In this document: positions 1 to 64,000 of the stretch, piece after piece
Numbering within the stretch: the first letter of the stretch is position 1
Layout of the letters: the number at the start of each line of letters is the position of its first letter
From: Nitrospirota bacterium
GTDB taxonomy: Bacteria > Nitrospirota > Thermodesulfovibrionia > UBA6902 > DSMQ01
Reading direction: 5' to 3'
NCBI GenBank assembly: GCA_016208965.1
Contig: JACQXB010000037.1
Coordinates: forward strand, 110 to 64,109
Length of the DNA: 64,000 bases
Program-made: the position numbers and the translations under genes
The notes under the pieces: generated by a model
Seen by the model: the letters and a program-made list of their open reading frames with translations, nothing else
Told to the model about the DNA's origin: nothing
Databases searched by the model: none

Positions 1-218
1 GATAAGCGGAGTGCCAAAAAACGTTCCCGCCACAATTGAACGGTTGGACGGGAAACATTCAAACGCTTGGCTATATCGTGATTGAAAATTCCTTGAGCTG
101 CTAACTGTATGATTTGTGCTCGTTGTATCAATCGTAATGGGAAACTTTTCCCTTGCGACCAACGGTTGACGGTCGCTTCTTCTTGTGGGCTAAATATGAT
201 TCGTTCTGCTATATTCAT
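1..218 (-). mobile_element. IS630-family transposase, N-terminal helix-turn-helix part (partial, runs off left edge)
   Basis: Minus-strand ATG at 216-218. Translation MNIAERIIFSPQEEATVNRWSQGKSFPLRLIQRAQIIQLAAQGIFNHDIAKRLNVSRPTVQLWRERFLALRL stays open to position 1. The RAQIIxLAAxG...VSRPTVxxWRxRF pattern is typical of IS630/Tc1-type transposase HTH. It is open-ended, so it is absent from the ORF track. Confidence 0.6.
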
Positions 219-270
219 TCATAAAAATTATATAAAAGAATTACTTAAATGTCAAGTTACTTAAGCGACA

Positions 271-1368
271 CTACACTAGCAATTTAGCTCCTTCGCGAAG
301 TTCAGCGAGCAGGTCAGTGACTTCAAAGCCGGAGATAGCTTCGACGTTAAGCATGCGACCGGCTACCTGTAGGGCCAGAGGTAATCCTTCCAATTCGCGG
401 GCAAGTTCCAAGGATGGCTCTGGGTATTGCGCTACGACAGTGGGAGCCAGCGTTTGCAGCAGTTCAAGAGCTTTGTCGTCGGTTAGGACAGCCAGCTTAT
501 AAATGTCGTTGGGCGTGGGGGCCAAAGCTTGTGCGACGCTGTTGATACGGGTGGTAATGAGCATAGCACACCACCGCCCACCAACTTTGAACGGTATAGC
601 GTCCTCAGGTTCCCAAACATCGTCCACAATGAGCAACATGCGCTTGTGGCTCAGAAATGCGGTTAACTGAGCAGAGGCTTCTTCTACTGTTTTGACTTTC
701 AAAAGATCACTAGTACCCAAGGCATGGCCCCAGGCGACAAGCTCCGAGAGCAGATTAGGAGTTTGGCCAAGCGAAACCCAGAGAACACCATCAGGAAAAT
801 CAGCAGCGAGGTCATGATCATGAGCAAGGGCAGAAGCAATGGTGGTTTTGCCCACGCCAGGCCACCCACGCATAGCCGTAAGAACCTGCACAGAGGCTGA
901 ACCAGCCTTGAGCCTAGCTTTGAGATCGCGGAGATCATTTTCGCGGCCTACAATGAGCGGCGGAAGAGGAGGTGCGCTGCCAGGACGATGAGAGCTTGCT
1001 TCATAGATGTTGGCTATGATGTTCGTGACCTTGTCCCGTCCGACAACATCGCCGCTGATATTTTGATCCCGTCCTACAAAGTTACCTCCGATTGAAAAAC
1101 TGCTCTGCACATTCAAATTATTGATGCCAGTTGAAGGAAATGAATCATTTTTCTGCCGAGCCTCAATAATTGCTATGATAATCGTAATAACCGAGGCAAT
1201 AGCAAAAATAGGCCATATCATCCAGAAGAAATTGGCACCGAACAGCTTCTCAACCTTGGGCGCAATGATGTTGCCAAATACACCGACGAGAAGGGTAGCG
1301 ACCGAGGTGATCGCGGGGATCAGCCATCGACGACGTGGTTTATCTTGTGGATTTGTTTCAGTGGGCAT
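271..1368 (-). CDS. NB-ARC/STAND P-loop NTPase with N-terminal transmembrane anchor; C-terminal sensor region apparently missing
   Basis: Walker A GWPGVGKTT, Walker B LLIVDDVW and a TTR motif. Two hydrophobic helices lie in the first ~70 aa, followed by GRD-rich repeats (FVGRDQNISGDVVGRDKV). The ORF ends right after the NTPase/winged-helix region, ~50 nt from the IS630 fragment. Confidence 0.75.
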   Translation of the reverse strand: MPTETNPQDKPRRRWLIPAITSVATLLVGVFGNIIAPKVEKLFGANFFWMIWPIFAIASVITIIIAIIEARQKNDSFPSTGINNLNVQSSFSIGGNFVGRDQNISGDVVGRDKVTNIIANIYEASSHRPGSAPPLPPLIVGRENDLRDLKARLKAGSASVQVLTAMRGWPGVGKTTIASALAHDHDLAADFPDGVLWVSLGQTPNLLSELVAWGHALGTSDLLKVKTVEEASAQLTAFLSHKRMLLIVDDVWEPEDAIPFKVGGRWCAMLITTRINSVAQALAPTPNDIYKLAVLTDDKALELLQTLAPTVVAQYPEPSLELARELEGLPLALQVAGRMLNVEAISGFEVTDLLAELREGAKLLV

Positions 1369-1398
1369 TGTTGTAATGTTTCTTAATCCGGCATGCCT

Positions 1399-1525
1399 AA
1401 TGCGGAGTTAAGCCGTAGCCCCGTAGGGGCATATCGGTCTTGAACTCCTTGTTCTCCCGAAGCGAAGGGAGGACAAGGAGTTCTCGGCTTAACTCCGCAT
1501 TCTCCCTAAGCGAAGCGAAGGGAGA
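1399..1525. repeat. GC-rich nested inverted-repeat element (three hairpins inside a 17-bp outer inverted repeat)
   Basis: The outer arms aatgcggagttaagccg (1399-1415) and cggcttaactccgcatt (1485-1501) are complementary. Inside are gccccgtaggggc and gaactccttgttctccc-gaagcgaag-ggaggacaaggagttc. The related unit tctccct-aagcgaagcgaag-ggaga follows at 1501-1525. Confidence 0.6.
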
Positions 1526-1733
1526 ACCAGTTATTATAGGAACGGTAGCATAATTTTAATCATGTAGTCAATAAAATAAATAGCTTGACGTTATCTGATG
1601 AATTTTATTACACTTTCTCAGGGATTAATATGCAAAATTGAATGTTAGTCGTTAGTTTTAGTCGCCTATGCAATTGATTCCATCTGATATTTGGGAACAA
1701 TATTCTGCCGTCCTTAAGAAATGAGCAGTACCC

Positions 1734-2370
1734 GTGACGCGCCACGCCGATTACAGGAAGTGGCTGAGGTATTATCTGGATTTCCGGGGCAAATATTCGC
1801 TTTCTGATTCCAAATCAGAACAGGTGCGTTTGTTTGTCGAAAAATTGAAGAAAAAGAATCAGATGCCCGAACAGCAAAAGCAGGCAGCGCATGCAATCTC
1901 GCTCTTCTTTGAGTCGCAACTGCAAAAAAATTACAATGAAACCCCTCTTGTTAAAATCAATACTGACAAAAAATTAAAAGTAACATCCCCCTCCACCTTC
2001 AGGAATCATAACTCCCCCTATCCCCCTCTTATCTTAAGAGGGGGCGGCGAAGCCGGGGGCGTTACTATCAAGGGGGAATCTTCCAATGGCTTATCAAGGG
2101 CTGAGACAGCATTGCACTCATCATTACGGCCTTCAGTTGCATCTTCACCGAATAAGGCACGATTTAATGAATGGCGTTGTCTGGCTAAATCCGGTTTTTC
2201 GGCATGGGACAAGGTTATTGACACGCTGGCCGCAGAGATCAAGACGCGCCACTATTCCCGAAAAACGCTCAAGACATACGCGGACTGGAGCCGCAAGTTT
2301 CAGGGCTACCCACGCAACAAGCTCGCCTGACTCTGTGAGAGCGAGATCCCTGACATATTTACTGAGTTGA
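1734..2370 (+). pseudogene. Tyrosine recombinase (integron-integrase-like) N-terminal SAM-like domain remnant; catalytic domain absent
   Basis: ADYRKWLRYYLDF...QQKQAAHAISLFF and WDKVIDTLAAEIKTRHYSRKTLKTYADWSRKF resemble the N-terminal core-binding domains of IntI-type recombinases. The frame breaks near 2320-2330 (the LTYL motif continues in another frame). No R..HxxR..Y catalytic region follows. A proline/glycine palindromic element is inserted at 2013-2056. Confidence 0.45.
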
Positions 2371-2711
2371 TATGACTTTCCCCGTGATACGATTTTAGAG
2401 CCTGCCCACGACTCCAGTCGAACCACGTGAGATTCTGGAAATCTTTGAGTATCCGGTTGCTCATTTGGTAGATGATAACATGTTTGACTTGTTTCAACCA
2501 ATACTATTGATAGTCGAGATAAGAGGAAAATGTGAAGGCGATAGTTTAATCAAAATGGTTACCCCTCCCCTCAATCGTTCGTCGTGAGCTGATTTTCTAT
2601 CTCTATTTTTCGGAAAAATGCATCTCCTTGTCTTTTTATAAAGACATTGCTTATTATAAAAGCTAACAACGCATCATGGTTTTAATATCAACAGGAGTGG
2701 CAATATAACTC

Positions 2712-3461
2712 ATGTCAGGACATTCCAAATGGGCGCAGACAAAACACAAGAAGGCTGCTGTTGACTCAAAAAGAGGAAAACTTTTCTCAAAGGTCTCAAA
2801 AGAGATAATAGTTGCGGCTAAAATGGGAGGCGGCGACCCTAATTCTAATTCAAGATTAAGGAGCGCCATTGAAAAGGCAAGGGATATAAGCATGCCTTCT
2901 GAAAATATAAAAAAGGCAATAATGAGAGGCACAGGCGAGCTTCAGGGTGCATCTTACGAAGAGATTGTTTATGAAGGCTATGGTCCGGGTGGAGTTGCCA
3001 TAATGATGGAGGTATTTACTGATAATAAAAACAGGACTGTATCTGAGATACGCAATATCATGTCCAAATACGGTGGAAATATGGGAGAAACAGGCTGTGT
3101 CTCATGGATGTTTGACAAAAAAGGATATATACTCATTGGGAAAAAGCAAACCGATGAGGATACTTTAATGTCATTAACACTTGATGCAGGTGCAGAAGAC
3201 ATTAAAAATGACCCTGCTGAGGAAAACTACGAGGTTATCACTGCACCAGAGGACATGAAGGCAGTAAAAGAGGCTATTGAGAAGGCAGATATAAAGGTTA
3301 ACCTTGCGGAAATAACCATGCTTCCTAAAAACTACATAAGGCTTGAGTCATATGATGCGGATAAGATGCTTAAACTTATGGAAGCCCTTGAAGACCATGA
3401 TGACGTGCAGAATGTCTATGCAAATTTTGATATACCTGATGAGGTAATAGCTAATAGATAA
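2712..3461 (+). CDS. yebC: YebC/PmpR family DNA-binding transcriptional regulator
   Basis: Starts [27 protein letters not shown]; 249 aa; lies upstream of ruvC as in many bacteria. Confidence 0.95.
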
Positions 3462-3464
3462 ACT

Positions 3465-3498
3465 CTAAAGCTTATAGCTTATTAGCTTATAGCTTTAG
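3465..3498. terminator. Hairpin made of AGCT-heptamer words downstream of yebC
   Basis: ctaaagcttatagcttattagcttatagctttag folds with 8+4 bp stems around an internal loop. No clear T-tract. Confidence 0.4.
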
Positions 3499-3516
3499 GG
3501 CTTGAGGTTATAAAAG

Positions 3517-4038
3517 ATGCGTGTTTTGGGAATAGACCCGGGTACTATTTGTTGCGGTTATGGAATAGTGGCAATTCACAGCGAAGGTAGAAGTGGGAGC
3601 AAAGCTCCCATTCATATAGCCTCAGGCAAGATAAAGTTGAATAAAAACGATACACTCCCAGAACGGTTAAAGGCTCTCTATGATTCTCTTGAGGCTGTAA
3701 TTGCTGAATATAAGCCGTCGCGTATGTGCCTTGAGAAAATTTTTTACCATAAAAGCATTCGCTCTGCCTTTACACTTGGAGCAGCACGCGGTATAGTTAT
3801 GCTTTTGTCAGCAGAAAACGCTATACCAATTTTCGAGCATAATTCAACAGAACTAAAGCAGGCAATTACAGGATATGGAAGGGCAGAGAAACATCAGGTA
3901 GAAAGTATGATTAAACGAATTTTAAATATTAACTCCAAGCTATCGCCAGATGCAGCCGATGCCCTTGCACTGTGCGTTTGTCATATAAATTCATCCAGAT
4001 GGATGAAAGATGCAGGATACGAGATGCACGATAAATAA
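3517..4038 (+). CDS. ruvC: Crossover junction endodeoxyribonuclease RuvC
   Basis: N-terminus MRVLGIDPGT..GYG; conserved YGRAEKHQV and ADALALCVCH motifs; part of the ruvCAB cluster. Confidence 0.9.
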   Translation: MRVLGIDPGTICCGYGIVAIHSEGRSGSKAPIHIASGKIKLNKNDTLPERLKALYDSLEAVIAEYKPSRMCLEKIFYHKSIRSAFTLGAARGIVMLLSAENAIPIFEHNSTELKQAITGYGRAEKHQVESMIKRILNINSKLSPDAADALALCVCHINSSRWMKDAGYEMHDK

Positions 4039-4047
4039 ATTTCAAAA

Positions 4048-4135
4048 TTAGCATTTTAGCTTTTAGCTTTTAGCTCTTAGCTTTTAGCTCTTAGCTTATC
4101 GCTTATTAGCTTATTAGCTTATAGCTTATCGCTAT
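4048..4135. repeat. Tandem degenerate heptamer array (TTAGCTT/TTAGCTC/TTATCGC), about 12 units
   Basis: ttagcattttagcttttagcttttagctcttagcttttagctcttagcttatcgcttattagcttattagcttatagcttatcgctatt, read directly. Confidence 0.8.
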
Positions 4136-4162
4136 TATCATCGTGTATCTGTTTATTCGGAG

Positions 4163-4750
4163 GTGAATTTGATAGCCTCACTTAAAGGAAAAGTATTAAG
4201 CAAAAGCATGAATGGTATAATTATTGATGTAAGCGGTGTTGGCTACCATGTAAATGTCCCTCTTGGCAGTCTCTCTAATATCCCTGACAAAGGTGCAGAG
4301 ACTTTCCTTCATATTTATACTCATGTCAGAGAGGATGCAATACAGCTTTATGGATTTACCAAAGAAGAGGAAAAAAAGGTCTTTGTTACACTTCTTGGGA
4401 TTAACGGCATAGGGCCTAAGCTTGGACTTGCTATTCTTTCAGGTATGCCTGTGGAAAGATTTATGGGAGCTGTCTATAACGAAGATGTTTCATCTCTTAC
4501 CACAATCCCTGGTCTTGGCAAAAAGACAGCTTCAAGGCTTATACTTGAACTAAGAGAAAAACTCCCCAAGATGGTTTCTTATTCTAAGGAAGGCTCAACA
4601 GCAAATGATGCTGTCTCTGCACTTGTAAACCTCGGTTATAAAAGGTCACTATCCGAGGAGGCGGTTGAGTCTGCTGTAAAAAACGGGATGGAAACTATTG
4701 AAGATATAATAAAAGAGTCTTTAAAATATCTAACAAATTCTAACAAATAG
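4163..4750 (+). CDS. ruvA: Holliday junction DNA helicase subunit RuvA
   Basis: IASLKGKV start and the HhH motifs GINGIGPKLGLAIL and IPGLGKKTASRLILEL. A TTG at 4169, 5 nt after GGAGG, is a likelier start than the GTG at 4163. Confidence 0.9.
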   Translation: MNLIASLKGKVLSKSMNGIIIDVSGVGYHVNVPLGSLSNIPDKGAETFLHIYTHVREDAIQLYGFTKEEEKKVFVTLLGINGIGPKLGLAILSGMPVERFMGAVYNEDVSSLTTIPGLGKKTASRLILELREKLPKMVSYSKEGSTANDAVSALVNLGYKRSLSEEAVESAVKNGMETIEDIIKESLKYLTNSNK

Positions 4751-4785
4751 CTGATAGCTTATAGCTCATAGCTAATATATGATAT

Positions 4786-5802
4786 ATGAAAGACACACCT
4801 GACAGAGGCATTACCCCACTTCGTAAAGATGATGATGCCGGTTTTGAACTAAGTGTACGTCCGAGGTCATTTGACGAGTTTGTTGGTCAAAGCAAGATTA
4901 AAGAAAACCTGAAGGTTTTTATACAGGCAACGAAGCAAAGAAAAGAACCTCTTGACCATGTGCTTTTTTGTGGACCTCCGGGGCTTGGTAAGACAACACT
5001 TGCCCATATAATCGCTAATGAATTAGGGGTACAGATAAAAGTAACCTCTGGGCCTGCACTTGAAAGACCGGGAGACTTAGCTGCTATCCTTACAAACCTT
5101 GGGGATATGGATATATTCTTCATTGATGAAATCCATAGACTGCCAAGGATGTCTGAGGAGATTCTTTATCCAGTAATGGAAGATTACCAGCTTGATATAG
5201 TCATTGGGCAGGGACCAAGTGCAAGAACGCTTAAATTAAACCTGCCAAGGTTTACTCTTGTAGGTGCTACAACCCGTACAGGTCTTTTGACATCTCCGCT
5301 AAGAGACCGTTTTGGCATAATTAACAGGCTTGATTACTATGCTCCAGGGGACATTGAGACGATACTGCTCAGGTCTTCAAGGATACTCAATGTAGGAATA
5401 GAAAGGGATGCTGCTAAAGAGATTGCACAACGGTCCAGAGGCACCCCGAGGATAGCAAATAGACTCTTAAGAAGGGTACGGGATTTCTCGCAGGTAAAAG
5501 GCAAAAACATTATTGACAGAGAGATAACGAACGAGGCTCTTACTGCACTGGATGTTGATGAAAAGGGCTTTGAGGAGATGGACAGAAAACTCCTTTTTAC
5601 AATCATGGAAAAATTTGGTGGCGGCCCTGTAGGAATTGAGACCCTTGCCGCATCTGTAAGTGAAGAGAAAGAAACAATAGAGGATGTTTATGAGCCCTTT
5701 CTTCTTCAGGAGGGCTTTATTGAAAGGACAAACAGAGGCAGGGTTGCAACAAGGCTTGCATATGAACATTTTGGAAAAAATCTTCCAAAAGGATTATTTT
5801 AG
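4786..5802 (+). CDS. ruvB: Holliday junction DNA helicase RuvB
   Basis: [12 protein letters not shown], Walker [10 protein letters not shown], Walker [25 protein letters not shown]. Confidence 0.97.
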
Positions 5803-5804
5803 GC

Positions 5805-6398
5805 ATGAAACTTTTGATGCATATATGCTGTTCAAATTGTGCTACTTATCCTATTAGCAAATTGCTGGAAAGAGGGATAGCCCTTACAAGTTTGTGGTTT
5901 AACCCGAATATCCATCCATTCACAGAATATAAAAACAGGATGGATTCTCTTAAAAGGCTTGAAGGTATATGGGGTCTAAATGTGGAGTATATTGATTATT
6001 ATGGCTTAAAAGAATATTTAAGAAATGTAGCTGGCAACGAGGAGCGGAGATGTGAGTATTGTTACACAACGAGGCTTGAGAAGGTAGCACAGAGAGCAAA
6101 AGAAATAAATGCAGATGTCTTTACCACATCTCTGTTGGCAAGCCCCTACCAGAAACTTGATATGATTATAGATATAGGCAAGTTGATGCAGGAGAAATAT
6201 TCTGTAGAGTTTTATATAGAGGACTTCAGGAAAGGATTTAATGAAGCAAGGAGGCTCTCAAGAGAGCTTGAGCTTTATCGGCAGAAATATTGCGGATGTG
6301 TATATTCGGAGATGGAGAGGCGTTTAGCCCGTAGCTCATATGACAACGAGTATTATGCTCAGTATAATACTGAGCATAATACTCTATCTTATATTTAG
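5805..6398 (+). CDS. queH: Epoxyqueuosine reductase QueH (DUF208)
   Basis: Cys motifs HICCSNC, RCEYCY and YCGCVYS typical of QueH. The last ~17 codons run through a perfect hairpin (6348-6384). Confidence 0.8.
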   Translation: MKLLMHICCSNCATYPISKLLERGIALTSLWFNPNIHPFTEYKNRMDSLKRLEGIWGLNVEYIDYYGLKEYLRNVAGNEERRCEYCYTTRLEKVAQRAKEINADVFTTSLLASPYQKLDMIIDIGKLMQEKYSVEFYIEDFRKGFNEARRLSRELELYRQKYCGCVYSEMERRLARSSYDNEYYAQYNTEHNTLSYI

Positions 6399-6401
6399 AA
6401 G

Positions 6402-7412
6402 ATGAAACGATTTCTTTGCATAACAATTTCTATAGTGGTTTGTTTTATAGCCTCTCTACTTGGTGCAGAGGAGACCATAAAGGTCCTGATTATTGAAAAG
6501 TTAAAGGAAAATATCCCTCTGGACTCTGCGCAGAAGTTTGGTGGTTTTAACGGAAAACTTTCAATTAACGGGCATGTTTATAAAGGCTCTATGGATGTGA
6601 GAAAGGATGAAAAAGGACTTTATGTTATTAATGAACTTCCGCTTGAGGAATATGTAGAAGGCGTTATTACTGGTGAAGTTGGAAAGAACTGGGATATCGA
6701 GGCACTGAAGGTTCAGGCTGTAATTTCTCGTACCTATGCGAGTTACCATAAAGAACTTAATAAAGATAAAGACTATCACCTTACATCTACTGTTCTTCAT
6801 CAGGTATATCAAGGCGAAAATTCCAGTCCAAGGATTACGCTGGCAGTTAAAGAGACAGAAGGAGAGATACTTACTTATGAAGGCAAGCCCATAGAGGCAT
6901 TCTATCACTCAACATGCGGTGAGAGGACAGAGCTCCCAGATGAGGTGTGGGGGAAAAATCATCCATACCTTAAGTCTGTAGAATGTATTGATGAAAGTTC
7001 ACCTTATTCTAACTGGAAGAGGAAATTTACCCTTGAGGAAATAGAAAGGGCGCTTGGGATAGAGGGCATAAAAGATATAAAGATTTTATCCTTCACATCC
7101 ACAGGGAGGGTCAAGACTATCAAGATAATTAAAGAGGATTCCAAAACATCAGGTGGTATCAGTACACCAGCAACATCAGAAGCGGAGGTTAAGGCAGTAG
7201 ATTTAAGGAAACTCCTTGGATACAAGGAACTTCCGAGCACATTTTTTACAATTGATATTACCGGGCAAGAGATTACTTTTACCGGCAAGGGATATGGTCA
7301 TGGTGTTGGGCTTAGTCAGTGGGGAGCACTTGAGATGGCAAAGAAAGGGAAAACCTATAAGGAGATACTTGAATATTATTATTATGATGTAGTGTTAGAG
7401 AAGAGGCGGTAA
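6402..7412 (+). CDS. SpoIID/LytB domain protein
   Basis: Signal-like N-terminus; VQAVISRTYA, FYHSTCGERTE, GYGHGVGLSQWGA motifs. Confidence 0.8.
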   Translation: MKRFLCITISIVVCFIASLLGAEETIKVLIIEKLKENIPLDSAQKFGGFNGKLSINGHVYKGSMDVRKDEKGLYVINELPLEEYVEGVITGEVGKNWDIEALKVQAVISRTYASYHKELNKDKDYHLTSTVLHQVYQGENSSPRITLAVKETEGEILTYEGKPIEAFYHSTCGERTELPDEVWGKNHPYLKSVECIDESSPYSNWKRKFTLEEIERALGIEGIKDIKILSFTSTGRVKTIKIIKEDSKTSGGISTPATSEAEVKAVDLRKLLGYKELPSTFFTIDITGQEITFTGKGYGHGVGLSQWGALEMAKKGKTYKEILEYYYYDVVLEKRR

Positions 7413-7415
7413 GAG

Positions 7416-8423
7416 GTGAGGCTTTCAGAGTTTGATTATCACTTACCGAGGCAGCAGATTGCGCAATATCCCCTCAGTGAAAGAGATTCATCACGACTCC
7501 TTGTTTTCCATAAAAGACAAAAAAGAATAGAGCACAGAACATTTAAGGAAATAGTTGAGTATTTACAGTCAGGCGATATACTTATTTTAAATAATACAAA
7601 GGTCCTCCCTGTTCGCCTTCATGGCAAGAAGCCAACTGGTGGGAGAGTTGAGGTATTCTTAATTAAAGAGCTCTACCCCAATACATGGAAGGCACTTGTT
7701 AGAGGAGGGCGTAATGGTATAGTGTTATTTAAACACGGTATCTCTGCATATATCAAACGCAATAATGGGACTTTCTATATTAGTTTTTGTGGAGATAATG
7801 TTAAAGAGATTCTAAATAAAATAGCCGTGATGCCACTTCCGCCCTACATAAAAAGAGAGGCAGATGAGTCTGATACACAAAGCTATCAAACCGTATATGC
7901 GGAGAAATATGGCGCTATTGCAGCGCCAACAGCAGGTTTACACTTTACAAAAGAACTCCTTGAAAAGATAAAAAGCAAAGGTGTAGAGGTTTACTCGTTA
8001 ACACTCCATATCGGATATGGCACTTTCAAACCTGTTTTAGTTGATGATATAAAGACACACAGGATGGAAGAGGAATTCTATGAGATGCCCGAGGCGGTGA
8101 TAAATGCAGTAAACAAAGCTAAGGCAGATGGCAGAAGAGTGATAGCAGTTGGAACCAGTGTTACAAGGGCGATTGAGGCATATGCATTAGGTGAAGATAA
8201 AAAAGCAAAGTCAGTGGTGGGGAGCGCATCAATTTTTATTTATCCTGGTTACAGGTTTAAGGTAATAGATGCACTTATAACAAATTTTCATCTACCTAAA
8301 TCAACTCCCATAATGCTTGCATCCGCATTTACAGGACTTACTACACTTAAGGATTTATACAGGGAAGCCTTGAAAGAGGGATATAGATTTTTCTCCTACG
8401 GAGATGCAATGCTAATAATATAG
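7416..8423 (+). CDS. queA: tRNA preQ1(34) S-adenosylmethionine ribosyltransferase-isomerase QueA
   Basis: FDYHLPRQQIAQYP, PLPPYIKR, AAPTAGLHFT, FFSYGDAMLI. Confidence 0.95.
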   Translation: MRLSEFDYHLPRQQIAQYPLSERDSSRLLVFHKRQKRIEHRTFKEIVEYLQSGDILILNNTKVLPVRLHGKKPTGGRVEVFLIKELYPNTWKALVRGGRNGIVLFKHGISAYIKRNNGTFYISFCGDNVKEILNKIAVMPLPPYIKREADESDTQSYQTVYAEKYGAIAAPTAGLHFTKELLEKIKSKGVEVYSLTLHIGYGTFKPVLVDDIKTHRMEEEFYEMPEAVINAVNKAKADGRRVIAVGTSVTRAIEAYALGEDKKAKSVVGSASIFIYPGYRFKVIDALITNFHLPKSTPIMLASAFTGLTTLKDLYREALKEGYRFFSYGDAMLII

Positions 8424-8476
8424 TTTAAGCTACTTATCCGAAAAATAGACATGGAATTATAAAACCGTTGATTTAT

Positions 8477-8632
8477 TTGTCATTGCGAGTCCCGACATTT
8501 CGGGACGTGGCAATCTCAAAAGAGATTCTTCTGCCGAAACTTCGGCATCAGAATGACACTTTGTGTCAGATTGCGGAGTTTATCCCGAGCGGCAAAGCGA
8601 GATTGCTTCTGCCGAAGTTTCGGGATAAGAAG
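8477..8632. repeat. Cluster of MITE-like palindromic units (gtcattgcgag...gcaatc / ccgaaacttcgg types)
   Basis: ttgtcattgcgagtcccgacatttcgggacgtggcaatctc, then ctgccgaaacttcggcatcagaatgac and ctgccgaagtttcgggataag. These short hairpins recur elsewhere in the window. Confidence 0.6.
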
Positions 8633-8659
8633 TAATAACGGTAGAGAAGGAGAACGTAG

Positions 8660-9625
8660 ACGGTTAAGCTTGTATTAGATTTAGAGGAAGAAAAAGACCT
8701 TGCCTCTTTCTATGGCGAAATAGATAAGAATCTTAAAGTCATAGAAGAAGCCTTTGACATCAAGGCATCTCTGAGGGGCAATAAGATACTCATAGAGGGT
8801 GAAGAGAACGGTGTAAGCAGGGCCGGGAGGTTTATTAAAAAATTAAGGGATATAATCGCAGATGGGTACGGTATAAGACCTGATGATATAAGATATGCAC
8901 TCAGGGCCATAAATGAAGCCACCATCAGAGGTGATGAGGCTTCCCTCAAAGAGGTCTTCCTTAATACAATACCTATTCCTTCTAAGAAGAGATTCGTAGT
9001 TCCCCGCTCAGAAAATCAGAGAAGTTATATAGAGGCAATAAGGCAGTATGATATGGTAATAGGAATAGGTCCTGCAGGAACAGGTAAGACATATCTTGCA
9101 GTGGCAATGGCTATAAATGCATTGTTAAAAAAACAGGTAAGCAGAATTATACTTGCAAGGCCTGCTGTAGAGGCAGGCGAGAAGCTCGGCTTTCTGCCGG
9201 GGGATATGTATGAGAAGGTAAACCCATATCTAAGGCCTCTTTATGATGCGCTTTTTGATATGATGGAGTCTGAAAAGGTTTACAGGCTCATTGATAAAGG
9301 AATTATAGAGATAGCACCACTTGCGTTTATGAGGGGAAGGACACTGAATGATTCATTTATAATACTTGATGAAGCACAAAACACCACCTCGGAGCAGATG
9401 AAGATGTATTTGACAAGGCTTGGGTTTAACTCAAAGACAGTTATTACAGGAGATGTAACACAGATTGACCTTCCATCTGGAAGGGCTTCCGGACTTGTAG
9501 ATGCGGAAAAAATACTAAAGGGTATCGAAGGACTATGTTTTATATACTTTAATGAAAAGGATGTTGTAAGGCATAGGCTTGTCCAGGAGGTAATAAAGGC
9601 TTACGAAAGGCATGAGAGGTCATAA
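8660..9625 (+). CDS. phoH: PhoH-like ATPase; N-terminal domain in frame but without a canonical start codon
   Basis: Walker A GPAGTGKTY, ILDEAQN, TGDVTQIDLP. The ORF-track call starts at ATG 9053. However, the frame is open from 8660 and encodes the expected PhoH N-terminal region (LFGEIDKNLKVIEEAF..RGNKILIEGEE-like). Confidence 0.85.
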   Translation, partial: TVKLVLDLEEEKDLASFYGEIDKNLKVIEEAFDIKASLRGNKILIEGEENGVSRAGRFIKKLRDIIADGYGIRPDDIRYALRAINEATIRGDEASLKEVFLNTIPIPSKKRFVVPRSENQRSYIEAIRQYDMVIGIGPAGTGKTYLAVAMAINALLKKQVSRIILARPAVEAGEKLGFLPGDMYEKVNPYLRPLYDALFDMMESEKVYRLIDKGIIEIAPLAFMRGRTLNDSFIILDEAQNTTSEQMKMYLTRLGFNSKTVITGDVTQIDLPSGRASGLVDAEKILKGIEGLCFIYFNEKDVVRHRLVQEVIKAYERHERS

Positions 9626-11117
9626 GATGGATATGAAGAACAATAGCCTTAAATGCAGACCCCAAAACGGCATTAAAAGCAAGGATGTAATAAGGTTTTT
9701 ACTGCTTGTTTGTTTTGTAACACTTATTGGTGTCACCATAATTAGCGAATTATCATTAGGGGTAGTTGTAGGGACATTCCTTATTGTTGCCCTCCTTTTG
9801 CTGATTCTTTACAAAGACATAACGAGATATAAGCCTGCAATCTATAAAGACTATAAGATCCTCTCCCTTATCGGGCTACTGCTTTCAGGTAATCTAATAA
9901 TCAGCAGGGGTTTATATTATATCTTGGAAGGATTTTCAAAGTGGCTTGGTAACTTGGACCCACAACTGGTAACGTATGCCTTGCCGCTTGCGGTTGGGCC
10001 AATGCTAACTGTGCTATTGGTAGATATCCATACCGCAATAGTGTTTTCTGTTATAACCAGCCTTCTTGCAGGTGTGTGGCTTGGAGATTCAATCTACTCC
10101 ATCTTTACCTTTGCATCCGGTCTCACGGCAGCCTTTGGAGTAGTAAGGTGCAAAAGGCGATCAGCTATATGGAGGGCAGGGCTATTTGTTGGACTTGTTT
10201 GTGTATTTACTTCTATAACGATAAACATCCTTAGTGGAAGATTGTTAACCATCAATACGCCTATATCCGCTATTTTTGCTTTCTCCAATGGAATTATAGT
10301 TGCGATACTGGTTTCTGCTCTCCTACCGCTTTTTGAATATTTTTTTAAACTTACAACAGATATAAGCCTCTTAGAGCTTCTGGACCTAAATCAACCCCTC
10401 ATGCGAAATCTTTTGGTAGTTGCTCCTGGCACATATCACCATAGTATCGTAGTAGGGAATTTAGTTGAATCATCAGCAGAGGCAGTTGGTGTAAATCCCC
10501 TTTTGGCAAGGGTTGGTGCTTATTATCATGATATTGGGAAGATGAAAATGCCTGAGTATTTTATCGAAAACCAGACAGGGCTTGTAAGTAAGCATGATAA
10601 ACTCGCACCACACATGAGTAGCATAATATTGCTTTCTCATGTAAAAGAGGGGGTTGAACTCGCAAAACAGCATAAGCTCCCTCAATCTATGATAGACATT
10701 ATTCAACAGCACCACGGGACATCACTTATAACCTATTTTTATCAAAAGGCAAAGGAACAACTTGCTGACTCATCAAATGTGGTATCAGAAGATGACTTCA
10801 GATATCCTGGCCCAAAACCTCAAACAAGGGTAGCCGCCATTGTTCTTATGGCAGACGCCACAGAGGCAGCATCAAGGGTTCTAACAGACCCTACCCCTGC
10901 AAGGGTATCGGCCCTTGTTGATAGGGTTATTAATCATTTTTTTATAGATGGACAGTTGAACGACTGCGAGCTAACTCTTCGCGACCTGCAGGAGATAAAG
11001 AAACATTTCGTTTATATTCTTATTAGTATGTTCCACAGGCGCATTACATATCCTGGTTTTGATATAAAAGATGAAGATTCTAATAAAGAACCAACAGAAA
11101 CACAGGCGACTAAATAA
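9612..11117 (+). CDS. 7-TM receptor-type HD/HDIG phosphohydrolase (PgpH/YqfF-like)
   Basis: Multiple TM helices in residues ~30-250, then HHSIVVGNL, YYHDIGKM and QQHHGTS HD-domain motifs. Position between phoH and ybeY matches Firmicute-like operons. Confidence 0.8.
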   Translation: MRGHKMDMKNNSLKCRPQNGIKSKDVIRFLLLVCFVTLIGVTIISELSLGVVVGTFLIVALLLLILYKDITRYKPAIYKDYKILSLIGLLLSGNLIISRGLYYILEGFSKWLGNLDPQLVTYALPLAVGPMLTVLLVDIHTAIVFSVITSLLAGVWLGDSIYSIFTFASGLTAAFGVVRCKRRSAIWRAGLFVGLVCVFTSITINILSGRLLTINTPISAIFAFSNGIIVAILVSALLPLFEYFFKLTTDISLLELLDLNQPLMRNLLVVAPGTYHHSIVVGNLVESSAEAVGVNPLLARVGAYYHDIGKMKMPEYFIENQTGLVSKHDKLAPHMSSIILLSHVKEGVELAKQHKLPQSMIDIIQQHHGTSLITYFYQKAKEQLADSSNVVSEDDFRYPGPKPQTRVAAIVLMADATEAASRVLTDPTPARVSALVDRVINHFFIDGQLNDCELTLRDLQEIKKHFVYILISMFHRRITYPGFDIKDEDSNKEPTETQATK

Positions 11118-11568
11118 GACAAAGATAGAAAAAGTAGCCAATGGGATTCTTTCACTCTTAGGGCAACATACGAGTGAGCTGAGTATCCTGTTTGTAGGTG
11201 ATAAAAAGATGAAAGAGTTGAATACCATCTACAGGGGTGTGCCAAAAACTACAGACGTCCTTTCATTTCCTCAAATAAGTGAGAAGTTAGAAGTGAAAAG
11301 TAACAAGTTAAAAAGAAGTAAAAAAATAGAAATGTCTTACACTTCCCACTTCTTATTTCCTACTTCTTACTTTTTGTTGGGTGATGTAGTTATAAACGTA
11401 TCTAAGGCAGAAACTCAGGCAAGGGATTTGGGCAGGAATTTTTATGATGAAATTTCACGACTTATGATACACGGCATATTACATCTGCTTGGATATGAAC
11501 ATGAAAGGTGTAGCTATAAGGCTAACATAATGAGAAAGAAAGAAGAGGAGATTTCCAAATGCCATTAA
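11071..11568 (+). CDS. ybeY: rRNA maturation RNase YbeY, carrying an in-frame repeat insertion
   Basis: TDVLSFP, LGDVVI and the HGILHLLGYEH zinc motif. About 30 extra residues (EKLEVKSNKLKRSKKIEMSYTSHFLFPTSYFL) are encoded by the AAGT-heptamer hairpin at 11276-11383. Confidence 0.85.
   Translation: MKILIKNQQKHRRLNKTKIEKVANGILSLLGQHTSELSILFVGDKKMKELNTIYRGVPKTTDVLSFPQISEKLEVKSNKLKRSKKIEMSYTSHFLFPTSYFLLGDVVINVSKAETQARDLGRNFYDEISRLMIHGILHLLGYEHERCSYKANIMRKKEEEISKCH
11276..11383. repeat. Imperfect hairpin of AAGTNNN heptamer words inside ybeY
   Basis: Left arm aagtgagaagttagaagtgaaaagtaacaagttaaaaagaagtaaaaa; right arm cacttcccacttcttatttcctacttcttactttttg, the reverse complement of the same word family. 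Confidence 0.75.
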
Positions 11569-12260
11569 GGAAATTAATTGAGAGCGCCAATCATGCCGTT
11601 AGCGGCATTATTCATACTGCAAAGACACAAAAGCATATGCGTTACCACCTTTATGCGGCATTGTTAATCATAATCCTCAGCCTTGTCTTTGGAGTGGGAT
11701 TATTTGAGTTTATGGTTATCGTAATTCTGGTATCAATAGTGCTTTCGGCAGAGATGTTTAACACCGCGATTGAGGCTGTTATAGATGTACTTTTTAAGGA
11801 ATATGATAGCAAAGCAAAGGCGATTAAAGATATTGCTGCTGGGGCAGTCTTTATAACTGCCATAGGCGCAGCAATAGTGGGCTATATGATACTCCTTAGT
11901 CCCTTTAGGAGTGGTTTTTATGAGGGTCTAACAATAGCCAAACACTCAGGAGAAGGTATAGCCTTTACTTCGCTCGTGATAGTGCTTATCCTGGTGGTTA
12001 TAACAAAGGCATTTTTTGGGAGAGGGACACCTTTGAGGGGAGGGGTGCCCAGCGGTCACGCAGCAATTGCCTTTTCTATATGGACGACGGTCACATTGCT
12101 TTCCGGGAGCTTTATTCTTTCTTTCCTTGTTCTAATCATGGCAATATTAATTGCTCAGAGCAGAGTCAGTATTGGTGTACATAACCCCTGGGAGGTTATC
12201 TTGGGTGCCTTGTTTGGGAGTGTGGTAACTTTCTTTTTATTTAAGTTGTTTCTACCCTGA
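11559..12260 (+). CDS. dgkA: Diacylglycerol/undecaprenol kinase (DgkA) fused to a PAP2-type lipid phosphatase domain
   Basis: N-terminal half has EMFNTAIEAVID (DgkA signature). C-terminal half has PSGH and SRVSIGVHNPWEV (PAP2 motifs C2/C3). Confidence 0.75.
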   Translation: MPLRKLIESANHAVSGIIHTAKTQKHMRYHLYAALLIIILSLVFGVGLFEFMVIVILVSIVLSAEMFNTAIEAVIDVLFKEYDSKAKAIKDIAAGAVFITAIGAAIVGYMILLSPFRSGFYEGLTIAKHSGEGIAFTSLVIVLILVVITKAFFGRGTPLRGGVPSGHAAIAFSIWTTVTLLSGSFILSFLVLIMAILIAQSRVSIGVHNPWEVILGALFGSVVTFFLFKLFLP

Positions 12261-12267
12261 ATTGAAT

Positions 12268-12339
12268 GATTAAGTCAATGAGTCACTCGGTCCTTGAATT
12301 TTTAAATAACTGAGTGACTTAATTGCTTATTGACTTAAT
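12268..12339. terminator. Bidirectional hairpin between convergent dgkA and tRNA-Phe
   Basis: gattaagtcaatgagtcactc ... gagtgacttaattgcttattgacttaat, with an AT-rich loop containing tttttaaat. Confidence 0.5.
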
Positions 12340-12342
12340 AAA

Positions 12343-12418
12343 TGGTGGGCAGTCGCAGAATCGAACTGCGGACACGAGGCTTTTCAGGCCTCTGCTCTAC
12401 CGACTGAGCTAACTGCCC
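12343..12418 (-). tRNA. tRNA-Phe (anticodon GAA), CCA encoded
   Basis: The reverse complement folds as a cloverleaf: GGGCAGT acceptor, GCTC/GAGC D-stem, GAGGC-CTGAAAA-GCCTC anticodon arm, CGCAG-TTCGATT-CTGCG T-arm. Confidence 0.95.
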
Positions 12419-12491
12419 TAACCCTGAATATTTTTCTGTAGTCTCTGAGGTTTTTTTAGACACTTTTTGGCTAACAAAAACTATAGCTACA

Positions 12492-12521
12492 ACTATACCC
12501 CATAGCTTTTTTTATTGTCAA
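12492..12521 (-). promoter_or_regulatory. Candidate sigma70-type promoter for tRNA-Phe
   Basis: The minus strand reads TTGACA (12521-12516), an 18-nt spacer, then TATAGT (12497-12492), ~70 nt upstream of the tRNA 5' end. Confidence 0.35.
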
Positions 12522-12790
12522 CCCTGATAAGTCGTAAACCAAACCCCTGTCTTGTTTCACAAATCATAAGCTGAAAAATTGTACAGTTTTAGTATAAAAT
12601 GTGATTAAATAAAATGCCTCGTAAAAAAGTACATCATAAGCTATCTAATAACTTCTGGATAACAGCGGCATCTTTTCAAACCATTATCTTTTAGAACGTC
12701 TGCCGCAAGCAGGAACAAAAATATGGCATCCAGACGAAGAAGTGTTCTCATGCTCATTGAAAAAATACAAAAACCCTGATACCTTATTAC

Positions 12791-14581
12791 ATGGTTGAAA
12801 AAACTAATCACGAATCAATCTTTCAAAGAAACATACAGAGGGCAGTAGAAAAAGGGTTTATTTCTTTTTCCCCTGATAACTCAAAGATTACATATCACTG
12901 TAGTCGAGACTATACTGCGAGTTTCAAAAAGCCAGAGGAAAAGGTAAGAGCTTCTTATTTTGCCGAACTGGTTTTGGATTATGAATATCCCGATAAGAAG
13001 ATAGACTTTGAAGTCATTGTTCCGAGAAGGAAGCCTGAAGACAGGGCGGATATTGTTATCTATGAAGACGGCGAGATTAAAAAGCCTTATCTGGTTGTTG
13101 AGTGCAAAAAAGACGGCATTTCTGATGCTGAGTTCAAACAGGCGATTGAACAGGCTTTTGGAAACGCAAACAGTTTAAGGGCAAAGTTTGCCGCAGTAAT
13201 TGCCGGCACTACTAAAACAGTCTTTGATATTGCTGGATTTAAGCCGAGTGAGAGAGAAAGAAATGTAGTTTCCGATGTTTCTGTAAGATACGGAAGAACT
13301 CCCAAATATCGATTCGTTAAAGGCGATCCGGCAAGAGATTTAAATATCGTTTCAAGAGAAGAACTTATCAGGGCTTTAGAGAAATCCCACGATACAGTCT
13401 GGCAGGGCGGAAGACTTGCGCCTACGACAGCTTTTGATGAAGTCTCAAAGCTTCTTTTCTGCAAACTGAGAGACGAAAAAGGCACTAAGAAAGGCGATAC
13501 CTACAAATTCCAGATAGGAACTCATGAATCAGCAGAAGACGTTTACGATAGAATTGATTCTATCTATCAAAAGGCAAAAAAGGAAGACTCGGAGGTCTTT
13601 AAAGAAGATATCCGGTTAGATGCAAGGATTGTTTACAATGTGGTTGAGCATCTGCAAGAGTTAGCTATAAATAAGATTGATTTGGATACAAAAGGAATCG
13701 CCTTTGAAAGATTCATGCAGGATTTTTTTAAAGGCAAGATGGGTCAGTTCTTCACCCCGCGCCCGATTGTTGAATTTGCTGTTAAGATGCTCAATCCTGA
13801 AAGAACGGATGTAGTCTTAGACCCTGCCTGTGGAAGCGGCGGCTTTCTGCTTAATGCTATGGATTTAGTCAAAAAATTTGCAGAAGAAAACTATGATGAA
13901 AAAGAAGCATGGGAGCACTGGCATAATTTCGCTATGAATAATCTTTACGGCATTGAGATTAATGACCAGATTGCAAGGGTTTGCAAGATGAACATGATTA
14001 TACATGACGATGGGCATACCAATGTGATAAGCACGGATTCATTAAGAGACGTAAAGGAAATTACTGACATACATAAAGGCTTCAAAAAGGATTATTTCGA
14101 CATCATCCTTACCAATCCACCCTTTGGGGCTACCGTCAAATCAACAGAGAAAAACTATTTAGAAAAGTATGACATTGGAAAGAGCAAGAAAAATCAGAAG
14201 ACAGAGATAATGTTTATTGAGAGGTGCATTGATTTTGTGAAGCCGAAGACGGGTAAGATTGGCATAATATTGCCTGATGGGATTTTAACAAACTCATCTT
14301 TGCAGTATGTGAGAAATTTTATAATGGAGAAATGCCAGATATTAGCCGTTGTTTCCCTGCCTCAATTTGCCTTCACTCATTACGGCGCAGGCGTTAAATC
14401 TTCTCTCGTATTTCTGAGAAGAAAAGGTGAAAATGAAAGATTGACCAGATATCCAATCTTCATGGCAATAGCCGAACACATCGGCTACGACGCCACAGGC
14501 AGAGAAGACCCGATAAATGATTTTGATAAGATTTATGAGGAATATAAAAAGTTTATTGAGCATCATAGTAAAAAGTTTTGA
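12791..14581 (+). CDS. N6-adenine DNA methyltransferase with N-terminal PD-(D/E)xK (HsdR-N-terminal-type) domain; possible BcgI-like RM subunit
   Basis: RADIVIYEDGEIKKPYLVVECKKDG (D...ExK nuclease-like core), DPACGSGGFL (SAM motif I), LTNPPFG (motif IV). Upstream 12614-12790 carries out-of-frame remnants of a typical N-terminal leader. Confidence 0.8.
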   Translation: MVEKTNHESIFQRNIQRAVEKGFISFSPDNSKITYHCSRDYTASFKKPEEKVRASYFAELVLDYEYPDKKIDFEVIVPRRKPEDRADIVIYEDGEIKKPYLVVECKKDGISDAEFKQAIEQAFGNANSLRAKFAAVIAGTTKTVFDIAGFKPSERERNVVSDVSVRYGRTPKYRFVKGDPARDLNIVSREELIRALEKSHDTVWQGGRLAPTTAFDEVSKLLFCKLRDEKGTKKGDTYKFQIGTHESAEDVYDRIDSIYQKAKKEDSEVFKEDIRLDARIVYNVVEHLQELAINKIDLDTKGIAFERFMQDFFKGKMGQFFTPRPIVEFAVKMLNPERTDVVLDPACGSGGFLLNAMDLVKKFAEENYDEKEAWEHWHNFAMNNLYGIEINDQIARVCKMNMIIHDDGHTNVISTDSLRDVKEITDIHKGFKKDYFDIILTNPPFGATVKSTEKNYLEKYDIGKSKKNQKTEIMFIERCIDFVKPKTGKIGIILPDGILTNSSLQYVRNFIMEKCQILAVVSLPQFAFTHYGAGVKSSLVFLRRKGENERLTRYPIFMAIAEHIGYDATGREDPINDFDKIYEEYKKFIEHHSKKF

Positions 14582-14610
14582 AAAGCAGTGGGCAGACAGA
14601 TATTTTTTTA

Positions 14611-14685
14611 TTTGTCATTCCGCACTTGATGCGGAATCCAGTCTCTATTTTTCTGGATTCCTGCTTCCGCAGGAATGACGACAAA
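14611..14685. repeat. MITE-like double hairpin (gtcattcc..ggaatccag / ctggattcc..ggaatgac)
   Basis: tttgtcattccgcacttgatgcggaatccag ... ctggattcctgcttccgcaggaatgacgacaaa. The same family occurs at 15144-15219, 20778-20911 and 51805-51835. Confidence 0.75.
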
Positions 14686-14706
14686 CTAATACTATAGGAA
14701 TAAAGT

Positions 14707-16108
14707 ATGCAATGCTTTGTTGTCTGGAGTAACGAGATTGAAGGGAGATTAGACCCTAATCTTTACGAGCCTAAATACAAAAAACTTTCAACAAATTTAA
14801 AAAAGATTAAATGTCAGGAGTTGGGCGATATAATTGCTTTTTCAAATGAGACATGGGAACAAAAAACTTTTTTTGGTGACAAGTTTCCTTATATTGAGAT
14901 AAGTGAGATTGATGTTATTTCAGGCGAAATTAGAAACATTATTTACTATGATAAAAAAGAAGCTCCAAGTAGAGCCAGAATGGTAGTAAGAGAAGACGAC
15001 ATAATTGTTTCTACAACAAGACCACATAGAGGAGCAATTTCTTTAATAGATAAGTCAAAAGATGGTTTTATTGCTTCAACAGGCTTTGCTGTATTAAGAG
15101 AATTAAACCTGAATCCTGCGTGAAAAATCATAATTTTACCTTTCTGGATTCCCGCTTACTGATTGCGGGAATGACAACCAAATAAATGTCATGCCCGAAG
15201 TTTTTAATCGGGCATCCAGTTCTTTTTCTATCTGCTTTAATGAATTAAAAAAAATAATTATCCCCCTCTCTCCCCTTCCCATCCAAACCCAAATCGTTGA
15301 CATTATGCGGTTTGCATATAATCAGAAGAAAGAGAAAGAGGCAGAAGCACAGAAGCTATTGGATTCGATTGACGGATACGTGCTTGATGAGTTGGGAATA
15401 AAACTGCCGGAGGTTGAGGACAAGATGTGCTTTGTTGTTGACTCTGAAGAAGTGCGGGACAATAGAGCGGATGCTTATTATTATCAGCCAAAATTTGAAG
15501 AACTGGCAAAGGCGATAGAGAGAGGACGATACGGAATTGAAAAATTGAAGAAGTTTATAACAAAAATCCATTATGGTGTTTCTATCAAGAATGTCTATGT
15601 TGATGAAGGAATACCCCTGCTTAGGATATTAAATTTAAAACCTAATAAAATAGACCTGACAGCTGTTGTCAACCTTGAAGAATCAAAGAGAAAAGAAATT
15701 GGCAATGGTTTTGTTTACGAAGGCGACTTGTTAATTTCCAGAAGTGGGTCTGTTGGAATTGTTGCTGTTGTTCCAAAAGAAGCAGATGGTTTTGCCTTTG
15801 GCTCGTTCATGATTAAGTTTTGTATTAATGATGAAATAAGTAAAGAATATGTCTCCTTATGGCTAAATAACTACTTTACTAAACTGCTAACAGAGAGAGA
15901 AAAAATAGGAGCAATACAAGGCAATATAACAATATCAACTATAGAAAACTTTCAAATCCCTCTTCCCTCTCTCGAAGTCCAGAACAAAATCGCTGATGAA
16001 GTTAAAAGACGAATCTCTGAAGCTGAAAGGCTTAAAGCGGAAGCAAATAAGATTATTGAAGAAGCTAAAAAAAAGGTTGAAAAGATAATATTTGGAGGTA
16101 TGATTTAA
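14707..16108 (+). pseudogene. HsdS-type specificity subunit, interrupted by a MITE (two ORFs 14707-15123 and 15191-16108)
   Basis: The first ORF is TRD1 (STTRPHRGAISLI, ASTGFAVLR) and stops at 15121-15123. The MITE lies at 15144-15219. The second ORF resumes at IIPLSPLPIQTQIV (central conserved region), then TRD2 and PLPSLEVQNKIADEV. About 40 residues of the TRD1 tail appear to be lost. Confidence 0.7.
15144..15219. repeat. MITE-like double hairpin inserted in the S-subunit gene
   Basis: ctggattcccgcttactgattgcgggaatgac ... gtcatgcccgaagtttttaatcgggcatccag. Confidence 0.75.
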
Positions 16109-16584
16109 TGCTCACTCAGTCTGAAGCAGACGCTTTATTTGCAATGCCTAAGAAACCTAAGTCAAACGATCCTGTTACATTTCCTCATGCTGGAGGAAAA
16201 CTGCTTGTAGAGTTTGTTTCTTTAGACGACAGAGAGATTTTTCTTTTCAATATTAATAGGGCGAGCATAGAGGTTTCTAAATGTACTTATCAAAAACGTG
16301 CCCGCCATGTAGAAATCTTAAGACGACTGGATATTGGTGGTTCTCCGCATCCTAACCCAGAGGTTGAGACTGTTCCTTTAGATTTCCTTTCTCCCTATAA
16401 TGGAGTTGAAATGCCATGTCCTCACCTGCATATCTATGTTGAGGGTTTTGCCGATAAGTGGGCTATTCCCGCACCTGCGGAGTTGTTAAATTCAAATAAC
16501 GACTTATATGCCACTATGGAAAGTTTTTTAAAATATTGTAATGTAACAGAGATGCCGAATATAGAAAGAGGGTTATTCCTATGA
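16108..16584 (+). CDS. Hypothetical protein (158 aa), translationally coupled to the S gene
   Basis: ATG overlaps the S-gene stop (TAATG). Motif region GGSPHPNPE...CPHLHIYVEGFADKWAIP. I cannot confidently name a family from the sequence. Confidence 0.6.
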   Translation: MLTQSEADALFAMPKKPKSNDPVTFPHAGGKLLVEFVSLDDREIFLFNINRASIEVSKCTYQKRARHVEILRRLDIGGSPHPNPEVETVPLDFLSPYNGVEMPCPHLHIYVEGFADKWAIPAPAELLNSNNDLYATMESFLKYCNVTEMPNIERGLFL

Positions 16585-17348
16585 GTGCATTAGATTGCTA
16601 TCAACTTGTTGATCTATACGCAAACTGGCTTAAAGAGAAAGTTAAGCTGAAAACAATAGGTGATATATGTGAGCTTACAACTCCTTTTGTCGATCGGCAT
16701 AACGATTATTTGCAGATATATGTTAAAGCTATTCCCGCAGGGATGTTGTTAACAGATGACGGATATACGATCCGAGATTTAGAAATGAGCGGTTTTGAAT
16801 TCAATACGGAACGTAGAAAAAATGAGCTAAAAATTATTCTAAATGGGTTTGGGGTAAATCTTCATGGAGACAGTCTTGAAGTAGAAGCACGTCCTGATAA
16901 TTTTCCACAAAAAAAACATAACCTGCTGCAGACAATGCTTGTAATAAACGACCTTTTTGTATTAGCACCTCCAAAAGTCGCAAGCTTTTTCAGGGAAGAC
17001 GTTGAGAGATTTCTATCATTACATGATATCAGGTTTACAAAGGATATTAATTTTATTGGTAAAAGCGGCTTTAATCATCACTTTGATTTTGTAATACCTC
17101 CTTCTAAGAAAGAACCCGAGAGAGTCTTACGGACAATCAATAATCCTACTAAAAATAATGTCTCGGCTATAATTTTCTCCTGGGATGATGCCAGAAAAGT
17201 AAGATCAGAAAATTCAGTTGCTATAGCTGTACTCAATGACCAGGATAAAGAAATTACTCCTGACGCCATACATGCCTTAAAGGCTTATGAAATAGAGCCA
17301 ATAGCATGGAGCAAGCGAGATAAATATATTGATAAGCTTACTGCATAA
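16581..17348 (+). CDS. Hypothetical protein (255 aa), resembles DUF1828 (N) + DUF1829 (C) architecture
   Basis: ATGA overlap with the upstream gene. TTPFVDRHNDYLQIYV, DGYTIRDLEMSG, FPQKKHNLLQTMLVINDLF and GKSGFNHHFDFVIPP match my recollection of DUF1828/1829 proteins; this is unverified. Confidence 0.55.
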   Translation: MSALDCYQLVDLYANWLKEKVKLKTIGDICELTTPFVDRHNDYLQIYVKAIPAGMLLTDDGYTIRDLEMSGFEFNTERRKNELKIILNGFGVNLHGDSLEVEARPDNFPQKKHNLLQTMLVINDLFVLAPPKVASFFREDVERFLSLHDIRFTKDINFIGKSGFNHHFDFVIPPSKKEPERVLRTINNPTKNNVSAIIFSWDDARKVRSENSVAIAVLNDQDKEITPDAIHALKAYEIEPIAWSKRDKYIDKLTA

Positions 17349-17415
17349 CAAAGTTCATAAGAGTTTGTGTGAACTTTGCGGGTCAGGAACTTTGTGGGGT
17401 CATCAGGAACTTTGT

Positions 17416-17550
17416 GGGGTCAGACACCAAAATTGACATTTTACAAGATGATAAAACACACCCCTTAATCCCCTCTTGATAAAGGGGAAGTAATAACAAA
17501 GGCAGGTACATTATCCGAAGGGCAGAGGAAATTGAGATTGTGGAGGGAAA
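17416..17550. repeat. Island direct repeat, copy A (preceded by a 2x20-nt tandem ggtcaggaactttgtgg)
   Basis: The ~113-nt core ggggtcagacaccaaaattgacattttacaag...ggcaggtacattatccgaagggcagagg differs from copy C by 4 substitutions and a 1-nt indel (by eye). It ends gagattgagattgtggagggaaa. Confidence 0.85.
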
Positions 17551-17553
17551 TAA

Positions 17554-17604
17554 ATGAAACTCGATCAAATCGGCTTCTGGTCTGAAATCAAACTGGGGGA
17601 ATAA
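17554..17604 (+). pseudogene. 16-codon ORF MKLDQIGFWSEIKLGE, probable 5' stub of a lost gene
   Basis: It starts 7 nt after the GGAGGG of repeat copy A. The GxWSxxKL N-terminus resembles TcmP-type partner proteins from memory. It is stopped after 16 codons. Confidence 0.3.
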
Positions 17605-17690
17605 AAGGGGAGGTATATTTTCTGAAGGGAGATTGGGTTGGAAGATTAGAAAAAGCATAGACTGTGATATTATAGAATATAGAAATAAAA

Positions 17691-17897
17691 GTGAGGGGGT
17701 GGTTTAAAGTGGGCACTGCTACAGCAAAAAAAATAAATCCTGAAGATTTTATCCTCTCTGCGCTTTCTCCTGAGGACAGGCTTAACGCCGCTTTCAAAGT
17801 TGCAGGCGAGGCATTTAAAAAGACCACATTGACAATGAAAGACATTGATAAAGCAGCTAAAACTGTGAGGAGAAGAATCTACGGAAAAAAGAAGTAA
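17691..17897 (+). CDS. Putative antitoxin upstream of PIN toxin
   Basis: Small ORF ending 20 nt before the PIN ORF. The likely start is GTG 17709, after GAGGGGG. No recognisable family. Confidence 0.4.
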   Translation: MRGWFKVGTATAKKINPEDFILSALSPEDRLNAAFKVAGEAFKKTTLTMKDIDKAAKTVRRRIYGKKK

Positions 17898-17916
17898 GAT
17901 AGTTATTGATACAGGC

Positions 17917-18300
17917 GTGCTTGTTTCTGCCTTTGCCTTTGGCGGTGTGCCTGAGAAATCTGTCAGAAAGGCATTTAAAGAGGCAGACATATATGTATCC
18001 CCAGCCCTTCTTGAAGAGTATCGTGATACCCCGTTGGAACTTGAAACCGAGGGGAAGATAAGCCATATCCAGTTAAAGGCATTAATTTCCGGAATAGCCT
18101 CTTTTGTTGCAAACACAAGAATTGTTTATCCATCTGTAAAGTTATCACTCTGTAGAGATACCGACGATAATATGCTTCTTGAATGTTGCCATACAGCAAG
18201 AGCAAAGATTCTCATCACTGGCGATAAAGATCTTCTGGATATAAAGAATTTGCCTTTTGACCTTAAGATACTGACGCCACAAAAATATTTAGAAGAATAA
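17917..18300 (+). CDS. PIN-domain toxin (TIGR00305-like putative TA toxin)
   Basis: VIDTGVLVSAF..GG (first acidic motif, partly upstream of the called GTG), YVSPALLEEY, DTDDNMLLECC, ILITGDKDLL. Confidence 0.8.
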   Translation: MLVSAFAFGGVPEKSVRKAFKEADIYVSPALLEEYRDTPLELETEGKISHIQLKALISGIASFVANTRIVYPSVKLSLCRDTDDNMLLECCHTARAKILITGDKDLLDIKNLPFDLKILTPQKYLEE

Positions 18301-18340
18301 TACTTTCATGTGTTTTTCAAAAAAAGGAGCCTGGGATTAA

Positions 18341-18403
18341 ACAAAGGGGACAGGCAGATTATCTGAGAGAGCGGAGAGGAGATTGAGATTGTGGAGGGGA
18401 AAA
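18341..18403. repeat. Island direct repeat, partial copy B (3' module only)
   Basis: acaaaggggacaggcagattatctgagagagcggagaggagattgagattgtggaggggaaa aligns to the 3' third of copies A and C. Confidence 0.7.
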
Positions 18404-18440
18404 GGTAAACTTTAAGCAGGGCACTTAAGAAGGTGGAATA

Positions 18441-18746
18441 ATGGGCAGGACGAAGATAGAAATACCAGAGGAAAAAATAGCAGAATTTTGTAAAAGGAAT
18501 CATATCCTCAAGTTGTCACTTTTTGGTTCTGTTCTCCACGGCGATTTCAGGCCGGACAGCGATATTGATTTGCTTGTTGAATTTGATCCTGATCATATCC
18601 CGGGTTTCTTTAAGCTTGCTCATATGGAACGAGAACTTTCAGGGATTATGGGGAAAAAAGTAGATTTAAGAACACCTCACGAATTGAGTAAATATTTCCG
18701 TGATGATGTTCTCTCCGAAGCAGAGGTGCAGTATGCCGAAAGATGA
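18441..18746 (+). CDS. MNT-type nucleotidyltransferase antitoxin (MntA)
   Basis: [22 protein letters not shown] (GSx10-12DxD nucleotidyltransferase motif), ~100 aa. Confidence 0.85.
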
Positions 18747-18852
18747 CCTTGTTCGGATGCGCCACATCCTTGATGCTGCCAGAGAAGCGTTATCATTTAC
18801 GGCAGGGAAAACAAGAGTTGACCTGAATGCTAATCGTATGCTGGTGTTGTAA
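18733..18852 (+). pseudogene. HepT (DUF86/HEPN) toxin, 5' fragment only (39 codons)
   Basis: ATG overlaps the MNT stop by 14 nt. [22 protein letters not shown] is a typical DUF86 N-terminus. It stops at 18850-18852, 12 nt before repeat copy C. The RxxxxH HEPN motif is absent. Confidence 0.6.
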
Positions 18853-18864
18853 AAATGTAAAAAT

Positions 18865-19025
18865 GGGGTCAGGCACCAAAATTGACATTTCACAAGATGA
18901 TAAAACACACCCCTTAATCCCCTCTTGATAGAGGGGAAGTAATAACAAAGGCAGGTACATTATCTGAAGGGGCAGAGGGCAGGAGCCTGCCCGCGGTAGG
19001 CAGGAGATTGCGATTGTGGAGGGAA
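18865..19025. repeat. Island direct repeat, copy C (with a 25-nt GC-rich hairpin insertion)
   Basis: Same core as copy A. The extra gcaggagcctgcccgcggtaggcag precedes gagattgcgattgtggagggaaa. Confidence 0.85.
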
Positions 19026-19154
19026 AGTTCATCATAAATTTCAGGATTTAGCTAAATGAAAAAGAGCAAAATCATTAAACCCATAGACTCAACGCATCAA
19101 AACATAAAACTGACCCTTGACCAAGCATATTTTTAACAGGTTTAGAAAATTGTT

Positions 19155-20711
19155 ATGGTAAGCAAAAAAGATATAATTTTAGCTGTCCTATCAGGCGCCC
19201 TCCTTATTTTGGGGTTTCCTCCATTTGATATCTATTTAATCCCATGGATAGCTTTTGTCCCTCTTTTTATATCTCTGATTGGGAAAAGCCTTAGGTCAGC
19301 TTTTTTTTTAGGGGCATTAAGTGGTTGCATATTTTTTTTAGGGACTATTTTCTGGATATTTAATTCATTATATTTTTATGGCAATATCCCTCTGGTCTTG
19401 AGTGTGATAACTGTAGTGCTCCTATGCCTTTATTTAGGTGCATATACAGGCATATTCTCATTACTTTTTACCTATCTTGTAGGGCGGACAAGATTTCCAT
19501 CACTCTTTATATGCCCTGTATTGTGGGTTACGATAGAGTTCCTCAGGACTTATGCCTTGACAGGTTTTCCATGGGCATTATTAGGGTATTCTCAGTATAA
19601 GTTCTTAGCACTCATTCAAATCGCTGATATTACGGGAGTATATGGTATCTCTTTTCTTGTTGTCGCTGTAAATTCTCTGCTCTTTGATATGTTTTTTTAC
19701 TGGCCCAAAAGACAGAACGAAATGCCTCTTCTTGACCGATCGCTGCTTACTCTTGGATTAATAACGTTGGGTATTATCGTTATCACAACACTCTCTTACG
19801 GTATCTGGAGATTGAGTTCTGACGAGGGTGTTCAGAAAGTTAAAGTAAGTTTGATTCAGGGAAATTTTGAACAGGATAAAAAATGGGATGTCAAATTTCA
19901 GAAGGAAATCATTGAGACATATAAGAGCCTCTCAACAAAGGCAGGGGAAGAGGCTCCCTCTATTATCATATGGCCTGAAACCGCTGTGCCTTTTATCTTC
20001 AATCATGATAAGGAGATGACACAAGACCTCATAGAGTTTCAAAAGACCCTCGGTATATATTTGATATTTGGAAGCATTACCATAAAAGATATAAAAGATA
20101 ATAAATATCAACTATCAAATAGCTCTGTGCTCCTTCCTCCCCAGGGCGAAACATTGGCTATTTATGATAAAATACACTTAGTTCCATATGGTGAATATGT
20201 CCCACTGAGGAGGTTTTTCCCTTTTATTAGTAAACTGGTAGAGGGAATCGGAGATTTTGTCCCCGGGAAGCAGTATTTGATTGTGCAGACACCTTTTGCG
20301 AAAATTGGTAATCTTATTTGTTATGAAATAATATTTCCTGGGCTGGTAAGGAAATTTGTTGATGGTGGCGCAGACCTACTTGTAACTATTACAAATGACG
20401 CATGGTTTGGTAGGTGGGGGGCACCTGAGCAGCATTTCTCTATGGCAGTCCTCAGGGCAGTAGAGAACAGGGTTCCTATAGTAAGAGCAGCAAATACTGG
20501 AGTCTCAGGTGTGATAGATGCAAGGGGGATAATAAAAAAGAAAAGTGATATCTTTGTTAGGGCTGTCTTAACAGAAGATATAGCTGTTGGGTTATTTAAG
20601 AAGAGTTTTTATTCAAGATATGGTGATCTCTTTGCCTTTTTTTGTATAATTAGCTCTGTACTATTGATAGCCAATAATATATCTTCCTCTAAGGGGAGAA
20701 GTGTTATCTAA
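19155..20711 (+). CDS. lnt: Apolipoprotein N-acyltransferase
   Basis: Polytopic N-terminal half followed by a nitrilase-type domain with IIWPETAVPF and LICYEIIFP (catalytic E/K/C context). Confidence 0.9.
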   Translation: MVSKKDIILAVLSGALLILGFPPFDIYLIPWIAFVPLFISLIGKSLRSAFFLGALSGCIFFLGTIFWIFNSLYFYGNIPLVLSVITVVLLCLYLGAYTGIFSLLFTYLVGRTRFPSLFICPVLWVTIEFLRTYALTGFPWALLGYSQYKFLALIQIADITGVYGISFLVVAVNSLLFDMFFYWPKRQNEMPLLDRSLLTLGLITLGIIVITTLSYGIWRLSSDEGVQKVKVSLIQGNFEQDKKWDVKFQKEIIETYKSLSTKAGEEAPSIIIWPETAVPFIFNHDKEMTQDLIEFQKTLGIYLIFGSITIKDIKDNKYQLSNSSVLLPPQGETLAIYDKIHLVPYGEYVPLRRFFPFISKLVEGIGDFVPGKQYLIVQTPFAKIGNLICYEIIFPGLVRKFVDGGADLLVTITNDAWFGRWGAPEQHFSMAVLRAVENRVPIVRAANTGVSGVIDARGIIKKKSDIFVRAVLTEDIAVGLFKKSFYSRYGDLFAFFCIISSVLLIANNISSSKGRSVI

Positions 20712-20777
20712 ATAATATTTCATGGTTTAAGAATTCAAGTGAAACCCTCATGCCGACAAGTCGGCACAAAGGAGCAT

Positions 20778-20911
20778 GAAAATGTCATTATTATTTCCCG
20801 ATGCCCTACTCCGTCATTCCCCAGCTTGACTGGGGAATCCAGAGAAAAGGAACTGGATTCGGAGCCTGCCCCGTACTTGATACGGGGGTCAAGCCAGAGA
20901 ATGACATTTTC
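20778..20911. repeat. Composite MITE (outer gaaaatgtcatt/aatgacattttc arms enclosing gtcattcc..ggaatccag and ctggattc.. units)
   Basis: Read directly. ORFs 20735-20926 (-) and 20739-20990 (+) are translations of this element. Confidence 0.75.
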
Positions 20912-20955
20912 GGAGCAAAAATTCAATTACCCAACCCTTTATAGAAGAGGAATAA

Positions 20956-22069
20956 ATGATAATAAAAGAAGGACTAAAAGAGGAATTTAAAGAATTAAAG
21001 TTAAGGGTTAACAGCCTCAGGGGGTACCTTTGATACCGCAGCAATTGAGAACCGCCTAAAGATAATCCAGACAGAGCTTTTATCCGAGGATATCTGGTTA
21101 CAGCCTCAGAGAACACAAGAACTCCTTAAAGAAAAATCCAGTATAGAAAATACACTTAAACCGCTGCTTGATATCGAAAAAAGAATAGAAGATATTGATG
21201 TCATGTTTGAGCTTTTAGAATTAGAAGAGAAAGAGTCAGTAGAGACGTTCTTTAACGATATTCAGATAGAAATTAAGCTGCTCCGAGAAAAGATTGATGA
21301 TGTGGAAATACAGAGTATACTTTCAGGTGAAAACGATAAGGACAATGCGATAATGTCGATACATCCAGGTGCGGGGGGTACAGAGAGTCAAGACTGGGCG
21401 CAGATGCTGATGAGGATGTATCTAAGGTGGGCTGAAAAAAAGGGTTTTAAGACAGAGCTCGTGGAGCTTCTCTATGGGGAAGAGGCAGGGATAAAGAGTG
21501 CTACTTTAACTATTACAGGCCCATATGCATATGGTTATCTTAAAGGAGAGGCAGGAGTTCACAGGCTTGTAAGGATCTCACCATTTGATGTAAATAAAAG
21601 AAGGCATACCTCTTTTGCCGCCATTCTGGTTTATCCTGAGATTAGTGAAGATATAGAAGTAGAACTGAGAGAAGATGATTTAAGGATAGATACATTCCGA
21701 GCATCGGGTGCTGGCGGGCAGCATGTAAATAAGACATCATCTGCTGTAAGAATCACTCATATCCCAACAGGCATTGTGGTAAGCTGCCAGAACGAGAGGT
21801 CCCAGCACAAAAATAAAGCTACTGCTTTAAAGATACTCAGGGCTCGGCTTTATGCCTTGAAGAAAAGGGAGCAGGACAAAAAGATTGATGAACTCGTGGG
21901 AGAGAAAAAAGACATTGCTTGGGGAAGCCAGATAAGATCATATATATTTCAACCATACCAGCTTGTGAAAGACCATAGGACAGGGATTGAAATGGGTGAT
22001 GTATCGGGTGTATTAGGTGGTGGTATTGATAGTTTTATCAGAGGATACCTATTACTGAAGATGAGTTAA
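20956..22069 (+). CDS. prfB: Peptide chain release factor 2, requires programmed +1 frameshift (20956-21030 joined to 21032-22069)
   Basis: ORF0 MIIKEGLKEEFKELKLRVNSLRGYL ends at in-frame TGA 21031-21033. The +1 frame continues DTAAIENRLK... into the 288-aa ORF-track entry, which has SPF and GGQ (SGAGGQHVNKT) motifs. Confidence 0.95.
21019..21034 (+). promoter_or_regulatory. prfB +1 frameshift site: SD-like AGGGGG, spacer, CTT TGA T
   Basis: aggggg tac ctt tga t. Same layout as the E. coli prfB autoregulatory site (AGGGGG TAT CTT TGA C). Confidence 0.9.
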
Positions 22070-22113
22070 GTTTTAATACAAATTAACCCTGCAATCCATC
22101 TTGCATCCATATG

Positions 22114-22392
22114 CTAAGTTCTCCCTTTTTTGGCTAATTCTTCATGGAAGAACTTATGATAAAGGACATCCCACTCAGGGCTTCCCTCTATTATCTTTTT
22201 AGAATAAGAAAGTAATTTTGTCTGCACTAATTCATCTATATCTTTAGCAATCTTTAGCTCATTTACAATAACTCGCCTCATCTGGCGTCTTAATTGCCCT
22301 TCTTCTGTTAGGAGAAAAATTGCCCCCTTATCTATAAGCCCTTTTAGAACAACATGAGTCATATGGGTTATTTTTTCGTCAGAGAGTCTCAC
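22114..22392 (-). CDS. DUF507 family protein
   Basis: 92 aa. MRLSDEKITHMTHVVLKGLIDKG...EGSPEWDVLYHKFFHEELAKKG matches my recollection of DUF507. A paralog lies immediately upstream. Confidence 0.6.
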   Translation of the reverse strand: MRLSDEKITHMTHVVLKGLIDKGAIFLLTEEGQLRRQMRRVIVNELKIAKDIDELVQTKLLSYSKKIIEGSPEWDVLYHKFFHEELAKKGRT

Positions 22393-22670
22393 AGGATTAT
22401 ATTTCGTTCCTTGATGAGTTTCTGTTTTGTAAGTTCGAAGAGCTTACGGTAATCCAGTCTCCCTTTCTCTATCTCTGAGTCATATTTCTTTAATAGTTCA
22501 CGCACTTCTTCGTTAAGTCTGTCTTCTGCCATAAGTTCAGAGAGCATGAGTTCGTTTAAGAGTTTTATAACCTCATCCTTTGAGGTGTTTATTTCTATTA
22601 ACTTTTTTCCTATGAGGTCCTCAATTATTTTCTTAGCTATAATTGATAGCCATGCCTTGGGGATTCTCAT
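22389..22670 (-). CDS. DUF507 family protein (paralog)
   Basis: 93 aa; similar layout (KIIEDLIGKKLI...EKGRLDYRKLFELTKQKLIKE); 4-nt overlap with the downstream paralog. Confidence 0.55.
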   Translation of the reverse strand: MRIPKAWLSIIAKKIIEDLIGKKLIEINTSKDEVIKLLNELMLSELMAEDRLNEEVRELLKKYDSEIEKGRLDYRKLFELTKQKLIKERNIIL

Positions 22671-22906
22671 TATTTTTCAACAAATGGAAGCAAGGCGATA
22701 TTCCGTGCCCGTTTAACAGCAGTGGTTAGTTCTCTTTGATGTTTTGCACATGCCCCTGTTATTCTTCCTGCTATAATCTTCCCTCGTTCTGTAAGGTATG
22801 ACCTCAGGGTCCTGATATCTTTATAGTCAATAAAAGATATCTTGTCTACACAAAACCTACAAAATCTTTTCTTTTGGAATTTTTGGAATTTTCTTTGTCG
22901 CTGCAT
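22670..22906 (-). CDS. rpsR: 30S ribosomal protein S18
   Basis: [60 protein letters not shown]. Confidence 0.95.
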
Positions 22907-23025
22907 TTATAACTATTCCTTTCTAAATAGTGTTTTCCGCACTTGACCCCTTGGTATGAACCAGTATCGGTTCATACCTTGTCGCCTTTGGTGACTCGCT
23001 GATGAGAGGATCCTTGGACTCTTTT

Positions 23026-23424
23026 CTAAAATGGCTCTAAATCTGTTGTCTCATCCGGGGGGATGGCATTACCCTCTGCCGAGGCATCGGCATCAGCGCT
23101 TCCTTTTTTAGAGAGAAAACGAACGGTTTGCGCCACTACCTCATATTTGCTCCGCTTCTGTCCATCTTCCGTCTCCCATCGTCTTTCCTGAAGTCTGCCA
23201 TCCACAAGCACAGCGCTTCCCTTGTTTAAATACTGACCGCAGGTATCCGCCTGCTTGCCGAAGACGACTACATTAATAAACGATACATCTTCCTTGACTT
23301 CGTCTCCCTGTTTATATTTGCGGTTAACTGCAATTCTGAAGTTACATACAGATGTGCCCTGAGGCGTATATCTCACCTCCGGGTCCTTCGTGAGATTGCC
23401 GATAAGGATTATTTTATTAAACAC
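23026..23424 (-). CDS. ssb: Single-stranded DNA-binding protein
   Basis: MFNKIILIGNLTKDPEVRYTPQGTSVCNFRIAVNR OB-fold start and an acidic C-terminal tip DLEPF. Confidence 0.95.
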   Translation of the reverse strand: MFNKIILIGNLTKDPEVRYTPQGTSVCNFRIAVNRKYKQGDEVKEDVSFINVVVFGKQADTCGQYLNKGSAVLVDGRLQERRWETEDGQKRSKYEVVAQTVRFLSKKGSADADASAEGNAIPPDETTDLEPF

Positions 23425-23812
23425 TTCCTTTTCCCTCCTCTTCTGCAGGAGCCGTATCTTTGGCTATCTCTTCTGCCTTCCTTGTATTAGTTTGTGTAAG
23501 AGAAGCCGTTACAGCCTTTATCTCTTTTTTTCTTAATTTAACTATAAGGAATTTAAAAACAGGGTCGAATACCTTATAGAAACGTTCAAGTTCTAATATT
23601 GTTGATGATGGGGCTTTAAAGAGTACGAATACATAGAAGCCTTCCTTTTGTTTGTTTAAGGTATAAGCTAATTTTTTGCGTCCCCAGTTCTCTTCCTTGA
23701 GTATTTCTCCGCCTGATTTGTTTATTACATCTTTGACTCTTTCAGATGCCCTCTCAATTTCTTTACTGTCAAAGTTAGGGCCAATAATCATGATATTTTC
23801 GTAGTAATTCAA
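23417..23812 (-). CDS. rpsF: 30S ribosomal protein S6
   Basis: NYYENIMIIGPNF...ENWGRKKLAY; rpsF-ssb-rpsR order. Confidence 0.9.
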   Translation of the reverse strand: MNYYENIMIIGPNFDSKEIERASERVKDVINKSGGEILKEENWGRKKLAYTLNKQKEGFYVFVLFKAPSSTILELERFYKVFDPVFKFLIVKLRKKEIKAVTASLTQTNTRKAEEIAKDTAPAEEEGKGSV

Positions 23813-23963
23813 CTTGCACCTCCTTTATGGATTATCCCGTCTCGATGCATCGGGATCGGGAAGCCCTTACCATAATTTGATAAGAGCAAAGGGTATACCC
23901 TGCACAATTGGTTTTGTGCAGGGTATATTTTTATATCATAATAAACTTCTAAAAAGCAAGAAA

Positions 23964-25316
23964 TTATAAAATATATCTACTTAAGTCTTCATTTTTGATG
24001 ATATCTCCTAATTTTCCCTTCACATATTCCGCATCTACATTTACAAGGTCTCCATTCTTTCTATCAGGCGCCTCAAACGAGATATCTTCAAGGAGTTTCT
24101 CAAGGACTGTATGGAGCCTTCTTGCGCCTATGTTTTCGGTCTTTTCATTGACTTCCGCTGCAATTGCCGCAATCTCTTCTATTGAATCTTTTGAAAATTT
24201 TATCTTTACCTCCTCTGTTTCCAGAAGGGCCACATATTGTTTTATAAGTGCATTCCGCGGCTCCTGGAGTATCCTTATGAACTCCTCCTTCCCTAAGGCA
24301 TCAAGTTCAACCCTGATTGGGAATCTTCCCTGAATCTCGGGGATAAGGTCAGAAGGCTTCGCCACATTAAATGCACCTGCAGCTATAAAAAGGATATGGT
24401 CTGTTTTTACAGATCCATGCCTTGTTGTAACTGTTGACCCTTCAACAATGGGAAGAAGGTCCCTCTGGACACCTTCCCTTGATACATCAGGTCCGTATGT
24501 TTGCCCCCTGCTGGCTATTTTGTCAATCTCGTCTATAAATATTATCCCATTTTGCTCCGCACTCTCAATAGCCTCTTTTACTACCTTATCCATATCAATT
24601 AACTTGTTTGCCTCTTCATGAATAATGATACTTAATGCCTCAGATACCTTAACTTTTTTTCTTCTTGCCTTCTCCGGAAGAAAATTCCCCATCATTTCCT
24701 TTAAATTTATCTCCAACTCATCCATCCCGATATTTGAAACAATCCCGAAGGGTACGATCTTCTCGCGGACCTCAAGGTCTACATATCTCTGATCTAGTTT
24801 GCCCTCTTTAAATTGCGACCTTAGTTTTTCGCGGGTTTCGCTATAGCGAGCCTTCTCTTCCTCTGTTGTTGTATCCGCGGCTAATTTCCGGTTAACCCTT
24901 GGAGGTGGCAGAAGGACATCAAGTAGCCTTTCCTCTGCAAGCACCTGTGCCTTCTCATGAATCTTCTCCATGTGTTCAGTCTTAACCATATTCACTGCCA
25001 GTCCTGTGAGGTCCCTTACCATTGATTCAACATCTCTGCCAACATAACCTACCTCTGTAAATTTAGAAGCCTCTACCTTTATAAATGGTGCGCCTGCTAA
25101 TTTTGCGAGTCTTCTCGCTATCTCTGTTTTGCCTACACCTGTAGGGCCTATCATCAGGATGTTTTTTGGAAGGACATCGTCTTTCATCTCACCTGAGAGC
25201 CTCTGTCTTCTCCAGCGATTTCTAAGGGCAATAGCAACTGCCTTTTTTGCCTTATTCTGCCCTATGATGTATTTATCAAGTTCTTCTACTATTTTTCTTG
25301 GGGTAAAATTGTCCAT
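23964..25316 (-). CDS. hslU: ATP-dependent protease ATPase subunit HslU
   Basis: [16 protein letters not shown], Walker [41 protein letters not shown]. Confidence 0.97.
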
Positions 25317-25334
25317 ATGATACTTCGCCTCCGG

Positions 25335-25865
25335 TTAACTTAGTTCCTCTATAGAGATTTGTTCATTGGTATATATGCATATCTTTGATGTAATATTTAT
25401 TGCCTCTGCAACTATTTCTTTTGGCCCTAAATTTGTGTGAAGCATAAGTGCCTTTGCCGCAGCCTGCGCATAAGGCCCTCCTGAGCCGATAGCAGCGATG
25501 CCGTCTTCGGGTTCAAGTACATCTCCATTTCCTGATATGATGAAAGTGTGTTCTCTGTCCGCAACAATTAAGAGTGCTTCAAGTCGTCTCAGTATCTTAT
25601 CTGTTCTCCAATCTTTTGCAAGTTCTACCGCTGCCCTTGTTATATTCCCCCTGTAAGTTTCTACCTTTGATTCAAATTTTTCAAAGAGCGTTAAGGCATC
25701 AGCTGTTGCCCCTGAGAAACCCGCAATGATATTATCGTTATACATTCTTCTGATTTTTTTTGCATTGTGTTTGATAACAGTCTGCCCGAGAGTCACCTGA
25801 CCATCTCCGACAATAGCAACCTCATTATTTTTTCTTACACAGAGTATCGTTGTACCATGAAACAT
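25335..25865 (-). CDS. hslV: ATP-dependent protease subunit HslV
   Basis: [14 protein letters not shown] (N-terminal Thr nucleophile context), [17 protein letters not shown]. Confidence 0.95.
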
Positions 25866-25883
25866 TGTCTTTCTCCTTTATTT

Positions 25884-25950
25884 AGTGTCAAAGTATCAAT
25901 GTATCAAAGTGTCATAGCTTTGACACTCTGACACTCTGAAGCTCTGTCAC
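25884..25950. repeat. Hairpin of GTGTCAA/TGACACT words between xerC and hslV
   Basis: agtgtcaaagtatcaatgtatcaaagtgtcatagctttgacactctgacactctgaagctctgtcac. Confidence 0.6.
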
Positions 25951-26825
25951 TTTTCTTTCGTCGCCATTGGATGCGACTTATCATAAACATCCATCATATG
26001 CGTAATGTCAACATGGGTATATCTCTGTGTTGTTGAAAGAGAAGAGTGCCCTAATAATTCCTGAATTGACCTCAGATCCGCACCCCCGTGAAGCAGATGT
26101 GTTGCAAAGGTATGCCTCAGGACATGTGGACCGACGCGGGTTTTAAGTGCGGTCATCCTGCCATGCTTTATTACTATACGTCTAATACTCCTGTCTGTCA
26201 ACCCCCCTCCTCTTTTATTAAGAAATAGTGCCTGAGATTTTTTCCTAAGCAGGGCCCTTTCAGTGAGGTAATTTTTTAGTGCCTCTACAGCCTTTGTTCC
26301 TACAGGGACAATCCGCTCTTTCTTTCCTTTTCCTTTTACCCGCACAAGTGATTCTTTTATATTAAGGTCATTCATATCGAGTGTAGTTAACTCAGATACT
26401 CTTAATCCTGATGAATAAAGGAGTTCAAGGATAGCCTTGTCTCTTAATGGAATAAAAGTATCTCCCTCTGGCGCCTCCATAAGGGAAAATGTCTCATCAA
26501 CAGTAAGAAACCTCGGGAGATGTTTTTCTAACTTTGGACTTAAGACGAGCTTTGCAGGGTTTTTTTTCATATAGCCTTCTCTGTGGAGATATTTAAATAA
26601 TGACCTGAGAGTAGCGAGCTTTCTTGCTATGGATGATTTCTTGAGTTTCCTGCTGTAAAGTGATGCAAGAAATCCCCTTATATCAAGGTTATCAATGTCT
26701 TTTGGTTTCTTATCTATAAATGAAAAAAATTCAGTCAGATCCTTGATATATGCCCTCAGAGTATGCGGGGATACATCACACTCTGCTTTCAATGAATTAG
26801 TAAACTGTTCAATGTATTTGTTCAA
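25947..26825 (-). CDS. xerC: Tyrosine recombinase XerC/XerD family
   Basis: SGLRVSE, HVLRHTFATHLL, LGHSSLSTTQRYTHV. Located upstream of hslVU, like codV in Bacillus. Confidence 0.85.
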   Translation of the reverse strand: MNKYIEQFTNSLKAECDVSPHTLRAYIKDLTEFFSFIDKKPKDIDNLDIRGFLASLYSRKLKKSSIARKLATLRSLFKYLHREGYMKKNPAKLVLSPKLEKHLPRFLTVDETFSLMEAPEGDTFIPLRDKAILELLYSSGLRVSELTTLDMNDLNIKESLVRVKGKGKKERIVPVGTKAVEALKNYLTERALLRKKSQALFLNKRGGGLTDRSIRRIVIKHGRMTALKTRVGPHVLRHTFATHLLHGGADLRSIQELLGHSSLSTTQRYTHVDITHMMDVYDKSHPMATKEK

Positions 26826-26997
26826 TTTTCAATAGAGTTAAAAGTTTAAAATTATAATTCCCTACTGTCAGTTTTGCTTTATGCAGAGTATTTACAGATG
26901 GCATATTTATCCGCCTTTCTATCTTAGAAATTATAAGATAATCAGGGGTTAATTGCAATAAAAATATCTTAGCAATTTTGCAATTAAGTGGTATTAC

Positions 26998-28392
26998 TCA
27001 TTCTATTTTTAACCCTGCCCTTTTCTCATTAGCAACAATAACGAGGATGAATTTTTCATTGTTAAGATATTTTTTCGCTACCCTCAGAACATCATCCTTT
27101 GTCACTGCATTGATATAGGCAGGATATTTGTTTATATAATCAAGCCCCAGCTCATAATATTCCATGGCGACAAGAAAGCTTGCTATCTTTTTACCTGCCT
27201 CTATCTTCATAGGAAAACTACCTGTAAGGAACGCCTTTGCATCCTGTAGTTCCGCATCTGAGACCAGCGTCTCCCTTATTCGCTTTATCTCTTTTAATAT
27301 TTCATCTGTTGCCATACTGGCAGACTCATTCTTTGTCTGAATTCCTATTTGAAAGGAACCGTTCTCTTTCTTAGCCTCAAAAAAGCTATGTATATCATAG
27401 GTAAGTCCTTTTTCATCTCTCAGGTTTTGCATAAGCCTTGAGGCAAACCCTCCTCCACCTAAGATATAATTCATTACTGAGAGAGCGTAATAATCAGGGT
27501 TATCCCTGCTTATCCCCATATGTCCAAGTATAATATTTGCCTGAGTAATGTTTTTATCAATGCTTATGGTCTTTTTGTCTTTAAGGGGTTTTGGTTTCTC
27601 AACAGATGGTATTTTAAGTTCTTTTCCCTTCCATTTTGAAAAATATTTTTTAATCAGACTTGTTGCTTCTTCAGGTGTTATGTCGCCAACCACAGACATT
27701 ATTGCATTGTTAGGCACATAATAGGCTGAATGAAAATCCTTAAGGTATCTCTGGTTTATATGGTCTAATGTCCCGGACGTGCCCTCAATTAGTCTCCCAT
27801 ATGGGTGTAAGCCAAAGAGGGCTTCTTTAAATGCCTTTTGGGCGACAAAATCAGGGTTTTCCTCGTATGACCTAAGACTGCCTTTGATGCGCTCCCTTTT
27901 CTTATCAAGTTCTTCCTGAGGGAAAGATGGACTTATAATTATGTCTGAGAGGATATCAAATCCTAAGTCCAAATCCTTTTTTAGGATAGAAAGGCTAACA
28001 GTAATATAGTCATCCCCACCTGATGTATGAAGAGATGCCCCTACAAATTCTATCTCCTCGCTTATCTCAGTGGATGTTCTTTTTTTTGTGCCCTCAGGGA
28101 GGAGTTCTGCAGTTAGATTTGCAAGCCCTGCCTTTTCTGCCGGCTCAATCAAACTGCCTCCTTTAATCCCTACTGTAACCATGACAATGGGGAGATTATG
28201 CCTTTCTACCACCATAAGGGTAAGACCATTTTCAAGGACATCTCTTTTGATTTCAATGCCCGCATAGGCAGGACTGAAATTTAAAATTAAAAATGTAAAA
28301 TGTAAAATTAGGGTAAATAAAATTATTCTCCAAGATTTTGAATAACCACAGAGGCACTGAGACACAGAGTTTTTAATAAAATTAATATTCAT
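26998..28392 (-). CDS. M16 (pitrilysin) family peptidase, non-catalytic-type subunit
   Basis: M16 fold motifs but no HxxEH (GLANLTAELLPEGT in its place). The first ~45 residues are encoded by repeat DNA (28275-28369). Confidence 0.8.
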   Translation of the reverse strand: MNINFIKNSVSQCLCGYSKSWRIILFTLILHFTFLILNFSPAYAGIEIKRDVLENGLTLMVVERHNLPIVMVTVGIKGGSLIEPAEKAGLANLTAELLPEGTKKRTSTEISEEIEFVGASLHTSGGDDYITVSLSILKKDLDLGFDILSDIIISPSFPQEELDKKRERIKGSLRSYEENPDFVAQKAFKEALFGLHPYGRLIEGTSGTLDHINQRYLKDFHSAYYVPNNAIMSVVGDITPEEATSLIKKYFSKWKGKELKIPSVEKPKPLKDKKTISIDKNITQANIILGHMGISRDNPDYYALSVMNYILGGGGFASRLMQNLRDEKGLTYDIHSFFEAKKENGSFQIGIQTKNESASMATDEILKEIKRIRETLVSDAELQDAKAFLTGSFPMKIEAGKKIASFLVAMEYYELGLDYINKYPAYINAVTKDDVLRVAKKYLNNEKFILVIVANEKRAGLKIE

Positions 28393-29863
28393 TTCCCCCT
28401 CGGTGCCTCTGTGTCTCTGTGGTTTTATCTTGATTCTTTATCGGTATTAAAATCCCCACAGTCCTTTTATCCTCTATCAGATATTTTTTGGCTATCCTCT
28501 GGACATCATCAGACGTAACCTTCCTTATTTCCTCAAGATATTTATCCTTAAGCCGCCAGCCGCCAATTGCCTCAAACATCCCAAGCATCTGTGCCTGAAG
28601 GTAAATAGAATCCTGCCCCATAATAAACTCTGCCTCAATCTGATTCTTTGCCTTCTGGACCTCTCTTTCAGAGGGTGGTTCATTTTTTATCTTTTCAATC
28701 TCCTCGTAAAGTGCCTTTTCTACTTCATCTATTGTTTTTCCGGGCAATGCCTGGGCGTATAAGTAAAACAAAAAAGGGTACTTATAAAGACTGTCATATT
28801 CAGCACCTGCTGAAAGGGCGAGTTGTTTTTCATCAATGAGGTTTTTATAAATCCTTGCGCTCTTACCTCCGGAGAGGATTTCTGCAAGGACCTCAAGTGA
28901 GGCATTATCATCACTAAGGACATTGGGCGCCTTGTATGCGATAAGAATGTAAGGCAACTCAGCCTCTTTTTTTACAATCACCCTTTTTTCTCCGTTCTGC
29001 TCGGGCTCATCTAAATTAATCTTTTTAATCTCTGGCCCTTTGGGGATATCGTTGAACTCTTTTTTTATCTTGGTTATTAGAGAGTCTTTGTCTATATTGC
29101 CCACAGCTATTATGAATGCATTGTTTGGCACATAATATTTTTTGTAATAATTATAGAGGTCATCCCTTGTAATATTCTTAATGTCTGACATCCAGCCTAT
29201 AACAGGCCTCCTGTAAGGGTGATTTTTAAATGCAGTTGCCACAACCTCTTCATAGACAAGGTTTTGAGGGTCATCTTCGTATCTAAGTCTCCTTTCTTCC
29301 ATTATTACATCCCTTTCGGAAAGGGTCTCTTTTGGGTCTAAAATCAAATTTTGCATCCTGTCTGCCTCAAGCTCTATTGAAAGATGAAGATGCTCAGGGG
29401 CAAGTTTTTGATAATAAAACACATAGTCCTTGTTTGTGCCTGCATTATCAATGCCGCCTACTCTCTGAATAATCCTTGAAAAGGTCTTTGCACCATATTT
29501 AGGTGTCCCTTTAAACATCATGTGTTCAAGCAGATGGCTTAGTCCTGTCTTTCCTACTTCTTCATTAACTGAGCCTGCATGATACCATATCTGAAACATG
29601 GAAAGAGGGGCAAAAGGGTCTTGCTGAATTATAATCTTAAGCCCGTTTGCAAGGACATCTTCTTTTACCCCGTTAGAAATAATGCCCCGTTGCTCTGCAG
29701 CGGGGTTTGTCCCGCTTAGAGATAAATCTCTAACGGGATTTAATGCCCCGCTGGAATTTCTAACGGGGTTTACAGTCTGTGCACGAAGCTGAAAGGGAAC
29801 AAGGTATGAACCGTTCTGGTTCATACCAAGGAGCAGTAATAACAGTACAATTATTTTTTTCAT
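28382..29863 (-). CDS. M16 (pitrilysin) family zinc peptidase, catalytic-type subunit
   Basis: HLLEHMMFKGT (HxxEH), signal peptide MKKIIVLLLLLLG. The residue ~14-65 linker is encoded by two palindromic element families (29666-29827). Confidence 0.85.
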   Translation of the reverse strand: MKKIIVLLLLLLGMNQNGSYLVPFQLRAQTVNPVRNSSGALNPVRDLSLSGTNPAAEQRGIISNGVKEDVLANGLKIIIQQDPFAPLSMFQIWYHAGSVNEEVGKTGLSHLLEHMMFKGTPKYGAKTFSRIIQRVGGIDNAGTNKDYVFYYQKLAPEHLHLSIELEADRMQNLILDPKETLSERDVIMEERRLRYEDDPQNLVYEEVVATAFKNHPYRRPVIGWMSDIKNITRDDLYNYYKKYYVPNNAFIIAVGNIDKDSLITKIKKEFNDIPKGPEIKKINLDEPEQNGEKRVIVKKEAELPYILIAYKAPNVLSDDNASLEVLAEILSGGKSARIYKNLIDEKQLALSAGAEYDSLYKYPFLFYLYAQALPGKTIDEVEKALYEEIEKIKNEPPSEREVQKAKNQIEAEFIMGQDSIYLQAQMLGMFEAIGGWRLKDKYLEEIRKVTSDDVQRIAKKYLIEDKRTVGILIPIKNQDKTTETQRHRGGNEY

Positions 29864-30000
29864 GCAATCTCTCCTCTATTGATATTCCCTGCGGCAAGAC
29901 CGCAGTCCCGACTCTTCGGGATAATGTAAGGATTCTTTTATTATTATATTCGCTCGCTAACCCCGTCCCGACGCTTCGGGACGGGGAATATGCTCGCTAT

Positions 30001-31011
30001 TCATTTAATCTCAAGCATCCTATCTAAAGCCTTTTTAGCAGGGATACGAATCTCCTCAGGGACATTAATCACATTGGTATGCACCAGACGGTGCATACCA
30101 TTGGTCATTGTCTGAAGTGCCCTTAAGACACTCTGAAGTGTTGTCTTTTTCATGTTAGGGCAGATCATATCTTTTCTAAGTGGATAAAATGCCTTATCAG
30201 GATTTTCTTTCTTCAGCCTGTGTAGAAGCCCTGTCTCTGTGCCTATAATGAACTCCTTTGCAGGAGATGATTTTGCAAACCTGAGCATACCTGATGTGCT
30301 TGTTACATGGTCTGCCATCTCAAGGACATCTATCCTGCACTCAGGATGGGCAATAAGGAGTGCATGGTGATATTTCTGTTTCGCCTTGAAAACATCATCT
30401 GTGGTTACCCTATCATGGACATGGCAGAAGCCATCCCATGCTATTATCTCTTTTTTTGTATTCTTTGCAATCCATCGTGCAAGATTCCTATCAGGGATGC
30501 ATATTGCCTTATCTGTATTAAGAGATTCAACAACCTTAACCCCATTTGCAGATGTACAGCATATATCACTCTCTGCCTTTACATCTGCAGTTGTGTTGAC
30601 ATATGCAACTACGGGGATTCCGGGGTGGAGTTTTTTTATGTCCCTCATAGTGAAATCAACAGGGTAGGTATATCCACCTGTATATTTATAACCAGGGAAA
30701 AAAGTCATCATATTTCTTGGTCCACTGACAGTTATCATATCAGCCATTGGACAGGTGGCACCTATTTCCGGCAGGAGGACAATTTTATCAGGTGAAAGTA
30801 TTGATGCACTTTCTGCCATAAAATTTACCCCGCAGAAGACTATCACATCACACTTTACCTCTGAGGCTGTGCGGGAAAGCTCAAGGGAGTCCCCGATAAA
30901 ATCTGCAATATCCTGCACCTCTTCCCGCTGATAATTATGGGAAAGGATTATTGCATTTCTCTCAGCTTTAAGCCTTAAGATTTTTTCCTGAAGGGCTGTT
31001 AAATCTGACAT
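30001..31011 (-). CDS. nadA: Quinolinate synthase NadA
   Basis: ILSHNYQ, VFCGVNFMAESA, CPMADMIT, VAYVNTTADVKA, LIAHPEC, TSGMLRF, IGTETGLLHRL. Confidence 0.9.
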   Translation of the reverse strand: MSDLTALQEKILRLKAERNAIILSHNYQREEVQDIADFIGDSLELSRTASEVKCDVIVFCGVNFMAESASILSPDKIVLLPEIGATCPMADMITVSGPRNMMTFFPGYKYTGGYTYPVDFTMRDIKKLHPGIPVVAYVNTTADVKAESDICCTSANGVKVVESLNTDKAICIPDRNLARWIAKNTKKEIIAWDGFCHVHDRVTTDDVFKAKQKYHHALLIAHPECRIDVLEMADHVTSTSGMLRFAKSSPAKEFIIGTETGLLHRLKKENPDKAFYPLRKDMICPNMKKTTLQSVLRALQTMTNGMHRLVHTNVINVPEEIRIPAKKALDRMLEIK

Positions 31012-31033
31012 GGCAATATTAGAGAGACTTCTA

Positions 31034-31720
31034 TCAAAACCTTGATGAGTTGGGATAGGTAAGGGGTGTATTTGTATAAAGAATGGTTCCGTCTTCGTAT
31101 ATCACCTTGTATACAATATCAGGCTTCTTAGTAGAAGATGGTGCTGGAGCCTTCCCATTATATAAGGAAAGAATCCGTTCTACATATTGTCTTGTTTCCT
31201 GTATCGGCGGTATACCGCCAAATTTTTCTACGGTATTAGGCCCTGCATTATAGGCTGCTATGGCGAGGGTAAGGTCACCATTAAATTTGTCTAAAAGATA
31301 TTTGAGGTAACGTGTCCCTCCCTCTATATTCTCTTCAGGGTCAAAGGGGTTCAACACATTCATTTCCCTGGCAGTGTACGGCATTAATTGCATTAGCCCT
31401 ATGGCGCCTTTTCTTGAAACAGCAGTTGAATCCCAGTTTGACTCTGCCTTTATTACAGCCTTAACCAGAGATGGCTCAATATTATGTTTCTGTGATTTCT
31501 CTGTTATTATTTGATGATAGCTTGAGGGACTGACTGTATTTTTAATATATCCCTTTTTACCCTCGGATATAATCTTTTTGTAGCCTTTATCAGGTGGGGT
31601 ATTTGTAAAATGGATAACTCCGTTTTCATCAACATACCTATATATATCAGCATAAGATATGGCTGCTGATGCCATGATAAGAATAAAGATACCTGTTAAA
31701 CAAAGGAGTACCTTTGCCAT
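31034..31720 (-). CDS. Lytic transglycosylase (SLT domain) with DUF4124-like N-terminus
   Basis: IYRYVDENGVIHFTNTPP, then AVIKAESNWDSTAVSRKGAIGLMQLMPYTA and AAYNAGP. Confidence 0.85.
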   Translation of the reverse strand: MAKVLLCLTGIFILIMASAAISYADIYRYVDENGVIHFTNTPPDKGYKKIISEGKKGYIKNTVSPSSYHQIITEKSQKHNIEPSLVKAVIKAESNWDSTAVSRKGAIGLMQLMPYTAREMNVLNPFDPEENIEGGTRYLKYLLDKFNGDLTLAIAAYNAGPNTVEKFGGIPPIQETRQYVERILSLYNGKAPAPSSTKKPDIVYKVIYEDGTILYTNTPLTYPNSSRF

Positions 31721-31887
31721 CTTAAAAGAAATATAACATGTATGCGATTCCCTGTCAATGATTTGTCTCTACCAAATCCCCATTTAGAAAATACTAAAAA
31801 CACTGATAAGGGAGCCCGGATTGAGAGATTTATGAGATTTTGGGTAGTAACCATGTTAAAATTAAGAAAAAATGAAAGGAAATAGTT

Positions 31888-32076
31888 ATGTGTGAAACCA
31901 ATGTCTATTTAGAGAAAGATGACAGGGAGGAGTTGTATTTAGAAAATGTAGATATTATTAGACCAGAGACAGGGAAAATCTACATGAGAAATATCTTTGG
32001 TGAGCAAAAGTCTTTTGAAGGCTCCATAAAAGAGATTTCACTTGCACAGCATAAGATCATAATTAAAGAAGGCTAA
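31888..32076 (+). CDS. CooT family nickel-binding protein
   Basis: MCETNVYL start (Cys2), 62 aa; overall pattern of CooT-like small beta proteins. Confidence 0.7.
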   Translation: MCETNVYLEKDDREELYLENVDIIRPETGKIYMRNIFGEQKSFEGSIKEISLAQHKIIIKEG

Positions 32077-32996
32077 ATTTCGTATGCTCCAGTGTGTAGA
32101 GGATAATCTGTGTTCTTGATATAGAAAATAATCAGCGAGCTTGACACCACAATCACAAGATAACTCAACAAAACATAAGAGAATATTTGATAGGGTATAT
32201 TTATTAATACGCCCACCAATGGGATAAGACTAAATGGGAAATTCAGTATAATCAGTATAAAATCTATAACCATATAGCCGCCAAATAATACCGCATAAAA
32301 CAAGATTGACCTGGGTTTATTCTTTATAAAATTAAAACTCTTTTTAAATGCAGTTATTGCCCCTGTTTTCTCCACCGATAGGATTGTCAATGCAAAAGCA
32401 GAAAGCGTGAGGACCACAAAGGTAATCAGGAGGCTGCTTCCAATAAGCAATAATGCAAAAAAATAGGCTATAAAGAGCAAAGGGAATGCCATCTTCCCAT
32501 ATATGTCTATCAGTGAAAAACCAATCCCTGAAAAGATGCCAAAGATAAAGGATATAACAATAAATACAAGCAAGAGTATTAGCGCAAAGCCAACTATTTG
32601 GGGAAAAAGGCTCTTACCCTCCTTAAAAAAAGACGAAAAACTAAACTTATACTGGGGAGCAAGGAACGAATTTCTTAATACCCCTAATGTCCCCCCAAAG
32701 GCAAACATACTTAGAATAGATACAAAACATATATAAACAATTAAAATCGTAATTATAAAGATAACAAACCAGAAATATCTTGATAGATACTCCAGAGGGT
32801 TTTTAAGGATATTCAGGAAATCTTTAGCCTGGGTTAAGTCAACCCCAAAATATACAAAGGCAATAGCGAGAGGAACCCCTACAAAGAGAATAAATCCCAA
32901 AAATATAATGAACATCGTGGCTATCTGGATTGCTATTAACTGCCAATTTTTATGGGTAAGCCTGAAACCGTCTTTGATATATTCTATAATCGTCAT
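32073..32996 (-). CDS. Polytopic membrane protein, unknown function
   Basis: 307 aa with at least 6 long hydrophobic segments. No catalytic motif recognised. Confidence 0.6.
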   Translation of the reverse strand: MTIIEYIKDGFRLTHKNWQLIAIQIATMFIIFLGFILFVGVPLAIAFVYFGVDLTQAKDFLNILKNPLEYLSRYFWFVIFIITILIVYICFVSILSMFAFGGTLGVLRNSFLAPQYKFSFSSFFKEGKSLFPQIVGFALILLLVFIVISFIFGIFSGIGFSLIDIYGKMAFPLLFIAYFFALLLIGSSLLITFVVLTLSAFALTILSVEKTGAITAFKKSFNFIKNKPRSILFYAVLFGGYMVIDFILIILNFPFSLIPLVGVLINIPYQIFSYVLLSYLVIVVSSSLIIFYIKNTDYPLHTGAYEI

Positions 32997-33093
32997 AGTC
33001 TCCTGTAATTAGTTTAGATAGGCATATGCCAAATGTCAATTAAAGATTATTTTACTTGAAAAAGCCATTCCATTACCTATAAAATTTTGCTAA

Positions 33094-33924
33094 ATGGATA
33101 TTCTTCAAGAAATATTAAGATATAAGAAGGAAAGCCTGAACCAAACCAAAAGTGACTTGCCGCTGAGAGAATTGAAAGCAAGGATAAGCAATACCCCGCA
33201 TCCCACCTCCTTTAAGATGGCTATAAAGAGGGGAAAAGATAAATCAATAAATGGCAGCACTTCTAACAGGAAGTGCTCCATAAACCTAATTGCTGAAATC
33301 AAGAGGGCATCACCTTCAAGAGGTGTTATAAAGGAGGAATTTAACTTACTAGATATTGCCAATATTTATGATAAGAAAAATGCCACTGCCATCTCGGTCC
33401 TTACAGAGGAGCATTTCTTTCAAGGCAAACTCGATTACCTCAAAGAGGTAAGAAAGGTCACAAGAAAACCCCTCCTCAGGAAGGATTTTATATTTGATGA
33501 ATATCAGGTATATGAGTCAAGGGTAGGTGGCGCAGATGCGATATTACTGATAACTGCATGTCTTGATAAATATCAATTGAATGATTTTTTGGGACTTGCA
33601 AAGGAGCTTTCCCTTGATTCACTTGTAGAAGTTCATAACTTGGAAGAACTTGGCATAGCGCTCACCTCAGGGGCAGAGATAGTAGGGATAAACAACAGGA
33701 ATTTAAAAACATTGAAGGTTGATTTGAATACTACCTTTGAGTTGCTCAAAGATATACCGCCTGATAGAATTATTGTAAGTGAAAGTGGTATAAAGACAAG
33801 AGAAGATGTTAAGAGACTTGAATTAGCTCGGGTAGATGCAATGCTTGTAGGGACAACAATTATGGAGGCTAAAGATATTAGCTCCAAAATAGATGATTTG
33901 TTAGGCATAGAAAGGAAGGAGTGA
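33094..33924 (+). CDS. trpC: Indole-3-glycerol phosphate synthase
   Basis: ILQEILRYKKE, LIAEIKRASPSRGVI, LRKDFIFDEYQVYESR, INNRNLKT, SESGI. Confidence 0.92.
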   Translation: MDILQEILRYKKESLNQTKSDLPLRELKARISNTPHPTSFKMAIKRGKDKSINGSTSNRKCSINLIAEIKRASPSRGVIKEEFNLLDIANIYDKKNATAISVLTEEHFFQGKLDYLKEVRKVTRKPLLRKDFIFDEYQVYESRVGGADAILLITACLDKYQLNDFLGLAKELSLDSLVEVHNLEELGIALTSGAEIVGINNRNLKTLKVDLNTTFELLKDIPPDRIIVSESGIKTREDVKRLELARVDAMLVGTTIMEAKDISSKIDDLLGIERKE

Positions 33925-33927
33925 AGT

Positions 33928-34809
33928 ATGAGAACCCTTATTGAAAAGGCAAATATACTGGTTGAGGCACTGCCATACATAAGAAATTTTTATGGAAAAA
34001 CCTTTGTAATAAAATATGGCGGCGCAGCAATGGTAGACGAGAAGCTTAAATGTGCATTTGCGCAGGATGTGGTATTGCTAAATTTCATAGGGATAAAGTG
34101 CGTAATAGTGCATGGTGGCGGTCCAAAGATAAACAAGATTATGACAAAGATGGGGAAAAAACCTACATTTATTCAGGGGCAAAGATTTACTGATAAAGAA
34201 ACTGTAGATATTGTTGAGATGGTGCTTGGTGGGCTTATTAATAAAGAGATAGTCTCTTTATTAAATAGCCACGGGGGCAAAGCGATTGGATTAACTGGAA
34301 AAGATGGAGGCATTATAAAGGCCAAAAAGAAGGCGGTAAAGAGAATCTCTCCTGAAACTGGAACGGCTGAGCTCATAGACTTAGGTCTTGTTGGAGTGGT
34401 TAAGCAGGTCAACCCTGAGGTGTTGCTTTCTATTGAAAAAGATGGTTTTATCCCTGTGATTGCGCCTATAGGGAGTGGTGATAAGAATACCACCCTTAAT
34501 ATAAATGCTGACTCTGTAGCAGGTGCGGTTGCCTCTGCCCTGAAGGCAGAGAAACTAATACTCCTTACAGATGTAGAAGGCATAAGAGATGAAAATGGCA
34601 ACCTAATACAAACGTTAAATAAGAAAAAGATAAACTCCCTTATTTCCAGAGAGATAATCACAGGCGGAATGCTTCCAAAGGTTGCGGCATGCCTTAATGC
34701 AATTAGATGCGGGGTCAAGAAGACACATATAATAGATGGTCGCATTCCCCATGCCATTTTGCTTGAGATATTTACCAAGAAAGGTATAGGAACAGAGATA
34801 ACAAAGTGA
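33928..34809 (+). CDS. argB: Acetylglutamate kinase
   Basis: FVIKYGGAAM, VHGGGPKI, NINADSVAGAVA, LTDVEGI. Confidence 0.93.
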   Translation: MRTLIEKANILVEALPYIRNFYGKTFVIKYGGAAMVDEKLKCAFAQDVVLLNFIGIKCVIVHGGGPKINKIMTKMGKKPTFIQGQRFTDKETVDIVEMVLGGLINKEIVSLLNSHGGKAIGLTGKDGGIIKAKKKAVKRISPETGTAELIDLGLVGVVKQVNPEVLLSIEKDGFIPVIAPIGSGDKNTTLNINADSVAGAVASALKAEKLILLTDVEGIRDENGNLIQTLNKKKINSLISREIITGGMLPKVAACLNAIRCGVKKTHIIDGRIPHAILLEIFTKKGIGTEITK

Positions 34810-36647
34810 TGCAGCTTACAGAGAATGCAATTAGAGTTTTAAAGACCCGTTATCTCCTTAAAGATGAACAGGGCAACATCATAGAGACTCCGGAGGAGCT
34901 TTTCAGAAGGGTTGCAAGAACTGCTTCAGAGCCCGAAGTGCTTTATGGCGGAAACCCTCGTGAATGGGAGGAGAGATTCTATGAGCTCATGAACAATCTC
35001 CTTTTCCTTCCGAACACTCCTATGCTGATAAATGCTGGCAAGGAAATCGGACAGCTTGCTGCATGCTTTGTCCTTCCTGTGGATGATTCAATGAAAAGTA
35101 TTTTTGATTCACTGAAAAATGCCGCATTGATTCTCCAGAGCGGGGGAGGCACAGGCTTTTCCTTTTCAAGGTTAAGACCAAGGGCCGACCTTGTAAAATC
35201 AACAGGGGGGATAGCAAGTGGGCCTGTATCATTCATGAGGATATATAACACTGCAACAGAGGTCATTAAACAGGGAGGGGCAAGAAGGGGTGCAAATATG
35301 GGCATCCTGAGGATTGACCATCCTGACATAATTGAATTCATAAAGATCAAGAGAGATGAGAAGGAATTGACAAATTTCAATATCTCTGTTGCAGTAACAG
35401 ATGCCTTTATGGAGGCACTGAAGAAGAACACTGAGTATGACCTGATAAATCCCAGAAACAACCGTGTAACAGGACAACTCAATGCCCGTGATGTATTTAA
35501 AGAAATAGTTGAAAGCGCATGGGAAACAGGCGATCCAGGGCTTATATTCATTGACAGGATTAACAGAGACAACCCAACGCCCCATATCGGAGAGATAGAA
35601 AGCACAAACCCCTGCGGAGAACAACCACTTCTTTCTTTTGAGGCATGTGTTCTTGGGTCAATTAATTTATCGAGGATGGTGAAGCCTGATACAAGATTCA
35701 AGATTCAAGATTCAAGTAAAAAAAACGAACCCTCACTCAGTGCACAGAACACAGAGCACAGAACACAGATTAATCCCCCCTCACCCCCCTTTGCTAAAGG
35801 GGGGATGGGGGGATTTTCATACGAGATTGATTGGGAGCTTTTAGCTTCTGTTGTAAAGATTTCCGTTCGGTTTCTTGATAATGTCATAGATGCAAATAAC
35901 TACCCTGTGCCTGAGATAGAGAAGATGCATAAAGGGAATAGAAAAATCGGGCTTGGTGTTATGGGATGGGCTGATATACTTATAAAATTGGGCATCAGGT
36001 ATAACTCAAAAAAGGCATTTAACCTTGCCCGTCAGGCAATGAAATTCATAAGGGATAACGCAAGAGAAGCTTCCTTAGGGCTTGCGAGGGAACGTGGAAC
36101 ATTCCCGAATTTCAAGGGTTCTATTTATGACACACCTGAGTTTAATGCAAAAGGCGGACTACGGAATGCAACCACAACAACCATTGCACCAACAGGAACA
36201 CTCTCCATAATCGCAGGCTGTTCAAGTGGCATAGAGCCAATTTTTGCAATAGCTTACAAGAGACGTGTAATTGATACAACGCTTTATGAGATACATCCTT
36301 ATTTCTTAGAGGTTGCAAAAAACATGGGATTCTATAGTGCTGAACTTATTGAAAAAGTCTCTAAAAAAGGCTCATTAATAGGATTCAAAGAAGTCCCTTT
36401 AGACGTAAGAAGGCTATTTATAACTGCCCATGGGGTACCATTTAAAGACCACATAGAGGTTCAGTCAGCATTTCAGGAATTTACAGATAACGCAGTCTCA
36501 AAGACTATAAACCTAAAGCAGAGGACTACGAGAGATGATGTTGCAAAGGCATTCGTACTTGCCTATGAAAAAGGATGTAAGGGGATTACTGTTTTTAGAT
36601 ATGGCTCCAAGAGGGGTCCGTTGATAAAGTTTGAAGAAGGAGACTAA
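34806..36647 (+). CDS. nrdJ: Adenosylcobalamin-dependent (class II) ribonucleotide reductase, with a ~43-aa in-frame repeat-derived insertion
   Basis: VLKTRYL, LPNTPMLINAG, ACFVLPV, GGGTGFSFSRLRP, STNPCGEQPL, TIAPTGTLS, KTINL. Insertion at 35688-35818. Confidence 0.9.
   Translation: MMQLTENAIRVLKTRYLLKDEQGNIIETPEELFRRVARTASEPEVLYGGNPREWEERFYELMNNLLFLPNTPMLINAGKEIGQLAACFVLPVDDSMKSIFDSLKNAALILQSGGGTGFSFSRLRPRADLVKSTGGIASGPVSFMRIYNTATEVIKQGGARRGANMGILRIDHPDIIEFIKIKRDEKELTNFNISVAVTDAFMEALKKNTEYDLINPRNNRVTGQLNARDVFKEIVESAWETGDPGLIFIDRINRDNPTPHIGEIESTNPCGEQPLLSFEACVLGSINLSRMVKPDTRFKIQDSSKKNEPSLSAQNTEHRTQINPPSPPFAKGGMGGFSYEIDWELLASVVKISVRFLDNVIDANNYPVPEIEKMHKGNRKIGLGVMGWADILIKLGIRYNSKKAFNLARQAMKFIRDNAREASLGLARERGTFPNFKGSIYDTPEFNAKGGLRNATTTTIAPTGTLSIIAGCSSGIEPIFAIAYKRRVIDTTLYEIHPYFLEVAKNMGFYSAELIEKVSKKGSLIGFKEVPLDVRRLFITAHGVPFKDHIEVQSAFQEFTDNAVSKTINLKQRTTRDDVAKAFVLAYEKGCKGITVFRYGSKRGPLIKFEEGD
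35692..35815. repeat. Composite repeat inside nrdJ: (ATTCAAG)x3, (CACAGAR)x4, PPFxKGG palindrome
   Basis: caagattcaagattcaagattcaag (35692-35716); cacagaacacagagcacagaacacag (35743-35768); aatcccccctcacccccctttgctaaaggggggatggggggatt (35772-35815). Confidence 0.85.
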
Positions 36648-36665
36648 AAAAGCACCACTTATTCT

Positions 36666-37151
36666 CTACTTTCTACTGAATTTCTCTCTCAGCGCCTTTT
36701 CCACCACATCAGGCACAAAACCTTTAACACTTCCACCAAAAGACGCCACCTCCTTAACCATTGTGGAACTAAGAAATGTATATTCTTCAGAGGGCATCAT
36801 AAATACTGCCTCAATATTTGTATCAAGATGCCTATTCATTAAAGCCATCTGAAGTTCATATTCAAAATCCGATATAGCCCTGAGCCCCCGCACAATTGCA
36901 ACGCCTTTTTCCTTCTTAACATAATCAACAAGAAGACCATCAAAGGACTCTACCTTTGCCCCTTTAAGGTTTTTAATAGATTGCTTTATTAATTGAATCC
37001 TTTCATCAAGTGTAAAGAGCGGCTGTTTCCTCGGGGTTGGTGCAACAGCAATTATTACTTCATCAAATATCTTAAGTGTTCTTTGGATTAGATCAATATG
37101 CCCGTTAGTAATAGGGTCAAAGGTGCCTGGATATATAGCTATTTTACTCAT
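36666..37151 (-). CDS. coaD: Phosphopantetheine adenylyltransferase
   Basis: AIYPGTFDPITNGHIDLI, RGLRAISDFEYE. Confidence 0.95.
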   Translation of the reverse strand: MSKIAIYPGTFDPITNGHIDLIQRTLKIFDEVIIAVAPTPRKQPLFTLDERIQLIKQSIKNLKGAKVESFDGLLVDYVKKEKGVAIVRGLRAISDFEYELQMALMNRHLDTNIEAVFMMPSEEYTFLSSTMVKEVASFGGSVKGFVPDVVEKALREKFSRK

Positions 37152-37162
37152 TATTTACCCCG

Positions 37163-37732
37163 TTAGAAATAATGCCCCGCTGGAATTTCTAATGGGGTTT
37201 CCTCCATGAATAAACTAAGCACGGTATCGCCATATTTATAATCTTTTATAAACCTAAGTCTACCAAATTCGTGTGGTAGTTGTCTTTTAGTAAAATGCTC
37301 AGCAATTACGAGACCGTCATCTTTAAGCAGGTGCAATTTACCAATCATACTTAAGGCATAATTTATCTCATCTGTATGATATGGTGGATCCAGAAATATT
37401 ATATCAAACTGCCTCTCTTCTGATTCTATACTTCTAAGAAATGAAAGGACTTTTTTTGAAATAATCTTTGATTTCTTCTCAAAACCGAGGCTTTTAATTT
37501 TTTGTTTTATGTTTTCAGTATAATTCTTACTTGCCTCAACAAACACAACCGCATTAGCCCCATGCCTTAGCGCCTCAATCCCGATAGCGCCTGTGCCTGC
37601 ATAAAGGTCAAAAAAAATGGCTCCTTCTATCCTATCTCGCAGGATATTAAAAAGTGCCTCTCTAACTTTTGATGTAGTTGGTCTAAGAGGCTTATATGTC
37701 TTGAATATTTTCCCCATTTCTATTTTTATCAT
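37163..37732 (-). CDS. rsmD: 16S rRNA (guanine966-N2)-methyltransferase RsmD
   Basis: RPTTSKVREALFNIL, DLYAGTGAIGIEALRHGA, IIFLDPPY. Confidence 0.9.
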   Translation of the reverse strand: MIKIEMGKIFKTYKPLRPTTSKVREALFNILRDRIEGAIFFDLYAGTGAIGIEALRHGANAVVFVEASKNYTENIKQKIKSLGFEKKSKIISKKVLSFLRSIESEERQFDIIFLDPPYHTDEINYALSMIGKLHLLKDDGLVIAEHFTKRQLPHEFGRLRFIKDYKYGDTVLSLFMEETPLEIPAGHYF

Positions 37733-37824
37733 ACCACTTTACCCCGTTAGAAAGAAGGCCCCCACCTATCACCACCCCATTCAAAAGGTTTACAAAACAA
37801 TCCCTAACTGGTAATATTTTAAAG

Positions 37825-37936
37825 GCAGTGAACAGTGAATAGTAAAAGATTATAAATAATTTTGGCTAAATACTATCTACTAATGACTATTCACTGTCTT
37901 TGTTACTATTCACTATTAACTGTTCATTGATAACTG
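37825..37936. repeat. Inverted AGTGAAC/AGTGAAT word arrays upstream of tRNA-Ser(GCU)
   Basis: cagtgaacagtgaatagta ... tactattcactattaactgttcattg, separated by ~60 nt. Confidence 0.6.
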
Positions 37937-37944
37937 TCGTTAAT

Positions 37945-38037
37945 GGAGAGGTGGCCGAGCTGGTCGAAGGCAGCCGCCTGCTAAGCGGTTGTGGGGGTAA
38001 AACTTCACCCAGGGTTCGAATCCCTGCCTCTCCGCCA
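37945..38037 (+). tRNA. tRNA-Ser (anticodon GCU), long variable arm, CCA encoded
   Basis: GGAGAGG acceptor, anticodon arm GCCGC-CTGCTAA-GCGGT, T-arm CAGGG-TTCGAAT-CCCTG. Confidence 0.93.
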
Positions 38038-38061
38038 TATACCATACGGTATATGGCTCCG

Positions 38062-38134
38062 CCAGTTAAAAGACAGTGAAGAGTGAAGAGTTAAAAGTTT
38101 TTATTCCTTAACTCTTAACTCATAACTTATAATT
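38062..38134. terminator. Hairpin of AGTTAAA/GAAGAGT words downstream of tRNA-Ser(GCU)
   Basis: cagttaaaagacagtgaagagtgaagagttaaaag ttttta ttccttaactcttaactcataactt. Confidence 0.5.
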
Positions 38135-38162
38135 CTAAAATATAAAATTCAGGAGGAGAGAA

Positions 38163-38714
38163 ATGAAAAGATTTTTGAAAGTATCATCGGTTGTAATAGT
38201 AATATTGTTATCAATTGCGGCTTGCAAGAAAAAGGAGGAACAACCAATTCCCAAGGCACCCATGAGGTCAGGTCCGATAATGGAAGCCCCTGCTGTAGCA
38301 CCCGGGCATGAGACAACGGGTACAAAGGTCACATTTCAGATAGTTGTACCTCAGGATGTAAAAGATACATGGTCTGCTGTTAAGTTAATAGTAGAGGACA
38401 AAAAATTAAACAAAACACAGGAATTTATTGTCAATCTCGGTAGTGAGCTAAGGATTCCTGATTCAAACTTAAGGATTAAGATAGGTAATTTTCTTCCGGA
38501 TTTTAGAATGGACGGGCAAATTATCACTTCAGTATCTAATATGCCGAATAATCCATCTGTTGGGGTAGTAATTTATGAAGATGGCAAACAGATATTTCCG
38601 GAGATGGGAAAAGAGTGGGGATGGTTATGGGCCCGCAAGGAACTTCAGGCTATGCACCCTTTCATGCACCCGAAATATGGAATAACACTTAAAGAAGGGG
38701 TTTCAAAGAAATAA
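38163..38714 (+). CDS. Putative lipoprotein, unknown function
   Basis: Lipobox-like LLSIAAC at residues 15-21. 183 aa, no recognised domain. Confidence 0.6.
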   Translation: MKRFLKVSSVVIVILLSIAACKKKEEQPIPKAPMRSGPIMEAPAVAPGHETTGTKVTFQIVVPQDVKDTWSAVKLIVEDKKLNKTQEFIVNLGSELRIPDSNLRIKIGNFLPDFRMDGQIITSVSNMPNNPSVGVVIYEDGKQIFPEMGKEWGWLWARKELQAMHPFMHPKYGITLKEGVSKK

Positions 38715-38789
38715 AACCATTAATGGGTCTACGGGATAAAGGCTTTTTCAGGATGGCTAACAAACATTGTCACATTTTTTATAAAAAAT

Positions 38790-38866
38790 GCGCCCATAGC
38801 TCAAATGGATAGAGCGCCGGACTACGAATCCGTAGGTTGGGGGTTCGACTCCCTCTGGGCGCGCCA
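38790..38866 (+). tRNA. tRNA-Arg (anticodon ACG), CCA encoded
   Basis: GCGCCCA acceptor, anticodon arm CCGGA-CTACGAA-TCCGT, T-arm GGGGG-TTCGACT-CCCTC. Confidence 0.93.
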
Positions 38867-38895
38867 CATTAGTTCATAGTTCATAGTTTTTAGTT

Positions 38896-39372
38896 ATGAC
38901 AATGGATGAATACTTCATGCGACTTGCCCTCGGAGAGGCAGAAGCATCCTTTAAAGAAGGTGAGGTGCCTGTGGGCGCAGTCCTTGTAAAAGATAATGTT
39001 GTTATAGCCGCTGCTCATAATATGCGAGAGGCAAAGAACGACCCAGCCGCACACGCAGAGTTGATAGCACTCCAAGAAGGTGCTTCTAAAATAAAGAGTT
39101 GGCGGTTAATAGATGCGACACTTTATGTAACAAAAGAGCCTTGCCCAATGTGTGCAGGTGCAATGGTAAATGCAAGGCTCAAGAGACTTGTTTATGGCTG
39201 CAAGGATAAAAAAGGAGGAGCGGTCGATAGTCTCTACAACCTTCTGTCAGATAAGAGACTTAACCATCAGGTTGAAGTTATATCAGGAATTTTAGAGAGT
39301 GAATGTGCAGAGATATTGAAGAGGTTTTTTGAGACGCGAAGGAATAGCTTGGAGAGATGCCAGAGTGGTTGA
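38896..39372 (+). CDS. tadA: tRNA adenosine(34) deaminase TadA
   Basis: HAELIAL (HAE) and PCPMCAGA (PCxxC) zinc motifs. The 3' end overlaps tRNA-Ser(CGA) by 22 nt. Confidence 0.92.
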   Translation: MTMDEYFMRLALGEAEASFKEGEVPVGAVLVKDNVVIAAAHNMREAKNDPAAHAELIALQEGASKIKSWRLIDATLYVTKEPCPMCAGAMVNARLKRLVYGCKDKKGGAVDSLYNLLSDKRLNHQVEVISGILESECAEILKRFFETRRNSLERCQSG

Positions 39373-39435
39373 ATGGGGCGGTCTCGAAAATCGCTGTGCC
39401 GAAAGGTACCGTAGGTTCGAATCCTACTCTCTCCG
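39351..39435 (+). tRNA. tRNA-Ser (anticodon CGA), no encoded CCA
   Basis: GGAGAGA/TCTCTCC acceptor, anticodon arm GCGGT-CTCGAAA-ATCGC, variable arm GTGCC-GAAA-GGTAC, T-arm GTAGG-TTCGAAT-CCTAC. Confidence 0.9.
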
Positions 39436-39440
39436 TTAAT

Positions 39441-39533
<93 letters not shown>

Positions 39534-39539
39534 AAAAAA

Positions 39540-39637
39540 CAGTTAAAAGTTGAAAGTTATAAGTTTAAAGTTGTAAGGTAAGAAGTGTCGTAAATGTTTT
39601 TCATTTTTCCCTTTTCACTTTTAACTTTAAACTTTTG
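39540..39637. repeat. Long imperfect hairpin of AAGTNNN words between tRNA-Ser(GGA) and ffs
   Basis: agttaaaagttgaaagttataagtttaaagttgtaagg ... cccttttcacttttaactttaaactttt. Confidence 0.7.
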
Positions 39638-39643
39638 GAATAC

Positions 39644-39753
39644 GTCAGGCTCTTGGGCCCTGTGCGACAGGATGCTGTGAAATCCACCAGGTTCGGAAGA
39701 AAGCAACGGTAAGCAGTTCACCTGGGTGCCTCAGGAACACCTGAGGGCCTGAC
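39644..39753 (+). ncRNA. ffs: Signal recognition particle RNA (small bacterial 4.5S type)
   Basis: Closing helix gtcaggc...gcctgac. Conserved domain IV core caccaggttcGGAAgaaagcaacggtaagcag (compare E. coli ACCAGGUCCGGAAGGAAGCAGC). Position upstream of dnaX matches Bacillus. Confidence 0.8.
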
Positions 39754-39756
39754 TTT

Positions 39757-39859
39757 AAAAAAATGTAAAATGCAAAAATCAAAATGCAAAATTATGGAAG
39801 AAAAAATTTTAAAAAATAAACTCATTAATTTTTCATTTTTCATTTTTCATTTTGAATTT
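39757..39859. repeat. Imperfect hairpin of AAAATGC/AAAATGA words upstream of dnaX
   Basis: aaatgtaaaatgcaaaaatcaaaatgcaaaatt ... aatttttcatttttcatttttcattttgaattt. Confidence 0.7.
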
Positions 39860-39864
39860 ATCAT

Positions 39865-41499
39865 ATGAGTTACCTTGTTCTTGCAAGAAAGTGGAGACCT
39901 CAATTTTTTGACGAGTTGATCGGACAGGAGGCTGTTGTTCGCATCCTCAGAAATGCCATCATAAGCGAAAAGGTTGTGCATGCATATCTGTTCTCGGGTC
40001 CAAAGGGTGTAGGGAAAACATCGGCTGCAAGGATTCTGGCAAAGGCGCTTAATTGTTCTAAGGGACCTACTTACGAGCCCTGTGGTGAGTGCCCAAATTG
40101 CAGGTCAATAACCGATGGCTCCTCAATAGATGTCCTTGAGATTGATGGTGCATCTAATAATAAAGTTGAGGATATAAGAGACCTGATAGAGGTTGTAAAA
40201 TATGCACCCTCAACATGCAAATATAAGATATACATTATTGATGAAGTCCATATGTTAACTAAAGAGGCATTTAATGCACTGTTAAAAACCCTGGAGGAGC
40301 CCCCTTCGCATGTCATATTTGTCTTTGCTACAACCGAACCCAAAAAATTACCTGCTACAATCCTATCGCGCTGTCAGCATCATGCCTTCCGAAAGATTCC
40401 AAAAATCAGGTTAAAAGAGCGCCTTCTAAAGATCTCACGGACTGAAAATATAAATATAAAAGACACCGCTTTAGAGATGATAGCAAGGTCTGCTGATGGA
40501 AGCATGAGGGATGCACTAACCATACTTGATCAGGCATCTTCCTTTAGTGATAATATCAGTGAAAGTGACCTGCAGACACTTCTCGGCTTACCCGAGGCAG
40601 ACATAATATTAAACTTATCAGAGGCAATCTTAGAGGGGGATATATCTAAAGACCTTTTCATAATAAAAGACATTGTTGAGAGAGGTTATGATCTTAGGCC
40701 AATGGTTAAGGAACTTGTAGAGCATTTTAGAAATCTGGCTGTTGTAAAAATTGCCAATGACCCTAAAGAGCTTCTTGAATTCACAGAATCTGAGATAAAG
40801 AATCTCCGTCAGCAGGCATCAAAGGTAAGTATAGAAGAGCTCTCTGTTCTTATAACCCAACTCCTTAAGCTTGAGACTGAAGTAAGGACAGCCTCAAATC
40901 CAAGATATGCTTTTGAACTTGGTCTTTTACGCACATCCTTTGTTAAGGGAATGACCTCTATTAGCAGCATTTTAGAGAGAATAGGAAATCTTGAGCATGG
41001 GAATTCTCCTCGGGATACCAAAAGCCCACAACCACCAGCTCAACCGACAATCAAACAATCTGAACCTCTCATGACAGAGAGCATCAAATCTCTCCCTGAT
41101 GTAACGGACAAATTCCAAGTAGATGCTGCACAGGAATTATGGCAGAAGGTCATTGAAAAACTTAAACCCGAACACAATCTTCTAACATGCAAACTTGGAG
41201 AGGCACATATAGAAGGCTTTACAAAAACAGACCTTACAATAGGTTTTAACGGGGGTATGTCTGTACTTGCAGATTCTGTCAAAAAAAATTCACATGTAAT
41301 TGAAGACACACTGAAAGAAATCATAGGACAGAAGATAAAACTAAAAGTTGTAACATTACCAAATAAAAATGCAGGGAAAGGACTCAATGAAGTAAAAGAG
41401 TCTATCCTTTCTGACCCTACTGTTAAAAGCGCCCTTGAACTCTTTAATGGTAAGATATTAGAAATTAAACCACTTAAAAGCACAAATGAACACGGTTAA
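39865..41499 (+). CDS. dnaX: DNA polymerase III subunit gamma/tau
   Basis: LARKWRPQFFDELIGQ, GPKGVGKTS, zinc module CGECPNC, IIDEVHML, SRCQ. Confidence 0.95.
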   Translation: MSYLVLARKWRPQFFDELIGQEAVVRILRNAIISEKVVHAYLFSGPKGVGKTSAARILAKALNCSKGPTYEPCGECPNCRSITDGSSIDVLEIDGASNNKVEDIRDLIEVVKYAPSTCKYKIYIIDEVHMLTKEAFNALLKTLEEPPSHVIFVFATTEPKKLPATILSRCQHHAFRKIPKIRLKERLLKISRTENINIKDTALEMIARSADGSMRDALTILDQASSFSDNISESDLQTLLGLPEADIILNLSEAILEGDISKDLFIIKDIVERGYDLRPMVKELVEHFRNLAVVKIANDPKELLEFTESEIKNLRQQASKVSIEELSVLITQLLKLETEVRTASNPRYAFELGLLRTSFVKGMTSISSILERIGNLEHGNSPRDTKSPQPPAQPTIKQSEPLMTESIKSLPDVTDKFQVDAAQELWQKVIEKLKPEHNLLTCKLGEAHIEGFTKTDLTIGFNGGMSVLADSVKKNSHVIEDTLKEIIGQKIKLKVVTLPNKNAGKGLNEVKESILSDPTVKSALELFNGKILEIKPLKSTNEHG

Positions 41500-41636
41500 A
41501 TTCGAAATGCGAAGCACGAAATACGAAACAATTTTAAAATTCTAAATTCAAATTCTTAAAACTTGTTTATTGTTTTGAATTTTGAGTTTTGGTTATTAGG
41601 ATTTGTTTAGAATTTCGAATTTCGATATTCGTATTT
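41499..41636. repeat. ~140-nt imperfect hairpin of TTCGAAAT and TTCAAAT words between dnaX and ybaB
   Basis: attcgaaatgcgaagcacgaaatacgaaac..ttctaaattcaaattcttaaaac ... gttttgaattttgagttttgg..tagaatttcgaatttcgatattcgtattt. Confidence 0.75.
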
Positions 41637-41653
41637 ATTGAAGAGGAGGATAT

Positions 41654-41986
41654 ATGTCTAAAAAAATGTTTGGAGACATCATGAAGCAGGCACAAAAACT
41701 TCAGCAAGAGATGGGGCGTATTCAGGAAGAATCAAAAAAGAAGACTGTTGAGGCATCTGCTGGCGGCGGTATGGTCACTGTTACTGCAAATGGGGCAATG
41801 GAAATAGTTTCTATTAAGATAGAGCGTGAGGTGGTAATTACTGATGATATTGAGATGCTTCAGGACCTTATCGTTGCAGCAGTCAATGAGGCACTAAGAA
41901 GGGCACAGCAGATGGTATCCGAAGACATGAGCAAACTCACAGGGGGGCTTCAGCTCCCGGGTCTTGGAGGGCTTTTGGGTCAATGA
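41654..41986 (+). CDS. ybaB: YbaB/EbfC family nucleoid-associated protein
   Basis: 110 aa. MKQAQKLQQEM...ASAGGGMVTVTANG...DDIEMLQDLIVAAVNEAL. Confidence 0.92.
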   Translation: MSKKMFGDIMKQAQKLQQEMGRIQEESKKKTVEASAGGGMVTVTANGAMEIVSIKIEREVVITDDIEMLQDLIVAAVNEALRRAQQMVSEDMSKLTGGLQLPGLGGLLGQ

Positions 41987-42576
41987 ACAACGGGATTGTA
42001 GAGAACCTCATAAATGAACTTTCAAAGCTTCCCGGCATCGGGAGAAGGACAGCACAACGGCTGTCTTTTTTTATAATGGGTATGTCCAAAGACGATGCAC
42101 ATGCCATAGCCCATGCCATCATTGAAATAAAAGAAAAAGCCCGCTTCTGCGAACAGTGCTTTAATATTACAGAAGAAGAAATCTGCTTTATATGTAGAAA
42201 CCCTTTAAGGGATAAAAGCAAGATATGCGTTGTTGAAGAACCGAGCAATCTAATAGTCATAGAAAGGACAAAGGCATATAAAGGGCTCTATCATGTGCTC
42301 CTCGGGGCACTTTCACCAATAGACGGAGTCACCCCAGAAAAATTAAAAATCACTGAATTAGTAAGCAGGATAAAAAACGGGAACTTTACAGAGGTTATTA
42401 TAGCCACAAATCCTAATACAAAGGGTGAAACCACTTCGCAATATCTATCACAGGTTTTAAAGCCCCAGGGTGTAAAAGTAACCCGTATTGCCTATGGTCT
42501 TCCCATAGGCGGGGACATTGAATTTGCAGATGAGGTAACCCTTTCAAAAGCCATTGAAGGAAGAAAAGAGCTGTAA
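41983..42576 (+). CDS. recR: Recombination protein RecR
   Basis: LINELSKLPGIGRRTAQRL, zinc finger CEQC...CFIC, Toprim VVEEPSNL...YGLPIGGDIEFAD. Confidence 0.95.
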   Translation: MNNGIVENLINELSKLPGIGRRTAQRLSFFIMGMSKDDAHAIAHAIIEIKEKARFCEQCFNITEEEICFICRNPLRDKSKICVVEEPSNLIVIERTKAYKGLYHVLLGALSPIDGVTPEKLKITELVSRIKNGNFTEVIIATNPNTKGETTSQYLSQVLKPQGVKVTRIAYGLPIGGDIEFADEVTLSKAIEGRKEL

Positions 42577-43696
42577 TTCCTTGACCCCCCTACTTCACAA
42601 AAGAAATCTGACCATACTCCATACAGAGTCCTCTGAAGGTTGGGGAGGGCAGGAAATAAGGATACTCCATGAATCCCTTGGAATGATTAAAAGAGGGCAC
42701 AGGGTAATTATTTCTGCGCCTGTGCAAAGCAATATCTTCAAGAGGGCAAGGGAATCAGGTATCAACACCATTTCTGCAAACTTTCAAAGAAATAATCCGT
42801 TTTCTATAAGCAAGATGTTATCCATAATTCGCAGGGAAAAACCCGATGTTGTCAACACTCACAGCTCATCTGACAGTTGGGTTACAAGCATTGCTGCAAG
42901 GCTCTCAAGTGTAAAGCCAAAGATAGTAAGAACACGACACCTCTCAACGTCAATAAGCAGAGCTATGCTTAGCAGGTTAATATATAACATATTACCTCAC
43001 GCAATAATAACAACTGGGGAGAAGATAAGACAGGGGATGATAAATGACAATGGATTTAATGCTGCTCAGATTTTCTCCATACCTACAGGAGTGGATTTGG
43101 AACGATTCAATCCATTAAATGTTAGACCTGCCTTTCAGACAGAGGGCTTTTCAATAGGGATGATTGGGGTTCTAAGGAGTTGGAAGGGACACAGATATTT
43201 CATAGAGGCAATACCTGATATATTGAAACATATCCCTGATGCCATATTTTACATTGTTGGGGATGGACCACAGCGTGAAAATATCAAAAATCTTATAAAT
43301 GGATTATCTCTTGGAGAAAAAGTCTTTATGCTCGGGCATAGAGAAAATATACCAGAGGTTTTAGCCTCCCTTGATGTGGTTGTTCAGCCGTCATACGCAA
43401 ATGAAGGCGTGCCTCAATCCATCCTTCAGGCACTGGCAATGGAAAAGCCCGTGGTAGCATCTGATGCAGGAGCTATAAGAGAAGTAATTATTGATAGAGA
43501 AACAGGGCTCCTCATTAAATCTAAAAACCCCTCGCAACTTGCAGAAAAGGTCATTGAACTTTATAAAAACCCGGGTTTGATGGTAAAATTAGCCATGAAT
43601 GGAAAGACATTGGTTGAAAAGGAATATCCTTTACAAAAAATGTTAGACAAAGTAGAGACGCTATATTATATCATTTTGAACCGACATAACACATGA
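42554..43696 (+). CDS. Glycosyltransferase family 4
   Basis: ILHTESSEGWGGQE N-terminus; C-terminal EGVPQSILQALAMEKPVVASDAGAIREVI (ExxxxxxxE region). The true start is probably downstream of 42554. Confidence 0.85.
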   Translation: MKEEKSCNSLTPLLHKRNLTILHTESSEGWGGQEIRILHESLGMIKRGHRVIISAPVQSNIFKRARESGINTISANFQRNNPFSISKMLSIIRREKPDVVNTHSSSDSWVTSIAARLSSVKPKIVRTRHLSTSISRAMLSRLIYNILPHAIITTGEKIRQGMINDNGFNAAQIFSIPTGVDLERFNPLNVRPAFQTEGFSIGMIGVLRSWKGHRYFIEAIPDILKHIPDAIFYIVGDGPQRENIKNLINGLSLGEKVFMLGHRENIPEVLASLDVVVQPSYANEGVPQSILQALAMEKPVVASDAGAIREVIIDRETGLLIKSKNPSQLAEKVIELYKNPGLMVKLAMNGKTLVEKEYPLQKMLDKVETLYYIILNRHNT

Positions 43697-44091
43697 CCAT
43701 AGTAAAAGATATAAAAGAATCACTCACTCCAATATTTGAAAAATATAGAGGTCTTGTTGTGTTTGCCTATCTATTTGGTTCAGCAGCACTTAAGGAAACA
43801 ACTCCCTTAAGTGACATAGATATAGCGGTTTATTTTGGAGATGTTAAAGAAAGGGCATTGTTTGATCTTAAGTTTTCTTTTCAGGCTGATGTTTGCAGGG
43901 CACTGAAGAGGAGTGACGTGGATGTCCTCGTATTGAATACTGCAAGGAACATTGTGGTGCTTGATGAAATAATCAGAAAAGGTATACTACTGTTTGATGA
44001 AGATAAAGGCCTAAGGGAAGATTTTGAACTAACCGTCCTTCACCGCACAATAGATTTTAAAACGCAGAGACTTGCTATTATAGGAGTTTAA
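43693..44091 (+). CDS. MNT-type nucleotidyltransferase antitoxin (MntA)
   Basis: LFGSAALKETTPLSDIDIAV; 4-nt overlaps with both neighbours. Confidence 0.85.
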   Translation: MTIVKDIKESLTPIFEKYRGLVVFAYLFGSAALKETTPLSDIDIAVYFGDVKERALFDLKFSFQADVCRALKRSDVDVLVLNTARNIVVLDEIIRKGILLFDEDKGLREDFELTVLHRTIDFKTQRLAIIGV

Positions 44092-44495
44092 TGGAAAGGA
44101 TTTACCAGAAAATTGGAAAGATCAAAGAATATCTTTTGGTAATAAGATCAATTAAAGATGATTGTATGTCCCGCTTTAACACAGATATTATATATCGTGG
44201 TGCGTTACTTCACTATCTTTACTTACTGTCAGACAATTGTATCTCACTTGCAGAGATTGTAATTAAACAAAAAAACCTAAGACCTCCTCAATCATATCAT
44301 GATGCAATTGACATATTGGGAGAGAATAAAATACTGGAACCCCTTTTTGCTTATGAATTTGCAAAAATCGCAGGATTTAGAAACTTTCTTGCCCATGATT
44401 ATGAAAAAATAGAGATAGAATTTATATGTAAAGAAATAATGTCCCGGCTGGATGACATTGATTTATTTATAAAACAAATCGCATCCTCATTCTGA
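44091..44495 (+). CDS. HepT (DUF86, HEPN) toxin
   Basis: GFRNFLAHDY carries the HEPN RxxxxH motif. 134 aa, immediately downstream of the MNT gene. Confidence 0.85.
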   Translation: MERIYQKIGKIKEYLLVIRSIKDDCMSRFNTDIIYRGALLHYLYLLSDNCISLAEIVIKQKNLRPPQSYHDAIDILGENKILEPLFAYEFAKIAGFRNFLAHDYEKIEIEFICKEIMSRLDDIDLFIKQIASSF

Positions 44496-44531
44496 TAAGG
44501 AAATTTTTAAGAATCCCTATGCCAAAACCCA

Positions 44532-45683
44532 TTGAATACGCATGAATTTAAAAACATAAAAAAAATCCTTGTCATAAAACTCCGCCATATCGGGGATGTG
44601 CTTCTTAGTGTCCCTGTATTCAGGGCATTAAGGAAAAACTTCCCTGCCGCCCATATCTCTGCACTTGTAAATTCAGGAACAGAAGAGGTATTAACAGGCA
44701 ATCCACTCATTAATGAAATAATAGTCTTTGACAGAGGTATCAAAAAACTAAACTCCTTACAGAGATATTTAAAGGAGCTATCCTTCTTGAAAGTGATAAG
44801 AAAGGAAGGTTTTGATATGGCTGTTGATCTTACAAGTGGAGACAGGGCAGCAATCATATCTTTTATATCAGGGGCGAGATACAGGCTTGCATATGACCCA
44901 TGTGGGGCTGGTTTTTTAGGGAAAAGATTTTTATATACACACCTTGCTCAAAAAAACGAAAGCCAGCATATGGTATTGCAAAATCTTGATGTTGTTAGAC
45001 AGTTTGGTATTAGCACAGAAAATCTTATGGTGGATTTTTTTATTCCTGATGAAGCAAAGATGTTTGTAAAAAGAATTTTTGAGGAAAATAATATAAATCC
45101 CCCCTCACCCCCCTTTGACAAAGGGGGGCTGGGGGGATTTAGCGACAAAGTCGTCCATGTGCATCCAACATCACGATGGCTTTTTAAATGCTGGAAAGAT
45201 GAGCATATGGCAGAGGTGATAAGTTGGCTTATTGAGCAGGGAATAAAAGTCATAGTAACCTCAGCACCTAATAAAAGAGAGGTAGAAAAAGCAAAAAAGA
45301 TTTTATCTTTGGTCAGCTATCAGCTATCAGCTATCAGCTATCAGCTATCAGCTATCAGCTATCAGCTTATTGACCTGTGCGGTAAAACCACAATTAAACA
45401 GCTTGCTGCAATCTCAGAGGCATCTGACTTGTTTTTGGGGGTTGATTCAGCACCTATGCATATAGCCGCTGCAGTGGGAACTCCTGTCATTGCCCTTTTT
45501 GGCATGACAGATGAAAAGCTGTGGGGACCGTGGGGTGATAAACACCTTGTGATTAAGGAAAGGTTAAAGTGCATGCCCTGCCAGAAGGGTAATTGTGAAG
45601 GTCTCTCTCTGCGCGAATGCATGGAGGCTATAAAACCTGATACTGTTAAAAATATAATTAAAGAGAAAATAAGCAATGCATAG
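44532..45683 (+). CDS. Glycosyltransferase family 9 (LPS heptosyltransferase-like) with two in-frame repeat insertions
   Basis: ILVIKLRHIGDVLLSVPVFRALRKNFP, GVDSAPMHIAAAVGTPVIALFG. Insertions INPPSPPFDKGGLGGFS (45096-45140) and SYQLSAISYQLSAISYQL (45314-45369). Confidence 0.85.
   Translation: MNTHEFKNIKKILVIKLRHIGDVLLSVPVFRALRKNFPAAHISALVNSGTEEVLTGNPLINEIIVFDRGIKKLNSLQRYLKELSFLKVIRKEGFDMAVDLTSGDRAAIISFISGARYRLAYDPCGAGFLGKRFLYTHLAQKNESQHMVLQNLDVVRQFGISTENLMVDFFIPDEAKMFVKRIFEENNINPPSPPFDKGGLGGFSDKVVHVHPTSRWLFKCWKDEHMAEVISWLIEQGIKVIVTSAPNKREVEKAKKILSLVSYQLSAISYQLSAISYQLIDLCGKTTIKQLAAISEASDLFLGVDSAPMHIAAAVGTPVIALFGMTDEKLWGPWGDKHLVIKERLKCMPCQKGNCEGLSLRECMEAIKPDTVKNIIKEKISNA
45314..45369. repeat. 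Perfect heptamer tandem repeat (CAGCTAT)x7 plus a partial unit, in frame within the GT9 gene
   Basis: cagctatcagctatcagctatcagctatcagctatcagctatcagctatcagctta. The 7-nt DNA period gives a 7-aa peptide period (SYQLSAI). Confidence 0.95.
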
Positions 45684-46707
45684 CATTACCAATCCAGAAG
45701 ACATAAGAGAAATCTTAGTTATACGGCTAAACAAGATTGGCGATATGATATGCACAATGCCTTTGATTAAGACTTTAAAACATAATTTTAAAAATGCCCG
45801 CATCACTGTTTTAGGTGAAGAACCTTCAAGAGAAATACTTGAGAACAATAGATTTGTGGACAGCTTTATCATTTATAAAAAACCTGATACCCCTTTTAGA
45901 AACAAATATATTCAGTGCTGGCGATTGTTAATGAATTATAAGAAACAGTTTAATATCAAAAAATTCGATATGGCAATAGGTGTAAAGGGTGGCTTTTCAA
46001 GTTTTTTGGCAGTAATAACATTCCTGAGCAGGGCAGCCCTAAGAATTGGATACAGCAACCCCCAAAGGCATCCCTTAAACCTTTGCTACAATCTCCCTGG
46101 ACAGCCCATTGATTGCTCCAGACTTCATCAGGTTGATGCGTGTCTGAATCTCTTAAAACCTCTTGGGATTAAAGATGTTATAAAGGATATAACAATAGAT
46201 ATACCGCCACCCTCAAAGGATTCTGCCTTTAAATTTTTATACTCTAATGGATTAGAAGCCAACAAAAGACTAACAGTATTTAACATAAGCAATAACAGGG
46301 AAACATCCAAATGGCAATTGGAAAATTTTATAGAATTAGGAAAAGCACTTTTCAAAAGATATAACTATAAATGCATAATAACGTGCACAGCCTCTGACAA
46401 GGCTGATGCCATGAGAGTCTGTGATGAAATGAAGGATATAGGATTCTTTTATGAAACTAAAAAGCTTATGGATTTTGCAGCAATTGCCTCAATGGCAAAC
46501 TTCCTTGTTGCAGGAGATGGAGGAGCGGTGCATATAGGAGCTGCTGCAGGAACAAAGGTGGTTGCTCTCTTTGGGCAGACAAACCCTGTGATATACGGGC
46601 CATATGGCAGTCAGCATATTGTGTTAAAGGCACCTGATATTGATGTGAGGTCTATTAAGGTTGAAGATGTGCTCAGTGTAATTAAATCAAAAGGACTTCC
46701 TGCATGA
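45676..46707 (+). CDS. Glycosyltransferase family 9 (heptosyltransferase-like)
   Basis: ILVIRLNKIGDMICTMPLIKTLK, AGDGGAVHIGAAAGTKVVALFG. Confidence 0.85.
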   Translation: MHSITNPEDIREILVIRLNKIGDMICTMPLIKTLKHNFKNARITVLGEEPSREILENNRFVDSFIIYKKPDTPFRNKYIQCWRLLMNYKKQFNIKKFDMAIGVKGGFSSFLAVITFLSRAALRIGYSNPQRHPLNLCYNLPGQPIDCSRLHQVDACLNLLKPLGIKDVIKDITIDIPPPSKDSAFKFLYSNGLEANKRLTVFNISNNRETSKWQLENFIELGKALFKRYNYKCIITCTASDKADAMRVCDEMKDIGFFYETKKLMDFAAIASMANFLVAGDGGAVHIGAAAGTKVVALFGQTNPVIYGPYGSQHIVLKAPDIDVRSIKVEDVLSVIKSKGLPA

Positions 46708-47807
46708 ATAAAATTTTTATGAAAATTATACTGCTTTATTATGTCCTCACATCGCCTCTTAGAGAAAAAAGAGAGAGTGGATATAAGAAATTTTTAATTA
46801 TTGACACTCTAAGACTTGGCGATGTGGTTATGAGCACACCTGTTTTCAAGGCAATAAAAAAACAGTACCCTGATTCTTTGCTTCATGTATTGGTTAGGGC
46901 GGAGATTGCCGACCTTTTGGACAGAGAGCCGTATATTGATAAAATAATCCCGTATCACGGCAAAGAGAAAACCGGGTCGGACCTTATTAAGCTGCTCCAA
47001 CATGGGGAATATGATATATCTATAAATCTATGCGAGGGCAAGCTTAACGCTTTGATCTATGCAGCAGGCATACCGGTGAGAATAGGTTATTCCCAGAGGC
47101 ATAAATATCGTGACAGAATATTTTTAACTAACATAATCCAACAGCCGGAAACATTTCAAGGTATCCCATTATTATTTTTAAAACTTCTCGAACCCCTCGG
47201 CATTTCGAAGGCTAACAGCCGTCCTGAATTGTATCCTGATCCCATGGGTATAGAGCAGTTCAAAACGCTTTTACAGAACGGGCAACGACTTAAAATCGTT
47301 GTTCATCCGGGGGCCCGGAATGCCACGCATAGATGGCCTTATTATCAGGCTGTTATCAGAGAAATTATAAAGCGGTTCGATGCTATGGTTGTAGTTACCG
47401 GCGACAGGAGCGAAGCGATGCTTGCAGACAACATCTTATCAGGGCTTGATACAAGAAATATTATAAATTTAGTGGGAAAAACAACTATCAAAGAAATGGC
47501 TGCCCTTTGCTCTATTGCAGACCTCGTGCTCAGTAATGATACCGGGGTATCCCATATCGCATGTGCATTGGGCAGGCCGACCATAACCATTTTCGGACCG
47601 GAGCCCCCTATGCTCTGCGGAGAGCTTATGAAAAACGAAAAGCGCATTTTCGTAGAAGTGCCATGCAGAAATGATAATATATTTTTCGGACTCGAATTTA
47701 AAGATGCGAGGCGCTGCAAAAAGGAAAATTGCGATTCGCTTATATGCATGAAGAAGATAACGCCTGATATGGTATTAAAAAAAATCCAGGAACTATTGAA
47801 AAAATAA
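46704..47807 (+). CDS. Glycosyltransferase family 9 (heptosyltransferase-like)
   Basis: FLIIDTLRLGDVVMSTPVFKAIKKQYP, SNDTGVSHIACALGRPTITIFG. Confidence 0.85.
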   Translation: MNKIFMKIILLYYVLTSPLREKRESGYKKFLIIDTLRLGDVVMSTPVFKAIKKQYPDSLLHVLVRAEIADLLDREPYIDKIIPYHGKEKTGSDLIKLLQHGEYDISINLCEGKLNALIYAAGIPVRIGYSQRHKYRDRIFLTNIIQQPETFQGIPLLFLKLLEPLGISKANSRPELYPDPMGIEQFKTLLQNGQRLKIVVHPGARNATHRWPYYQAVIREIIKRFDAMVVVTGDRSEAMLADNILSGLDTRNIINLVGKTTIKEMAALCSIADLVLSNDTGVSHIACALGRPTITIFGPEPPMLCGELMKNEKRIFVEVPCRNDNIFFGLEFKDARRCKKENCDSLICMKKITPDMVLKKIQELLKK

Positions 47808-48056
47808 TGAAACTGCTGATGATTTCTAATACAGACAAACCTTTTATCCTGAATGTTGGAAGGCTTACAAGGCAGAAAGGACAATGACATTTAATTCGGG
47901 CATTCAATCATGTTGCCATGTAAATTAGTTATAATAGGGCAGGGCAATTTAGAAGGATATTTAAAGAGGCGGGTAAAAAACCTGAATATAAAAGAAGATG
48001 TCTTATTTTTTGGATGGCAGAAAAATCCTTTAAAATACATGTTTCGCTGTAGATAA
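47807..48056 (+). pseudogene. Glycosyltransferase family 4 remnant (internal deletion, stop and frameshifts)
   Basis: MKLLMISNTDKPFILNVGRLTRQKGQ* followed, in other frames, by LIRAF and KLVIIGQGNLEGYLKRRVKNLNIKEDVLFFGWQKNPLKYM. These are GT4 C-domain motifs without the rest of the protein. Confidence 0.7.
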
Positions 48057-48111
48057 AATAGTTAACCAATATATAAATATATTTTATTCTCTGAAAGAAG
48101 GTAAATATTAA

Positions 48112-49287
48112 TTGCTAAAGGAAACAATAATAAAGAAAATTAATGCCATAGAATGGTATTCTTTGCTTTTATGTATTTTTTCAATCCCGTTATTTGAATC
48201 CCCAAAAAGTATCTTTTTAGTAATAACCGCTGTTTTATTTTCTATTCGCCATTTCATGGAAAAGGATTGGGAGAAAATACTTTTCATAAAAGACCCACGG
48301 CTCGGTTTCCTCGCACTTGCAATAGCAGCAGCCCTTTCAGCAATATTTGCTAAAAACCATTGGCTTGCTTTCCAAGGAAGTCTGGATTTTCTCAAGATGT
48401 ATATCCTGTTTGTAATAGTTGCCACTGATTTTTCAGACAAAAAATCAATAAAAATTATTACAGCAACGGTAATTATATCTACAGTACTTGTAACAATAGG
48501 TGCTCTATCAGAATATAAAAGAAATAATCTCAATAGTAGCTATATTGAACTAAACTCTGTAGGACATGTAAACCACACAGCTATTTACTTAGCACTTTCA
48601 TTTGTTTTATCAATTACTTTCTTAAGAACGGTAAAAAACATTTTAGAGAAAATCCTTATTTCTTTAGCTGCAATTGTCATCTTATCAGCTGTTCTCTTAA
48701 CCGATGCACGGGCAACTGTTTCAAGTATTGTTGCTGTTGTAACTATTATATTTATTTTTATGAAGAAGGAAAAACAGTTCACTCATATTCTTATATCTCT
48801 AATAGTTGCAACAGTAATAATTATGCTATTTGTTGCACCTTCAAAATTTTCACAACAGTATACTTCAATATTTGCCGCCTCTTTTCATTCCAGAATAGAA
48901 CTCTGGGAAAAGGCATGGGAGATGTTTATTTCACACCCAGTTGTTGGAGTCGGGGCAAAACACTTCAGATTTTACAATACATTTGATTCTGGCTCACATG
49001 CCCATAGTTTATATTTCAACACATTAGCTCAACTGGGAATTGTGGGCGCTGTATCATTATCGCTACTTTTTTATCTTATTATAAAATCGCTATATAATTC
49101 TTACGAGAAATCGTCATTATGGCATTCAGCATTAGGTGCCTTTATCATAGTTATAGTAAATGGTATTTTAAACACCTCACTTCATTCTGAGCATGGTCTA
49201 CTTTTTTCACTTATACTTGCTGTGGGGCTAAACAGCAAAGGGAGTGGGGCGACGGGGAAATCTCATTTATTACAGCAAGATGTATAA
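48112..49287 (+). CDS. O-antigen ligase family (Wzy_C/WaaL-like) membrane protein
   Basis: About 10 TM segments. Loop GVGAKHFRFYN...GSHAHSLYFNTLAQLGIVGAV resembles the Wzy_C signature. Confidence 0.75.
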   Translation: MLKETIIKKINAIEWYSLLLCIFSIPLFESPKSIFLVITAVLFSIRHFMEKDWEKILFIKDPRLGFLALAIAAALSAIFAKNHWLAFQGSLDFLKMYILFVIVATDFSDKKSIKIITATVIISTVLVTIGALSEYKRNNLNSSYIELNSVGHVNHTAIYLALSFVLSITFLRTVKNILEKILISLAAIVILSAVLLTDARATVSSIVAVVTIIFIFMKKEKQFTHILISLIVATVIIMLFVAPSKFSQQYTSIFAASFHSRIELWEKAWEMFISHPVVGVGAKHFRFYNTFDSGSHAHSLYFNTLAQLGIVGAVSLSLLFYLIIKSLYNSYEKSSLWHSALGAFIIVIVNGILNTSLHSEHGLLFSLILAVGLNSKGSGATGKSHLLQQDV

Positions 49288-51227
49288 TACTTAACATATT
49301 TTTTCAATAATTCTCTTGCTGCATTATTGCCTGATTCACTAACGATTGAAAGGGCGCTGCGAAATTCATCAAGAATACCTTCTATTTCCTCTTTAGAATA
49401 TTTTTCACTGCCTTTTGCAATAAAAACCTTTTCGTGCTTACTTGCAATTACCCCCTCTTCAGCAGCGAGGGTTTCTTCAAAAAGCTTCTCTCCCTGTCTC
49501 AAACCAATAAATTCTATGTCTACATCCTTGTATGGCTGCAACCCGTGGATCCTAATCAACTCTTCTGCTAATTCAACAATCCTCACTGGCTCTCCCATAT
49601 CAAGGGCAAGGACCTCTCCTCCATTACCTATAACAGATGCCTGCAATACAAGAGATACTGCCTCAGGTATAGTCATAAAATATCTTTGCACATCCTTATG
49701 TGTTACCGTAAGTGGTCCACCATGTTTTAGTTGTTCAAAAAACAACGGTAAAACACTTCCGCGACTTCCAAGAACATTCCCAAACCGAACTGATACAAAT
49801 TTAGTTTTCCCATTATCTGCTTTATTTTGGCTATTGGCTGAATTACAGATATATTCAGCGATTCTCTTTGTAGCTCCCATAACACTTGTGGGTCTTACTG
49901 CCTTGTCTGTAGAAATCATGATAAATTTCCCTACTCCGTAGGAGACCGATATTTTTGTAAAAATATATGTTCCAAAAATATTTACCTTAACTGCCTCCTT
50001 TGGATTACTTTCCATCATGGGTACATGTTTGTATGCTGCGGCATGAAATACAATTTGTGGGATAAACTCTCTAAAAACTTCTTCAACTCTCTCCTCATCC
50101 CTGATATCACCTGTCATAAAATATATATCCCTTTTCAAATATGGAAATTTTCTTGCCAATCTAATATGCATATTGTGAAGGGCGGTTTCATCAATATCAA
50201 AGAGAATCACCTTTTGAGGACGAAAGGCACAAACTTGCATTACTATTTCAGAACCAATAGACCCACCAGCGCCAGTAACAAGGATAACCTTGTCTTTTAG
50301 TAAATGTTCTATCTCTTTATAATCAACTTCCACTACCTGCCGCCCTATAAGGTCTTCCATGCTTATATCTTCAAGGTCTTTTATATTTACAATGGGCTTT
50401 TGGAAATCATAGATTCTTGGCACAATTTTAATGGTACTTATTTGTGCCTCTTTAGCATCCCCATAAATCCTTCTCAGTGTCTTATAGTTTAAAGAAGGTA
50501 TAGCAATAATCACTGCCTCTACTTTATATTTTCTGATAACTGCTTTGAGCTTCTCTGTTCTAGAGAACACCTTAATACCATGTATATAAGTTCCTATTTT
50601 GCTATTGTCGTCATCAAGAAAACCAATGGGATAAAAATCTGAAACCTCCGGTCTTAACATATCCCTTAATATCATCTCTCCTGTGTTGCCTGCACCCACA
50701 ATAATGGTTCTCCTGCTATCTCCTGTTTTCCCGTTTTTATAAAGGACCTCAATAAATACCCTCTTGGATATGCGGAGCCCTGAAAGCAACAAAAGGGATA
50801 CTGCTCCATCAATGAAGAAAATACTTCTTGGGAAGCCCTTAATGGCAATATTTACGGATACAAAATTGGCGAGTTCAGGAGATAAGAACCCGGGAAACTC
50901 ACGCAACAGCACTATAATCAGAAACATTAATAAAGATTCAGACACTAATACTGCCCTTACAATATTTGAGAGGTCACGAAGTCCCACATACCTCCATGTG
51001 ATTCTATACATCCTGAATACCAAAAATGTAGCTACTTTAATAATAATAAAAAAAGGTAAACTAGTTACAATCAACCGTTTGTATTCATCAGCCAATGCAA
51101 ATTCAAAACGCAGGAGAAAAGAAAAATACAAAGAAAGGATAATAATTAGAATATCCAAGAGAATAAAGAAGATCGATCTCTTAAATAAGGAAGGATACAA
51201 AAGACTTGGAATATATTGTTTCAGCAT
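49263..51227 (-). CDS. Polysaccharide biosynthesis protein, CapD/PglF/WbpM-type membrane-bound NDP-sugar 4,6-dehydratase
   Basis: N-terminal TM helices, two Rossmann motifs (VGAGNTG, VTGAGGSIGSE), MISTDKAVRPTSVMGATKR. Confidence 0.88.
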   Translation of the reverse strand: MLKQYIPSLLYPSLFKRSIFFILLDILIIILSLYFSFLLRFEFALADEYKRLIVTSLPFFIIIKVATFLVFRMYRITWRYVGLRDLSNIVRAVLVSESLLMFLIIVLLREFPGFLSPELANFVSVNIAIKGFPRSIFFIDGAVSLLLLSGLRISKRVFIEVLYKNGKTGDSRRTIIVGAGNTGEMILRDMLRPEVSDFYPIGFLDDDNSKIGTYIHGIKVFSRTEKLKAVIRKYKVEAVIIAIPSLNYKTLRRIYGDAKEAQISTIKIVPRIYDFQKPIVNIKDLEDISMEDLIGRQVVEVDYKEIEHLLKDKVILVTGAGGSIGSEIVMQVCAFRPQKVILFDIDETALHNMHIRLARKFPYLKRDIYFMTGDIRDEERVEEVFREFIPQIVFHAAAYKHVPMMESNPKEAVKVNIFGTYIFTKISVSYGVGKFIMISTDKAVRPTSVMGATKRIAEYICNSANSQNKADNGKTKFVSVRFGNVLGSRGSVLPLFFEQLKHGGPLTVTHKDVQRYFMTIPEAVSLVLQASVIGNGGEVLALDMGEPVRIVELAEELIRIHGLQPYKDVDIEFIGLRQGEKLFEETLAAEEGVIASKHEKVFIAKGSEKYSKEEIEGILDEFRSALSIVSESGNNAARELLKKYVKYYTSCCNK

Positions 51228-51788
51228 TTAATGTTTTATGCCGGCACTCCCGGCAACCTTAAAAATAGTCAACCACAATATTTTAATATCAAAAAAAAAT
51301 GACCTGTGCTTCATATAATATTCATCAAAATCAACTTTGACCGGAACCGGAATATCATCCCGGCCATTTATCTGCGCCCATCCGGTAAGGCCTGGAATGA
51401 GTTTGTATACTCCCTTTTTTGTCCTAAGCTCTATTAAATCATCCTGATTAAACAAGGCAGGTCTTGGCCCAACAAAACTCATATCACCTTTAAATATGCT
51501 AATAAGTTGCGGCAGTTCATCCATGCTTGATTTGCGCAAAAACTTCCCAATGGGTGTTAGATGTTGGTCTGGGTTGGATAACAAATGAGTCGCTACGGCC
51601 ATGGTATCAATATTCATTGTCCGAAACTTCGGCATTTTAAAGACAATATTATTTTTTCCAATCCTATCCGACCAATACAATACCGGCCCTTTGGAGGTCA
51701 GATTCACCAGCAATGCAATAATCAGCATAGGAATGCTGGATATAATAAGTAGAAACAAAGACATTGTAAAATCGAATAATCTTTTCAC
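51228..51788 (-). CDS. Undecaprenyl-phosphate sugar phosphotransferase (bacterial sugar transferase family, PglC-like)
   Basis: KRLFDF start, one TM segment, PKFRTM, DELPQLISIFKGDMSFVGPRP. Confidence 0.9.
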   Translation of the reverse strand: MKRLFDFTMSLFLLIISSIPMLIIALLVNLTSKGPVLYWSDRIGKNNIVFKMPKFRTMNIDTMAVATHLLSNPDQHLTPIGKFLRKSSMDELPQLISIFKGDMSFVGPRPALFNQDDLIELRTKKGVYKLIPGLTGWAQINGRDDIPVPVKVDFDEYYMKHRSFFFDIKILWLTIFKVAGSAGIKH

Positions 51789-51896
51789 CTGAAAATACCC
51801 CTCAATTCGTCATTCCATCGGGGAATGACATTTTCATTGTCTTTTGTGTCTCTTTAAGACATGAATGTTTCAGGCTAAAAGGGGACGCAACCCTTT

Positions 51897-53066
51897 TTAC
51901 GCCTCAAGACTCTGCAGCCAGGTGCCAGCCTTTTTGACATGGATGCCGTCGAGAAACAGCTCCCTTTTCAGATTTTTTACAAGAAGAATAGGTTTTGTTT
52001 CTTTTACAAAAAAGCCGAAAAAATGTTTAAGAAAGGCTATCTCCGTATCCGCCAGTTTGGTCTCTATAAGCCATTCCGCCCTCCCATCCCGCACCGTCAG
52101 AAAATCTACCTCCCTTTTTTCCTTATCCCTCACGTAATGAAGCGCACACTTCTCCCCTGCTGTATCCTCAAGAAAATGGAGCCGCTTCAGAAGAGCGCAG
52201 GCAACAGCATTCTCAAACCTTGCCCCTTCATCTTCCTTCACAAAACCCGTATCATAAAAATAGACTTTAGGCTGCTTGATCAGACCCCTGGCGATGTTGC
52301 GGCAATAGGGCGTTACCACAAAAAGAATGTAAAGGCCTTCCAGCATGCCTATCCACTGTTTTACCGTATGAGGAGACACCTGCAAATCCCGGGCCAGGGA
52401 TTCATAGGAAATCGTGCTGCCAACGGAATTGCGGAGCAATTCCACCAGGGTTTCCATGCTTCTGAGGTTCCTGACCGATGCAATATCCAGCAAATCTTCG
52501 CGCAGGATGCGGTCGACATGGGAGCGCCGCCAACGTTTGGCATCCTTCTCGCTCCCTTTAAGAAACGGCTCAGGAAATCCCCCAAACCTCATGATATGTT
52601 CAAGAGCCGCATCAGCCGTATACTTTTCTTTGACCTCAGCCACGGAAAAGGGATGTAAACGGTAGGAATAAAATCTGCCCGCCAGTGAATCCCCCCCCTT
52701 TCGGTAGACATCAAGGCGGGATGATCCTGTTACAAGAAGGCGCGGCCTCACCCCTTCAGTATCATAAATTCCTTTAATCCAGTTCTTCCATTTTCTTACC
52801 TTATGAAGTTCGTCAAATATCACCAGGTCGCAATCACGGCGCCATGCCTGTTTTTGGATAAGTAGGCGATGCTCCACACTGTCCATATTAAAATATTCAG
52901 AGCTACCAGGATAAAGCGCTTTAGCCAAAGTTGTTTTGCCCACCTGGCGGGGGCCACTCAAAAGGACCATCTTTTGATCGAGGTCTGTCTTTATCCTATC
53001 CTCAACACCGCGATTCATACAGACTATTTTGCATGAAACTACATAAAAGTCAAGACCAAAATGCAA
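51897..53066 (-). CDS. AAA-family ATPase with DUF4143-like C-terminus
   Basis: Walker A GPRQVGKTT, Walker B LVIFDELH. Likely start MNRGVEDRI (16 codons in). Visibly more GC-rich than flanking genes. Confidence 0.75.
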   Translation of the reverse strand: MHFGLDFYVVSCKIVCMNRGVEDRIKTDLDQKMVLLSGPRQVGKTTLAKALYPGSSEYFNMDSVEHRLLIQKQAWRRDCDLVIFDELHKVRKWKNWIKGIYDTEGVRPRLLVTGSSRLDVYRKGGDSLAGRFYSYRLHPFSVAEVKEKYTADAALEHIMRFGGFPEPFLKGSEKDAKRWRRSHVDRILREDLLDIASVRNLRSMETLVELLRNSVGSTISYESLARDLQVSPHTVKQWIGMLEGLYILFVVTPYCRNIARGLIKQPKVYFYDTGFVKEDEGARFENAVACALLKRLHFLEDTAGEKCALHYVRDKEKREVDFLTVRDGRAEWLIETKLADTEIAFLKHFFGFFVKETKPILLVKNLKRELFLDGIHVKKAGTWLQSLEA

Positions 53067-53153
53067 TATGCTGCATAATGGCTATAGGAGGCTGCGCCTC
53101 CTATGGAAGCCAGCCATGTCCGGAATCTCCCCATCCAGTTCCCCATGAATTTC

Positions 53154-53511
53154 TTATGAATCGGACTTCATCTCCATCGAATTCAACATTGCCAATATCT
53201 TCTCATATTCAGAATCAAGAGATTCAAAAACTACTTCATCAATATATTTGCAAGCCAGACAGAATTTCAACCATGTCTGAGTTTTAGAGGCTTCTTGCAT
53301 AGCGTCGGTCAGCTTATTTTTAAAAACGGCGGGATATCTTCTCTTCCTCCATCCTTCCACAAACCGAACGTGATGAACGCCTGATTTGATCCATAAGTGA
53401 ATATCTTTCTTCTGGTGGAAAGTTTTTCGTAATCTCAAAAATTTTCATCGCACAATCAAACGCCAGTTTATAAACCTCCAAATCCCTTACGCTCTTTATC
53501 CTATCGCCCAT
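53154..53511 (-). pseudogene. Four-helix-bundle protein (23S rRNA intervening-sequence protein family), frameshifted
   Basis: The N-part VRDLEVYKLAFDCAMKIFEITKNFPPEERYSLMDQIRRSSRSV (53320-53511) and the C-part FKNKLTDAMQEASKTQTWLKFCLACKYID (53154-53438) are in different frames, overlapping near 53330-53440. Confidence 0.65.
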
Positions 53512-53588
53512 CTTCCCATCTTCCTAACCTCTTCTTCATGCCCCTCTGTATAATCTGAAATCAGGATAGTCAGGAAGCCATCCCAACA

Positions 53589-54560
53589 TCAAATATTCTT
53601 TTCATTTGACATGAACCAGTCAGCTGTCATTCTAAGCCCCTGCTCCATTGTGTAAGGCGGAGTCCAGTTTAACTCTCTGCGTATTTTATCGCTGTCAATC
53701 TGTAAAGAGCCTGTTAATCGCTCAATCTCATCACTTTTGCCGGTAACTTTTCCTATCATTTTCAAGAGAGACGCCGGACAGGGGAACAATCTCGCTTTTT
53801 TTCCCATTGCCCCGGCTATCATCCTTATTAAATCAGGCGTAGAAACATCCTCACCATCACTCACTAAAAATGTCTGATTAGCGGCAGCCGGATGCTCAAT
53901 ACACCTTATTATTGCATCTACAAGATTGCCTATATAAATCATGCTTCTCTTATTATTTACCAAAGATAGAGGCAAAGGGATATCTTTATTTACTATATCA
54001 AGCAAACGCAGGAAATTTGCTTTAACTCCTGGACCATAAACTAATGGTAGTCTGAAGATAACTATTTCCATGCCGGTATTCTCAGCAATTTTATGCAGTA
54101 CCTGCTCTGCCTCCCATTTACTAACACCGTAAGGGCCTTTCGGTGCCGGGATATCGTGTTCAGTAAAGGTTTTTTCGCAACCATCCCCGTTGACCTTGAC
54201 GGAACTTATATATACAAAGCGTTTTACACCATTGGTTACTGCCATCCTTGCCAGCCGTTTAGTTCCGGCTACATTAACCTTCCTAAATTCTGCAAAAGGG
54301 TCGGAAGTGTTTTCATTCATAACATGGACAAGTGCTGCCAAGTGGACAACGGAATCCACTCCAGCCAGTGTATCTGACCAATCGGTATCAGTCACAATTG
54401 ATTCTATCTTTATTATCTCAATGCCTACCGACAAACTATCTACCTGTTTTGTTGAACGAATAACACCTCGTACTTGCCACCCTTCAAGCAGTAATCTAGC
54501 ACAAACTGCCCGACCAATAAACCCATTAGCTCCTGTTATTAAAATATTATTTGCCATCAC
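53589..54560 (-). CDS. NAD-dependent sugar epimerase/dehydratase (SDR family)
   Basis: ILITGANGFIGRAV, YGVSKWEAE (YxxxK). Confidence 0.88.
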   Translation of the reverse strand: MMANNILITGANGFIGRAVCARLLLEGWQVRGVIRSTKQVDSLSVGIEIIKIESIVTDTDWSDTLAGVDSVVHLAALVHVMNENTSDPFAEFRKVNVAGTKRLARMAVTNGVKRFVYISSVKVNGDGCEKTFTEHDIPAPKGPYGVSKWEAEQVLHKIAENTGMEIVIFRLPLVYGPGVKANFLRLLDIVNKDIPLPLSLVNNKRSMIYIGNLVDAIIRCIEHPAAANQTFLVSDGEDVSTPDLIRMIAGAMGKKARLFPCPASLLKMIGKVTGKSDEIERLTGSLQIDSDKIRRELNWTPPYTMEQGLRMTADWFMSNEKNI

Positions 54561-54612
54561 ATCTGTCCAAAATAAATTTTCAAAAAATAAAAAAATGATA
54601 CTGTTACTAATA

Positions 54613-54725
54613 CTTCCCCCCTTTGTAAAAGGGGGGCGAGGGGGGATTTTATGGATAAATGCTTCTGCTTAGAGTTTTTTTATTTATAAAAATCTCCCCT
54701 CGCCCTCTTTGCTAAAGAGGGGAAC
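54613..54725. repeat. Two partial PPFxKGG-type palindromic elements
   Basis: cttcccccctttgtaaaaggggggcgaggggggatttt (54613-50) and aaaatctcccctcgccctctttgctaaagaggggaac (54688-725). Confidence 0.75.
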
Positions 54726-54809
54726 ATAAAAAAAAAGGTGCAACCTGATTTTAAAAATATTGATTTACCCGTCTAAAACCCTTATGTTATAAGGGTAAGT
54801 TTTGTGGTT

Positions 54810-55946
54810 TTAAATTATCTTGGACAGCAGTGATTTGCCATGCCTTTTAAGTATTTCTCTATATGCCAAAAGGTATCTTTGGCCAATTAATTCGGAATTA
54901 AATACTTTTTCAAACCGGTTTCTTGCATTTTGTCCATATTCTTTACATATTTCATCATTATCCGATAGTAGAATTAATGCATGTCTCAATTGTTCAATAT
55001 TCTTAGGAGGTATTACTATTCCTGTTTCACCATGTTTATTAATAAAAGAGGTTCCTGTACCCAATTCAGTTGAAATCATGGGTTTTGCAAATAAAGAAGC
55101 CTCCAAGAGGGACATCCCAAAAGCTTCCGACCTTTCACAAGATGGGAAAACAAAAGCCCTGCATAATTTGTAGAAAGCTGGCAAATATACATCATCTTGG
55201 TAACCAGCAAATACGACATTATTTAAATCAAGAGATTTTGCTTTAGCTCTTAGTCGTTTTTCTTCGCTGCCTTTACCAACGACAATAAGTTTCCTATTTA
55301 CACTCTTCATTGCCTCTAACAAATAATCTAAGCCTTTATAATATCTGAGTTGACCAACAAAAAGAAAAAAATCTTTGCCATACTCTTTTTTTATTTCATT
55401 TAAAGCATCATCAGATTCCTCAAATCTTTGCGAATCAATAGTTAAAGGAATGATTTTGCATTTTTTCCTAAATGGTTTTAAATCTAAACTTGTATCCAAA
55501 TATTGTTCGCTTGTAGCAATTATCAAATCAACTTTCCTGAGAAACATTTTCAAAAAAGGATTATAAAATTTCTTAAATATTTTTTGCTTTACAATATCTG
55601 AATGATAGGTAACCAACGACGGCTTTGAAGGATCGCAAAGCAGAAAATTTATTTCTCCAAAAGGCCAAGGAAAATGGAAATGAAGAATATCTGCATGAGC
55701 TATATTTTTTTTGAAATTATATAAAAAGCTAAGCGACATTGGAGTTGACTTTACATCAAAAGATGTCTTACATCGTATAATCTTAGCTTCTGGGAATTCA
55801 ATAACAGCCGGATCGTGTGTTGATACGGTTAATAACGTATTTTCTACGCCATGATTGGTTGTATATCTTGAAATTTGCCGTATTGCTTCTTCTAGGCCAC
55901 CTTGTGTGTCAGGAAAATATGTTTTATATATGTGTATAACTTTCAT
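54810..55946 (-). CDS. Glycosyltransferase family 4
   Basis: MKVIHIYKTYFPDTQGGLE, C-terminal ERSEAFGMSLLEASLFAKPMISTELGTG. Confidence 0.85.
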   Translation of the reverse strand: MKVIHIYKTYFPDTQGGLEEAIRQISRYTTNHGVENTLLTVSTHDPAVIEFPEAKIIRCKTSFDVKSTPMSLSFLYNFKKNIAHADILHFHFPWPFGEINFLLCDPSKPSLVTYHSDIVKQKIFKKFYNPFLKMFLRKVDLIIATSEQYLDTSLDLKPFRKKCKIIPLTIDSQRFEESDDALNEIKKEYGKDFFLFVGQLRYYKGLDYLLEAMKSVNRKLIVVGKGSEEKRLRAKAKSLDLNNVVFAGYQDDVYLPAFYKLCRAFVFPSCERSEAFGMSLLEASLFAKPMISTELGTGTSFINKHGETGIVIPPKNIEQLRHALILLSDNDEICKEYGQNARNRFEKVFNSELIGQRYLLAYREILKRHGKSLLSKII

Positions 55947-55970
55947 GGTTTAACCTTGCTGGATGGGGAC

Positions 55971-57068
55971 TTAATTTTTTTCTTTTTGTTTCAACATTTT
56001 ATCAGCAAGGTCAATAAGTTGTATCGCACTTTTCTGCCATGTAAATTGCTGTGCATGTTTTAACCCTTCATTCCTTAACCGCTCCCTCAATAAAGGATTA
56101 TCTATTACCTGTTTTATTTTTTCTGCTATATCAACGGAATTATAAGGGTCACAATAAATCACTGCATTGCCGCAGACTTCAGGCAACGAGGCCACATGTG
56201 AAACAATAACAGGGCAACCACAGGCCATTGCTTCAAGAGGGGGGAGCCCAAATCCTTCATAAAACGAAGGAAACACCAAACAGAGAGCATTCTCATAAAG
56301 AGCACGCGCCTCTCCATCACTGATATGCCCGATATGTTTTACAGATGGAGAAAATGGAATGTATTTTTTTTGGAAGACACGCGAATTACTACCACCAACT
56401 ATAATCGCTGCAATCTCTATACCTCTGAGATATTCCAATGCGCTAATAAAGCCTGCAAAATTTTTATTTGCATTCATGCTTCCCAGCATTAAAAGATAAG
56501 GTTTCCGTCTGTTGATGTTATATCGCTCAAATACAGTATCATCAGATTTTACATGAATAATATGTTCATGTCCTCCACTGATAATACTAAAAGCATCCGC
56601 AGGAATGTTGCAATAGTATGCCAATCTGTTTCTGGAAAAATCAGACTCGGTAATTAAATTCCTTGCTCTACGACCCCATATACGGAAAGCGTTTTGATAA
56701 AAAAAAACAAAAAACTTGGAATAGGCTGATGGCATATCAAAAACAGATGCATCATGCATTGTTACTACATGGTTTTTTTTGAACAAAGGGGCTGAAAAAA
56801 AATTAATGAGCGGTCCAGTTCCCACATAGATAGGAAGTTCAATTTGTTCCCATAGATGTCCGGATAGGTAGCCGATTTTTTTGTGCTCTATATTTTGCAA
56901 TTTCAGATTATGCATTGTTTTTCTCGGAGAAAGTAGAACAAACCGATAATCGCAGATGCGTGTGCCTATGGCTTTATCCAGAGCTTTCACTAATTCCAAT
57001 GCAAATCTTTGTACGCCGGAGATTTGCTGTGTCAGGAAACGACCATTGAGGAAAACCATTTTATACAT
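55971..57068 (-). CDS. Glycosyltransferase family 4
   Basis: [11 protein letters not shown]-terminus, [30 protein letters not shown]. Confidence 0.85.
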
Positions 57069-57286
57069 AAGCTATTCTGATTATTCTTGTTTTAAGGTAA
57101 CCCTATCTGTTTCCTAAGTACCTATCCAATTCCATAAGGTTTAACCTATATATTCTCAGAAATTATTATAATAAAACTTATTGCAGGATGTAACTCTTTA
57201 AGTTGTTTTGGTATCTCAACTGCATATCGCTGAACACCTGTTCTTTATAATTAAAAAACGAGCATTCACTAATATCTTTATGTCTT

Positions 57287-58396
57287 TTAGCTGCACAGGA
57301 GCTTTTTATAAACTTCAAAAGTGGCAGATGCCATTATCTTTTGAGTATAGTTGTTCAGAACTCTTTCTCTGCCTTTTTTCCCAAGGGATTCCCTTAAGTC
57401 TTTATCGTTTAGCAGCATCTGTAGCTTTCCGGTCAGATCAGCAGTGTCTCCTTCACGGAAGACAAGACCGGCATCTCCAATAACATTAGGTATTTCCCCA
57501 GAACTAGAACCGATTACAGGCACTTCACATGCCATTGCCTCAATCAGAACCCTTCCAAATTGCTCCTTCCAGTTACTTTTTGTTAGAGATGGTAAAACAA
57601 GGCAGTCAAAACAGTTTAAGTACTGGGGGACATCAATAGAAGGAACCTGGTCAATAATTTTAACCCTTTCCAGAAGTCCGAGTTTATGGGCTCTACTCAG
57701 AATATCTCCCCTTAATGTCCCGCTGCCAATAAACAATAGGGTAAATTCACTTTCTAATTTCGCCACAGCATCAACAAGGCATAAAACACCTTTCTCTTCA
57801 ACCAGCCTTCCCATAAATCCTATAATAAAGGTATTATTTTTAATGTCTATCTGACTTTTTAGATCAGAAGATTCCATTTTCTGAAACATTTTTGGATCTA
57901 CGCCAAACTGAGGGATTACCGCCACCTCTTTGACAAATCCTTTTTTTGCAAGGACTTCTTTAGCCTCAATGTTTCCTGCTATTGCAACATCTGCATTTCT
58001 AAAATTATAGCTTTCAATCCATGAAAAAGGAAACGGGTATCTTTTATAAATATTTTGCCATGTAAAAAAGAGTGTTTTTGCTCCTGCTGCCTTTGCCAGC
58101 CTCATAGCCTGAAAAGTTACTATAGTATAGTGCTCTTCATCAATATGCACTATATCAGGTTTTACAGTATTTATTATACTGAAAAGTCCTCTATAAAAAT
58201 GAAAATGATTTTTACCATTAAAAAATACTTTCATTGGATAGATTTTATATTCGTTGCCTCCAGAGACCTCAAGTTTTTGTCTTCCCCATGATGTAGGAAT
58301 GACAAGATGCAAATCTATACCTAATCTATCAAGTTCATCTAACTTTTTGTGATATGCTCCAACTACCAATGCCTTTGATATCATTAAGAGCTTCAT
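57287..58396 (-). CDS. Glycosyltransferase family 4
   Basis: FMGRLVEEKG, WKEQFGRVLIEAMACEVPVIGSSSGEIPNV. Confidence 0.85.
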   Translation of the reverse strand: MKLLMISKALVVGAYHKKLDELDRLGIDLHLVIPTSWGRQKLEVSGGNEYKIYPMKVFFNGKNHFHFYRGLFSIINTVKPDIVHIDEEHYTIVTFQAMRLAKAAGAKTLFFTWQNIYKRYPFPFSWIESYNFRNADVAIAGNIEAKEVLAKKGFVKEVAVIPQFGVDPKMFQKMESSDLKSQIDIKNNTFIIGFMGRLVEEKGVLCLVDAVAKLESEFTLLFIGSGTLRGDILSRAHKLGLLERVKIIDQVPSIDVPQYLNCFDCLVLPSLTKSNWKEQFGRVLIEAMACEVPVIGSSSGEIPNVIGDAGLVFREGDTADLTGKLQMLLNDKDLRESLGKKGRERVLNNYTQKIMASATFEVYKKLLCS

Positions 58397-58398
58397 AT

Positions 58399-59826
58399 TT
58401 ATCGTAGCTTTATCAGGGACTTAACCGTAATAATATCTTCATGGCTAAAGGTCTTCATCAGGACCAGAATGACAAAATAAAAGATAAAACCTGTAAGAAC
58501 TATAAAAAACAGATTTGCATCCCTTATATACCCCACAAAACCTCCAAGAAATAAACTCCCAAATAATGGTTTTAACACCATCCTTTGAAGTGGTAATTTA
58601 TACAGTGAAGATGAAACAAAGACAAAATTTAACACAAAAAGGATGGTTTGGCTTACCAAAAAGGCGATACCGGCACCGTTATAACCACGTGAGGGGATTA
58701 ATATAAGGTTTAGGATTACATTAACCATCGCGCTGACCCCAAAGCTAATAATATTGAGTTTCTGTCTACCTGCTGAGATGATAAGATAGCTTAACAGTAT
58801 ATTTAAAGAGATAAATAAATATGCCCAGATAAGTATCCCTAATAGTATTGCGGAATCCATAAACTCCTTGCCAAAAATAATTACTACAAACTTATCTGCA
58901 AGGACAGTAGTTACTGCAACCACCGGGAGTATTAGGATCAGGAGCAACTTAAAGGCTACTTCATATGCCTTAAACAGGGAAACACTTGAAGATTGGTGAA
59001 ATCTGGTAAGAGCAGGAAAAAGGGCAGCCAAAAAAAAGGTCGGAAAGACACTTAATGCCTCAATAAGCCTATGGGGTGCACTATACAAGCCAACTGCCAA
59101 GTCACCTTTGAGGACAGAAAGAATAATAGTGCCTGCCTTCAGGTAAATAGTGGTAAATAGCATCATCAGCCCGATAGGAATGGCTTCCTTGAATAAGTGC
59201 CTCCAGAGAGGAATATCAATCTTAAGCCGTGGGGTAGAAAACCGCCTAAAGACTAAAAAAGCTGATGGGATAGCGGTTAAGAGATTTGCTATCAGGATAG
59301 CTATAGCAAAGTCCACAAGCCCATAACCCAGATAAAGGGCAGTTATACCGGAGGTAACAATAGCCAATCGGTTAACGGACATGATAAGTGCCTCATACGC
59401 CATCCTTTCAAATGCCCTGAAGACACAATTGAACAAGTCTAAATAGGATGTGCCCATCACGAAAATACCCATTATGTAAACTAACTTCTTAGTTTCAGGG
59501 GGATAGTCCATTAAATTTATAGTTATAAAGAGGATGGAAAAGGTAGATAAGGCTAAAATGGATTTAATGATAAGGAGATTTCCAAGCAGTTTACCTGTCT
59601 TCTCTTTTTCCTTTACGGCCTCCCTTATAAAGAGTGTGTGTAGTCCTATATCGGTGAGTATCGCAAAGAATCCAGCAAAGGAGAAGGCAAAGGAGTATTT
59701 TCCGAAATCTACACTCCCCAGATGCCTTACCACATAGATAAGGAATATTGCGGAGAGGGCAAGATTTAATATCTCCGCCCCTGTTCTAACTACAGTATTT
59801 TTAGCTATCATTCTGACGGTATTCAT
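58399..59826 (-). CDS. wzx: Polysaccharide flippase (Wzx, MOP superfamily)
   Basis: 475 aa with ~12-14 TM segments. N-terminal KNTVVRTGAEILNLALSAIFLIYVVRHLG pattern typical of Wzx/PST proteins. Confidence 0.8.
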   Translation of the reverse strand: MNTVRMIAKNTVVRTGAEILNLALSAIFLIYVVRHLGSVDFGKYSFAFSFAGFFAILTDIGLHTLFIREAVKEKEKTGKLLGNLLIIKSILALSTFSILFITINLMDYPPETKKLVYIMGIFVMGTSYLDLFNCVFRAFERMAYEALIMSVNRLAIVTSGITALYLGYGLVDFAIAILIANLLTAIPSAFLVFRRFSTPRLKIDIPLWRHLFKEAIPIGLMMLFTTIYLKAGTIILSVLKGDLAVGLYSAPHRLIEALSVFPTFFLAALFPALTRFHQSSSVSLFKAYEVAFKLLLILILPVVAVTTVLADKFVVIIFGKEFMDSAILLGILIWAYLFISLNILLSYLIISAGRQKLNIISFGVSAMVNVILNLILIPSRGYNGAGIAFLVSQTILFVLNFVFVSSSLYKLPLQRMVLKPLFGSLFLGGFVGYIRDANLFFIVLTGFIFYFVILVLMKTFSHEDIITVKSLIKLR

Positions 59827-61385
59827 CTTCTACTGGTAAACACAAGAATACCATCCTTATCAAAGATAACCTTAAACTCTGGATTATCTTTGAGTTCCTG
59901 TAATTTCTGCTGATACCCGACCTCATCACGGCTATCAGATAGATACTGACCCCTCGTATTATCCAGTATTATATAATCAGCCTTCTGCCACCCTTTAGGA
60001 AAGGGTCTGTAGAAATACCTGTGGGCAAGTCTCTTATGATAAATCTCACTGTGTGTTACAACCTTTATCTGAGGGTCATCAGGGATTAAATTTATCGCAT
60101 CCTCAAGAATCTTTTCATGTTCACTTTTGACATACATAGAATAGTGCCATTTACCACGGGACCAATCCTTATCCCAGAAGGCAATGGCAAAGGGGGATGG
60201 AGTATGGGCTATATTGAAGGCAAGTAGGAGAACCCCTATCCATGAAAGAATGGCTACCATTAGCCTCTCTCCAAACCTATCATACAGGTATGCAATTCCA
60301 GATATTAATGCAACAAAGACAGGTGGGATTATCCCTGCTGTGTAGTGGCTTGCAACATTCTGGTGGTGGATATTAGTAGAAATGATATGGATTATAAGTA
60401 GAGGTAGTGCAGGAAGAAACACCTTAAATTTCAAAAGGGGAAGGAAAAGCAAAGGAAAGAGTAAAAAGAAGGGAAATCTCCATTTCTCAAATCGTAGCAC
60501 TTCCTGAATGGAAGGGAAAAGTACTTCTGGTTCAAAGATGTAACCAAAGGAATCACTCCTTGATATAGCCTCACCGGGTGTAATAGCAAAGGTAACTATA
60601 TAAAAAACCACAAGTGATATAAAGAATACCACAAAGCCAAAAACATACTTTCTCTTCACCCCCGCTATATAAAGCCCCATAAAAGCAATAGTAAGTATTA
60701 GAGGCTCCTTGAGCGTATATCCTATAACAAACAGTAGAATTGTCCCGATATATTTTTCTTTCTCTATAAGATAATAGCACCAAAAAAGAATCGGGATAAT
60801 AAGATGGTCAGGGTGAAAATCCACTGCAATATTGAACTGTGTAGCTGGATAGAGGAGATATATCAGCAATACTGATAAAATAAGGAGGTGGCTTCTTATT
60901 TTATTTTTTGCTATTAGGTATAGGGGAATTATGCCTGAGAAGACAGTAACTGCCTGCAGAATGTTTAATATTACAGGCTCTATACCAAAGTCATAAAGAA
61001 TGGAATAGATAACCAGAATAGGCTGAAAATGCCCCATTACTGCAGATTCAATCTTCTCATGCCACTCTATCCATGAAATATCATGTATCTGCCAGATTCT
61101 AAAATCATATATCCCGAAGTCAAAAAGACCTATATGATAGCTGGAGTATCTCAGGATAACAGTTGACAAAAAAAATAAGGAATAGATTCCGATAGCAAAA
61201 AAGAGTATCTGGTTTAAATGCCCCTTTACATAAGTTTCTAATCTCTCAAAAAAATTGCTGGAATAGTTTCTATATATCAGTAAGAAAAAAAGAGCCCCTA
61301 TAAAGAACCCTGCTGCTGGGATTATTATATAGCGTATGACAGCAATATTATCACTACTCATCGTTCCCTGTATTGTGTTTACCAT
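59823..61385 (-). CDS. Polytopic membrane protein, DUF2079-like (GT-C-like candidate)
   Basis: 520 aa with ~12 TM segments, MGHFQPI and VDFHPDH motifs, and a soluble C-terminal ~120 aa. The family assignment is from memory only. Confidence 0.5.
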   Translation of the reverse strand: MVNTIQGTMSSDNIAVIRYIIIPAAGFFIGALFFLLIYRNYSSNFFERLETYVKGHLNQILFFAIGIYSLFFLSTVILRYSSYHIGLFDFGIYDFRIWQIHDISWIEWHEKIESAVMGHFQPILVIYSILYDFGIEPVILNILQAVTVFSGIIPLYLIAKNKIRSHLLILSVLLIYLLYPATQFNIAVDFHPDHLIIPILFWCYYLIEKEKYIGTILLFVIGYTLKEPLILTIAFMGLYIAGVKRKYVFGFVVFFISLVVFYIVTFAITPGEAISRSDSFGYIFEPEVLFPSIQEVLRFEKWRFPFFLLFPLLFLPLLKFKVFLPALPLLIIHIISTNIHHQNVASHYTAGIIPPVFVALISGIAYLYDRFGERLMVAILSWIGVLLLAFNIAHTPSPFAIAFWDKDWSRGKWHYSMYVKSEHEKILEDAINLIPDDPQIKVVTHSEIYHKRLAHRYFYRPFPKGWQKADYIILDNTRGQYLSDSRDEVGYQQKLQELKDNPEFKVIFDKDGILVFTSRR

Positions 61386-62124
61386 ATTTAATCATCTGAT
61401 ACAATTCTATTCCTACTCCCACAACCAATGAGAAATATGCAATGTTGGCCAATTGTTCCGCTGCCTTTTCTACCTTAAAGATTAAGAGCAATGCACATAT
61501 GATCAATAAAGCCATAAAAGCAATAATAAAGGGGGCAGAAGGTTTCTCTTTGACATAGGACTGTACTTTGGGAAGATTGTTCATTAAAAATCTATAAATT
61601 ATTGGTGGCAGCCAGTCCTGAATCCTGGAGGTTAGAGGCTGGAGGTTAGAGGCAAGGTTTTCAAAATAGAAAAGTCTGCTTAATCCTAAAAGGATAGTCA
61701 AAAGTATTACAGAATAAAGTACCGATAGATTAAGAGGAATGAGTATATCCCTTCCTTTTGAAAAGAAAAATACATTTATCAATACCCCATAAAGGGTAAG
61801 CATAAATACATATTGACTAATATTCAGAAAGATAGGTTGAGGGTTGAAGGTCTTATTGGTTTCATTGGTTTCATTGGTTCTATTTGTTTCGAATGTTTTT
61901 CTAAGTCTGATAAAAATAAAATATAAACTTGAAAACAATAGTATAGCCCATGGGAAAATGGCTTTAATAGAATCTTTCACCTCCCTGCTAAGCGGCTCAA
62001 TCTCACGCATGAACTCTTTATATGAATTATAGCCTAATGCAAGGGCAGCCCATAAAATAAGTGCATGGAGAATAACACCAAAAAATAGTTTTTTATAAAT
62101 TAACTTTTTATATTCCGATTCCAA
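61354..62124 (-). CDS. Membrane protein, unknown function, with an in-frame 9-nt tandem repeat
   Basis: 256 aa with ~6 TM segments. TTG start directly abuts the upstream stop. TNRTNETNETNKT is encoded by tattggtttcattggtttcattggttc (61851-61880). Confidence 0.55.
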   Translation of the reverse strand: MESEYKKLIYKKLFFGVILHALILWAALALGYNSYKEFMREIEPLSREVKDSIKAIFPWAILLFSSLYFIFIRLRKTFETNRTNETNETNKTFNPQPIFLNISQYVFMLTLYGVLINVFFFSKGRDILIPLNLSVLYSVILLTILLGLSRLFYFENLASNLQPLTSRIQDWLPPIIYRFLMNNLPKVQSYVKEKPSAPFIIAFMALLIICALLLIFKVEKAAEQLANIAYFSLVVGVGIELYQMIKYGKHNTGNDE

Positions 62125-64000
62125 TTACTTTAAATCCCTTCTTTTGAGCTGCCTTCTTTTCCTGAAATCGTATCCAATGTATCCAACACACCCAAGCAGG
62201 GTAATACCAGAAACAAGCAAACCTATTTCAAACAACCTCTGCGGCTTAAACTCAAGCACAATCTGAAAATCCTCTCCCATTTCTGACTTCTGACTTCTGA
62301 CTTCTGACTTTATCTCAACCATGTCGACCTTGAATCTATCATCCTCAAAAACATTCAAAGCATGTTTACCTTCTTTTAAATAGATATTATTGAATTCTAT
62401 CCAATTGTCTTCTTGGTCTTTTACCTTCGGTAATTTATATATTTCCCCATCTATTTCTAATAAATTATCGCCAACCATGAAATCAGATGGTTTATATATA
62501 TACTCTCTATATCTAATAAGTTTCTTGCTCATAACTGTTTGATATACTATTTCCTTATCATCAGGATGACTCACCCCTATGGACAGGAGATTATAATTCT
62601 GCTTATCAGGAAATTTCTTTTTAACCTCCTCATATGCCCGAACAGTGAGCAGTAAATCGCCGCCGCTCATGCCAGCGGCAGGCACAAACATCTCAACCCT
62701 TTCATCCTCCTTTTCATCCCCGTCAAAATCAAAACCTAACATTACCTTCCATTCCTGTGGAAATTCTGTCCTCCATTTTCCATCCTCAAACATCCATGCT
62801 TCCCTCCTGTCTTCCATTGACGGTTTAGAAAAGTTTAATGACAATACCGGGGTCTCCTTTAAGTCAATAAATCTATTCAGGTGTAATCTGTAAACATCCT
62901 TTATATCCCACGGAATCTGCTCCGGGAAATCCACGCTTCTTAAATCACCATTTGCATCAAAGTAATAGTAGTTATCAGGCAAATAAGCAAACAATCTGTC
63001 TTTAAAATCAGCCAGTATTGGCGGTGTCTTCAAAAAAGCGATGTTTTTAAATTTAAACGGGTAAACATGTCTATCCCCTTCCCATGAGAGGTCAACTCCA
63101 TCTTTCTTTTTAAATTTAAGGCTAATTTCACTAATAGATAGCTTAGGGGCAGTCTCTTTGCCAAATATATCATTAGCCTTTTGATACAGGTTAATAACAT
63201 ATTGTTTATTATCTGCCTTCAGTCTTATCTTTTTTGTCCAGAATAATGAAAACCACTCACTTTCATTAACTAATTCAACATCTATCTCTACCTCCTGAAC
63301 CCCTAAGTCCTCCATCTCACAGGAAAATACCAGATATGGCCTTTCCTTGACGCGTATATCAGGGAATTTTTTAGTTAAAACAACACCTTCTTTCACATCT
63401 CCCTTGTTTTGAAAATATGCATTAATGTGCATACCATCTTCCGAGATATTCTGTTTGTAAGTAGTATTTAATGCCTTAACATCCCAGCCGGAAAAGGCAT
63501 CTAATAAGGCTTCTATACTACTACTACTACTACTAATAAAACCCTTTTCTATAAAATCCCTCTTCGGTTTTACCAGAGCCTTGAGAGAATAATTCCCATC
63601 TTTAGGGATATAGAATCCCTGCTCACCTATCCTGAATGGATTGTCTTTCTTAAATTTAATTTCCTTCAATTTTTCATCATTTTTAAGCATCGCTTCAACT
63701 TTTTCTTTATCTATGTAAAAGAGATAGCCAATATCCTTTGATTTAAGCATGTTCTCATATTCTTTATGCCTTTCTTTTGATACAATCACAAACTCCATTT
63801 CCTGAAATAATTCTTTAAATTTTTCCCTGTTAAAACTTTTAACTTTTAACTTTTCACTTTTAACTTCTATCTTGTGCTGCCCTTGCAACCAATCAAATTC
63901 ACCCACCTTTATCCATTTATCATCTTCCCTTCCTGCCCAACCTTTCAATTCCTCTCCATCAATACTTACCTCTAACCCCAAATCCTTAAACAACCTTGCA
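62125..64000 (-). CDS. Large secreted/membrane-anchored protein, unknown function (partial; frame open to right edge)
   Basis: More than 625 aa, with a single C-terminal TM (FEIGLLVSGITLLGCVGYIGY) followed by a basic tail. It contains two in-frame heptamer arrays (62282-62310, 63829-63866). The reading frame has no stop up to 64000. Confidence 0.6.
   Translation of the reverse strand, partial: ARLFKDLGLEVSIDGEELKGWAGREDDKWIKVGEFDWLQGQHKIEVKSEKLKVKSFNREKFKELFQEMEFVIVSKERHKEYENMLKSKDIGYLFYIDKEKVEAMLKNDEKLKEIKFKKDNPFRIGEQGFYIPKDGNYSLKALVKPKRDFIEKGFISSSSSSIEALLDAFSGWDVKALNTTYKQNISEDGMHINAYFQNKGDVKEGVVLTKKFPDIRVKERPYLVFSCEMEDLGVQEVEIDVELVNESEWFSLFWTKKIRLKADNKQYVINLYQKANDIFGKETAPKLSISEISLKFKKKDGVDLSWEGDRHVYPFKFKNIAFLKTPPILADFKDRLFAYLPDNYYYFDANGDLRSVDFPEQIPWDIKDVYRLHLNRFIDLKETPVLSLNFSKPSMEDRREAWMFEDGKWRTEFPQEWKVMLGFDFDGDEKEDERVEMFVPAAGMSGGDLLLTVRAYEEVKKKFPDKQNYNLLSIGVSHPDDKEIVYQTVMSKKLIRYREYIYKPSDFMVGDNLLEIDGEIYKLPKVKDQEDNWIEFNNIYLKEGKHALNVFEDDRFKVDMVEIKSEVRSQKSEMGEDFQIVLEFKPQRLFEIGLLVSGITLLGCVGYIGYDFRKRRQLKRRDLK

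Follow-up and report, generated by a model that had tools for sequence, protein, structure and literature searches.

The GC-rich palindrome that recurs in the window, which means here the whole stretch of 64,000 nucleotides analysed, belongs to a genuine dispersed family, the arms, loop stem and AAT/ATT ends of which are conserved, and is more than a low-complexity run of C and G. It is probably a very small non-autonomous selfish hairpin repeat, which resembles the REPINs and the Rickettsia palindromic elements (RPE) and is tied to a cassette that encodes a DUF559 nuclease. The link to this cassette, the flipping of copies in place and the spread across phyla are new beyond the preliminary description of this DNA.

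The architecture of the element is simple. A perfect full copy comprises 44 nt (AAT-C6-TCA-C6TTT-NNN-AAAG6-AT-G6-ATT), and the full hairpins, built of C6/G6 runs, range from 44 to 48 nt. An outer stem, (AAAT)C6:G6(ATTT), encloses an inner one, C6TTT:AAAG6, the junction being an asymmetric internal loop of 3/2 nt. Structure prediction gives a nested hairpin of -21 kcal/mol (z = -4.6), and -20.7 kcal/mol for the inverted doublet. The 10-nt ends are terminal inverted repeats, AAATCCCCCC / GGGGGGATTT, conserved in the source genome and in other phyla. The core hairpin pattern yielded 7 strand matches in the window, as compared to 0.04 expected from shuffles, and the same pattern read backwards had no match across 301 genomes. 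The preliminary description had named a similarity limited to C/G runs as a finding that would speak against a family. This was not observed: the AAT/ATT flanks, which lay outside the search pattern, recur in other phyla. The family is known as solo full elements, as half elements, as inverted doublets and as inverted halves that bound a DUF559 gene. Head-to-head inverted doublets number at least seven in the source genome, e.g., at C3:15598-15672 and C37:41695-41769. A transposition intermediate or a defined target was not found for the element.

The DUF559 proteins form a large family of Vsr-like PD-(D/E)XK nucleases, to which no function has been assigned. We know of no DUF559 protein that has been shown to cut hairpins. 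In the cassette, inverted half elements surround a gene of ~120 codons for such a protein. One locus (L064) displays the order element-DUF559-element, with the downstream element beginning within the stop codon. Among the 80 DUF559 homologues taken from metagenomes, a half element abuts the start in 53 of 70 and the stop in 48 of 67, and half elements are seen on both sides in 37 of the 59 that had both flanks available. In the source genome, the end of contig C42 carries the 3' end of a DUF559 gene with a half element 9 nt further on (G000:C42:46580-46618), and an internally deleted DUF559 gene lies between two halves at C37:28516-28738. Element halves and DUF559 genes are, thus, physically linked. 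At the level of entire genomes, as far as incomplete metagenome bins show it, their co-occurrence is loose. Only 2 of 116 loci picked for a perfect element adjoin a DUF559 gene; in the element-bearing relatives G001, G002 and G004, which are incomplete bins, no DUF559 gene was found; G003 has 11 DUF559 matches and only 3 perfect elements. A published classification (PMC3424549) puts DUF559 together with Vsr and a homing endonuclease of a group I intron. The titles and abstracts of the papers surveyed that mention DUF559 make no connection to repeats, and we found no published family of DUF559 cassettes bounded by hairpin repeats.

All seven stretches that had been listed for the window are there, yet they are not seven copies of one family. 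Two are perfect full elements; the rest are split, with at least three structural classes in all. Both perfect copies lie in frame within genes, as had been claimed. The one at 35772..35815 (+ strand; AATC6-TCA-C6TTT-GCT-AAAG6-AT-G6ATT, which reads NPPSPPFAKGGMGGF) is inserted in sense, with AAT as a codon, in nrdJ (34806..36647, + strand), the gene of a B12-dependent ribonucleotide reductase of 613 aa (Pfam PF02867, PF00317). Alignment with relatives reveals an insert at residues ~292-340 that is composed of two heptamer arrays (35688-35716 and 35738-35769) and the hairpin element. The element is missing from the nrdJ of most relatives; its site is a 5-residue loop (residues 344-348) in the T. 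maritima NrdJ structure 1XJE. The other perfect copy (45096..45139, + strand; NPPSPPFDKGGLGGF) resides in a heptosyltransferase III-like gene of glycosyltransferase family 9 (GT9; 44532..45683, + strand; Pfam PF01075), in which TRF also detected an in-frame heptamer array (45313-45367). The insertion site comprises 15 codons in the source genome versus 2 in four relatives, and 28 of 120 homologues contain an element-derived peptide there, in varied frames, orientations and states of decay. The AF2 model, with a pLDDT of 90 as a whole, places the insert between helix 173-185 and strand 207-211 as a low-confidence coil (mean pLDDT 54, residues 191-200).

The remaining stretches differ from the perfect ones and from each other. 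The pair at 54613-54725, described before as two half elements, is indeed intergenic, but its left member is a three-quarter copy (54613..54650, - strand; on the + strand C6TTTGTAAAAG6, CGA and the G arm, GGGGGGATTTT). The right member is a true half of the CTCCCC subfamily, C arm plus hairpin (54689..54723, + strand; AAAATCTCCCC-TCG-CCCTCTTTGCTAAAGAGGGG). The two are separated by 38 nt and, judged from their arrangement, appear to be the inverted ends of a DUF559-type cassette (54613-54723) that has lost its gene. The left-end architecture also occurs upstream of DUF559 genes and remnants, and the right-end type recurs both after the DUF559 stop codon on C42 and at the C37 remnant mentioned above. 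The copy at 2013..2056 (+ strand; AACTC5-TAT-C5TCTTATCTTAAGAG5-...-G5CGTT; CCCCCTCTTA..TAAGAGGGGG) is a two-tier hairpin and lies, as claimed, in frame within an ORF, which bears a phage-integrase SAM-like domain. It represents a divergent subfamily and scores too low for the 6C model at the nhmmer threshold used; a similar hairpin follows a DUF559 gene, 70 nt downstream, in the relative G013. Finally, the 6-bp hairpins at 17459-17490 and 18906-18937 sit inside two copies of a 108-nt direct repeat, 1449 nt apart (17415..17522, with CCCCTCTTGATAAAGGGG, and 18864..18971, both + strand, 96% identical). There is a hairpin in each repeat, but they go back to one duplication of 108 nt instead of two insertions, and they are only putative family members. 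The segment between the repeats contains ORFs with PIN and nucleotidyltransferase domains.

A scan of the 1.67 Mb source genome with a profile model, as the preliminary description had proposed, disclosed ~126 element loci (nhmmer, E < 1e-3). Full copies reside in ORFs of at least 200 aa in 44 of 55 cases, perfect ones in 19 of 21 (90%), versus 65% for a random position (p = 0.008). Full copies are enriched in genes, beyond mere survival there. The host ORFs are real genes with housekeeping roles: 29 of the 30 checked have Pfam families (27 of 28 scanned, plus nrdJ and the GT9 gene), and they include PurL, IleS, TopA, HemC, AroC, HisF, MnmE and LpxK. CTCCCC-type halves and doublets are the only extragenic forms, while full copies are 80-90% intragenic; a 49-nt 5C variant is located intergenically or close to gene ends.

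Comparison of orthologues documents how the copies behave. The epimerase gene shows a clean gain of 15 codons versus G012, and a 93-nt composite that is common to three unrelated genes (LpxK, GNAT, CxxCxxCC) is absent in all relatives examined. Some sites are empty, some copies are flipped in place and others have decayed. Where orthologous sites have opposite orientation, the loop triplet is reverse-complemented exactly or with one mismatch. Copies have been gained since the divergence from the relatives, and they invert in place and decay. The element has also spread across phyla. Of the 301 Nitrospirota genomes sampled, 44 contain it. More than 116 loci were found in Nitrospirota, Nitrospinota, Methylomirabilota, Desulfobacterota, Dehalococcoidia, anammox bacteria and Pseudomonadota, and at these loci the unconstrained AAT/ATT flanks are conserved.

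A perfect old copy and the enrichment in genes could, however, mean that the hairpin itself is functional. It would then be a nucleic-acid signal under selection, with a host-protein binding site, transcription pause or attenuation, mRNA stability and a replication or recombination signal as candidates; a coding-compatible form would let it work inside genes, and the DUF559 gene would be just another location. A copy common to G000 and G012 fits this explanation: it is identical in 44 of 45 nt and in 14 of 15 third codon positions, whereas only 57% of the third positions match in its flanks (binomial p ~0.003 for the contrast). Synonymous sites next to this copy are near saturation. Also in line with a signal are the residence of full copies in ORFs, the arms that stay identical across phyla despite a genomic GC content from 39% to 69%, and the intergenic halves, which resemble intrinsic terminators in their GC-rich stem with ATTTT behind it and are often located right after stop codons. 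Most full copies, though, are within ORFs, and a terminator within essential genes would be harmful. The copies occupy unrelated loops of unrelated genes, their presence, orientation and frame vary between close relatives, many of them are visibly decaying, the distribution in the phylum is patchy, and Rfam contains no match to the element. We therefore consider a functional signal unlikely.

Alternatively, the element might be an ordinary REP/REPIN mobilised by a RAYT (Y1 HUH), or a MITE that depends on a DDE transposase in trans, with DUF559 as an incidental neighbour. Its half elements do form REPIN-like inverted doublets, its 10-nt ends form inverted repeats like those of MITEs, and the lack of a target-site duplication (no direct-repeat signal above shuffled expectation for offsets 0-6 and lengths 2-4) would be compatible with HUH-type single-strand transposition. 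Y1_Tnp genes are found in the source genome and in 13 of 13 element-bearing relatives, but equally in 11 of 18 relatives without perfect elements. Moreover, the element is missing from the flanks of all three Y1 genes of the source genome (C10:100448, C24:5749-6615 and one on C43); the gene on C24 has repeats of another kind, the GACCCC type, on its sides. A GTAG-type REP head is lacking, and a non-exhaustive search of DDE transposase families revealed no IS with matching ends. The only type of gene seen between the halves is that of the DUF559 nuclease, most homologues of which have halves on either side. A RAYT or a DDE transposase as the driving force is, in consequence, quite improbable.

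The hairpin had been described as stop-free whichever way it inserts, and this had been offered to explain its survival in genes. Of the six frames, three are reliably open (in 21, 21 and 18 of the 21 perfect copies); the other three are mostly closed: whether they contain a stop varies with loop and spacer, and just 7, 4 and 3 copies are free of one. The absence of stops contributes to survival, but the unit length counts as much, and the full copies do not just survive but are enriched. The inserted unit, as seen at the clearest empty site, is 15 codons (45 nt), and an element in frame makes up a Pro/Gly loop of 15 residues. Judged from the intact frames, in-ORF copies would be translated as such loops in real genes; with a 15-codon unit that reads stop-free as Pro/Gly in three frames, copies in surface loops may therefore be translated and tolerated. 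That the peptide N-P-P-x-P-P-F/L-x-K-G-G-x-G-G-F itself is selected, as a surface loop, an interaction motif or a poly-proline pause that aids folding, is very hard to believe: the inserts are located in inter-domain loops and the source genome favours one frame (NPPSPPFxKGGMGGF is the reading of 14 of the 19 perfect copies in ORFs; AAT-aligned frames over-used, p = 0.007), but other phyla use the three open frames about equally (16, 17, 10) and obtain different peptides, orthologous sites change from one peptide to another, conservation is at the nucleotide level, synonymous positions included, and the same DNA also occurs intergenically and at cassette ends.

If the element is a selfish hairpin repeat, as we prefer to think, the DUF559 protein is its likely cognate enzyme. 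The nuclease would recognise the hairpin, whose mismatch-like internal loop a Vsr-type enzyme could plausibly target, and the breaks it induces, together with host repair or copy-choice, would spread or homogenise the repeats. The inserted peptides would have no function of their own. A broader proposal can only be made tentatively: DUF559 proteins may be the cognate nucleases of two-tier GC hairpin repeats across bacteria, as RAYTs are for REPINs, with the 6C subfamily adapted to coding sequence and nuclease-triggered repair writing and maintaining loops in essential genes. On this proposal, such repair would also account for the in-place flips and for copies that are nucleotide-perfect over order-level divergence.

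If all this is true, selfish DNA in coding genes is no longer a curiosity of Rickettsia but comprises an ultra-small element widespread in several environmental phyla, and the large DUF559 family would get its first concrete, testable role, that of a hairpin-specific nuclease driving its own repeats. Annotation is affected by Pro/Gly-rich inserts of 15-31 residues in enzymes such as NrdJ, PurL, IleS and TopA. The inserts are also a natural experiment on the extent of loop insertion that essential enzymes tolerate. Metagenome assemblies may break at such hairpin repeats: several copies are no more than ~2 kb away from the end of a contig, and C42 stops within its DUF559 gene.

Known systems share some of these traits. 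With MITEs, the element has the terminal inverted repeats in common, but neither a target-site duplication nor a parent transposase IS with the same ends was found, DDE families being searched non-exhaustively. The small dispersed repeats (SDR) of heterocyst-forming cyanobacteria are mobile, span tens of bases and have hairpin potential. Like the element here, they can be intragenic and are accompanied by heptamer tandem repeats; sequences and hosts differ, and the resemblance is a tentative one. The double-hairpin elements of fungal mitochondria and the mobile GC clusters of yeast mitochondria may be likened to the element together. The yeast clusters (PMC4478555) are palindromes rich in GC, 30-50 bp long, against an AT-rich genomic background; they move without a known transposase and are sometimes intragenic, yet they belong to another domain of life, are unrelated in sequence and have no associated nuclease cassette. 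Homing endonuclease genes of the Vsr/DUF559 fold (PMC3424549) likewise are small selfish nuclease genes amid relatives of their presumed recognition site. The cassette here, in contrast, has no intron or intein, its gene-less repeats are vastly commoner than the gene, and homing is only presumed.

Two further parallels were named at the outset. RPE (Ogata et al. 2000) are also palindromic repeats in frame in many unrelated housekeeping genes, translated as extra surface segments, with no transposase identified. They are restricted to Rickettsia and fall into ten sequence families of ~100-150 bp, the size quoted in PMC10969869, whereas the element here has 44-48 nt, C6/G6 runs, hosts in several phyla and, between the halves, DUF559 as the gene of a candidate enzyme. 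Its size and its hosts in Nitrospirota and other phyla rule out membership in the RPE families. REP/REPIN-RAYT systems (REPtrons; Bertels and Rainey 2011, PMC3116915) also consist of short non-autonomous hairpin repeats, single or paired as inverted doublets, with a small gene for a DNA-cutting enzyme between inverted copies. REPs, however, are extragenic by definition and flank a RAYT, while the full form here is mostly intragenic and lacks the GTAG head. The inverted doublet is shared; the gene between the halves is a PD-(D/E)XK nuclease of the DUF559 family instead of a Y1 HUH transposase.

From AAT to ATT the element measures 44 nt. Alignment of the perfect copies genome-wide yields the oriented consensus (A)AAT-CCCCCC-TCA-CCCCCCTTT-NNN-AAAGGGGGG-AT-GGGGGG-ATT(T); since the two spacers are unequal (3 nt versus 2 nt), every copy can be assigned an orientation. 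The predicted fold of the single-stranded DNA is a nested hairpin whose internal loop is 3/2 (-21.1 kcal/mol, z = -4.6). The AAT and ATT ends lie outside the search pattern and are almost invariant in 147 perfect copies from the host genome and other phyla; the position beyond them is biased towards A or T. Across these 147 copies, complementarity past AAT/ATT and the next position is not in excess of expectation, and a direct-repeat signal of target-site duplication is absent from the flanks at every offset tested. An Rfam search of the window returned tRNAs and SRP RNA only; the element matches no known RNA family. Nor did literature searches find a published account of the element, its sequence or its peptides.

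The preliminary description had counted seven copies of one family in the window. All seven are present as sequence stretches, and the core hairpin pattern finds seven matches over both strands, with 0.04 expected from shuffles. As members of a single family, however, only part of them qualify: two are perfect full elements, and the remainder are cassette ends, a divergent variant and one duplication. The perfect copies reside in frame, with AAT as a codon, in nrdJ, which encodes a B12-dependent ribonucleotide reductase (35772-35815), and in the gene of a heptosyltransferase of glycosyltransferase family 9, GT9 (45096-45139). Two partial forms are intergenic, an inner hairpin with G arm (54613-54650) and a C arm with hairpin of the related CTCCCC subfamily (54689-54723). 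The divergent variant (2013-2056), in an integrase-like ORF, is outside the reach of our nhmmer model. The small hairpins at 17459 and 18906 lie within two copies of one 108-nt direct repeat (17415-18971; 96% identical, 1449 nt apart), between which ORFs with PIN and nucleotidyltransferase domains are found. They stand for one duplication of a small hairpin rather than for two insertions. The 108-nt repeat also holds a promoter-like TTGACA motif, and 20-nt tandem repeats are located directly upstream of it (17371-17423).

The Nitrospirota draft genome that holds the window at C27:110-64109 (G000; 1.67 Mb, 50 contigs, 39.5% GC) was scanned with an nhmmer model of 21 perfect copies. At E < 1e-3 it revealed 126 loci, 55 full and 71 partial. 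A copy was scored as residing in a gene if a stop-free frame of at least 200 amino acids ran through it with at least 30 amino acids on either side. This applies to 19 of the 21 perfect and 44 of the 55 full copies, compared to 65% of random positions (binomial p = 0.008 and 0.011, respectively). Full copies are therefore enriched in genes, beyond mere tolerance. CTCCCC-type halves and head-to-head doublets are intergenic, frequently right behind stop codons.

The ORFs that host the element are real genes: Pfam families with alignments spanning the insert were found for 27 of 28 ORFs scanned, and nrdJ and the GT9 gene are two further cases. PurL, IleS, TopA, HemC, AroC, HisF, MnmE, LpxK, MoeA, AcrB, a copper ATPase and a NuoG-like protein are among the hosts. 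In NrdJ the insert stands where the Thermotoga maritima structure 1XJE has a loop of 5 residues (344-348). In the AlphaFold2 model of GT9 (pLDDT 90.3, pTM 0.89) it is a low-confidence, unstructured segment between helix 173-185 and strand 207-211. Orientation showed no significant bias, neither with respect to local GC skew (Fisher p = 0.10) nor to the host gene (23 sense, 12 antisense, p = 0.09).

That the element is free of stops whichever way it inserts, as proposed earlier, is correct for half of the frames. Among the 21 perfect copies, the sense and the antisense frame with AAT as a codon are open in all 21, and the sense frame shifted by one base in 18. The other three are mostly closed, being open in just 7, 4 and 3 copies; their openness hinges on the loop triplet or on a spacer other than TCA, which reads TGA on the opposite strand. 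The perfect in-ORF copies of G000 use the three open frames 14, 3 and 2 times (sense phase 0, antisense phase 0, sense +1); phase 0 is thus over-used compared with an equal chance for every open frame (p = 0.007). At the loci in other phyla the corresponding counts are 16, 17 and 10 (p = 0.11), so that the bias is a local one of G000, and it is probably due to certain copies having been amplified recently. The length of the unit is as important as the lack of stops. At the cleanest empty site, an epimerase gene (contig C17:4232) compared with its counterpart in the relative G012, the gain is exactly 15 codons; a 49-nt variant, 5C, is intergenic or close to gene ends.

Gain of the element is lineage-specific. 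Five relatives were searched with the flanks of 18 of 33 insertion sites, and 17 sites could be aligned; insert-free in relatives are the N-terminal site of purL, the epimerase gene, lpxK, a GNAT gene, a CxxCxxCC gene, a hisC-like gene and others. A 93-nt composite, in which a 45-nt left module that itself contains a small palindrome is followed by the element and TCA, is common to three unrelated genes (lpxK, GNAT and CxxCxxCC) and absent from all relatives examined. It is the strongest evidence of copy-and-paste between genes. Inserts of this kind, about 93 nt or 31 codons long, are located in unrelated G000 genes at C17:63220-63320, C37:85610-85710, C47:53960-54070 and C10:64870-64970; besides the three hosts mentioned, a metallophosphoesterase gene provides a looser match. 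The left module contains a palindrome such as ATGCAACACATGTGTTGCAT and encodes ...RDTKDNEN, and the 45-nt hairpin unit comes next; the modules appear to be 15-codon units.

The element also flips. At several sites it is turned round in orthologues, with a loop triplet that is the reverse complement or differs from it by one mismatch: GAC versus GTC in moeA, GAT versus GTC in an acyl-CoA ligase gene, and GCC versus AGC in a Type ISP-like gene. In-place inversion between the inverted arms explains such pairs better than independent insertion does. At one radical-SAM site the frame of the element is not the same among relatives. Decay is seen in the GT9 family, where a peptide derived from the element is found at the same position in 28 of 120 homologues, be it full, flipped, frame-shifted, shortened or decayed; among the other homologues are some with an empty site. 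This position is either a hot spot or the site of an old insertion. A search for near-identical GT9 alleles that might display the insertion boundaries at the nucleotide level found none, the closest homologue being 74% identical. G000 and G012, members of two families within one order, have a copy in common that matches at 44 of 45 nt and at 14 of 15 third codon positions, compared to a 57% third-position match at conserved residues of its flanks (binomial estimate p ~ 0.003). Either nucleotide-level constraint on the hairpin or homogenisation by conversion from other copies accounts for this near-perfect identity.

An exact pattern scan over one genome per species detected the element in at least 116 stretches, on contigs of 38% to 69% GC. 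Among the matches listed are Nitrospirota, Nitrospinota, Methylomirabilota, Desulfobacterota and other "delta" lineages, Dehalococcoidia, an anammox planctomycete, Pseudomonadota and others. Within Nitrospirota the distribution is patchy: perfect copies occur in 44 of 301 sampled genomes and 30 of 122 genera, and the reversed-pattern control gave 0 matches in the same 301 genomes. G000, which is among the smallest genomes sampled, has the most (24). Patchiness combined with identity across phyla points to horizontal spread.

Period-7 tandem arrays are a further feature of the window. At least 12 are present (stretches 3469-4777, 28277-28309, 35688-35769, 39541-39864, 45313-45367, 62281-62310 and 63834-63866), some of them in frame inside genes, and they resemble the STRR heptamers of cyanobacteria. 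In nrdJ, four units of GATTCAA and four of CACAGAA are read in frame directly upstream of the hairpin element; in the GT9 gene, 7.9 units of TCAGCTA encode SYQLSAI repeats. The arrays frequently adjoin the element, and in several genes ...HRTQNTE is followed by NPPSPPF. The NrdJ loop after NPCGEQ...GSINLS is hypervariable across the order (relatives' nrdJ loci L001-L012): depending on the relative, it contains heptamer-coded peptides, another palindromic element (PPFNSPLTKGG) or nothing, and the peptide QNTEHRTQ recurs in three lineages.

As to the enzyme, a RAYT or IS200 mobiliser was considered and rejected. G000 and 13 of 13 element-bearing relatives have Y1_Tnp genes, yet so do 11 of 18 relatives without perfect elements, and none of the three in G000 is element-flanked. 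One of them, a 289-residue RAYT-like gene within C24:5600-6824, has short repeats of the GACCCC/GGGGTC type on either side (GGTCATGGGGTC..., and GACCCCTTTTCTGTACCTT twice), which are probably its own REP family, separate from the C6/G6 element.

The element is linked to genes of DUF559, a domain of the PD-(D/E)XK superfamily that is grouped there with Vsr and a homing endonuclease of a group I intron (PMC3424549); in Caulobacter, a DUF559 protein acts as a Vsr-like endonuclease and triggers the SOS response (PMC12907096). The titles and abstracts of the DUF559 papers searched mention no connection to repeats. The sole Pfam DUF559 match in G000 is the 3' end of a gene truncated by the end of contig C42, with a CTCCCC half element 9 nt downstream of the gene end (C42:46580-46743). 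An internally deleted DUF559 gene lies between a three-quarter element of the C6/G6 type and a CTCCCC half (C37:28516-28738). Several further elements are situated some 2 kb or less from a contig end (C19:157, C25:200, C15:340, C37:1076 and C41:1746), which, together with the end of C42 in its DUF559 gene, suggests that these repeats break the assembly. An intact DUF559 gene between two C6/G6 elements is found on a 405-kb Desulfomonilaceae contig (L064), and its downstream element begins inside the stop codon. In relatives, two-tier hairpins of other stem sequences flank the DUF559 genes.

Metagenomes supplied 80 proteins homologous to that of L064 (44-68% identity). An element half abuts the start in 53 of the 70 with enough upstream sequence, the stop in 48 of 67, and both ends in 37 of 59. 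In this cassette layout the G and C arms are gene-proximal, the hairpins distal. The window pair at 54613-54723 has exactly the same end architecture with 38 nt where the gene would be, and is a gene-less mini-cassette. Together with its left flank (aaaaatgatactgttactaatactt) it is found twice in G000, in the window at 54580-54760 (C27) and at C10:90660-90800; therefore, either the locus was duplicated or the unit takes in flanking sequence. A DUF559 gene adjoins just 2 of 116 solo-element loci, and co-occurrence of element and DUF559 per genome is loose across bins that are incomplete. The solo full element (C arm-hairpin-G arm) is a permutation, not a truncation, of the cassette ends (hairpin-G arm ... 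C arm-hairpin).

In mechanistic terms, the DUF559 protein may recognise the hairpin, whose mismatch-like internal loop would be an attractive target for a nuclease. The resulting breaks, followed by repair or copy-choice, could spread and homogenise the copies, and the inserted peptides would be mere passengers.

We class the family with REPINs and RPEs, as selfish hairpin repeats. Its in-gene lifestyle is that of the Rickettsia RPEs (PMC10969869). With REPIN/RAYT systems it shares hairpin repeats found both singly and as inverted doublets, a small DNA-enzyme gene bounded by inverted repeats, and numerous non-autonomous copies. Unlike in REPIN/RAYT, however, the enzyme of the element cassettes has a Vsr-like nuclease fold.

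Follow-up and report, generated by a model that had tools for sequence, protein, structure and literature searches.

The operon at positions 12,791–17,348 of the window (the whole stretch of 64,000 nucleotides that was analysed) most probably groups together two independent and already catalogued modules, namely a restriction-modification (R-M) enzyme of the BcgI/BsaXI type (module A, genes 1 and 2) and the PDC-M24 cassette (module B, genes 3 and 4). The evidence favours such a juxtaposition over a new methyltransferase-guided system. The first-pass annotation correctly placed four reading units on the same strand (12791–17348, +), and the translational coupling that it described is confirmed both at the start of gene 3 (TAATG at 16106–16110, with GGAGG ten bases upstream) and between genes 3 and 4 (ATGA at 16581–16584, an overlap of 4 bases). 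Scans for promoters and terminators returned hits at chance level only. The features discussed below are:

12791..14581, + strand: gene 1, RM subunit of a Type IIB-like enzyme, 596 aa (Pfam, PADLOC, homology to RM.BsaXI)
14599..14690, no strand: palindromic REP/MITE-like element, two hairpins with 8-bp stems (sequence, RNA fold, absence from the sister operon L170)
14707..15123, + strand: S gene fragment 1, N-terminus and main part of TRD1, 138 codons (frame 1, ends with TGA at 15121–15123)
15118..15240, + strand: damaged stretch of the S gene (three-frame translation, tblastn against the intact S of L081, alignment of seven genes)
15134..16108, + strand: S gene fragment 2, the remainder of TRD1, then the central conserved helix, TRD2 and the conserved helix at the C-terminus (frame 2, earliest ATG at 15191)
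16108..16584, + strand: gene 3, PDC-M24A, DUF6978, 158 aa (Pfam, PADLOC, alignment, AF2 model)
16581..17348, + strand: gene 4, PDC-M24B, DUF1828 and DUF1829, 255 aa (Pfam, PADLOC, AF2 model, Foldseek, alignments)
17383..17560, no strand: interspersed repeat at the 3' end of the operon, a 20-base tandem and a 108-base unit (repeat finder)

Gene 1 comprises an N-terminal PD-(D/E)xK nuclease domain (Pfam HSDR_N_2, residues 48–147, E-value 2.7e-14), a helical connector and a gamma-class N6-adenine methyltransferase (N6_Mtase, residues 299–588, E-value 4e-46), and it matches the PADLOC model MTase_I (PDLC03030, E-value 1e-133). The motifs RADIVIYEDGEIKKPYLVVECKKDG, DPACGSGGFL and NPPFG, on which the initial reading of the gene was based, are all found in the sequence. 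The best relative with a solved structure is RM.BsaXI (8w0p, E-value 3.7e-41), in which E73, D90, E105 and K107 are the catalytic nuclease residues and D90, E105 and K107 are essential by mutagenesis; D87, E104 and K106 of gene 1 align with these last three, i.e. the D...ExK residues of the proposed nuclease are present. D72-x-E74 of gene 1 mirrors E73-x-E75 of BsaXI to within one position, in a part of the alignment that is of low confidence. Gene 1 is considerably shorter than its relative (596 vs 916 aa), and since the alignments stop near BsaXI residue 766, nothing in it corresponds to the C-terminal "paddle", which in RM.BsaXI also matters for cleavage.

A nuclease fused to a gamma-class N6-adenine methyltransferase, accompanied by a separate Type I-like S subunit with two recognition domains and by no HsdR, is the layout of the Type IIB systems BsaXI and BcgI. 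The first-pass annotation had already recognised the BcgI-like arrangement, to which our analysis adds RM.BsaXI as the closest solved relative. It had also reported that the window encodes no HsdR, which agrees with the length of the longest open reading frame (not more than 654 aa) and with tblastn searches of the window with two types of HsdR (nothing at E-values up to 1e-3). An enzyme of this kind would methylate adenine, while its N-terminal PD-(D/E)xK domain would cut unmethylated DNA with no need of an HsdR motor.

Comparison of 81 related loci with a gene 1-type enzyme revealed a full-length S gene after gene 1 in 75 of them, and neither HsdR nor gene 3 nor gene 4 in any (each 0/81). 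Next to the M-S pair the gene content differs from locus to locus (genes for a large serine recombinase or an ABC ATPase, and nuclease-like and IrrE-like genes). Members of the family retain 75–80% identity across bacterial and archaeal phyla and often adjoin the serine recombinase, and the family is therefore a widely travelling restriction module. Gene 1 itself is intact (94% identity to the homolog P0241 over 99% of the length). Two other assignments of the enzyme were rejected: a classical Type I R-M system, as the HsdR subunit is missing from the window and from all 81 loci, and MADS (methylation-associated defence system), as the NCBIfam models give 311.6 bits for MAD2 (cut-off 720) and 84 bits for MAD5 (cut-off 400) and PADLOC returns only mad2/mad5-like matches that score far below the generic MTase_I and Specificity_I. 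"R-less" M and S pairs of the gene 1 family should accordingly be annotated as Type IIB-like enzymes and not as orphan Type I methylases.

The S gene was originally described as an HsdS-type subunit with two target recognition domains. All parts of such a subunit (TRD1-CR1-TRD2-CR2) are recognisable, but stops and a shift of frame at 15118–15137 break the gene, i.e. the reading of TRD1 runs into a stop codon (15121–15123 in frame 1, followed by another at 15131–15133 in frame 2) and continues in a different frame; in this the window is unlike the Type IIB systems BsaXI and BcgI. Fragment 1 is matched by PADLOC Specificity_I and exhibits 61–67% amino acid identity to TRD1 of the intact S genes in seven loci (L144, L112, L098, L157, L115, L119 and L125). 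Fragment 2, the stop codon of which overlaps the start of gene 3, belongs to Pfam Methylase_S (E-value 2e-15) and is 48% identical to residues 147–458 of the S protein of L081. Only 19 bases, containing two stops, separate the last and the first residues that can be aligned to intact homologs. In the ~100 bases after the stops the motif LNQMLQRSSGGNYPAIT, conserved in all seven homologs with the same type of TRD1, is lost, and the damaged stretch carries an extra insert of ~21 bases bearing a hairpin (15148–15172). Judging from the sequence, the lesion is a smaller insertion plus decay. Replacement of part of the S gene by a MITE was considered and abandoned, as most of the stretch still aligns to S proteins. 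An invertible TRD1 segment (shufflon) was also rejected: the inverted repeats at 14599–14621 and 15168–15190 match at only 19 of 23 positions, the right arm belongs to the hairpin insert, and neither a recombinase nor a second copy of hsdS is present.

Both Type IIB activities depend on S and S is interrupted, thus module A is probably inactive in this genome. Or perhaps the interruption is an artefact of assembly or consensus, or fragment 2 serves as a half-size S subunit that dimerises, in which case module A would be active? We consider this rather unlikely. In its favour, gene 1 bears no damage, Type I systems can work with half-size S subunits, and the lesion has been seen in one metagenome assembly only, where it could have arisen by misassembly. 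Different TRD1 alleles occur in the population, and around 15241 the contig may therefore be a mixture of strains; one other contig (L162) is identical to the window from 15241 onward, diverges upstream of about that position and is intact there. However, the damage amounts to more than a single indel, as it combines two stops, a frame change, the hairpin insert and the loss of the motif shared by the seven homologs of the same type, and M and S are likewise separated by an inserted palindromic element of a related kind. This element lies in a 125-base spacer between genes 1 and 2, vs an M-S gap of 1 base in the sister operon L170. The element is predicted to fold as RNA with -36.1 kcal/mol (z-score -3.6), and its hairpin motif occurs twice in the window vs 0.02 occurrences expected.

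Genes 3 and 4, presented in the first-pass annotation as parts of a candidate undescribed system, turned out to be catalogued already as the PADLOC candidate PDC-M24. They match PDC-M24A and PDC-M24B over the full length, and are adjacent, on the same strand and attached to the R-M operon. PDC-M24 is one of 145 "guilt-by-embedding" candidates in PADLOC and was proposed from its embedding in R-M, BREX or DISARM operons (Payne et al., bioRxiv 10.1101/2024.01.29.577857); the name appears in no main text and in a supplement only. While these candidates were defined on Type I, BREX and DISARM operons, the window offers a host operon of another kind, a Type IIB-like M/S pair that lacks HsdR.

Gene 3 is a member of the DUF6978 family (Pfam E-value 1.7e-37; PADLOC PDC-M24A E-value 4.8e-50, residues 1–157 aligned to profile positions 1–145 of 146). 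It is a β-rich protein with the invariant residues D75, G78, H81, N83, P84, H106, H108, Y110 and E112. The AF2 model (pLDDT 91.5, pTM 0.86) found no match among the folds in the PDB (best E-value 0.59) and retrieved one uncharacterised phage protein from BFVD (E-value 6e-4), and profile searches of PDB sequences gave nothing significant for gene 3 or gene 4. An exhaustive profile search identified 1295 cluster representatives of DUF6978, of which nearly all stand alone, with a length of about 150 aa. Among the longer members the sole informative fusions are one of DUF6978 to DUF1828 and one to a membrane protein family.

For gene 4 the assignment to DUF1828 and DUF1829, already made in the first-pass annotation, is upheld by Pfam (E-values 5.8e-26 and 1.2e-32, respectively), and PADLOC PDC-M24B covers almost the whole protein (E-value 5.3e-103, residues 6–255 aligned to profile positions 4–255 of 255). 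The residues invariant throughout the family are D38, D42, D59, D60, K112, N123 and D124 in the N-terminal domain and D140, D169, R181, N219 and D220 in the C-terminal domain, in which E180 is also conserved in ~90% of the sequences. The Foldseek search of the PDB with the AF2 model (pLDDT 87) identified NucS, Card1, VC1899, Can2, Bax1, McrC and MspJI (E-values 8e-4 to 4e-2), all as weak matches (TM 0.3–0.37, 7–13% identity), with the two-domain PD-(D/E)xK nucleases NucS, Card1/Can2 and Bax1 among those retrieved by the predicted fold. The family alignments reveal no clear ExK, and the classical lysine is not evident in the DUF1829 domain. Gene 4 is thus predicted, with weak confidence and from the model, to be a two-domain PD-(D/E)xK nuclease-like protein, and may possess nuclease activity. 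Its DUF1829 domain is shared with DS-6B (DUF3037 and DUF1829) of HipAD, a validated defence system (DefensePredictor paper), although the partner of DS-6B is a HipA kinase and that of gene 4 is DUF6978. Apart from DUF1829 in DS-6B, the literature search found no functional paper for DUF1828, DUF1829 or DUF6978, and only incidental mentions of DUF6978 and DUF1828.

At least 574 genomes carry the PDC-M24 pair. Of 80 loci that represent a range of bacteria and archaea, 68 have gene 3 immediately upstream of gene 4, the two being almost always a few bases apart at most, and metagenomic context provides independent evidence that DUF6978 and DUF1828/DUF1829 form an obligate two-gene unit. Cross-genome comparison supports the linkage of the pair to methyltransferase/S genes and to defence loci. 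Among 45 well-flanked loci, 21 exhibit HsdM/S upstream and HsdR downstream of the pair, and 19 have no Type I gene nearby; the presence of hsdR beside the operon in relatives, named in the first-pass annotation as an observation that would refute its proposal, therefore holds for the family of genes 3 and 4, but not for that of gene 1. Copies of the pair with 87–96% identity are found next to quite different genes, including those for OLD nucleases, Abi_C, ThsB-TIR, DUF3644 and large helicase-nuclease proteins (AAA_11/AAA_12 helicase and MTES_1575). Staphylococcus phage 37 and prophage Lj965 contain the pair as well, with the repressor on one side of it and the integrase on the other, and it is carried by the IncP plasmid pRSB223; no methyltransferase is annotated within the 3–6 kb that flank it in these three. 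PDC-M24 is mobile among these settings, which comprise R-M operons, other defence loci, prophages and plasmids. About half of its copies adjoin methyltransferase/S genes, a proportion that functional dependence would give as well.

In the reading that we prefer, module B would be a mobile two-gene cassette, candidate for anti-phage function, that nests in other defence operons, most often between hsdS and hsdR, rides on prophages and plasmids, and most likely acts autonomously. Gene 4 would be the nuclease-type effector and the small His-rich product of gene 3 its obligate partner, whether regulator, sensor or antidote, and together they would provide abortive-infection or toxin-antitoxin-like defence. 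If the pair does defend against phages, DUF6978 would add a protein fold without a solved analogue to the defence repertoire.

Or could genes 3 and 4 be a selfish addiction (toxin-antitoxin) or mobility cassette with no anti-phage role, which simply builds up where genomes vary, e.g. in defence islands and at the ends of prophages? This is unlikely, even if a small upstream gene overlapping a larger nuclease-like one resembles a toxin-antitoxin pair, the cassette is extremely mobile between contexts and flanked here by interspersed repeats, and PDC-M24 is still only a candidate for defence. Several observations speak against it: the prophage copies reside in the lysogeny module beside a superinfection-exclusion gene, embedding correctly predicted defence systems in the seven cases that Payne et al. 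(bioRxiv 10.1101/2024.01.29.577857) put to the test, DUF1829 is present in the validated defence protein DS-6B/HipAD, and the invariant His/Asp cluster of gene 3 is enzyme-like, unlike typical antitoxins.

The first-pass annotation had suggested that genes 3 and 4 could be the effector, a regulator or an immunity factor of one methyltransferase-guided system with gene 1. In such a system they would cooperate with the M/S complex, e.g. as an additional effector or as a guard. In the sister groundwater contigs L170–L172 the four genes recur as an operon in which S is intact (463 aa; 87–93% DNA identity, with the recognition domains shuffled among the copies), and because of this recurrence the operon is no chance arrangement. 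The S stop overlaps the start of gene 3, a ribosome-binding site precedes gene 3, and the operon persists at this identity; this linkage is thus no isolated event and may have a functional basis. In Type I loci, likewise, gene 3 often starts 4–11 bases after hsdS, and the pair stands between hsdS and hsdR in nearly half of the well-flanked loci (21/45). Nevertheless, a single integrated system is quite improbable, given the absence of the pair from all 81 gene 1-type loci, the 19 of 45 well-flanked loci with no nearby Type I gene, the closely identical copies (87–91%) beside unrelated neighbors, the copies in phage 37, Lj965 and pRSB223, and the pair that is intact here next to a broken S gene.

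The guard version has a precedent in the anticodon nuclease PrrC, also a non-R-M gene inside an hsd operon, which is held in check by the Type I enzyme EcoprrI; by analogy, the pair would fire when phage anti-restriction proteins inhibit the M/S complex. PDC-M24 would then sense loss of M/S or its inhibition by phage and release the gene 4 nuclease, with DUF6978 as a sensor or enzyme of new fold, and the operons of the window and of L170 would be the first such guards on a Type IIB rather than a Type I enzyme. We give this little credence. PrrC is cited by Payne et al. (bioRxiv 10.1101/2024.01.29.577857) as the archetype of a system almost only found embedded, and shares no sequence or fold similarity with PDC-M24. 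The frequent occurrence of PDC-M24 outside R-M operons speaks against a PrrC-like dependence on the host enzyme.

As to the surroundings of the two modules, a classical tRNA-integrated island was considered and dropped, the variable region being on the 5' side of tRNA-Phe. The interspersed repeat that follows the operon has a second copy at 18864–18971 (96% identity, blastn) and further copies in other Nitrospirae contigs (blastn), and the short-read contigs L162–L166 all terminate inside the copy at 17383..17560.

The four genes are best read as two modules sharing one transcription unit: a Type IIB-like RM/S (nuclease-methyltransferase/specificity) enzyme encoded by genes 1 and 2, probably disabled here through damage to S, and an autonomous mobile pair, genes 3 and 4, catalogued as PDC-M24 and predicted to act most likely in a nuclease-based abortive-infection or toxin-antitoxin-like defence. 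The ORF list of this Nitrospirae metagenome-assembled genome places them as follows, between the genes that bound the variable stretch:

12343-12418, minus strand, tRNA-Phe, bounding the variable stretch on one side
12791-14581, plus strand, gene 1
14707-15123, plus strand, S-gene fragment 1
15191-16108, plus strand, S-gene fragment 2
16108-16584, plus strand, gene 3
16581-17348, plus strand, gene 4
19155-20711, lnt, bounding the variable stretch on the other side

The overlaps claimed in the first-pass annotation are exact (TAATG at 16106-16110, ATGA at 16581-16584), and GGAGG lies ten bases 5' of TAATG. Pfam analysis identified HSDR_N_2 and N6_Mtase in gene 1 and Methylase_S in the second S fragment; the domain scan assigned gene 3 to DUF6978 and bore out the DUF1828 and DUF1829 domains suggested for gene 4, whose protein is 100% identical to an NCBI entry for "Nitrospirae bacterium". 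The reported absence of the Type I helicase-nuclease subunit HsdR from the window also held, as the longest ORF is at most 654 aa and tblastn with two HsdR families gave no match at E <= 1e-3.

The closest solved relative of gene 1 is the Type IIB enzyme RM.BsaXI (E-value 3.7e-41). In the N-terminal alignment D87, E104 and K106 of gene 1 fall on D90, E105 and K107 of BsaXI, which together with E73 are essential by mutagenesis and conserved across Type IIB enzymes; E73-x-E75 of BsaXI has a counterpart in D72-x-E74 of gene 1, offset by up to one position where the alignment is of low confidence. The family is very large (>7950 matches), with members 75-94% identical across Nitrospirae, Leptospiraceae, Omnitrophica, CPR bacteria and several archaeal phyla. 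A full-length S gene adjoins the gene 1-type gene in 75 of 81 loci, while HsdR, gene 3 and gene 4 occur in none of the 81 and no conserved third gene was found among them. Recurrent neighbors are a large serine recombinase (15/81), an ABC ATPase, an IrrE-like regulator, two unknown families, and a DUF5655/NucS_C-like gene between M and S. Judged by these comparisons, genes 1 and 2 are a predicted self-contained, mobile two-gene restriction module. Membership of gene 1 and S in MADS was considered and rejected, the NCBIfam MADS models matching far under their cut-offs. Family proteins from the loci compared (L081-L161) are 75-80% identical between distant bacterial phyla, CPR bacteria, DPANN and other archaea; this identity, together with the nearby serine recombinase, suggests that the restriction module has spread widely, and very recently, by horizontal transfer.

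Gene 2, initially described as an S subunit with two target recognition domains (TRDs), is not intact here, being broken by stops and a frame change. When the intact S protein from L081, the locus with the closest relative of gene 1, is aligned to the window, its residues 1-145 fall on 14707-15117 (frame 1) and its residues 147-458 on 15137-16093 (frame 2), and the 19 bases separating the two pieces hold TGA and TAA stops. The TRD1 type of the window S is common to seven intact S genes (61-67% identity), all of which continue with ...YLxFxLRTxxxLNQMLQRSSGGNYPAIT.EELKKIIIP; at this position the window S has FYLSGFPLTDCGNDNQINVMPEVFNRASSSFSICFNELKKIIIP, i.e. seven additional codons and a degraded motif. 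Thus, the S gene as assembled here has two lesions or more, and the damage probably disables the Type IIB-like enzyme. A hairpin, ATTCCCGC-N9-GCGGGAAT, lies within the extra stretch and is of the same type as both hairpins of a palindromic element that has entered the spacer separating gene 1 from gene 2. The short-read contig L162, which derives from the same population, is identical to the window from ~15241 onward and carries 5' of this point a different TRD1 end, which is intact.

An undamaged version of the operon is present in three sister groundwater contigs (L170-L172), where genes 3 and 4 accompany gene 1 (592 aa) and an intact 463-aa S, with a gap of 1 base between M and S and the S stop meeting the gene 3 start. 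At the DNA level these contigs match the window at 87% across gene 1 and at 93% between the 3' end of S and the end of gene 4; both recognition domains differ, which indicates that the arrangement has lasted long enough for specificity swaps. The four-gene operon is real but narrow, being confined to close relatives (gene 4 identity at least 96%).

The palindromic element is REP/MITE-like, occupies 14599-14690 and has hairpins of the form ATTCCNGC...GCNGGAAT; a third hairpin of this form is found at 15148-15172, inside the damaged S gene, and the same motif is present in three unrelated genomes (L013, L029, L074). It could be a small repeat, mobile or recombinogenic, that is widely distributed and inactivates genes.

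The suggestion that the operon represents an undescribed system was not borne out, since genes 3 and 4 match the PADLOC models PDC-M24A (E-value 4.8e-50) and PDC-M24B (E-value 5.3e-103), respectively; both modules are of known kinds, and PDC-M24 is a candidate defence pair. Payne et al. (bioRxiv 10.1101/2024.01.29.577857) surveyed Type I R-M, BREX and DISARM operons for embedded genes and put forward 145 untested "phage defence candidates"; in their supplement cassette CAS_00098 is PDC-M24. A relative of gene 4 is encoded in 574 of 600 pattern matches from species-representative genomes. Among 80 loci fetched from many bacterial and archaeal phyla, gene 3 is directly upstream of gene 4 in 68, nearly always at a spacing of a few bases. 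Flanks were complete at 45 loci. In 21 of these the pair is preceded by hsdM/hsdS and followed by hsdR, all in one orientation (HsdR confirmed by Pfam), whereas 5 show a different R-M arrangement and 19 show none, the same picture as the R-M embedding of PDC-M24 described by Payne et al. At the Type I loci gene 3 often starts 4-11 bases past hsdS. Given this embedding of about 50% and the operon coupling, the pair may be functionally tied to DNA-modification modules; its many other homes make such a tie unlikely. In L008-L010 it lies in an operon with a DUF1156 methylase, a DUF499 protein and a helicase, which we take to resemble DISARM, and other hosts are loci with OLD nuclease, Fic or Schlafen-like genes. 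Copies at 87-91% identity adjoin either an N6_N4 methylase and Abi_C or a giant helicase and ThsB-TIR. In Staphylococcus phage 37 and Lactobacillus prophage Lj965 the pair lies between repressor and integrase, in Lj965 two genes away from a gene annotated as superinfection exclusion, and the IncP plasmid pRSB223 also carries it; DUF6978 was confirmed as the upstream partner in all three.

A gene 4 homolog with no detectable gene 3 upstream was seen in L003/L004, L002, L021, L051, L068 and L079; in L003 and L004 two unrelated genes (271 and 280 aa) separate it from a large AAA_11/AAA_12 helicase-MTES_1575 nuclease protein. At loci of this type either gene 3 is too diverged for detection or gene 4 can take other partners.

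The predicted model of gene 4 is confident (pLDDT 87), and its best fold matches in the PDB, with weak scores, are PD-(D/E)xK nucleases carrying an extra N-terminal domain (NucS, Card1, VC1899, Can2, Bax1, McrC, MspJI). Residues D38, D42, D59, D60, K112, N123 and D124 of the first domain and D140, D169, R181, N219 and D220 of the second are invariant even in phage homologs of ~31% identity, and E180 is conserved in 90%. DUF1829 is also found in DS-6B of the validated HipAD system. The gene 3 model is very confident (pLDDT 91.5, pTM 0.86) and gave no fold match in the PDB; its one match is an uncharacterized phage protein. Its invariant residues D75, H81, N83, H106, H108 and E112 point to a site that is catalytic or binds metal. 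An exhaustive search for DUF6978 yielded 1295 cluster representatives, essentially all single-domain.

The stretch from tRNA-Phe to lnt (12419-19150) interrupts a run of housekeeping genes, presumably a phoH-like gene, ybeY, dgkA, lnt and prfB as named from their translations, and holds nothing but defence, toxin-antitoxin and repeat elements; it resembles a variable defence islet. An interspersed ~108-base repeat (17383-17560, 18864-18971, 18375-18398, 19002-19026) is present as two copies 96% identical, plus fragments, with a 20-base tandem duplication (17383-17422) ahead of it. It is also found in other Nitrospirae contigs (L001, L002, L081, L083, L084, L086), and the short-read contigs L162-L166 all terminate within the repeat, which indicates that this lineage has multiple copies of it and that it lies on either side of defence cassettes. 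At 17691-18300 a 68-aa ORF without a family match precedes a PIN_3 domain protein with a GTG start, probably a VapBC-like toxin-antitoxin pair. The segment 18441-18852 encodes an MntA-like nucleotidyltransferase antitoxin (PADLOC PDC-S09) and, after it, a short ORF that we assume to resemble the N-terminus of the antitoxin's putative HepT toxin partner; the ORF ends abruptly where a repeat copy starts, so that the toxin-antitoxin pair appears to have decayed. Elsewhere in the window, four tRNA genes are clustered at 37945-39532 (Ser-GCT, Arg-ACG, Ser-CGA, Ser-GGA).

Follow-up and report, generated by a model that had tools for sequence, protein, structure and literature searches.

The two overlapping genes that follow a broken specificity gene in the window, by which we mean the whole 64,000-nucleotide stretch of contig JACQXB010000037.1 of a Nitrospirota bacterium, are, judged by their sequences, an intact copy of the catalogued candidate PDC-M24; the pair is another member of this family and no novel system. 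PDC-M24 was put forward as a "guilt-by-embedding" phage defence candidate, the cassette being CAS_00098, FAM_00129>>FAM_00065 (Payne, Hughes, Fineran & Jackson 2024, bioRxiv 10.1101/2024.01.29.577857), and its anti-phage role has candidate status through guilt by association. Our search of the literature on PDC-M24 found no experimental test; other PDC systems have been assayed. The initial annotation had called the pair unknown, which is corrected by the listing of PDC-M24 in PADLOC (Payne et al. 2024). The features discussed below are compiled in Table 1.

Table 1. Gene pair, domains of its second protein and adjoining operon, in positions of the window.
Feature	Position	Strand	Description
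N6-adenine methyltransferase, not part of the pair	12791..14581	+	596 aa; Pfam; N-terminal HSDR_N_2 nuclease-like domain
Disrupted specificity gene (hsdS / MAD5-like)	14707..16108	+	two frames: 14707-15123, 15191-16108
Gene A	16108..16584	+	158 aa, DUF6978 / PDC-M24A
ATGA stop/start overlap A/B	16581..16584	+	sequence cctATGAgt
Gene B	16581..17348	+	255 aa, DUF1828+DUF1829 / PDC-M24B, two domains
B N-terminal domain (DUF1828, residues 1-130)	16581..16970	+	alpha+beta; secondary structure and conservation
B C-terminal domain (DUF1829, residues 132-255)	16974..17345	+	predicted PD-(D/E)xK-type fold; topology a-b-b-b-a-b

Both open reading frames proved real and intact, and the strings quoted from them earlier are present in the translations, GGSPHPNPE...CPHLHIYVEGFADKWAIP in A and GKSGFNHHFDFVIPPSKKEPERVLRTIN in B. 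The start codon (ATG) of gene A shares 1 nt with the TAA stop that ends the preceding hsdS fragment (ttTAATGc). Protein A matched Pfam DUF6978 (PF22398, E = 1.7e-37) as well as the PADLOC profile PDC-M24A (PDLC04538, E = 4.8e-50), with residues 1-157 aligned to profile positions 1-145 of 146. Protein B matched Pfam DUF1828 and DUF1829 (PF08861, PF08862) and PDC-M24B (PDLC04539, E = 5.3e-103), residues 6-255 covering profile positions 4-255 of 255. The genes are adjacent on the plus strand with A preceding B, which is the gene order of PDC-M24. NCBIfam offered no model for either protein, and a scan for promoters and terminators yielded no more sites than shuffled sequence. Compared with the PADLOC system, the gene order, the full-length matches and the embedding in restriction-modification (R-M) operons are the same, and there is no structural difference. 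The window copy is nevertheless of a Nitrospirota-type subfamily with a longer loop in A between the H-x-N-P and P-H-L-H motifs, and it trails a broken MAD2/MAD5-like M-S pair instead of lying within a complete type I system.

The cassette is autonomous and horizontally mobile, its order and overlap being kept across bacteria, archaea and temperate phages. The pair was present in 80 genomes of about 20 bacterial and archaeal lineages, in the same order and mostly with the 4-nt overlap, which 47 of 66 other loci share. Two short peptide patterns of B had matches in more than 590 species-level genomes, and clustering at 50% identity divided the A family into more than 1,500 clusters. Distribution within the bacterium's own order was patchy, with the cassette in 6 of 64 genomes. 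Among genome loci selected for B, A lay directly upstream in approximately 63 of the 74 assessable cases, and among metagenome loci selected for A, a full-length B followed in 66 of 67 assessable ones. B was intact with A absent (6) or broken (5) in 11 of about 74 loci, while A was almost never found without B (Fisher p = 0.005), a comparison between locus sets from different collections, each chosen for an intact query gene. Purifying selection acts on both genes, with dN/dS values of 0.10-0.12 for A and 0.03-0.04 for B.

Sites in or beside R-M operons and prophage lysogeny modules are favoured by the cassette. Of 80 loci, 41 had same-strand type I genes (M, S or R) no more than 10 kb away, often with an hsdR of their own. 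The nearest large upstream gene was hsdS in 13 of 68 loci and the nearest large downstream gene encoded an HsdR-type protein in 14-17 of 72; at least 14 loci had the pair between hsdS and a full-length hsdR. In one further locus (L001) it was found between type III res and mod, and in another (L004) without any R-M partner, as in phages. Surroundings unrelated to defence occur as well. Staphylococcus phage 37 and Lactobacillus prophage Lj965 carry it between repressor and integrase, beside a superinfection-exclusion gene. Copies that are 87-89% identical sit in differing neighbourhoods, and the N-terminal region of the window methylase does not recur in any methylase beside other copies. PDC-M24 has been described as embedded in R-M, BREX or DISARM systems (Payne et al. 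2024). The suggestion that the pair can persist as a stand-alone two-gene module was borne out by its occurrence in many unrelated contexts.

In the window, the pair belongs to a small tRNA-flanked defence island, which contains a decayed MAD2/MAD5-like M-S pair, the intact PDC-M24 cassette and toxin-antitoxin modules. The specificity gene is disrupted, as had been noticed before: a palindromic insert of 67 nt (15124-15190) divides it into two ORFs whose reading frames differ. The N-terminal domain of the methylase carries a D...ECK motif. MADS, the methylation-associated defence system, was considered for these two neighbours and rejected: the methylase scored 311.6 bits against MAD2 (NCBIfam NF047738, cut-off 720) and the S gene 84 bits against MAD5 (cut-off 400), and mad3, mad4 and mad6-8 are absent. 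From the tRNA gene (12346-12418) as far as lnt (19155), neither an OLD-like ATPase-nuclease nor any other mad gene was detected. The island beside the tRNA gene also has local repeats and the PIN and MntA toxin-antitoxin modules.

The AlphaFold2 model of B (pLDDT 90.6) comprises two domains joined by a low-confidence linker at residues 131-135. In the N-terminal domain a cluster of acidic and polar residues is conserved (D38 R39 H40 N41 D42, D59 D60, D66, K112 H113, Q117, N123 D124), and weak matches of the KilA-N/Bro-N type were obtained in BFVD (ranks 20-33); this domain is probably a nucleic-acid-binding or sensor domain. The core of the C-terminal domain is modelled with helices at residues 132-147 and 191-205 and strands at 153-159, 165-172, 181-186 and 213-218. 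Foldseek searches of the PDB with the model returned NucS, Can2, Card1 and VC1899 at the top (probability 0.97-1.0, E = 4e-4 to 1e-2) and, more weakly, Kpn2I, MspJI, McrC, Bax1 and the R2 nuclease domain; the entries matched by the C-terminal domain were 2vld, 7bdv, 1xmx, 6xl1, 6ekr, 4f0p and 6ut7. D169 in strand 2 was found in 121 of 126 B sequences, with Glu in three others, and E180 at the start of strand 3 in 124, followed by R181 in 125; in helix 1, E139 and D140 were retained in 119 and 125 sequences, respectively. Position 182, where the lysine of an ExK motif is expected, was never Lys or Arg in the 126 sequences (I 78, V 36, L 8, F 2, A 1). R184 varies (R/Q/K), and E178 of the window protein is not conserved. 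Based on the model, we are confident in predicting that the C-terminal half of B adopts the fold of PD-(D/E)xK nucleases, in which acidic residues are conserved in B and the site is non-canonical. The D...E-x-(R/K) nuclease motif proposed from the sequence therefore holds in part: the structure search supports the fold, and D169 and E180 are conserved, but there is no conserved E-x-(K/R). It might be that R181 or K/R161 replaces the missing canonical lysine. Because the ExK lysine is absent and E180 is replaced by Thr in the Lj965 phage homologue, B could also be a non-catalytic DNA binder.

The proteins retrieved by the structure search follow the same two-domain logic as B. In NucS/EndoMS (2vld), Can2 (7bdv, 8q44), Card1 (6xl1) and VC1899 (1xmx), as in B, an N-terminal part for binding or sensing is followed by a C-terminal restriction-endonuclease fold with conserved Asp and Glu. 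However, no sequence similarity between B and these proteins is detectable, and TM-scores are merely 0.26-0.38, so that one domain at best superposes. In contrast to them, B lacks the ExK lysine, and its N-terminal domain does not belong to the Rossmann-like CARF type.

Protein A is a small His-rich protein. Its H-x-H block, suspected of being conserved, turned out to be invariant in 90 homologues, in which Q4, K15, F45, R64, L71, H81, N83, H106, H108, Y110, E112, W118 and C144 are all kept without exception. Among the best 150 representatives of 1,527 clusters, longer proteins containing A had no second Pfam domain except for P0313, an apparent fusion of A with a partial DUF1828 that may be an artefact. 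PDB searches with A and B, using single sequences and profiles, gave nothing meaningful. For comparisons of A with known families by hhalign and hmmsearch, the target alignments were built from genomes of the same phylum (PF01230, PF13711, PF01797, PF20126). A HIT hydrolase/transferase (PF01230) was rejected, as the third His of the H-phi-H-phi-H-phi-phi motif is an invariant Tyr in A and alignments with 30 HIT proteins spanned 13-21 columns round the motif at 0.5-4.4% probability. Similarly, an HUH endonuclease of the IS200-type Y1 transposases (PF01797) and DUF4160 (PF13711) reached about 1% over 13-19 columns. With TumE (DUF6516, PF20126), which is described as two helices on a seven-stranded sheet and as having no PDB neighbour (Durairaj et al. 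2023, PMC10584680), A has in common a small, probably alpha+beta build, a similar size and a bicistronic arrangement. The two alignments also possess colinear motifs (K-x-x-Y ... R-x-D ... P-H ... P-H-x-H), the His-rich series reading R-Y-D-N-x-P-H ... F-P-H-H-K-H in TumE versus R-L-D-x-x-G-x-P-H ... P-H-L-H-x-Y in A. On the other hand, TumE is mostly encoded downstream of its partner and A upstream of B, and the profiles did not match significantly: eight diverse A proteins gave no hit to PF20126 at E <= 10, hmmsearch in both directions gave E >= 0.04 in tiny databases, and the hhalign alignment was colinear but weak (probability 1.8-2.6%, P = 0.018-0.03). Since the matches were either local to H-x-H or weakly colinear, with probabilities below 5%, A was placed in none of these four families.

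Taking the evidence as a whole, the best explanation, in which we place about even confidence, is that A and B form one anti-phage unit with B as its DNA-directed effector. The two proteins would be made together via translational coupling. The DUF1828 domain would bind or sense nucleic acid, and the C-terminal domain would cut it using D169 and E180 together with a non-canonical basic residue, e.g., R181 or K161; the small His-rich A may gate, target or activate B. In the window, the cassette would then ride at the 3' end of the decayed methylase-specificity operon and not serve as its restriction subunit.

A possible, though doubtful, alternative is that A is the toxic effector, perhaps a distant relative of TumE/DUF6516, and that B neutralises it and senses the phage, its nuclease-fold domain serving DNA binding alone; the arrangement would parallel that of DS-6B (DUF3037+DUF1829) beside the HipA kinase. 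The asymmetric loss of A and B would agree with this, as would the missing canonical lysine in B and the motifs that A has in common with TumE, a protein described as having no PDB neighbour. A further argument comes from HipAD/DS-6, a validated two-gene defence system in which the kinase is the effector (DefensePredictor; Science 2026, PMC13092281) and in which, as here, a variable first gene precedes a gene for a DUF1829 protein, the non-kinase partner. The first gene of HipAD, however, encodes a HipA kinase and not a DUF6978 protein, and DS-6B combines DUF1829 with DUF3037 and not with DUF1828. Moreover, the link to TumE is without statistical support in any of the profile comparisons, and the asymmetry was obtained from the two differently collected locus sets described above. 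B is also more constrained than A (0.03 versus 0.10-0.12), and both of its domains display an enzyme-like invariant set of acidic and polar residues, which would be unusual for an antitoxin.

The position of the cassette in R-M operons allows another interpretation, speculative and in our view unlikely, namely that PDC-M24 is a back-up or "guard" layer which senses the state of the R-M system, or phage DNA escaping it, and unleashes an effector. A parallel in position is the anticodon nuclease PrrC, the archetype of an R-M-embedded system (Payne et al. 2024), which in the EcoprrI type Ic locus occupies the same niche as an extra defence gene between hsdS and hsdR; PrrC, though, is a single ABC-ATPase/RNase protein without sequence or domain similarity to PDC-M24. 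Either the DUF1828 domain of B or A would act as sensor, watching a type I or III R-M complex or the escaping phage DNA. The effector would be the Lys-less PD-(D/E)xK domain of B or else A, the latter as a His/Tyr/Glu enzyme with a fold absent from the PDB, possibly distantly related to TumE. If true, a guard function would explain why the cassette is frequently spliced codon to codon between hsdS and hsdR, and DUF1829 would be a portable sensor or partner module in common with HipAD.

We regard it as quite improbable that the pair is a selfish or addiction cassette without a role in defence, either toxin-antitoxin-like or of a homing type, which stabilises itself or the island. Its patchy, horizontal distribution, the tight two-gene architecture and the location in a tRNA-adjacent island with PIN and MntA modules and local repeats would be consistent with such a cassette. 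Against it, the repressor-integrase slot of phages and the embedding in R-M, BREX or DISARM systems are settings in which genuine defence systems have been discovered time and again, and neither A nor B contains a transposase or integrase domain.

That A-B replaces HsdR as endonuclease of the adjacent methyltransferase and specificity subunit, an idea resting on four same-strand genes with overlapping junctions, the lack of an HsdR next to M-S in the window and the nuclease fold of B, is very improbable, given the full-length hsdR beyond the pair in at least 14 loci, the type III locus, the locus and phages free of R-M partners, the differing neighbourhoods of copies 87-89% identical and the distinct methylases beside them, the HSDR_N_2 domain and D...ECK motif of the window methylase itself, the missing ExK lysine, and the persistence of A-B intact and under purifying selection next to a broken specificity gene. 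The earlier proposal that B could supply the missing restriction activity is accordingly not supported, the pair being nested elsewhere in type I systems with their own HsdR. In addition, no SF2 helicase or translocase motor (ResIII/DEAD/SWI2_SNF2), as present in HsdR, was found in A or B at E <= 0.1.

For the window, these findings remove the idea of a new kind of R-M system. What is added to the knowledge of PDC-M24, a family common across bacteria, archaea and temperate phages, is a list of the invariant residues in both proteins and a model-based structural assignment of B, in which a predicted binding domain precedes one with a restriction-endonuclease fold and a non-canonical site. The asymmetry in the loss of A and B bears on the question which of the two partners endangers the cell, and it also fits A as the dangerous part.

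Both open reading frames of the initial annotation, together with the peptide blocks quoted from them, were found intact on the plus strand at exactly the positions assigned to them. The upstream gene (A) encodes a member of Pfam DUF6978 (E = 1.7e-37), and the downstream gene (B) a protein composed of DUF1828 and DUF1829 (E = 5.8e-26 and 1.2e-32). The stop codon of A overlaps the start of B in an ATGA junction, and the ATG of A shares one base with the TAA that ends the specificity-gene fragment before it. No NCBIfam model matched A or B; the two models of PDC-M24, a PADLOC phage-defence candidate, match A (4.8e-50) and B (5.3e-103) over their full length. The PDC systems are 145 candidates picked out because they are embedded in BREX, DISARM and type I R-M systems ("guilt-by-embedding"), and supplementary file 8 of that work lists the cassette CAS_00098 (FAM_00129>>FAM_00065) with the remark "Assign as candidate PDC-M24" (Payne et al. 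2024, bioRxiv 10.1101/2024.01.29.577857). The pair is a new member of this already catalogued candidate system. A literature search found no published test of PDC-M24; the nearest experimental anchor is HipAD/DS-6, a validated system with DUF3037 and DUF1829 in its second protein (PMC13092281).

Features of the island surrounding genes A and B (positions in the window)
Feature	Position	Strand	Remarks
tRNA gene	12346-12418	-	Rfam RF00005, 69.5 bits; directly upstream of methylase
Methyltransferase, 596 aa	12791-14581	+	N-terminal HSDR_N_2 nuclease-like domain, Pfam E 2.7e-14
Inverted repeat, 83%	14599-14621 and 15168-15190		M-S spacer and end of palindromic element
S gene fragments	14707-15123 and 15191-16108		two ORFs in different frames
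Palindromic element, 67 nt	15124-15190		…GGATTCCCGCTTACTGATTGCGGGAATGAC…
Gene A, 158 aa	16108-16584	+	intact ORF
Gene B, 255 aa	16581-17348	+	intact ORF
Tandem duplication, 20 nt	17383-17422		perfect
Repeat regions	17383-17550, 18340-18401, 18864-19026		108-nt repeat and 32-nt repeat (the latter in three copies)
Direct repeat, 108 nt	17415-17522 and 18864-18971		96% identical
MntA-like nucleotidyltransferase region	18441-18852	+	NF047752, E 4e-12
50-aa ORF	18700-18852		contains RHILDAAREA

The pair lies in an apparent small defence island that runs from the tRNA gene to lnt (19155), has a G+C content of 0.33-0.39, slightly below its flanks, and contains a MAD2-like methylase gene (M), a broken specificity gene (S), PDC-M24, a PIN toxin-antitoxin pair and an MntA-like nucleotidyltransferase gene. 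PDC-M24, the PIN pair and the MntA gene are each followed by one of the repeat regions, resulting in a cassette-like layout, and the window contains no further copies of these repeats. The 50-aa ORF, the sole one after the MntA-like gene, may be what is left of a HepT/HEPN toxin partner that the repeat at 18864 has truncated. Disruption of the S gene, already noted from the sequence, is due to the palindromic element that splits hsdS. As the end of this element is an inverted repeat of M-S spacer sequence, the first target-recognition fragment is bracketed by inverted copies, which could have arisen from MITE-like insertions or be the remains of an hsdS segment that was once invertible. The best NCBIfam match of the methylase was the MADS methylase MAD2 (311.6 bits, sub-threshold against a cut-off of 720) and that of the S fragment MAD5, likewise sub-threshold; other mad genes are absent here, and M-S may be a methylase-specificity pair of the MAD2/MAD5 type in a reduced or distinct form.

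A confident AlphaFold model of B, built from a 126-sequence alignment (mean pLDDT 90.6), showed two domains; the linker that joins them (residues 131-135) is modelled with low confidence. The C-terminal domain (helix 132-147, strands 153-159, 165-172 and 181-186, helix 191-205, strand 213-218) is predicted to be the alpha-beta-beta-beta-alpha-beta core of restriction-endonuclease-like (PD-(D/E)xK) nucleases. Foldseek matches in the PDB were NucS (2vld, E = 4.4e-4), Can2 (7bdv, 5.5e-4), VC1899 (1xmx, 1.2e-3), Card1 (6xl1, 2.3e-3) and, more weakly, Kpn2I, the R2 retrotransposon nuclease domain, Bax1, MspJI and McrC, all belonging to the PD-(D/E)xK superfamily and several sharing with B the layout of a sensor or binding domain plus a nuclease; TM-scores of 0.26-0.38 indicate that only about one domain of B superposes. 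Among predicted viral structures, a phage DUF1828 protein matched best (1.3e-13), with weaker matches to Endonuclease I, Mrr-like and "restriction enzyme" proteins and to KilA-N/Bro-N proteins, the last of which probably concern the modelled N-terminal domain and are a lead only. Conserved positions in the 126 sequences are D220 (all), D140, R181 and N219 (125 each), E180 (124), D169 and K/R161 (121 each) and E139 (119), and the N-terminal domain carries an invariant polar cluster (D38, R39, H40, N41, D42, D59, D60, D66, K112, H113, Q117, N123, D124). Position 182, where the ExK lysine is expected, is hydrophobic throughout, and the homologue in Lactobacillus prophage Lj965 has Thr in place of E180; B thus appears to combine a nuclease fold and acidic residues with a non-canonical active site. 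The PD-(D/E)xK-like character first proposed for B therefore holds for the modelled fold and for D169 and E180, but not for the lysine, and cleavage is a prediction.

In A, residues Q4, K15, F45, R64, L71, H81, N83, H106, H108, Y110, E112, W118 and C144 are invariant in 90 sequences, and homologues differ in the length of the loop that separates P-H-x-N-P from P-H-L-H-x-Y-x-E. The suspected H-x-H block (H106, H108) is thus real and conserved; a Cys-based metal cluster is unlikely, C144 being the sole invariant cysteine. Assignment of A as a HIT hydrolase (hhalign probability 0.5-4.4%), DUF4160 or an IS200-type HUH transposase (about 1% each) was rejected, as all matches were at motif level only.

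Word-indexed searches yielded 744 matches for B and 344 for A, and a profile of A retrieved 1,527 clusters at 50% identity. A pattern scan for B in one genome per species gave at least 592 loci, the best 80 of which were analysed. These are 47-89% identical to the window protein and come from Nitrospirota, Bacillota, Chloroflexota, Bacteroidota, Planctomycetota, Acidobacteriota, alpha-, beta-, gamma- and "delta"-proteobacteria, several candidate phyla and archaea (Methanosarcinales, Methanophagales, Methanospirillum). The gene is present in 6 of 64 genomes of the window's own order and in none of four of its family, so that its distribution is patchy and horizontal. In almost all of the 80 loci A lies directly upstream of B on the same strand, overlapping it by 4 nt in 47 of 66 and by 1 nt in 5. 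Custom profiles placed a type I M, S or restriction (R) gene no more than 10 kb from the pair and in its orientation in 41 of 80 loci; the usual order is M-S-(A-B)-R, sometimes with codon-overlapping junctions. The nearest large gene is HsdS upstream in 13 of 68 loci and an HsdR-type protein (HSDR_N, SWI2_SNF2, T1RH-like_C) downstream in 14-17 of 72; the remainder are other defence genes (nucleotidyltransferases, Abi_C, Mrr, OLD/AAA_15, Fic) or unrelated. One locus (L001) has a type III-like Res on one side of the pair and its methylase on the other, and in another (L004) a ParA-like gene precedes it. Distant phage copies (26-35% identity) occur in Staphylococcus phage 37 and prophage Lj965, in the lysogeny module of each, between repressor and integrase and adjoining a superinfection-exclusion gene, and in both the ~150-aa gene just upstream is a DUF6978 member too. 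The pair is thus an autonomous module that travels alone; the initial annotation had suggested a stand-alone two-gene module. A representative protein of the A family (P0313, 243 aa) appears to be a single chain in which DUF6978 (residues 4-120) is joined to the beginning of DUF1828 (178-221); a genuine fusion would be a Rosetta-stone link between A and B, and a frameshift or contig-end artefact is the alternative.

Both genes are clearly constrained, with dN/dS values of 0.10-0.12 (A) and 0.03-0.04 (B) in comparison with relatives whose B is 87-89% and whose A is 78-81% identical, dS being near saturation. Of ~74 assessable loci chosen via B, 6 lack A and 5 have it frameshifted, truncated or replaced, whereas full-length B lies directly downstream in 66 of 67 assessable metagenome contigs chosen via A (Fisher's exact p = 0.005). 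B can apparently persist without A, and A hardly ever without B; since the two locus sets come from different collections, this asymmetry is suggestive only. Loci L008, L023, L077, L083 and L085 carry B without any A. In a Candidatus Binatia MAG (L053), a 16%-identical DUF1828-type paralogue (9108-9890), which keeps G-[KR]-S-G and the Asp positions and has lost E180/R181, replaces A directly upstream of B, with only a 24-residue remnant of the A C-terminus (9906-9977). In a Nitrospirae MAG (L067), a 122-aa ORF (9584-9952) without Pfam match or similarity to A lies between hsdS and B and may be an alternative partner.

We favour, at about an even chance, a self-contained anti-phage cassette in which A and B would be co-translated and act together, B, which would combine a binding or sensing domain with a nuclease-fold domain, as an effector directed at DNA, and A gating or targeting it. 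The loss asymmetry fits either B working alone with A as its accessory, or A being toxic unless B is present. The main rival inverts the roles by analogy with HipAD, A being a TumE-like toxin and B its DNA-binding neutraliser and sensor; A and TumE (DUF6516) align colinearly over most of the protein with a common motif series, the hhalign probability of 1.8-2.6% is not significant, and PF20126 did not match any of eight diverse A proteins at E <= 10. We regard these inverted roles as possible, though rather unlikely. The repeated insertion of the pair between hsdS and hsdR would be accounted for if it acted as a PrrC-like "guard of R-M", which is speculative and improbable, and there is a slim chance that the pair has no part in defence and is an addiction or selfish element. 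That it supplies the missing restriction subunit of the adjacent methylase, as first proposed, is very improbable: type I systems with an embedded pair retain their own HsdR, the closest relatives of the window B (87-89%; L007-L009, G202, G204) occupy other neighbourhoods, one including an OLD-family ATPase and HsdR, methylases near other copies match the window methylase in the catalytic domain only, and the latter's HSDR_N_2 domain has a D...VVECK motif of its own. Other ResIII-type genes of the source genome lie on different contigs. In the Thermodesulfovibrio yellowstonii MAG (L007, 6903-17788), the 89%-identical pair is flanked by an OLD-family ATPase-TOPRIM gene and an HsdR-like gene and has two ~1,030-aa methylase-containing proteins close by, in an island quite unlike that of the window.

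For this catalogued candidate family, the analysis adds a predicted fold for B, lists of residues to mutate in A and in B, the rejection of several attractive family assignments for A, and the asymmetry of gene loss.
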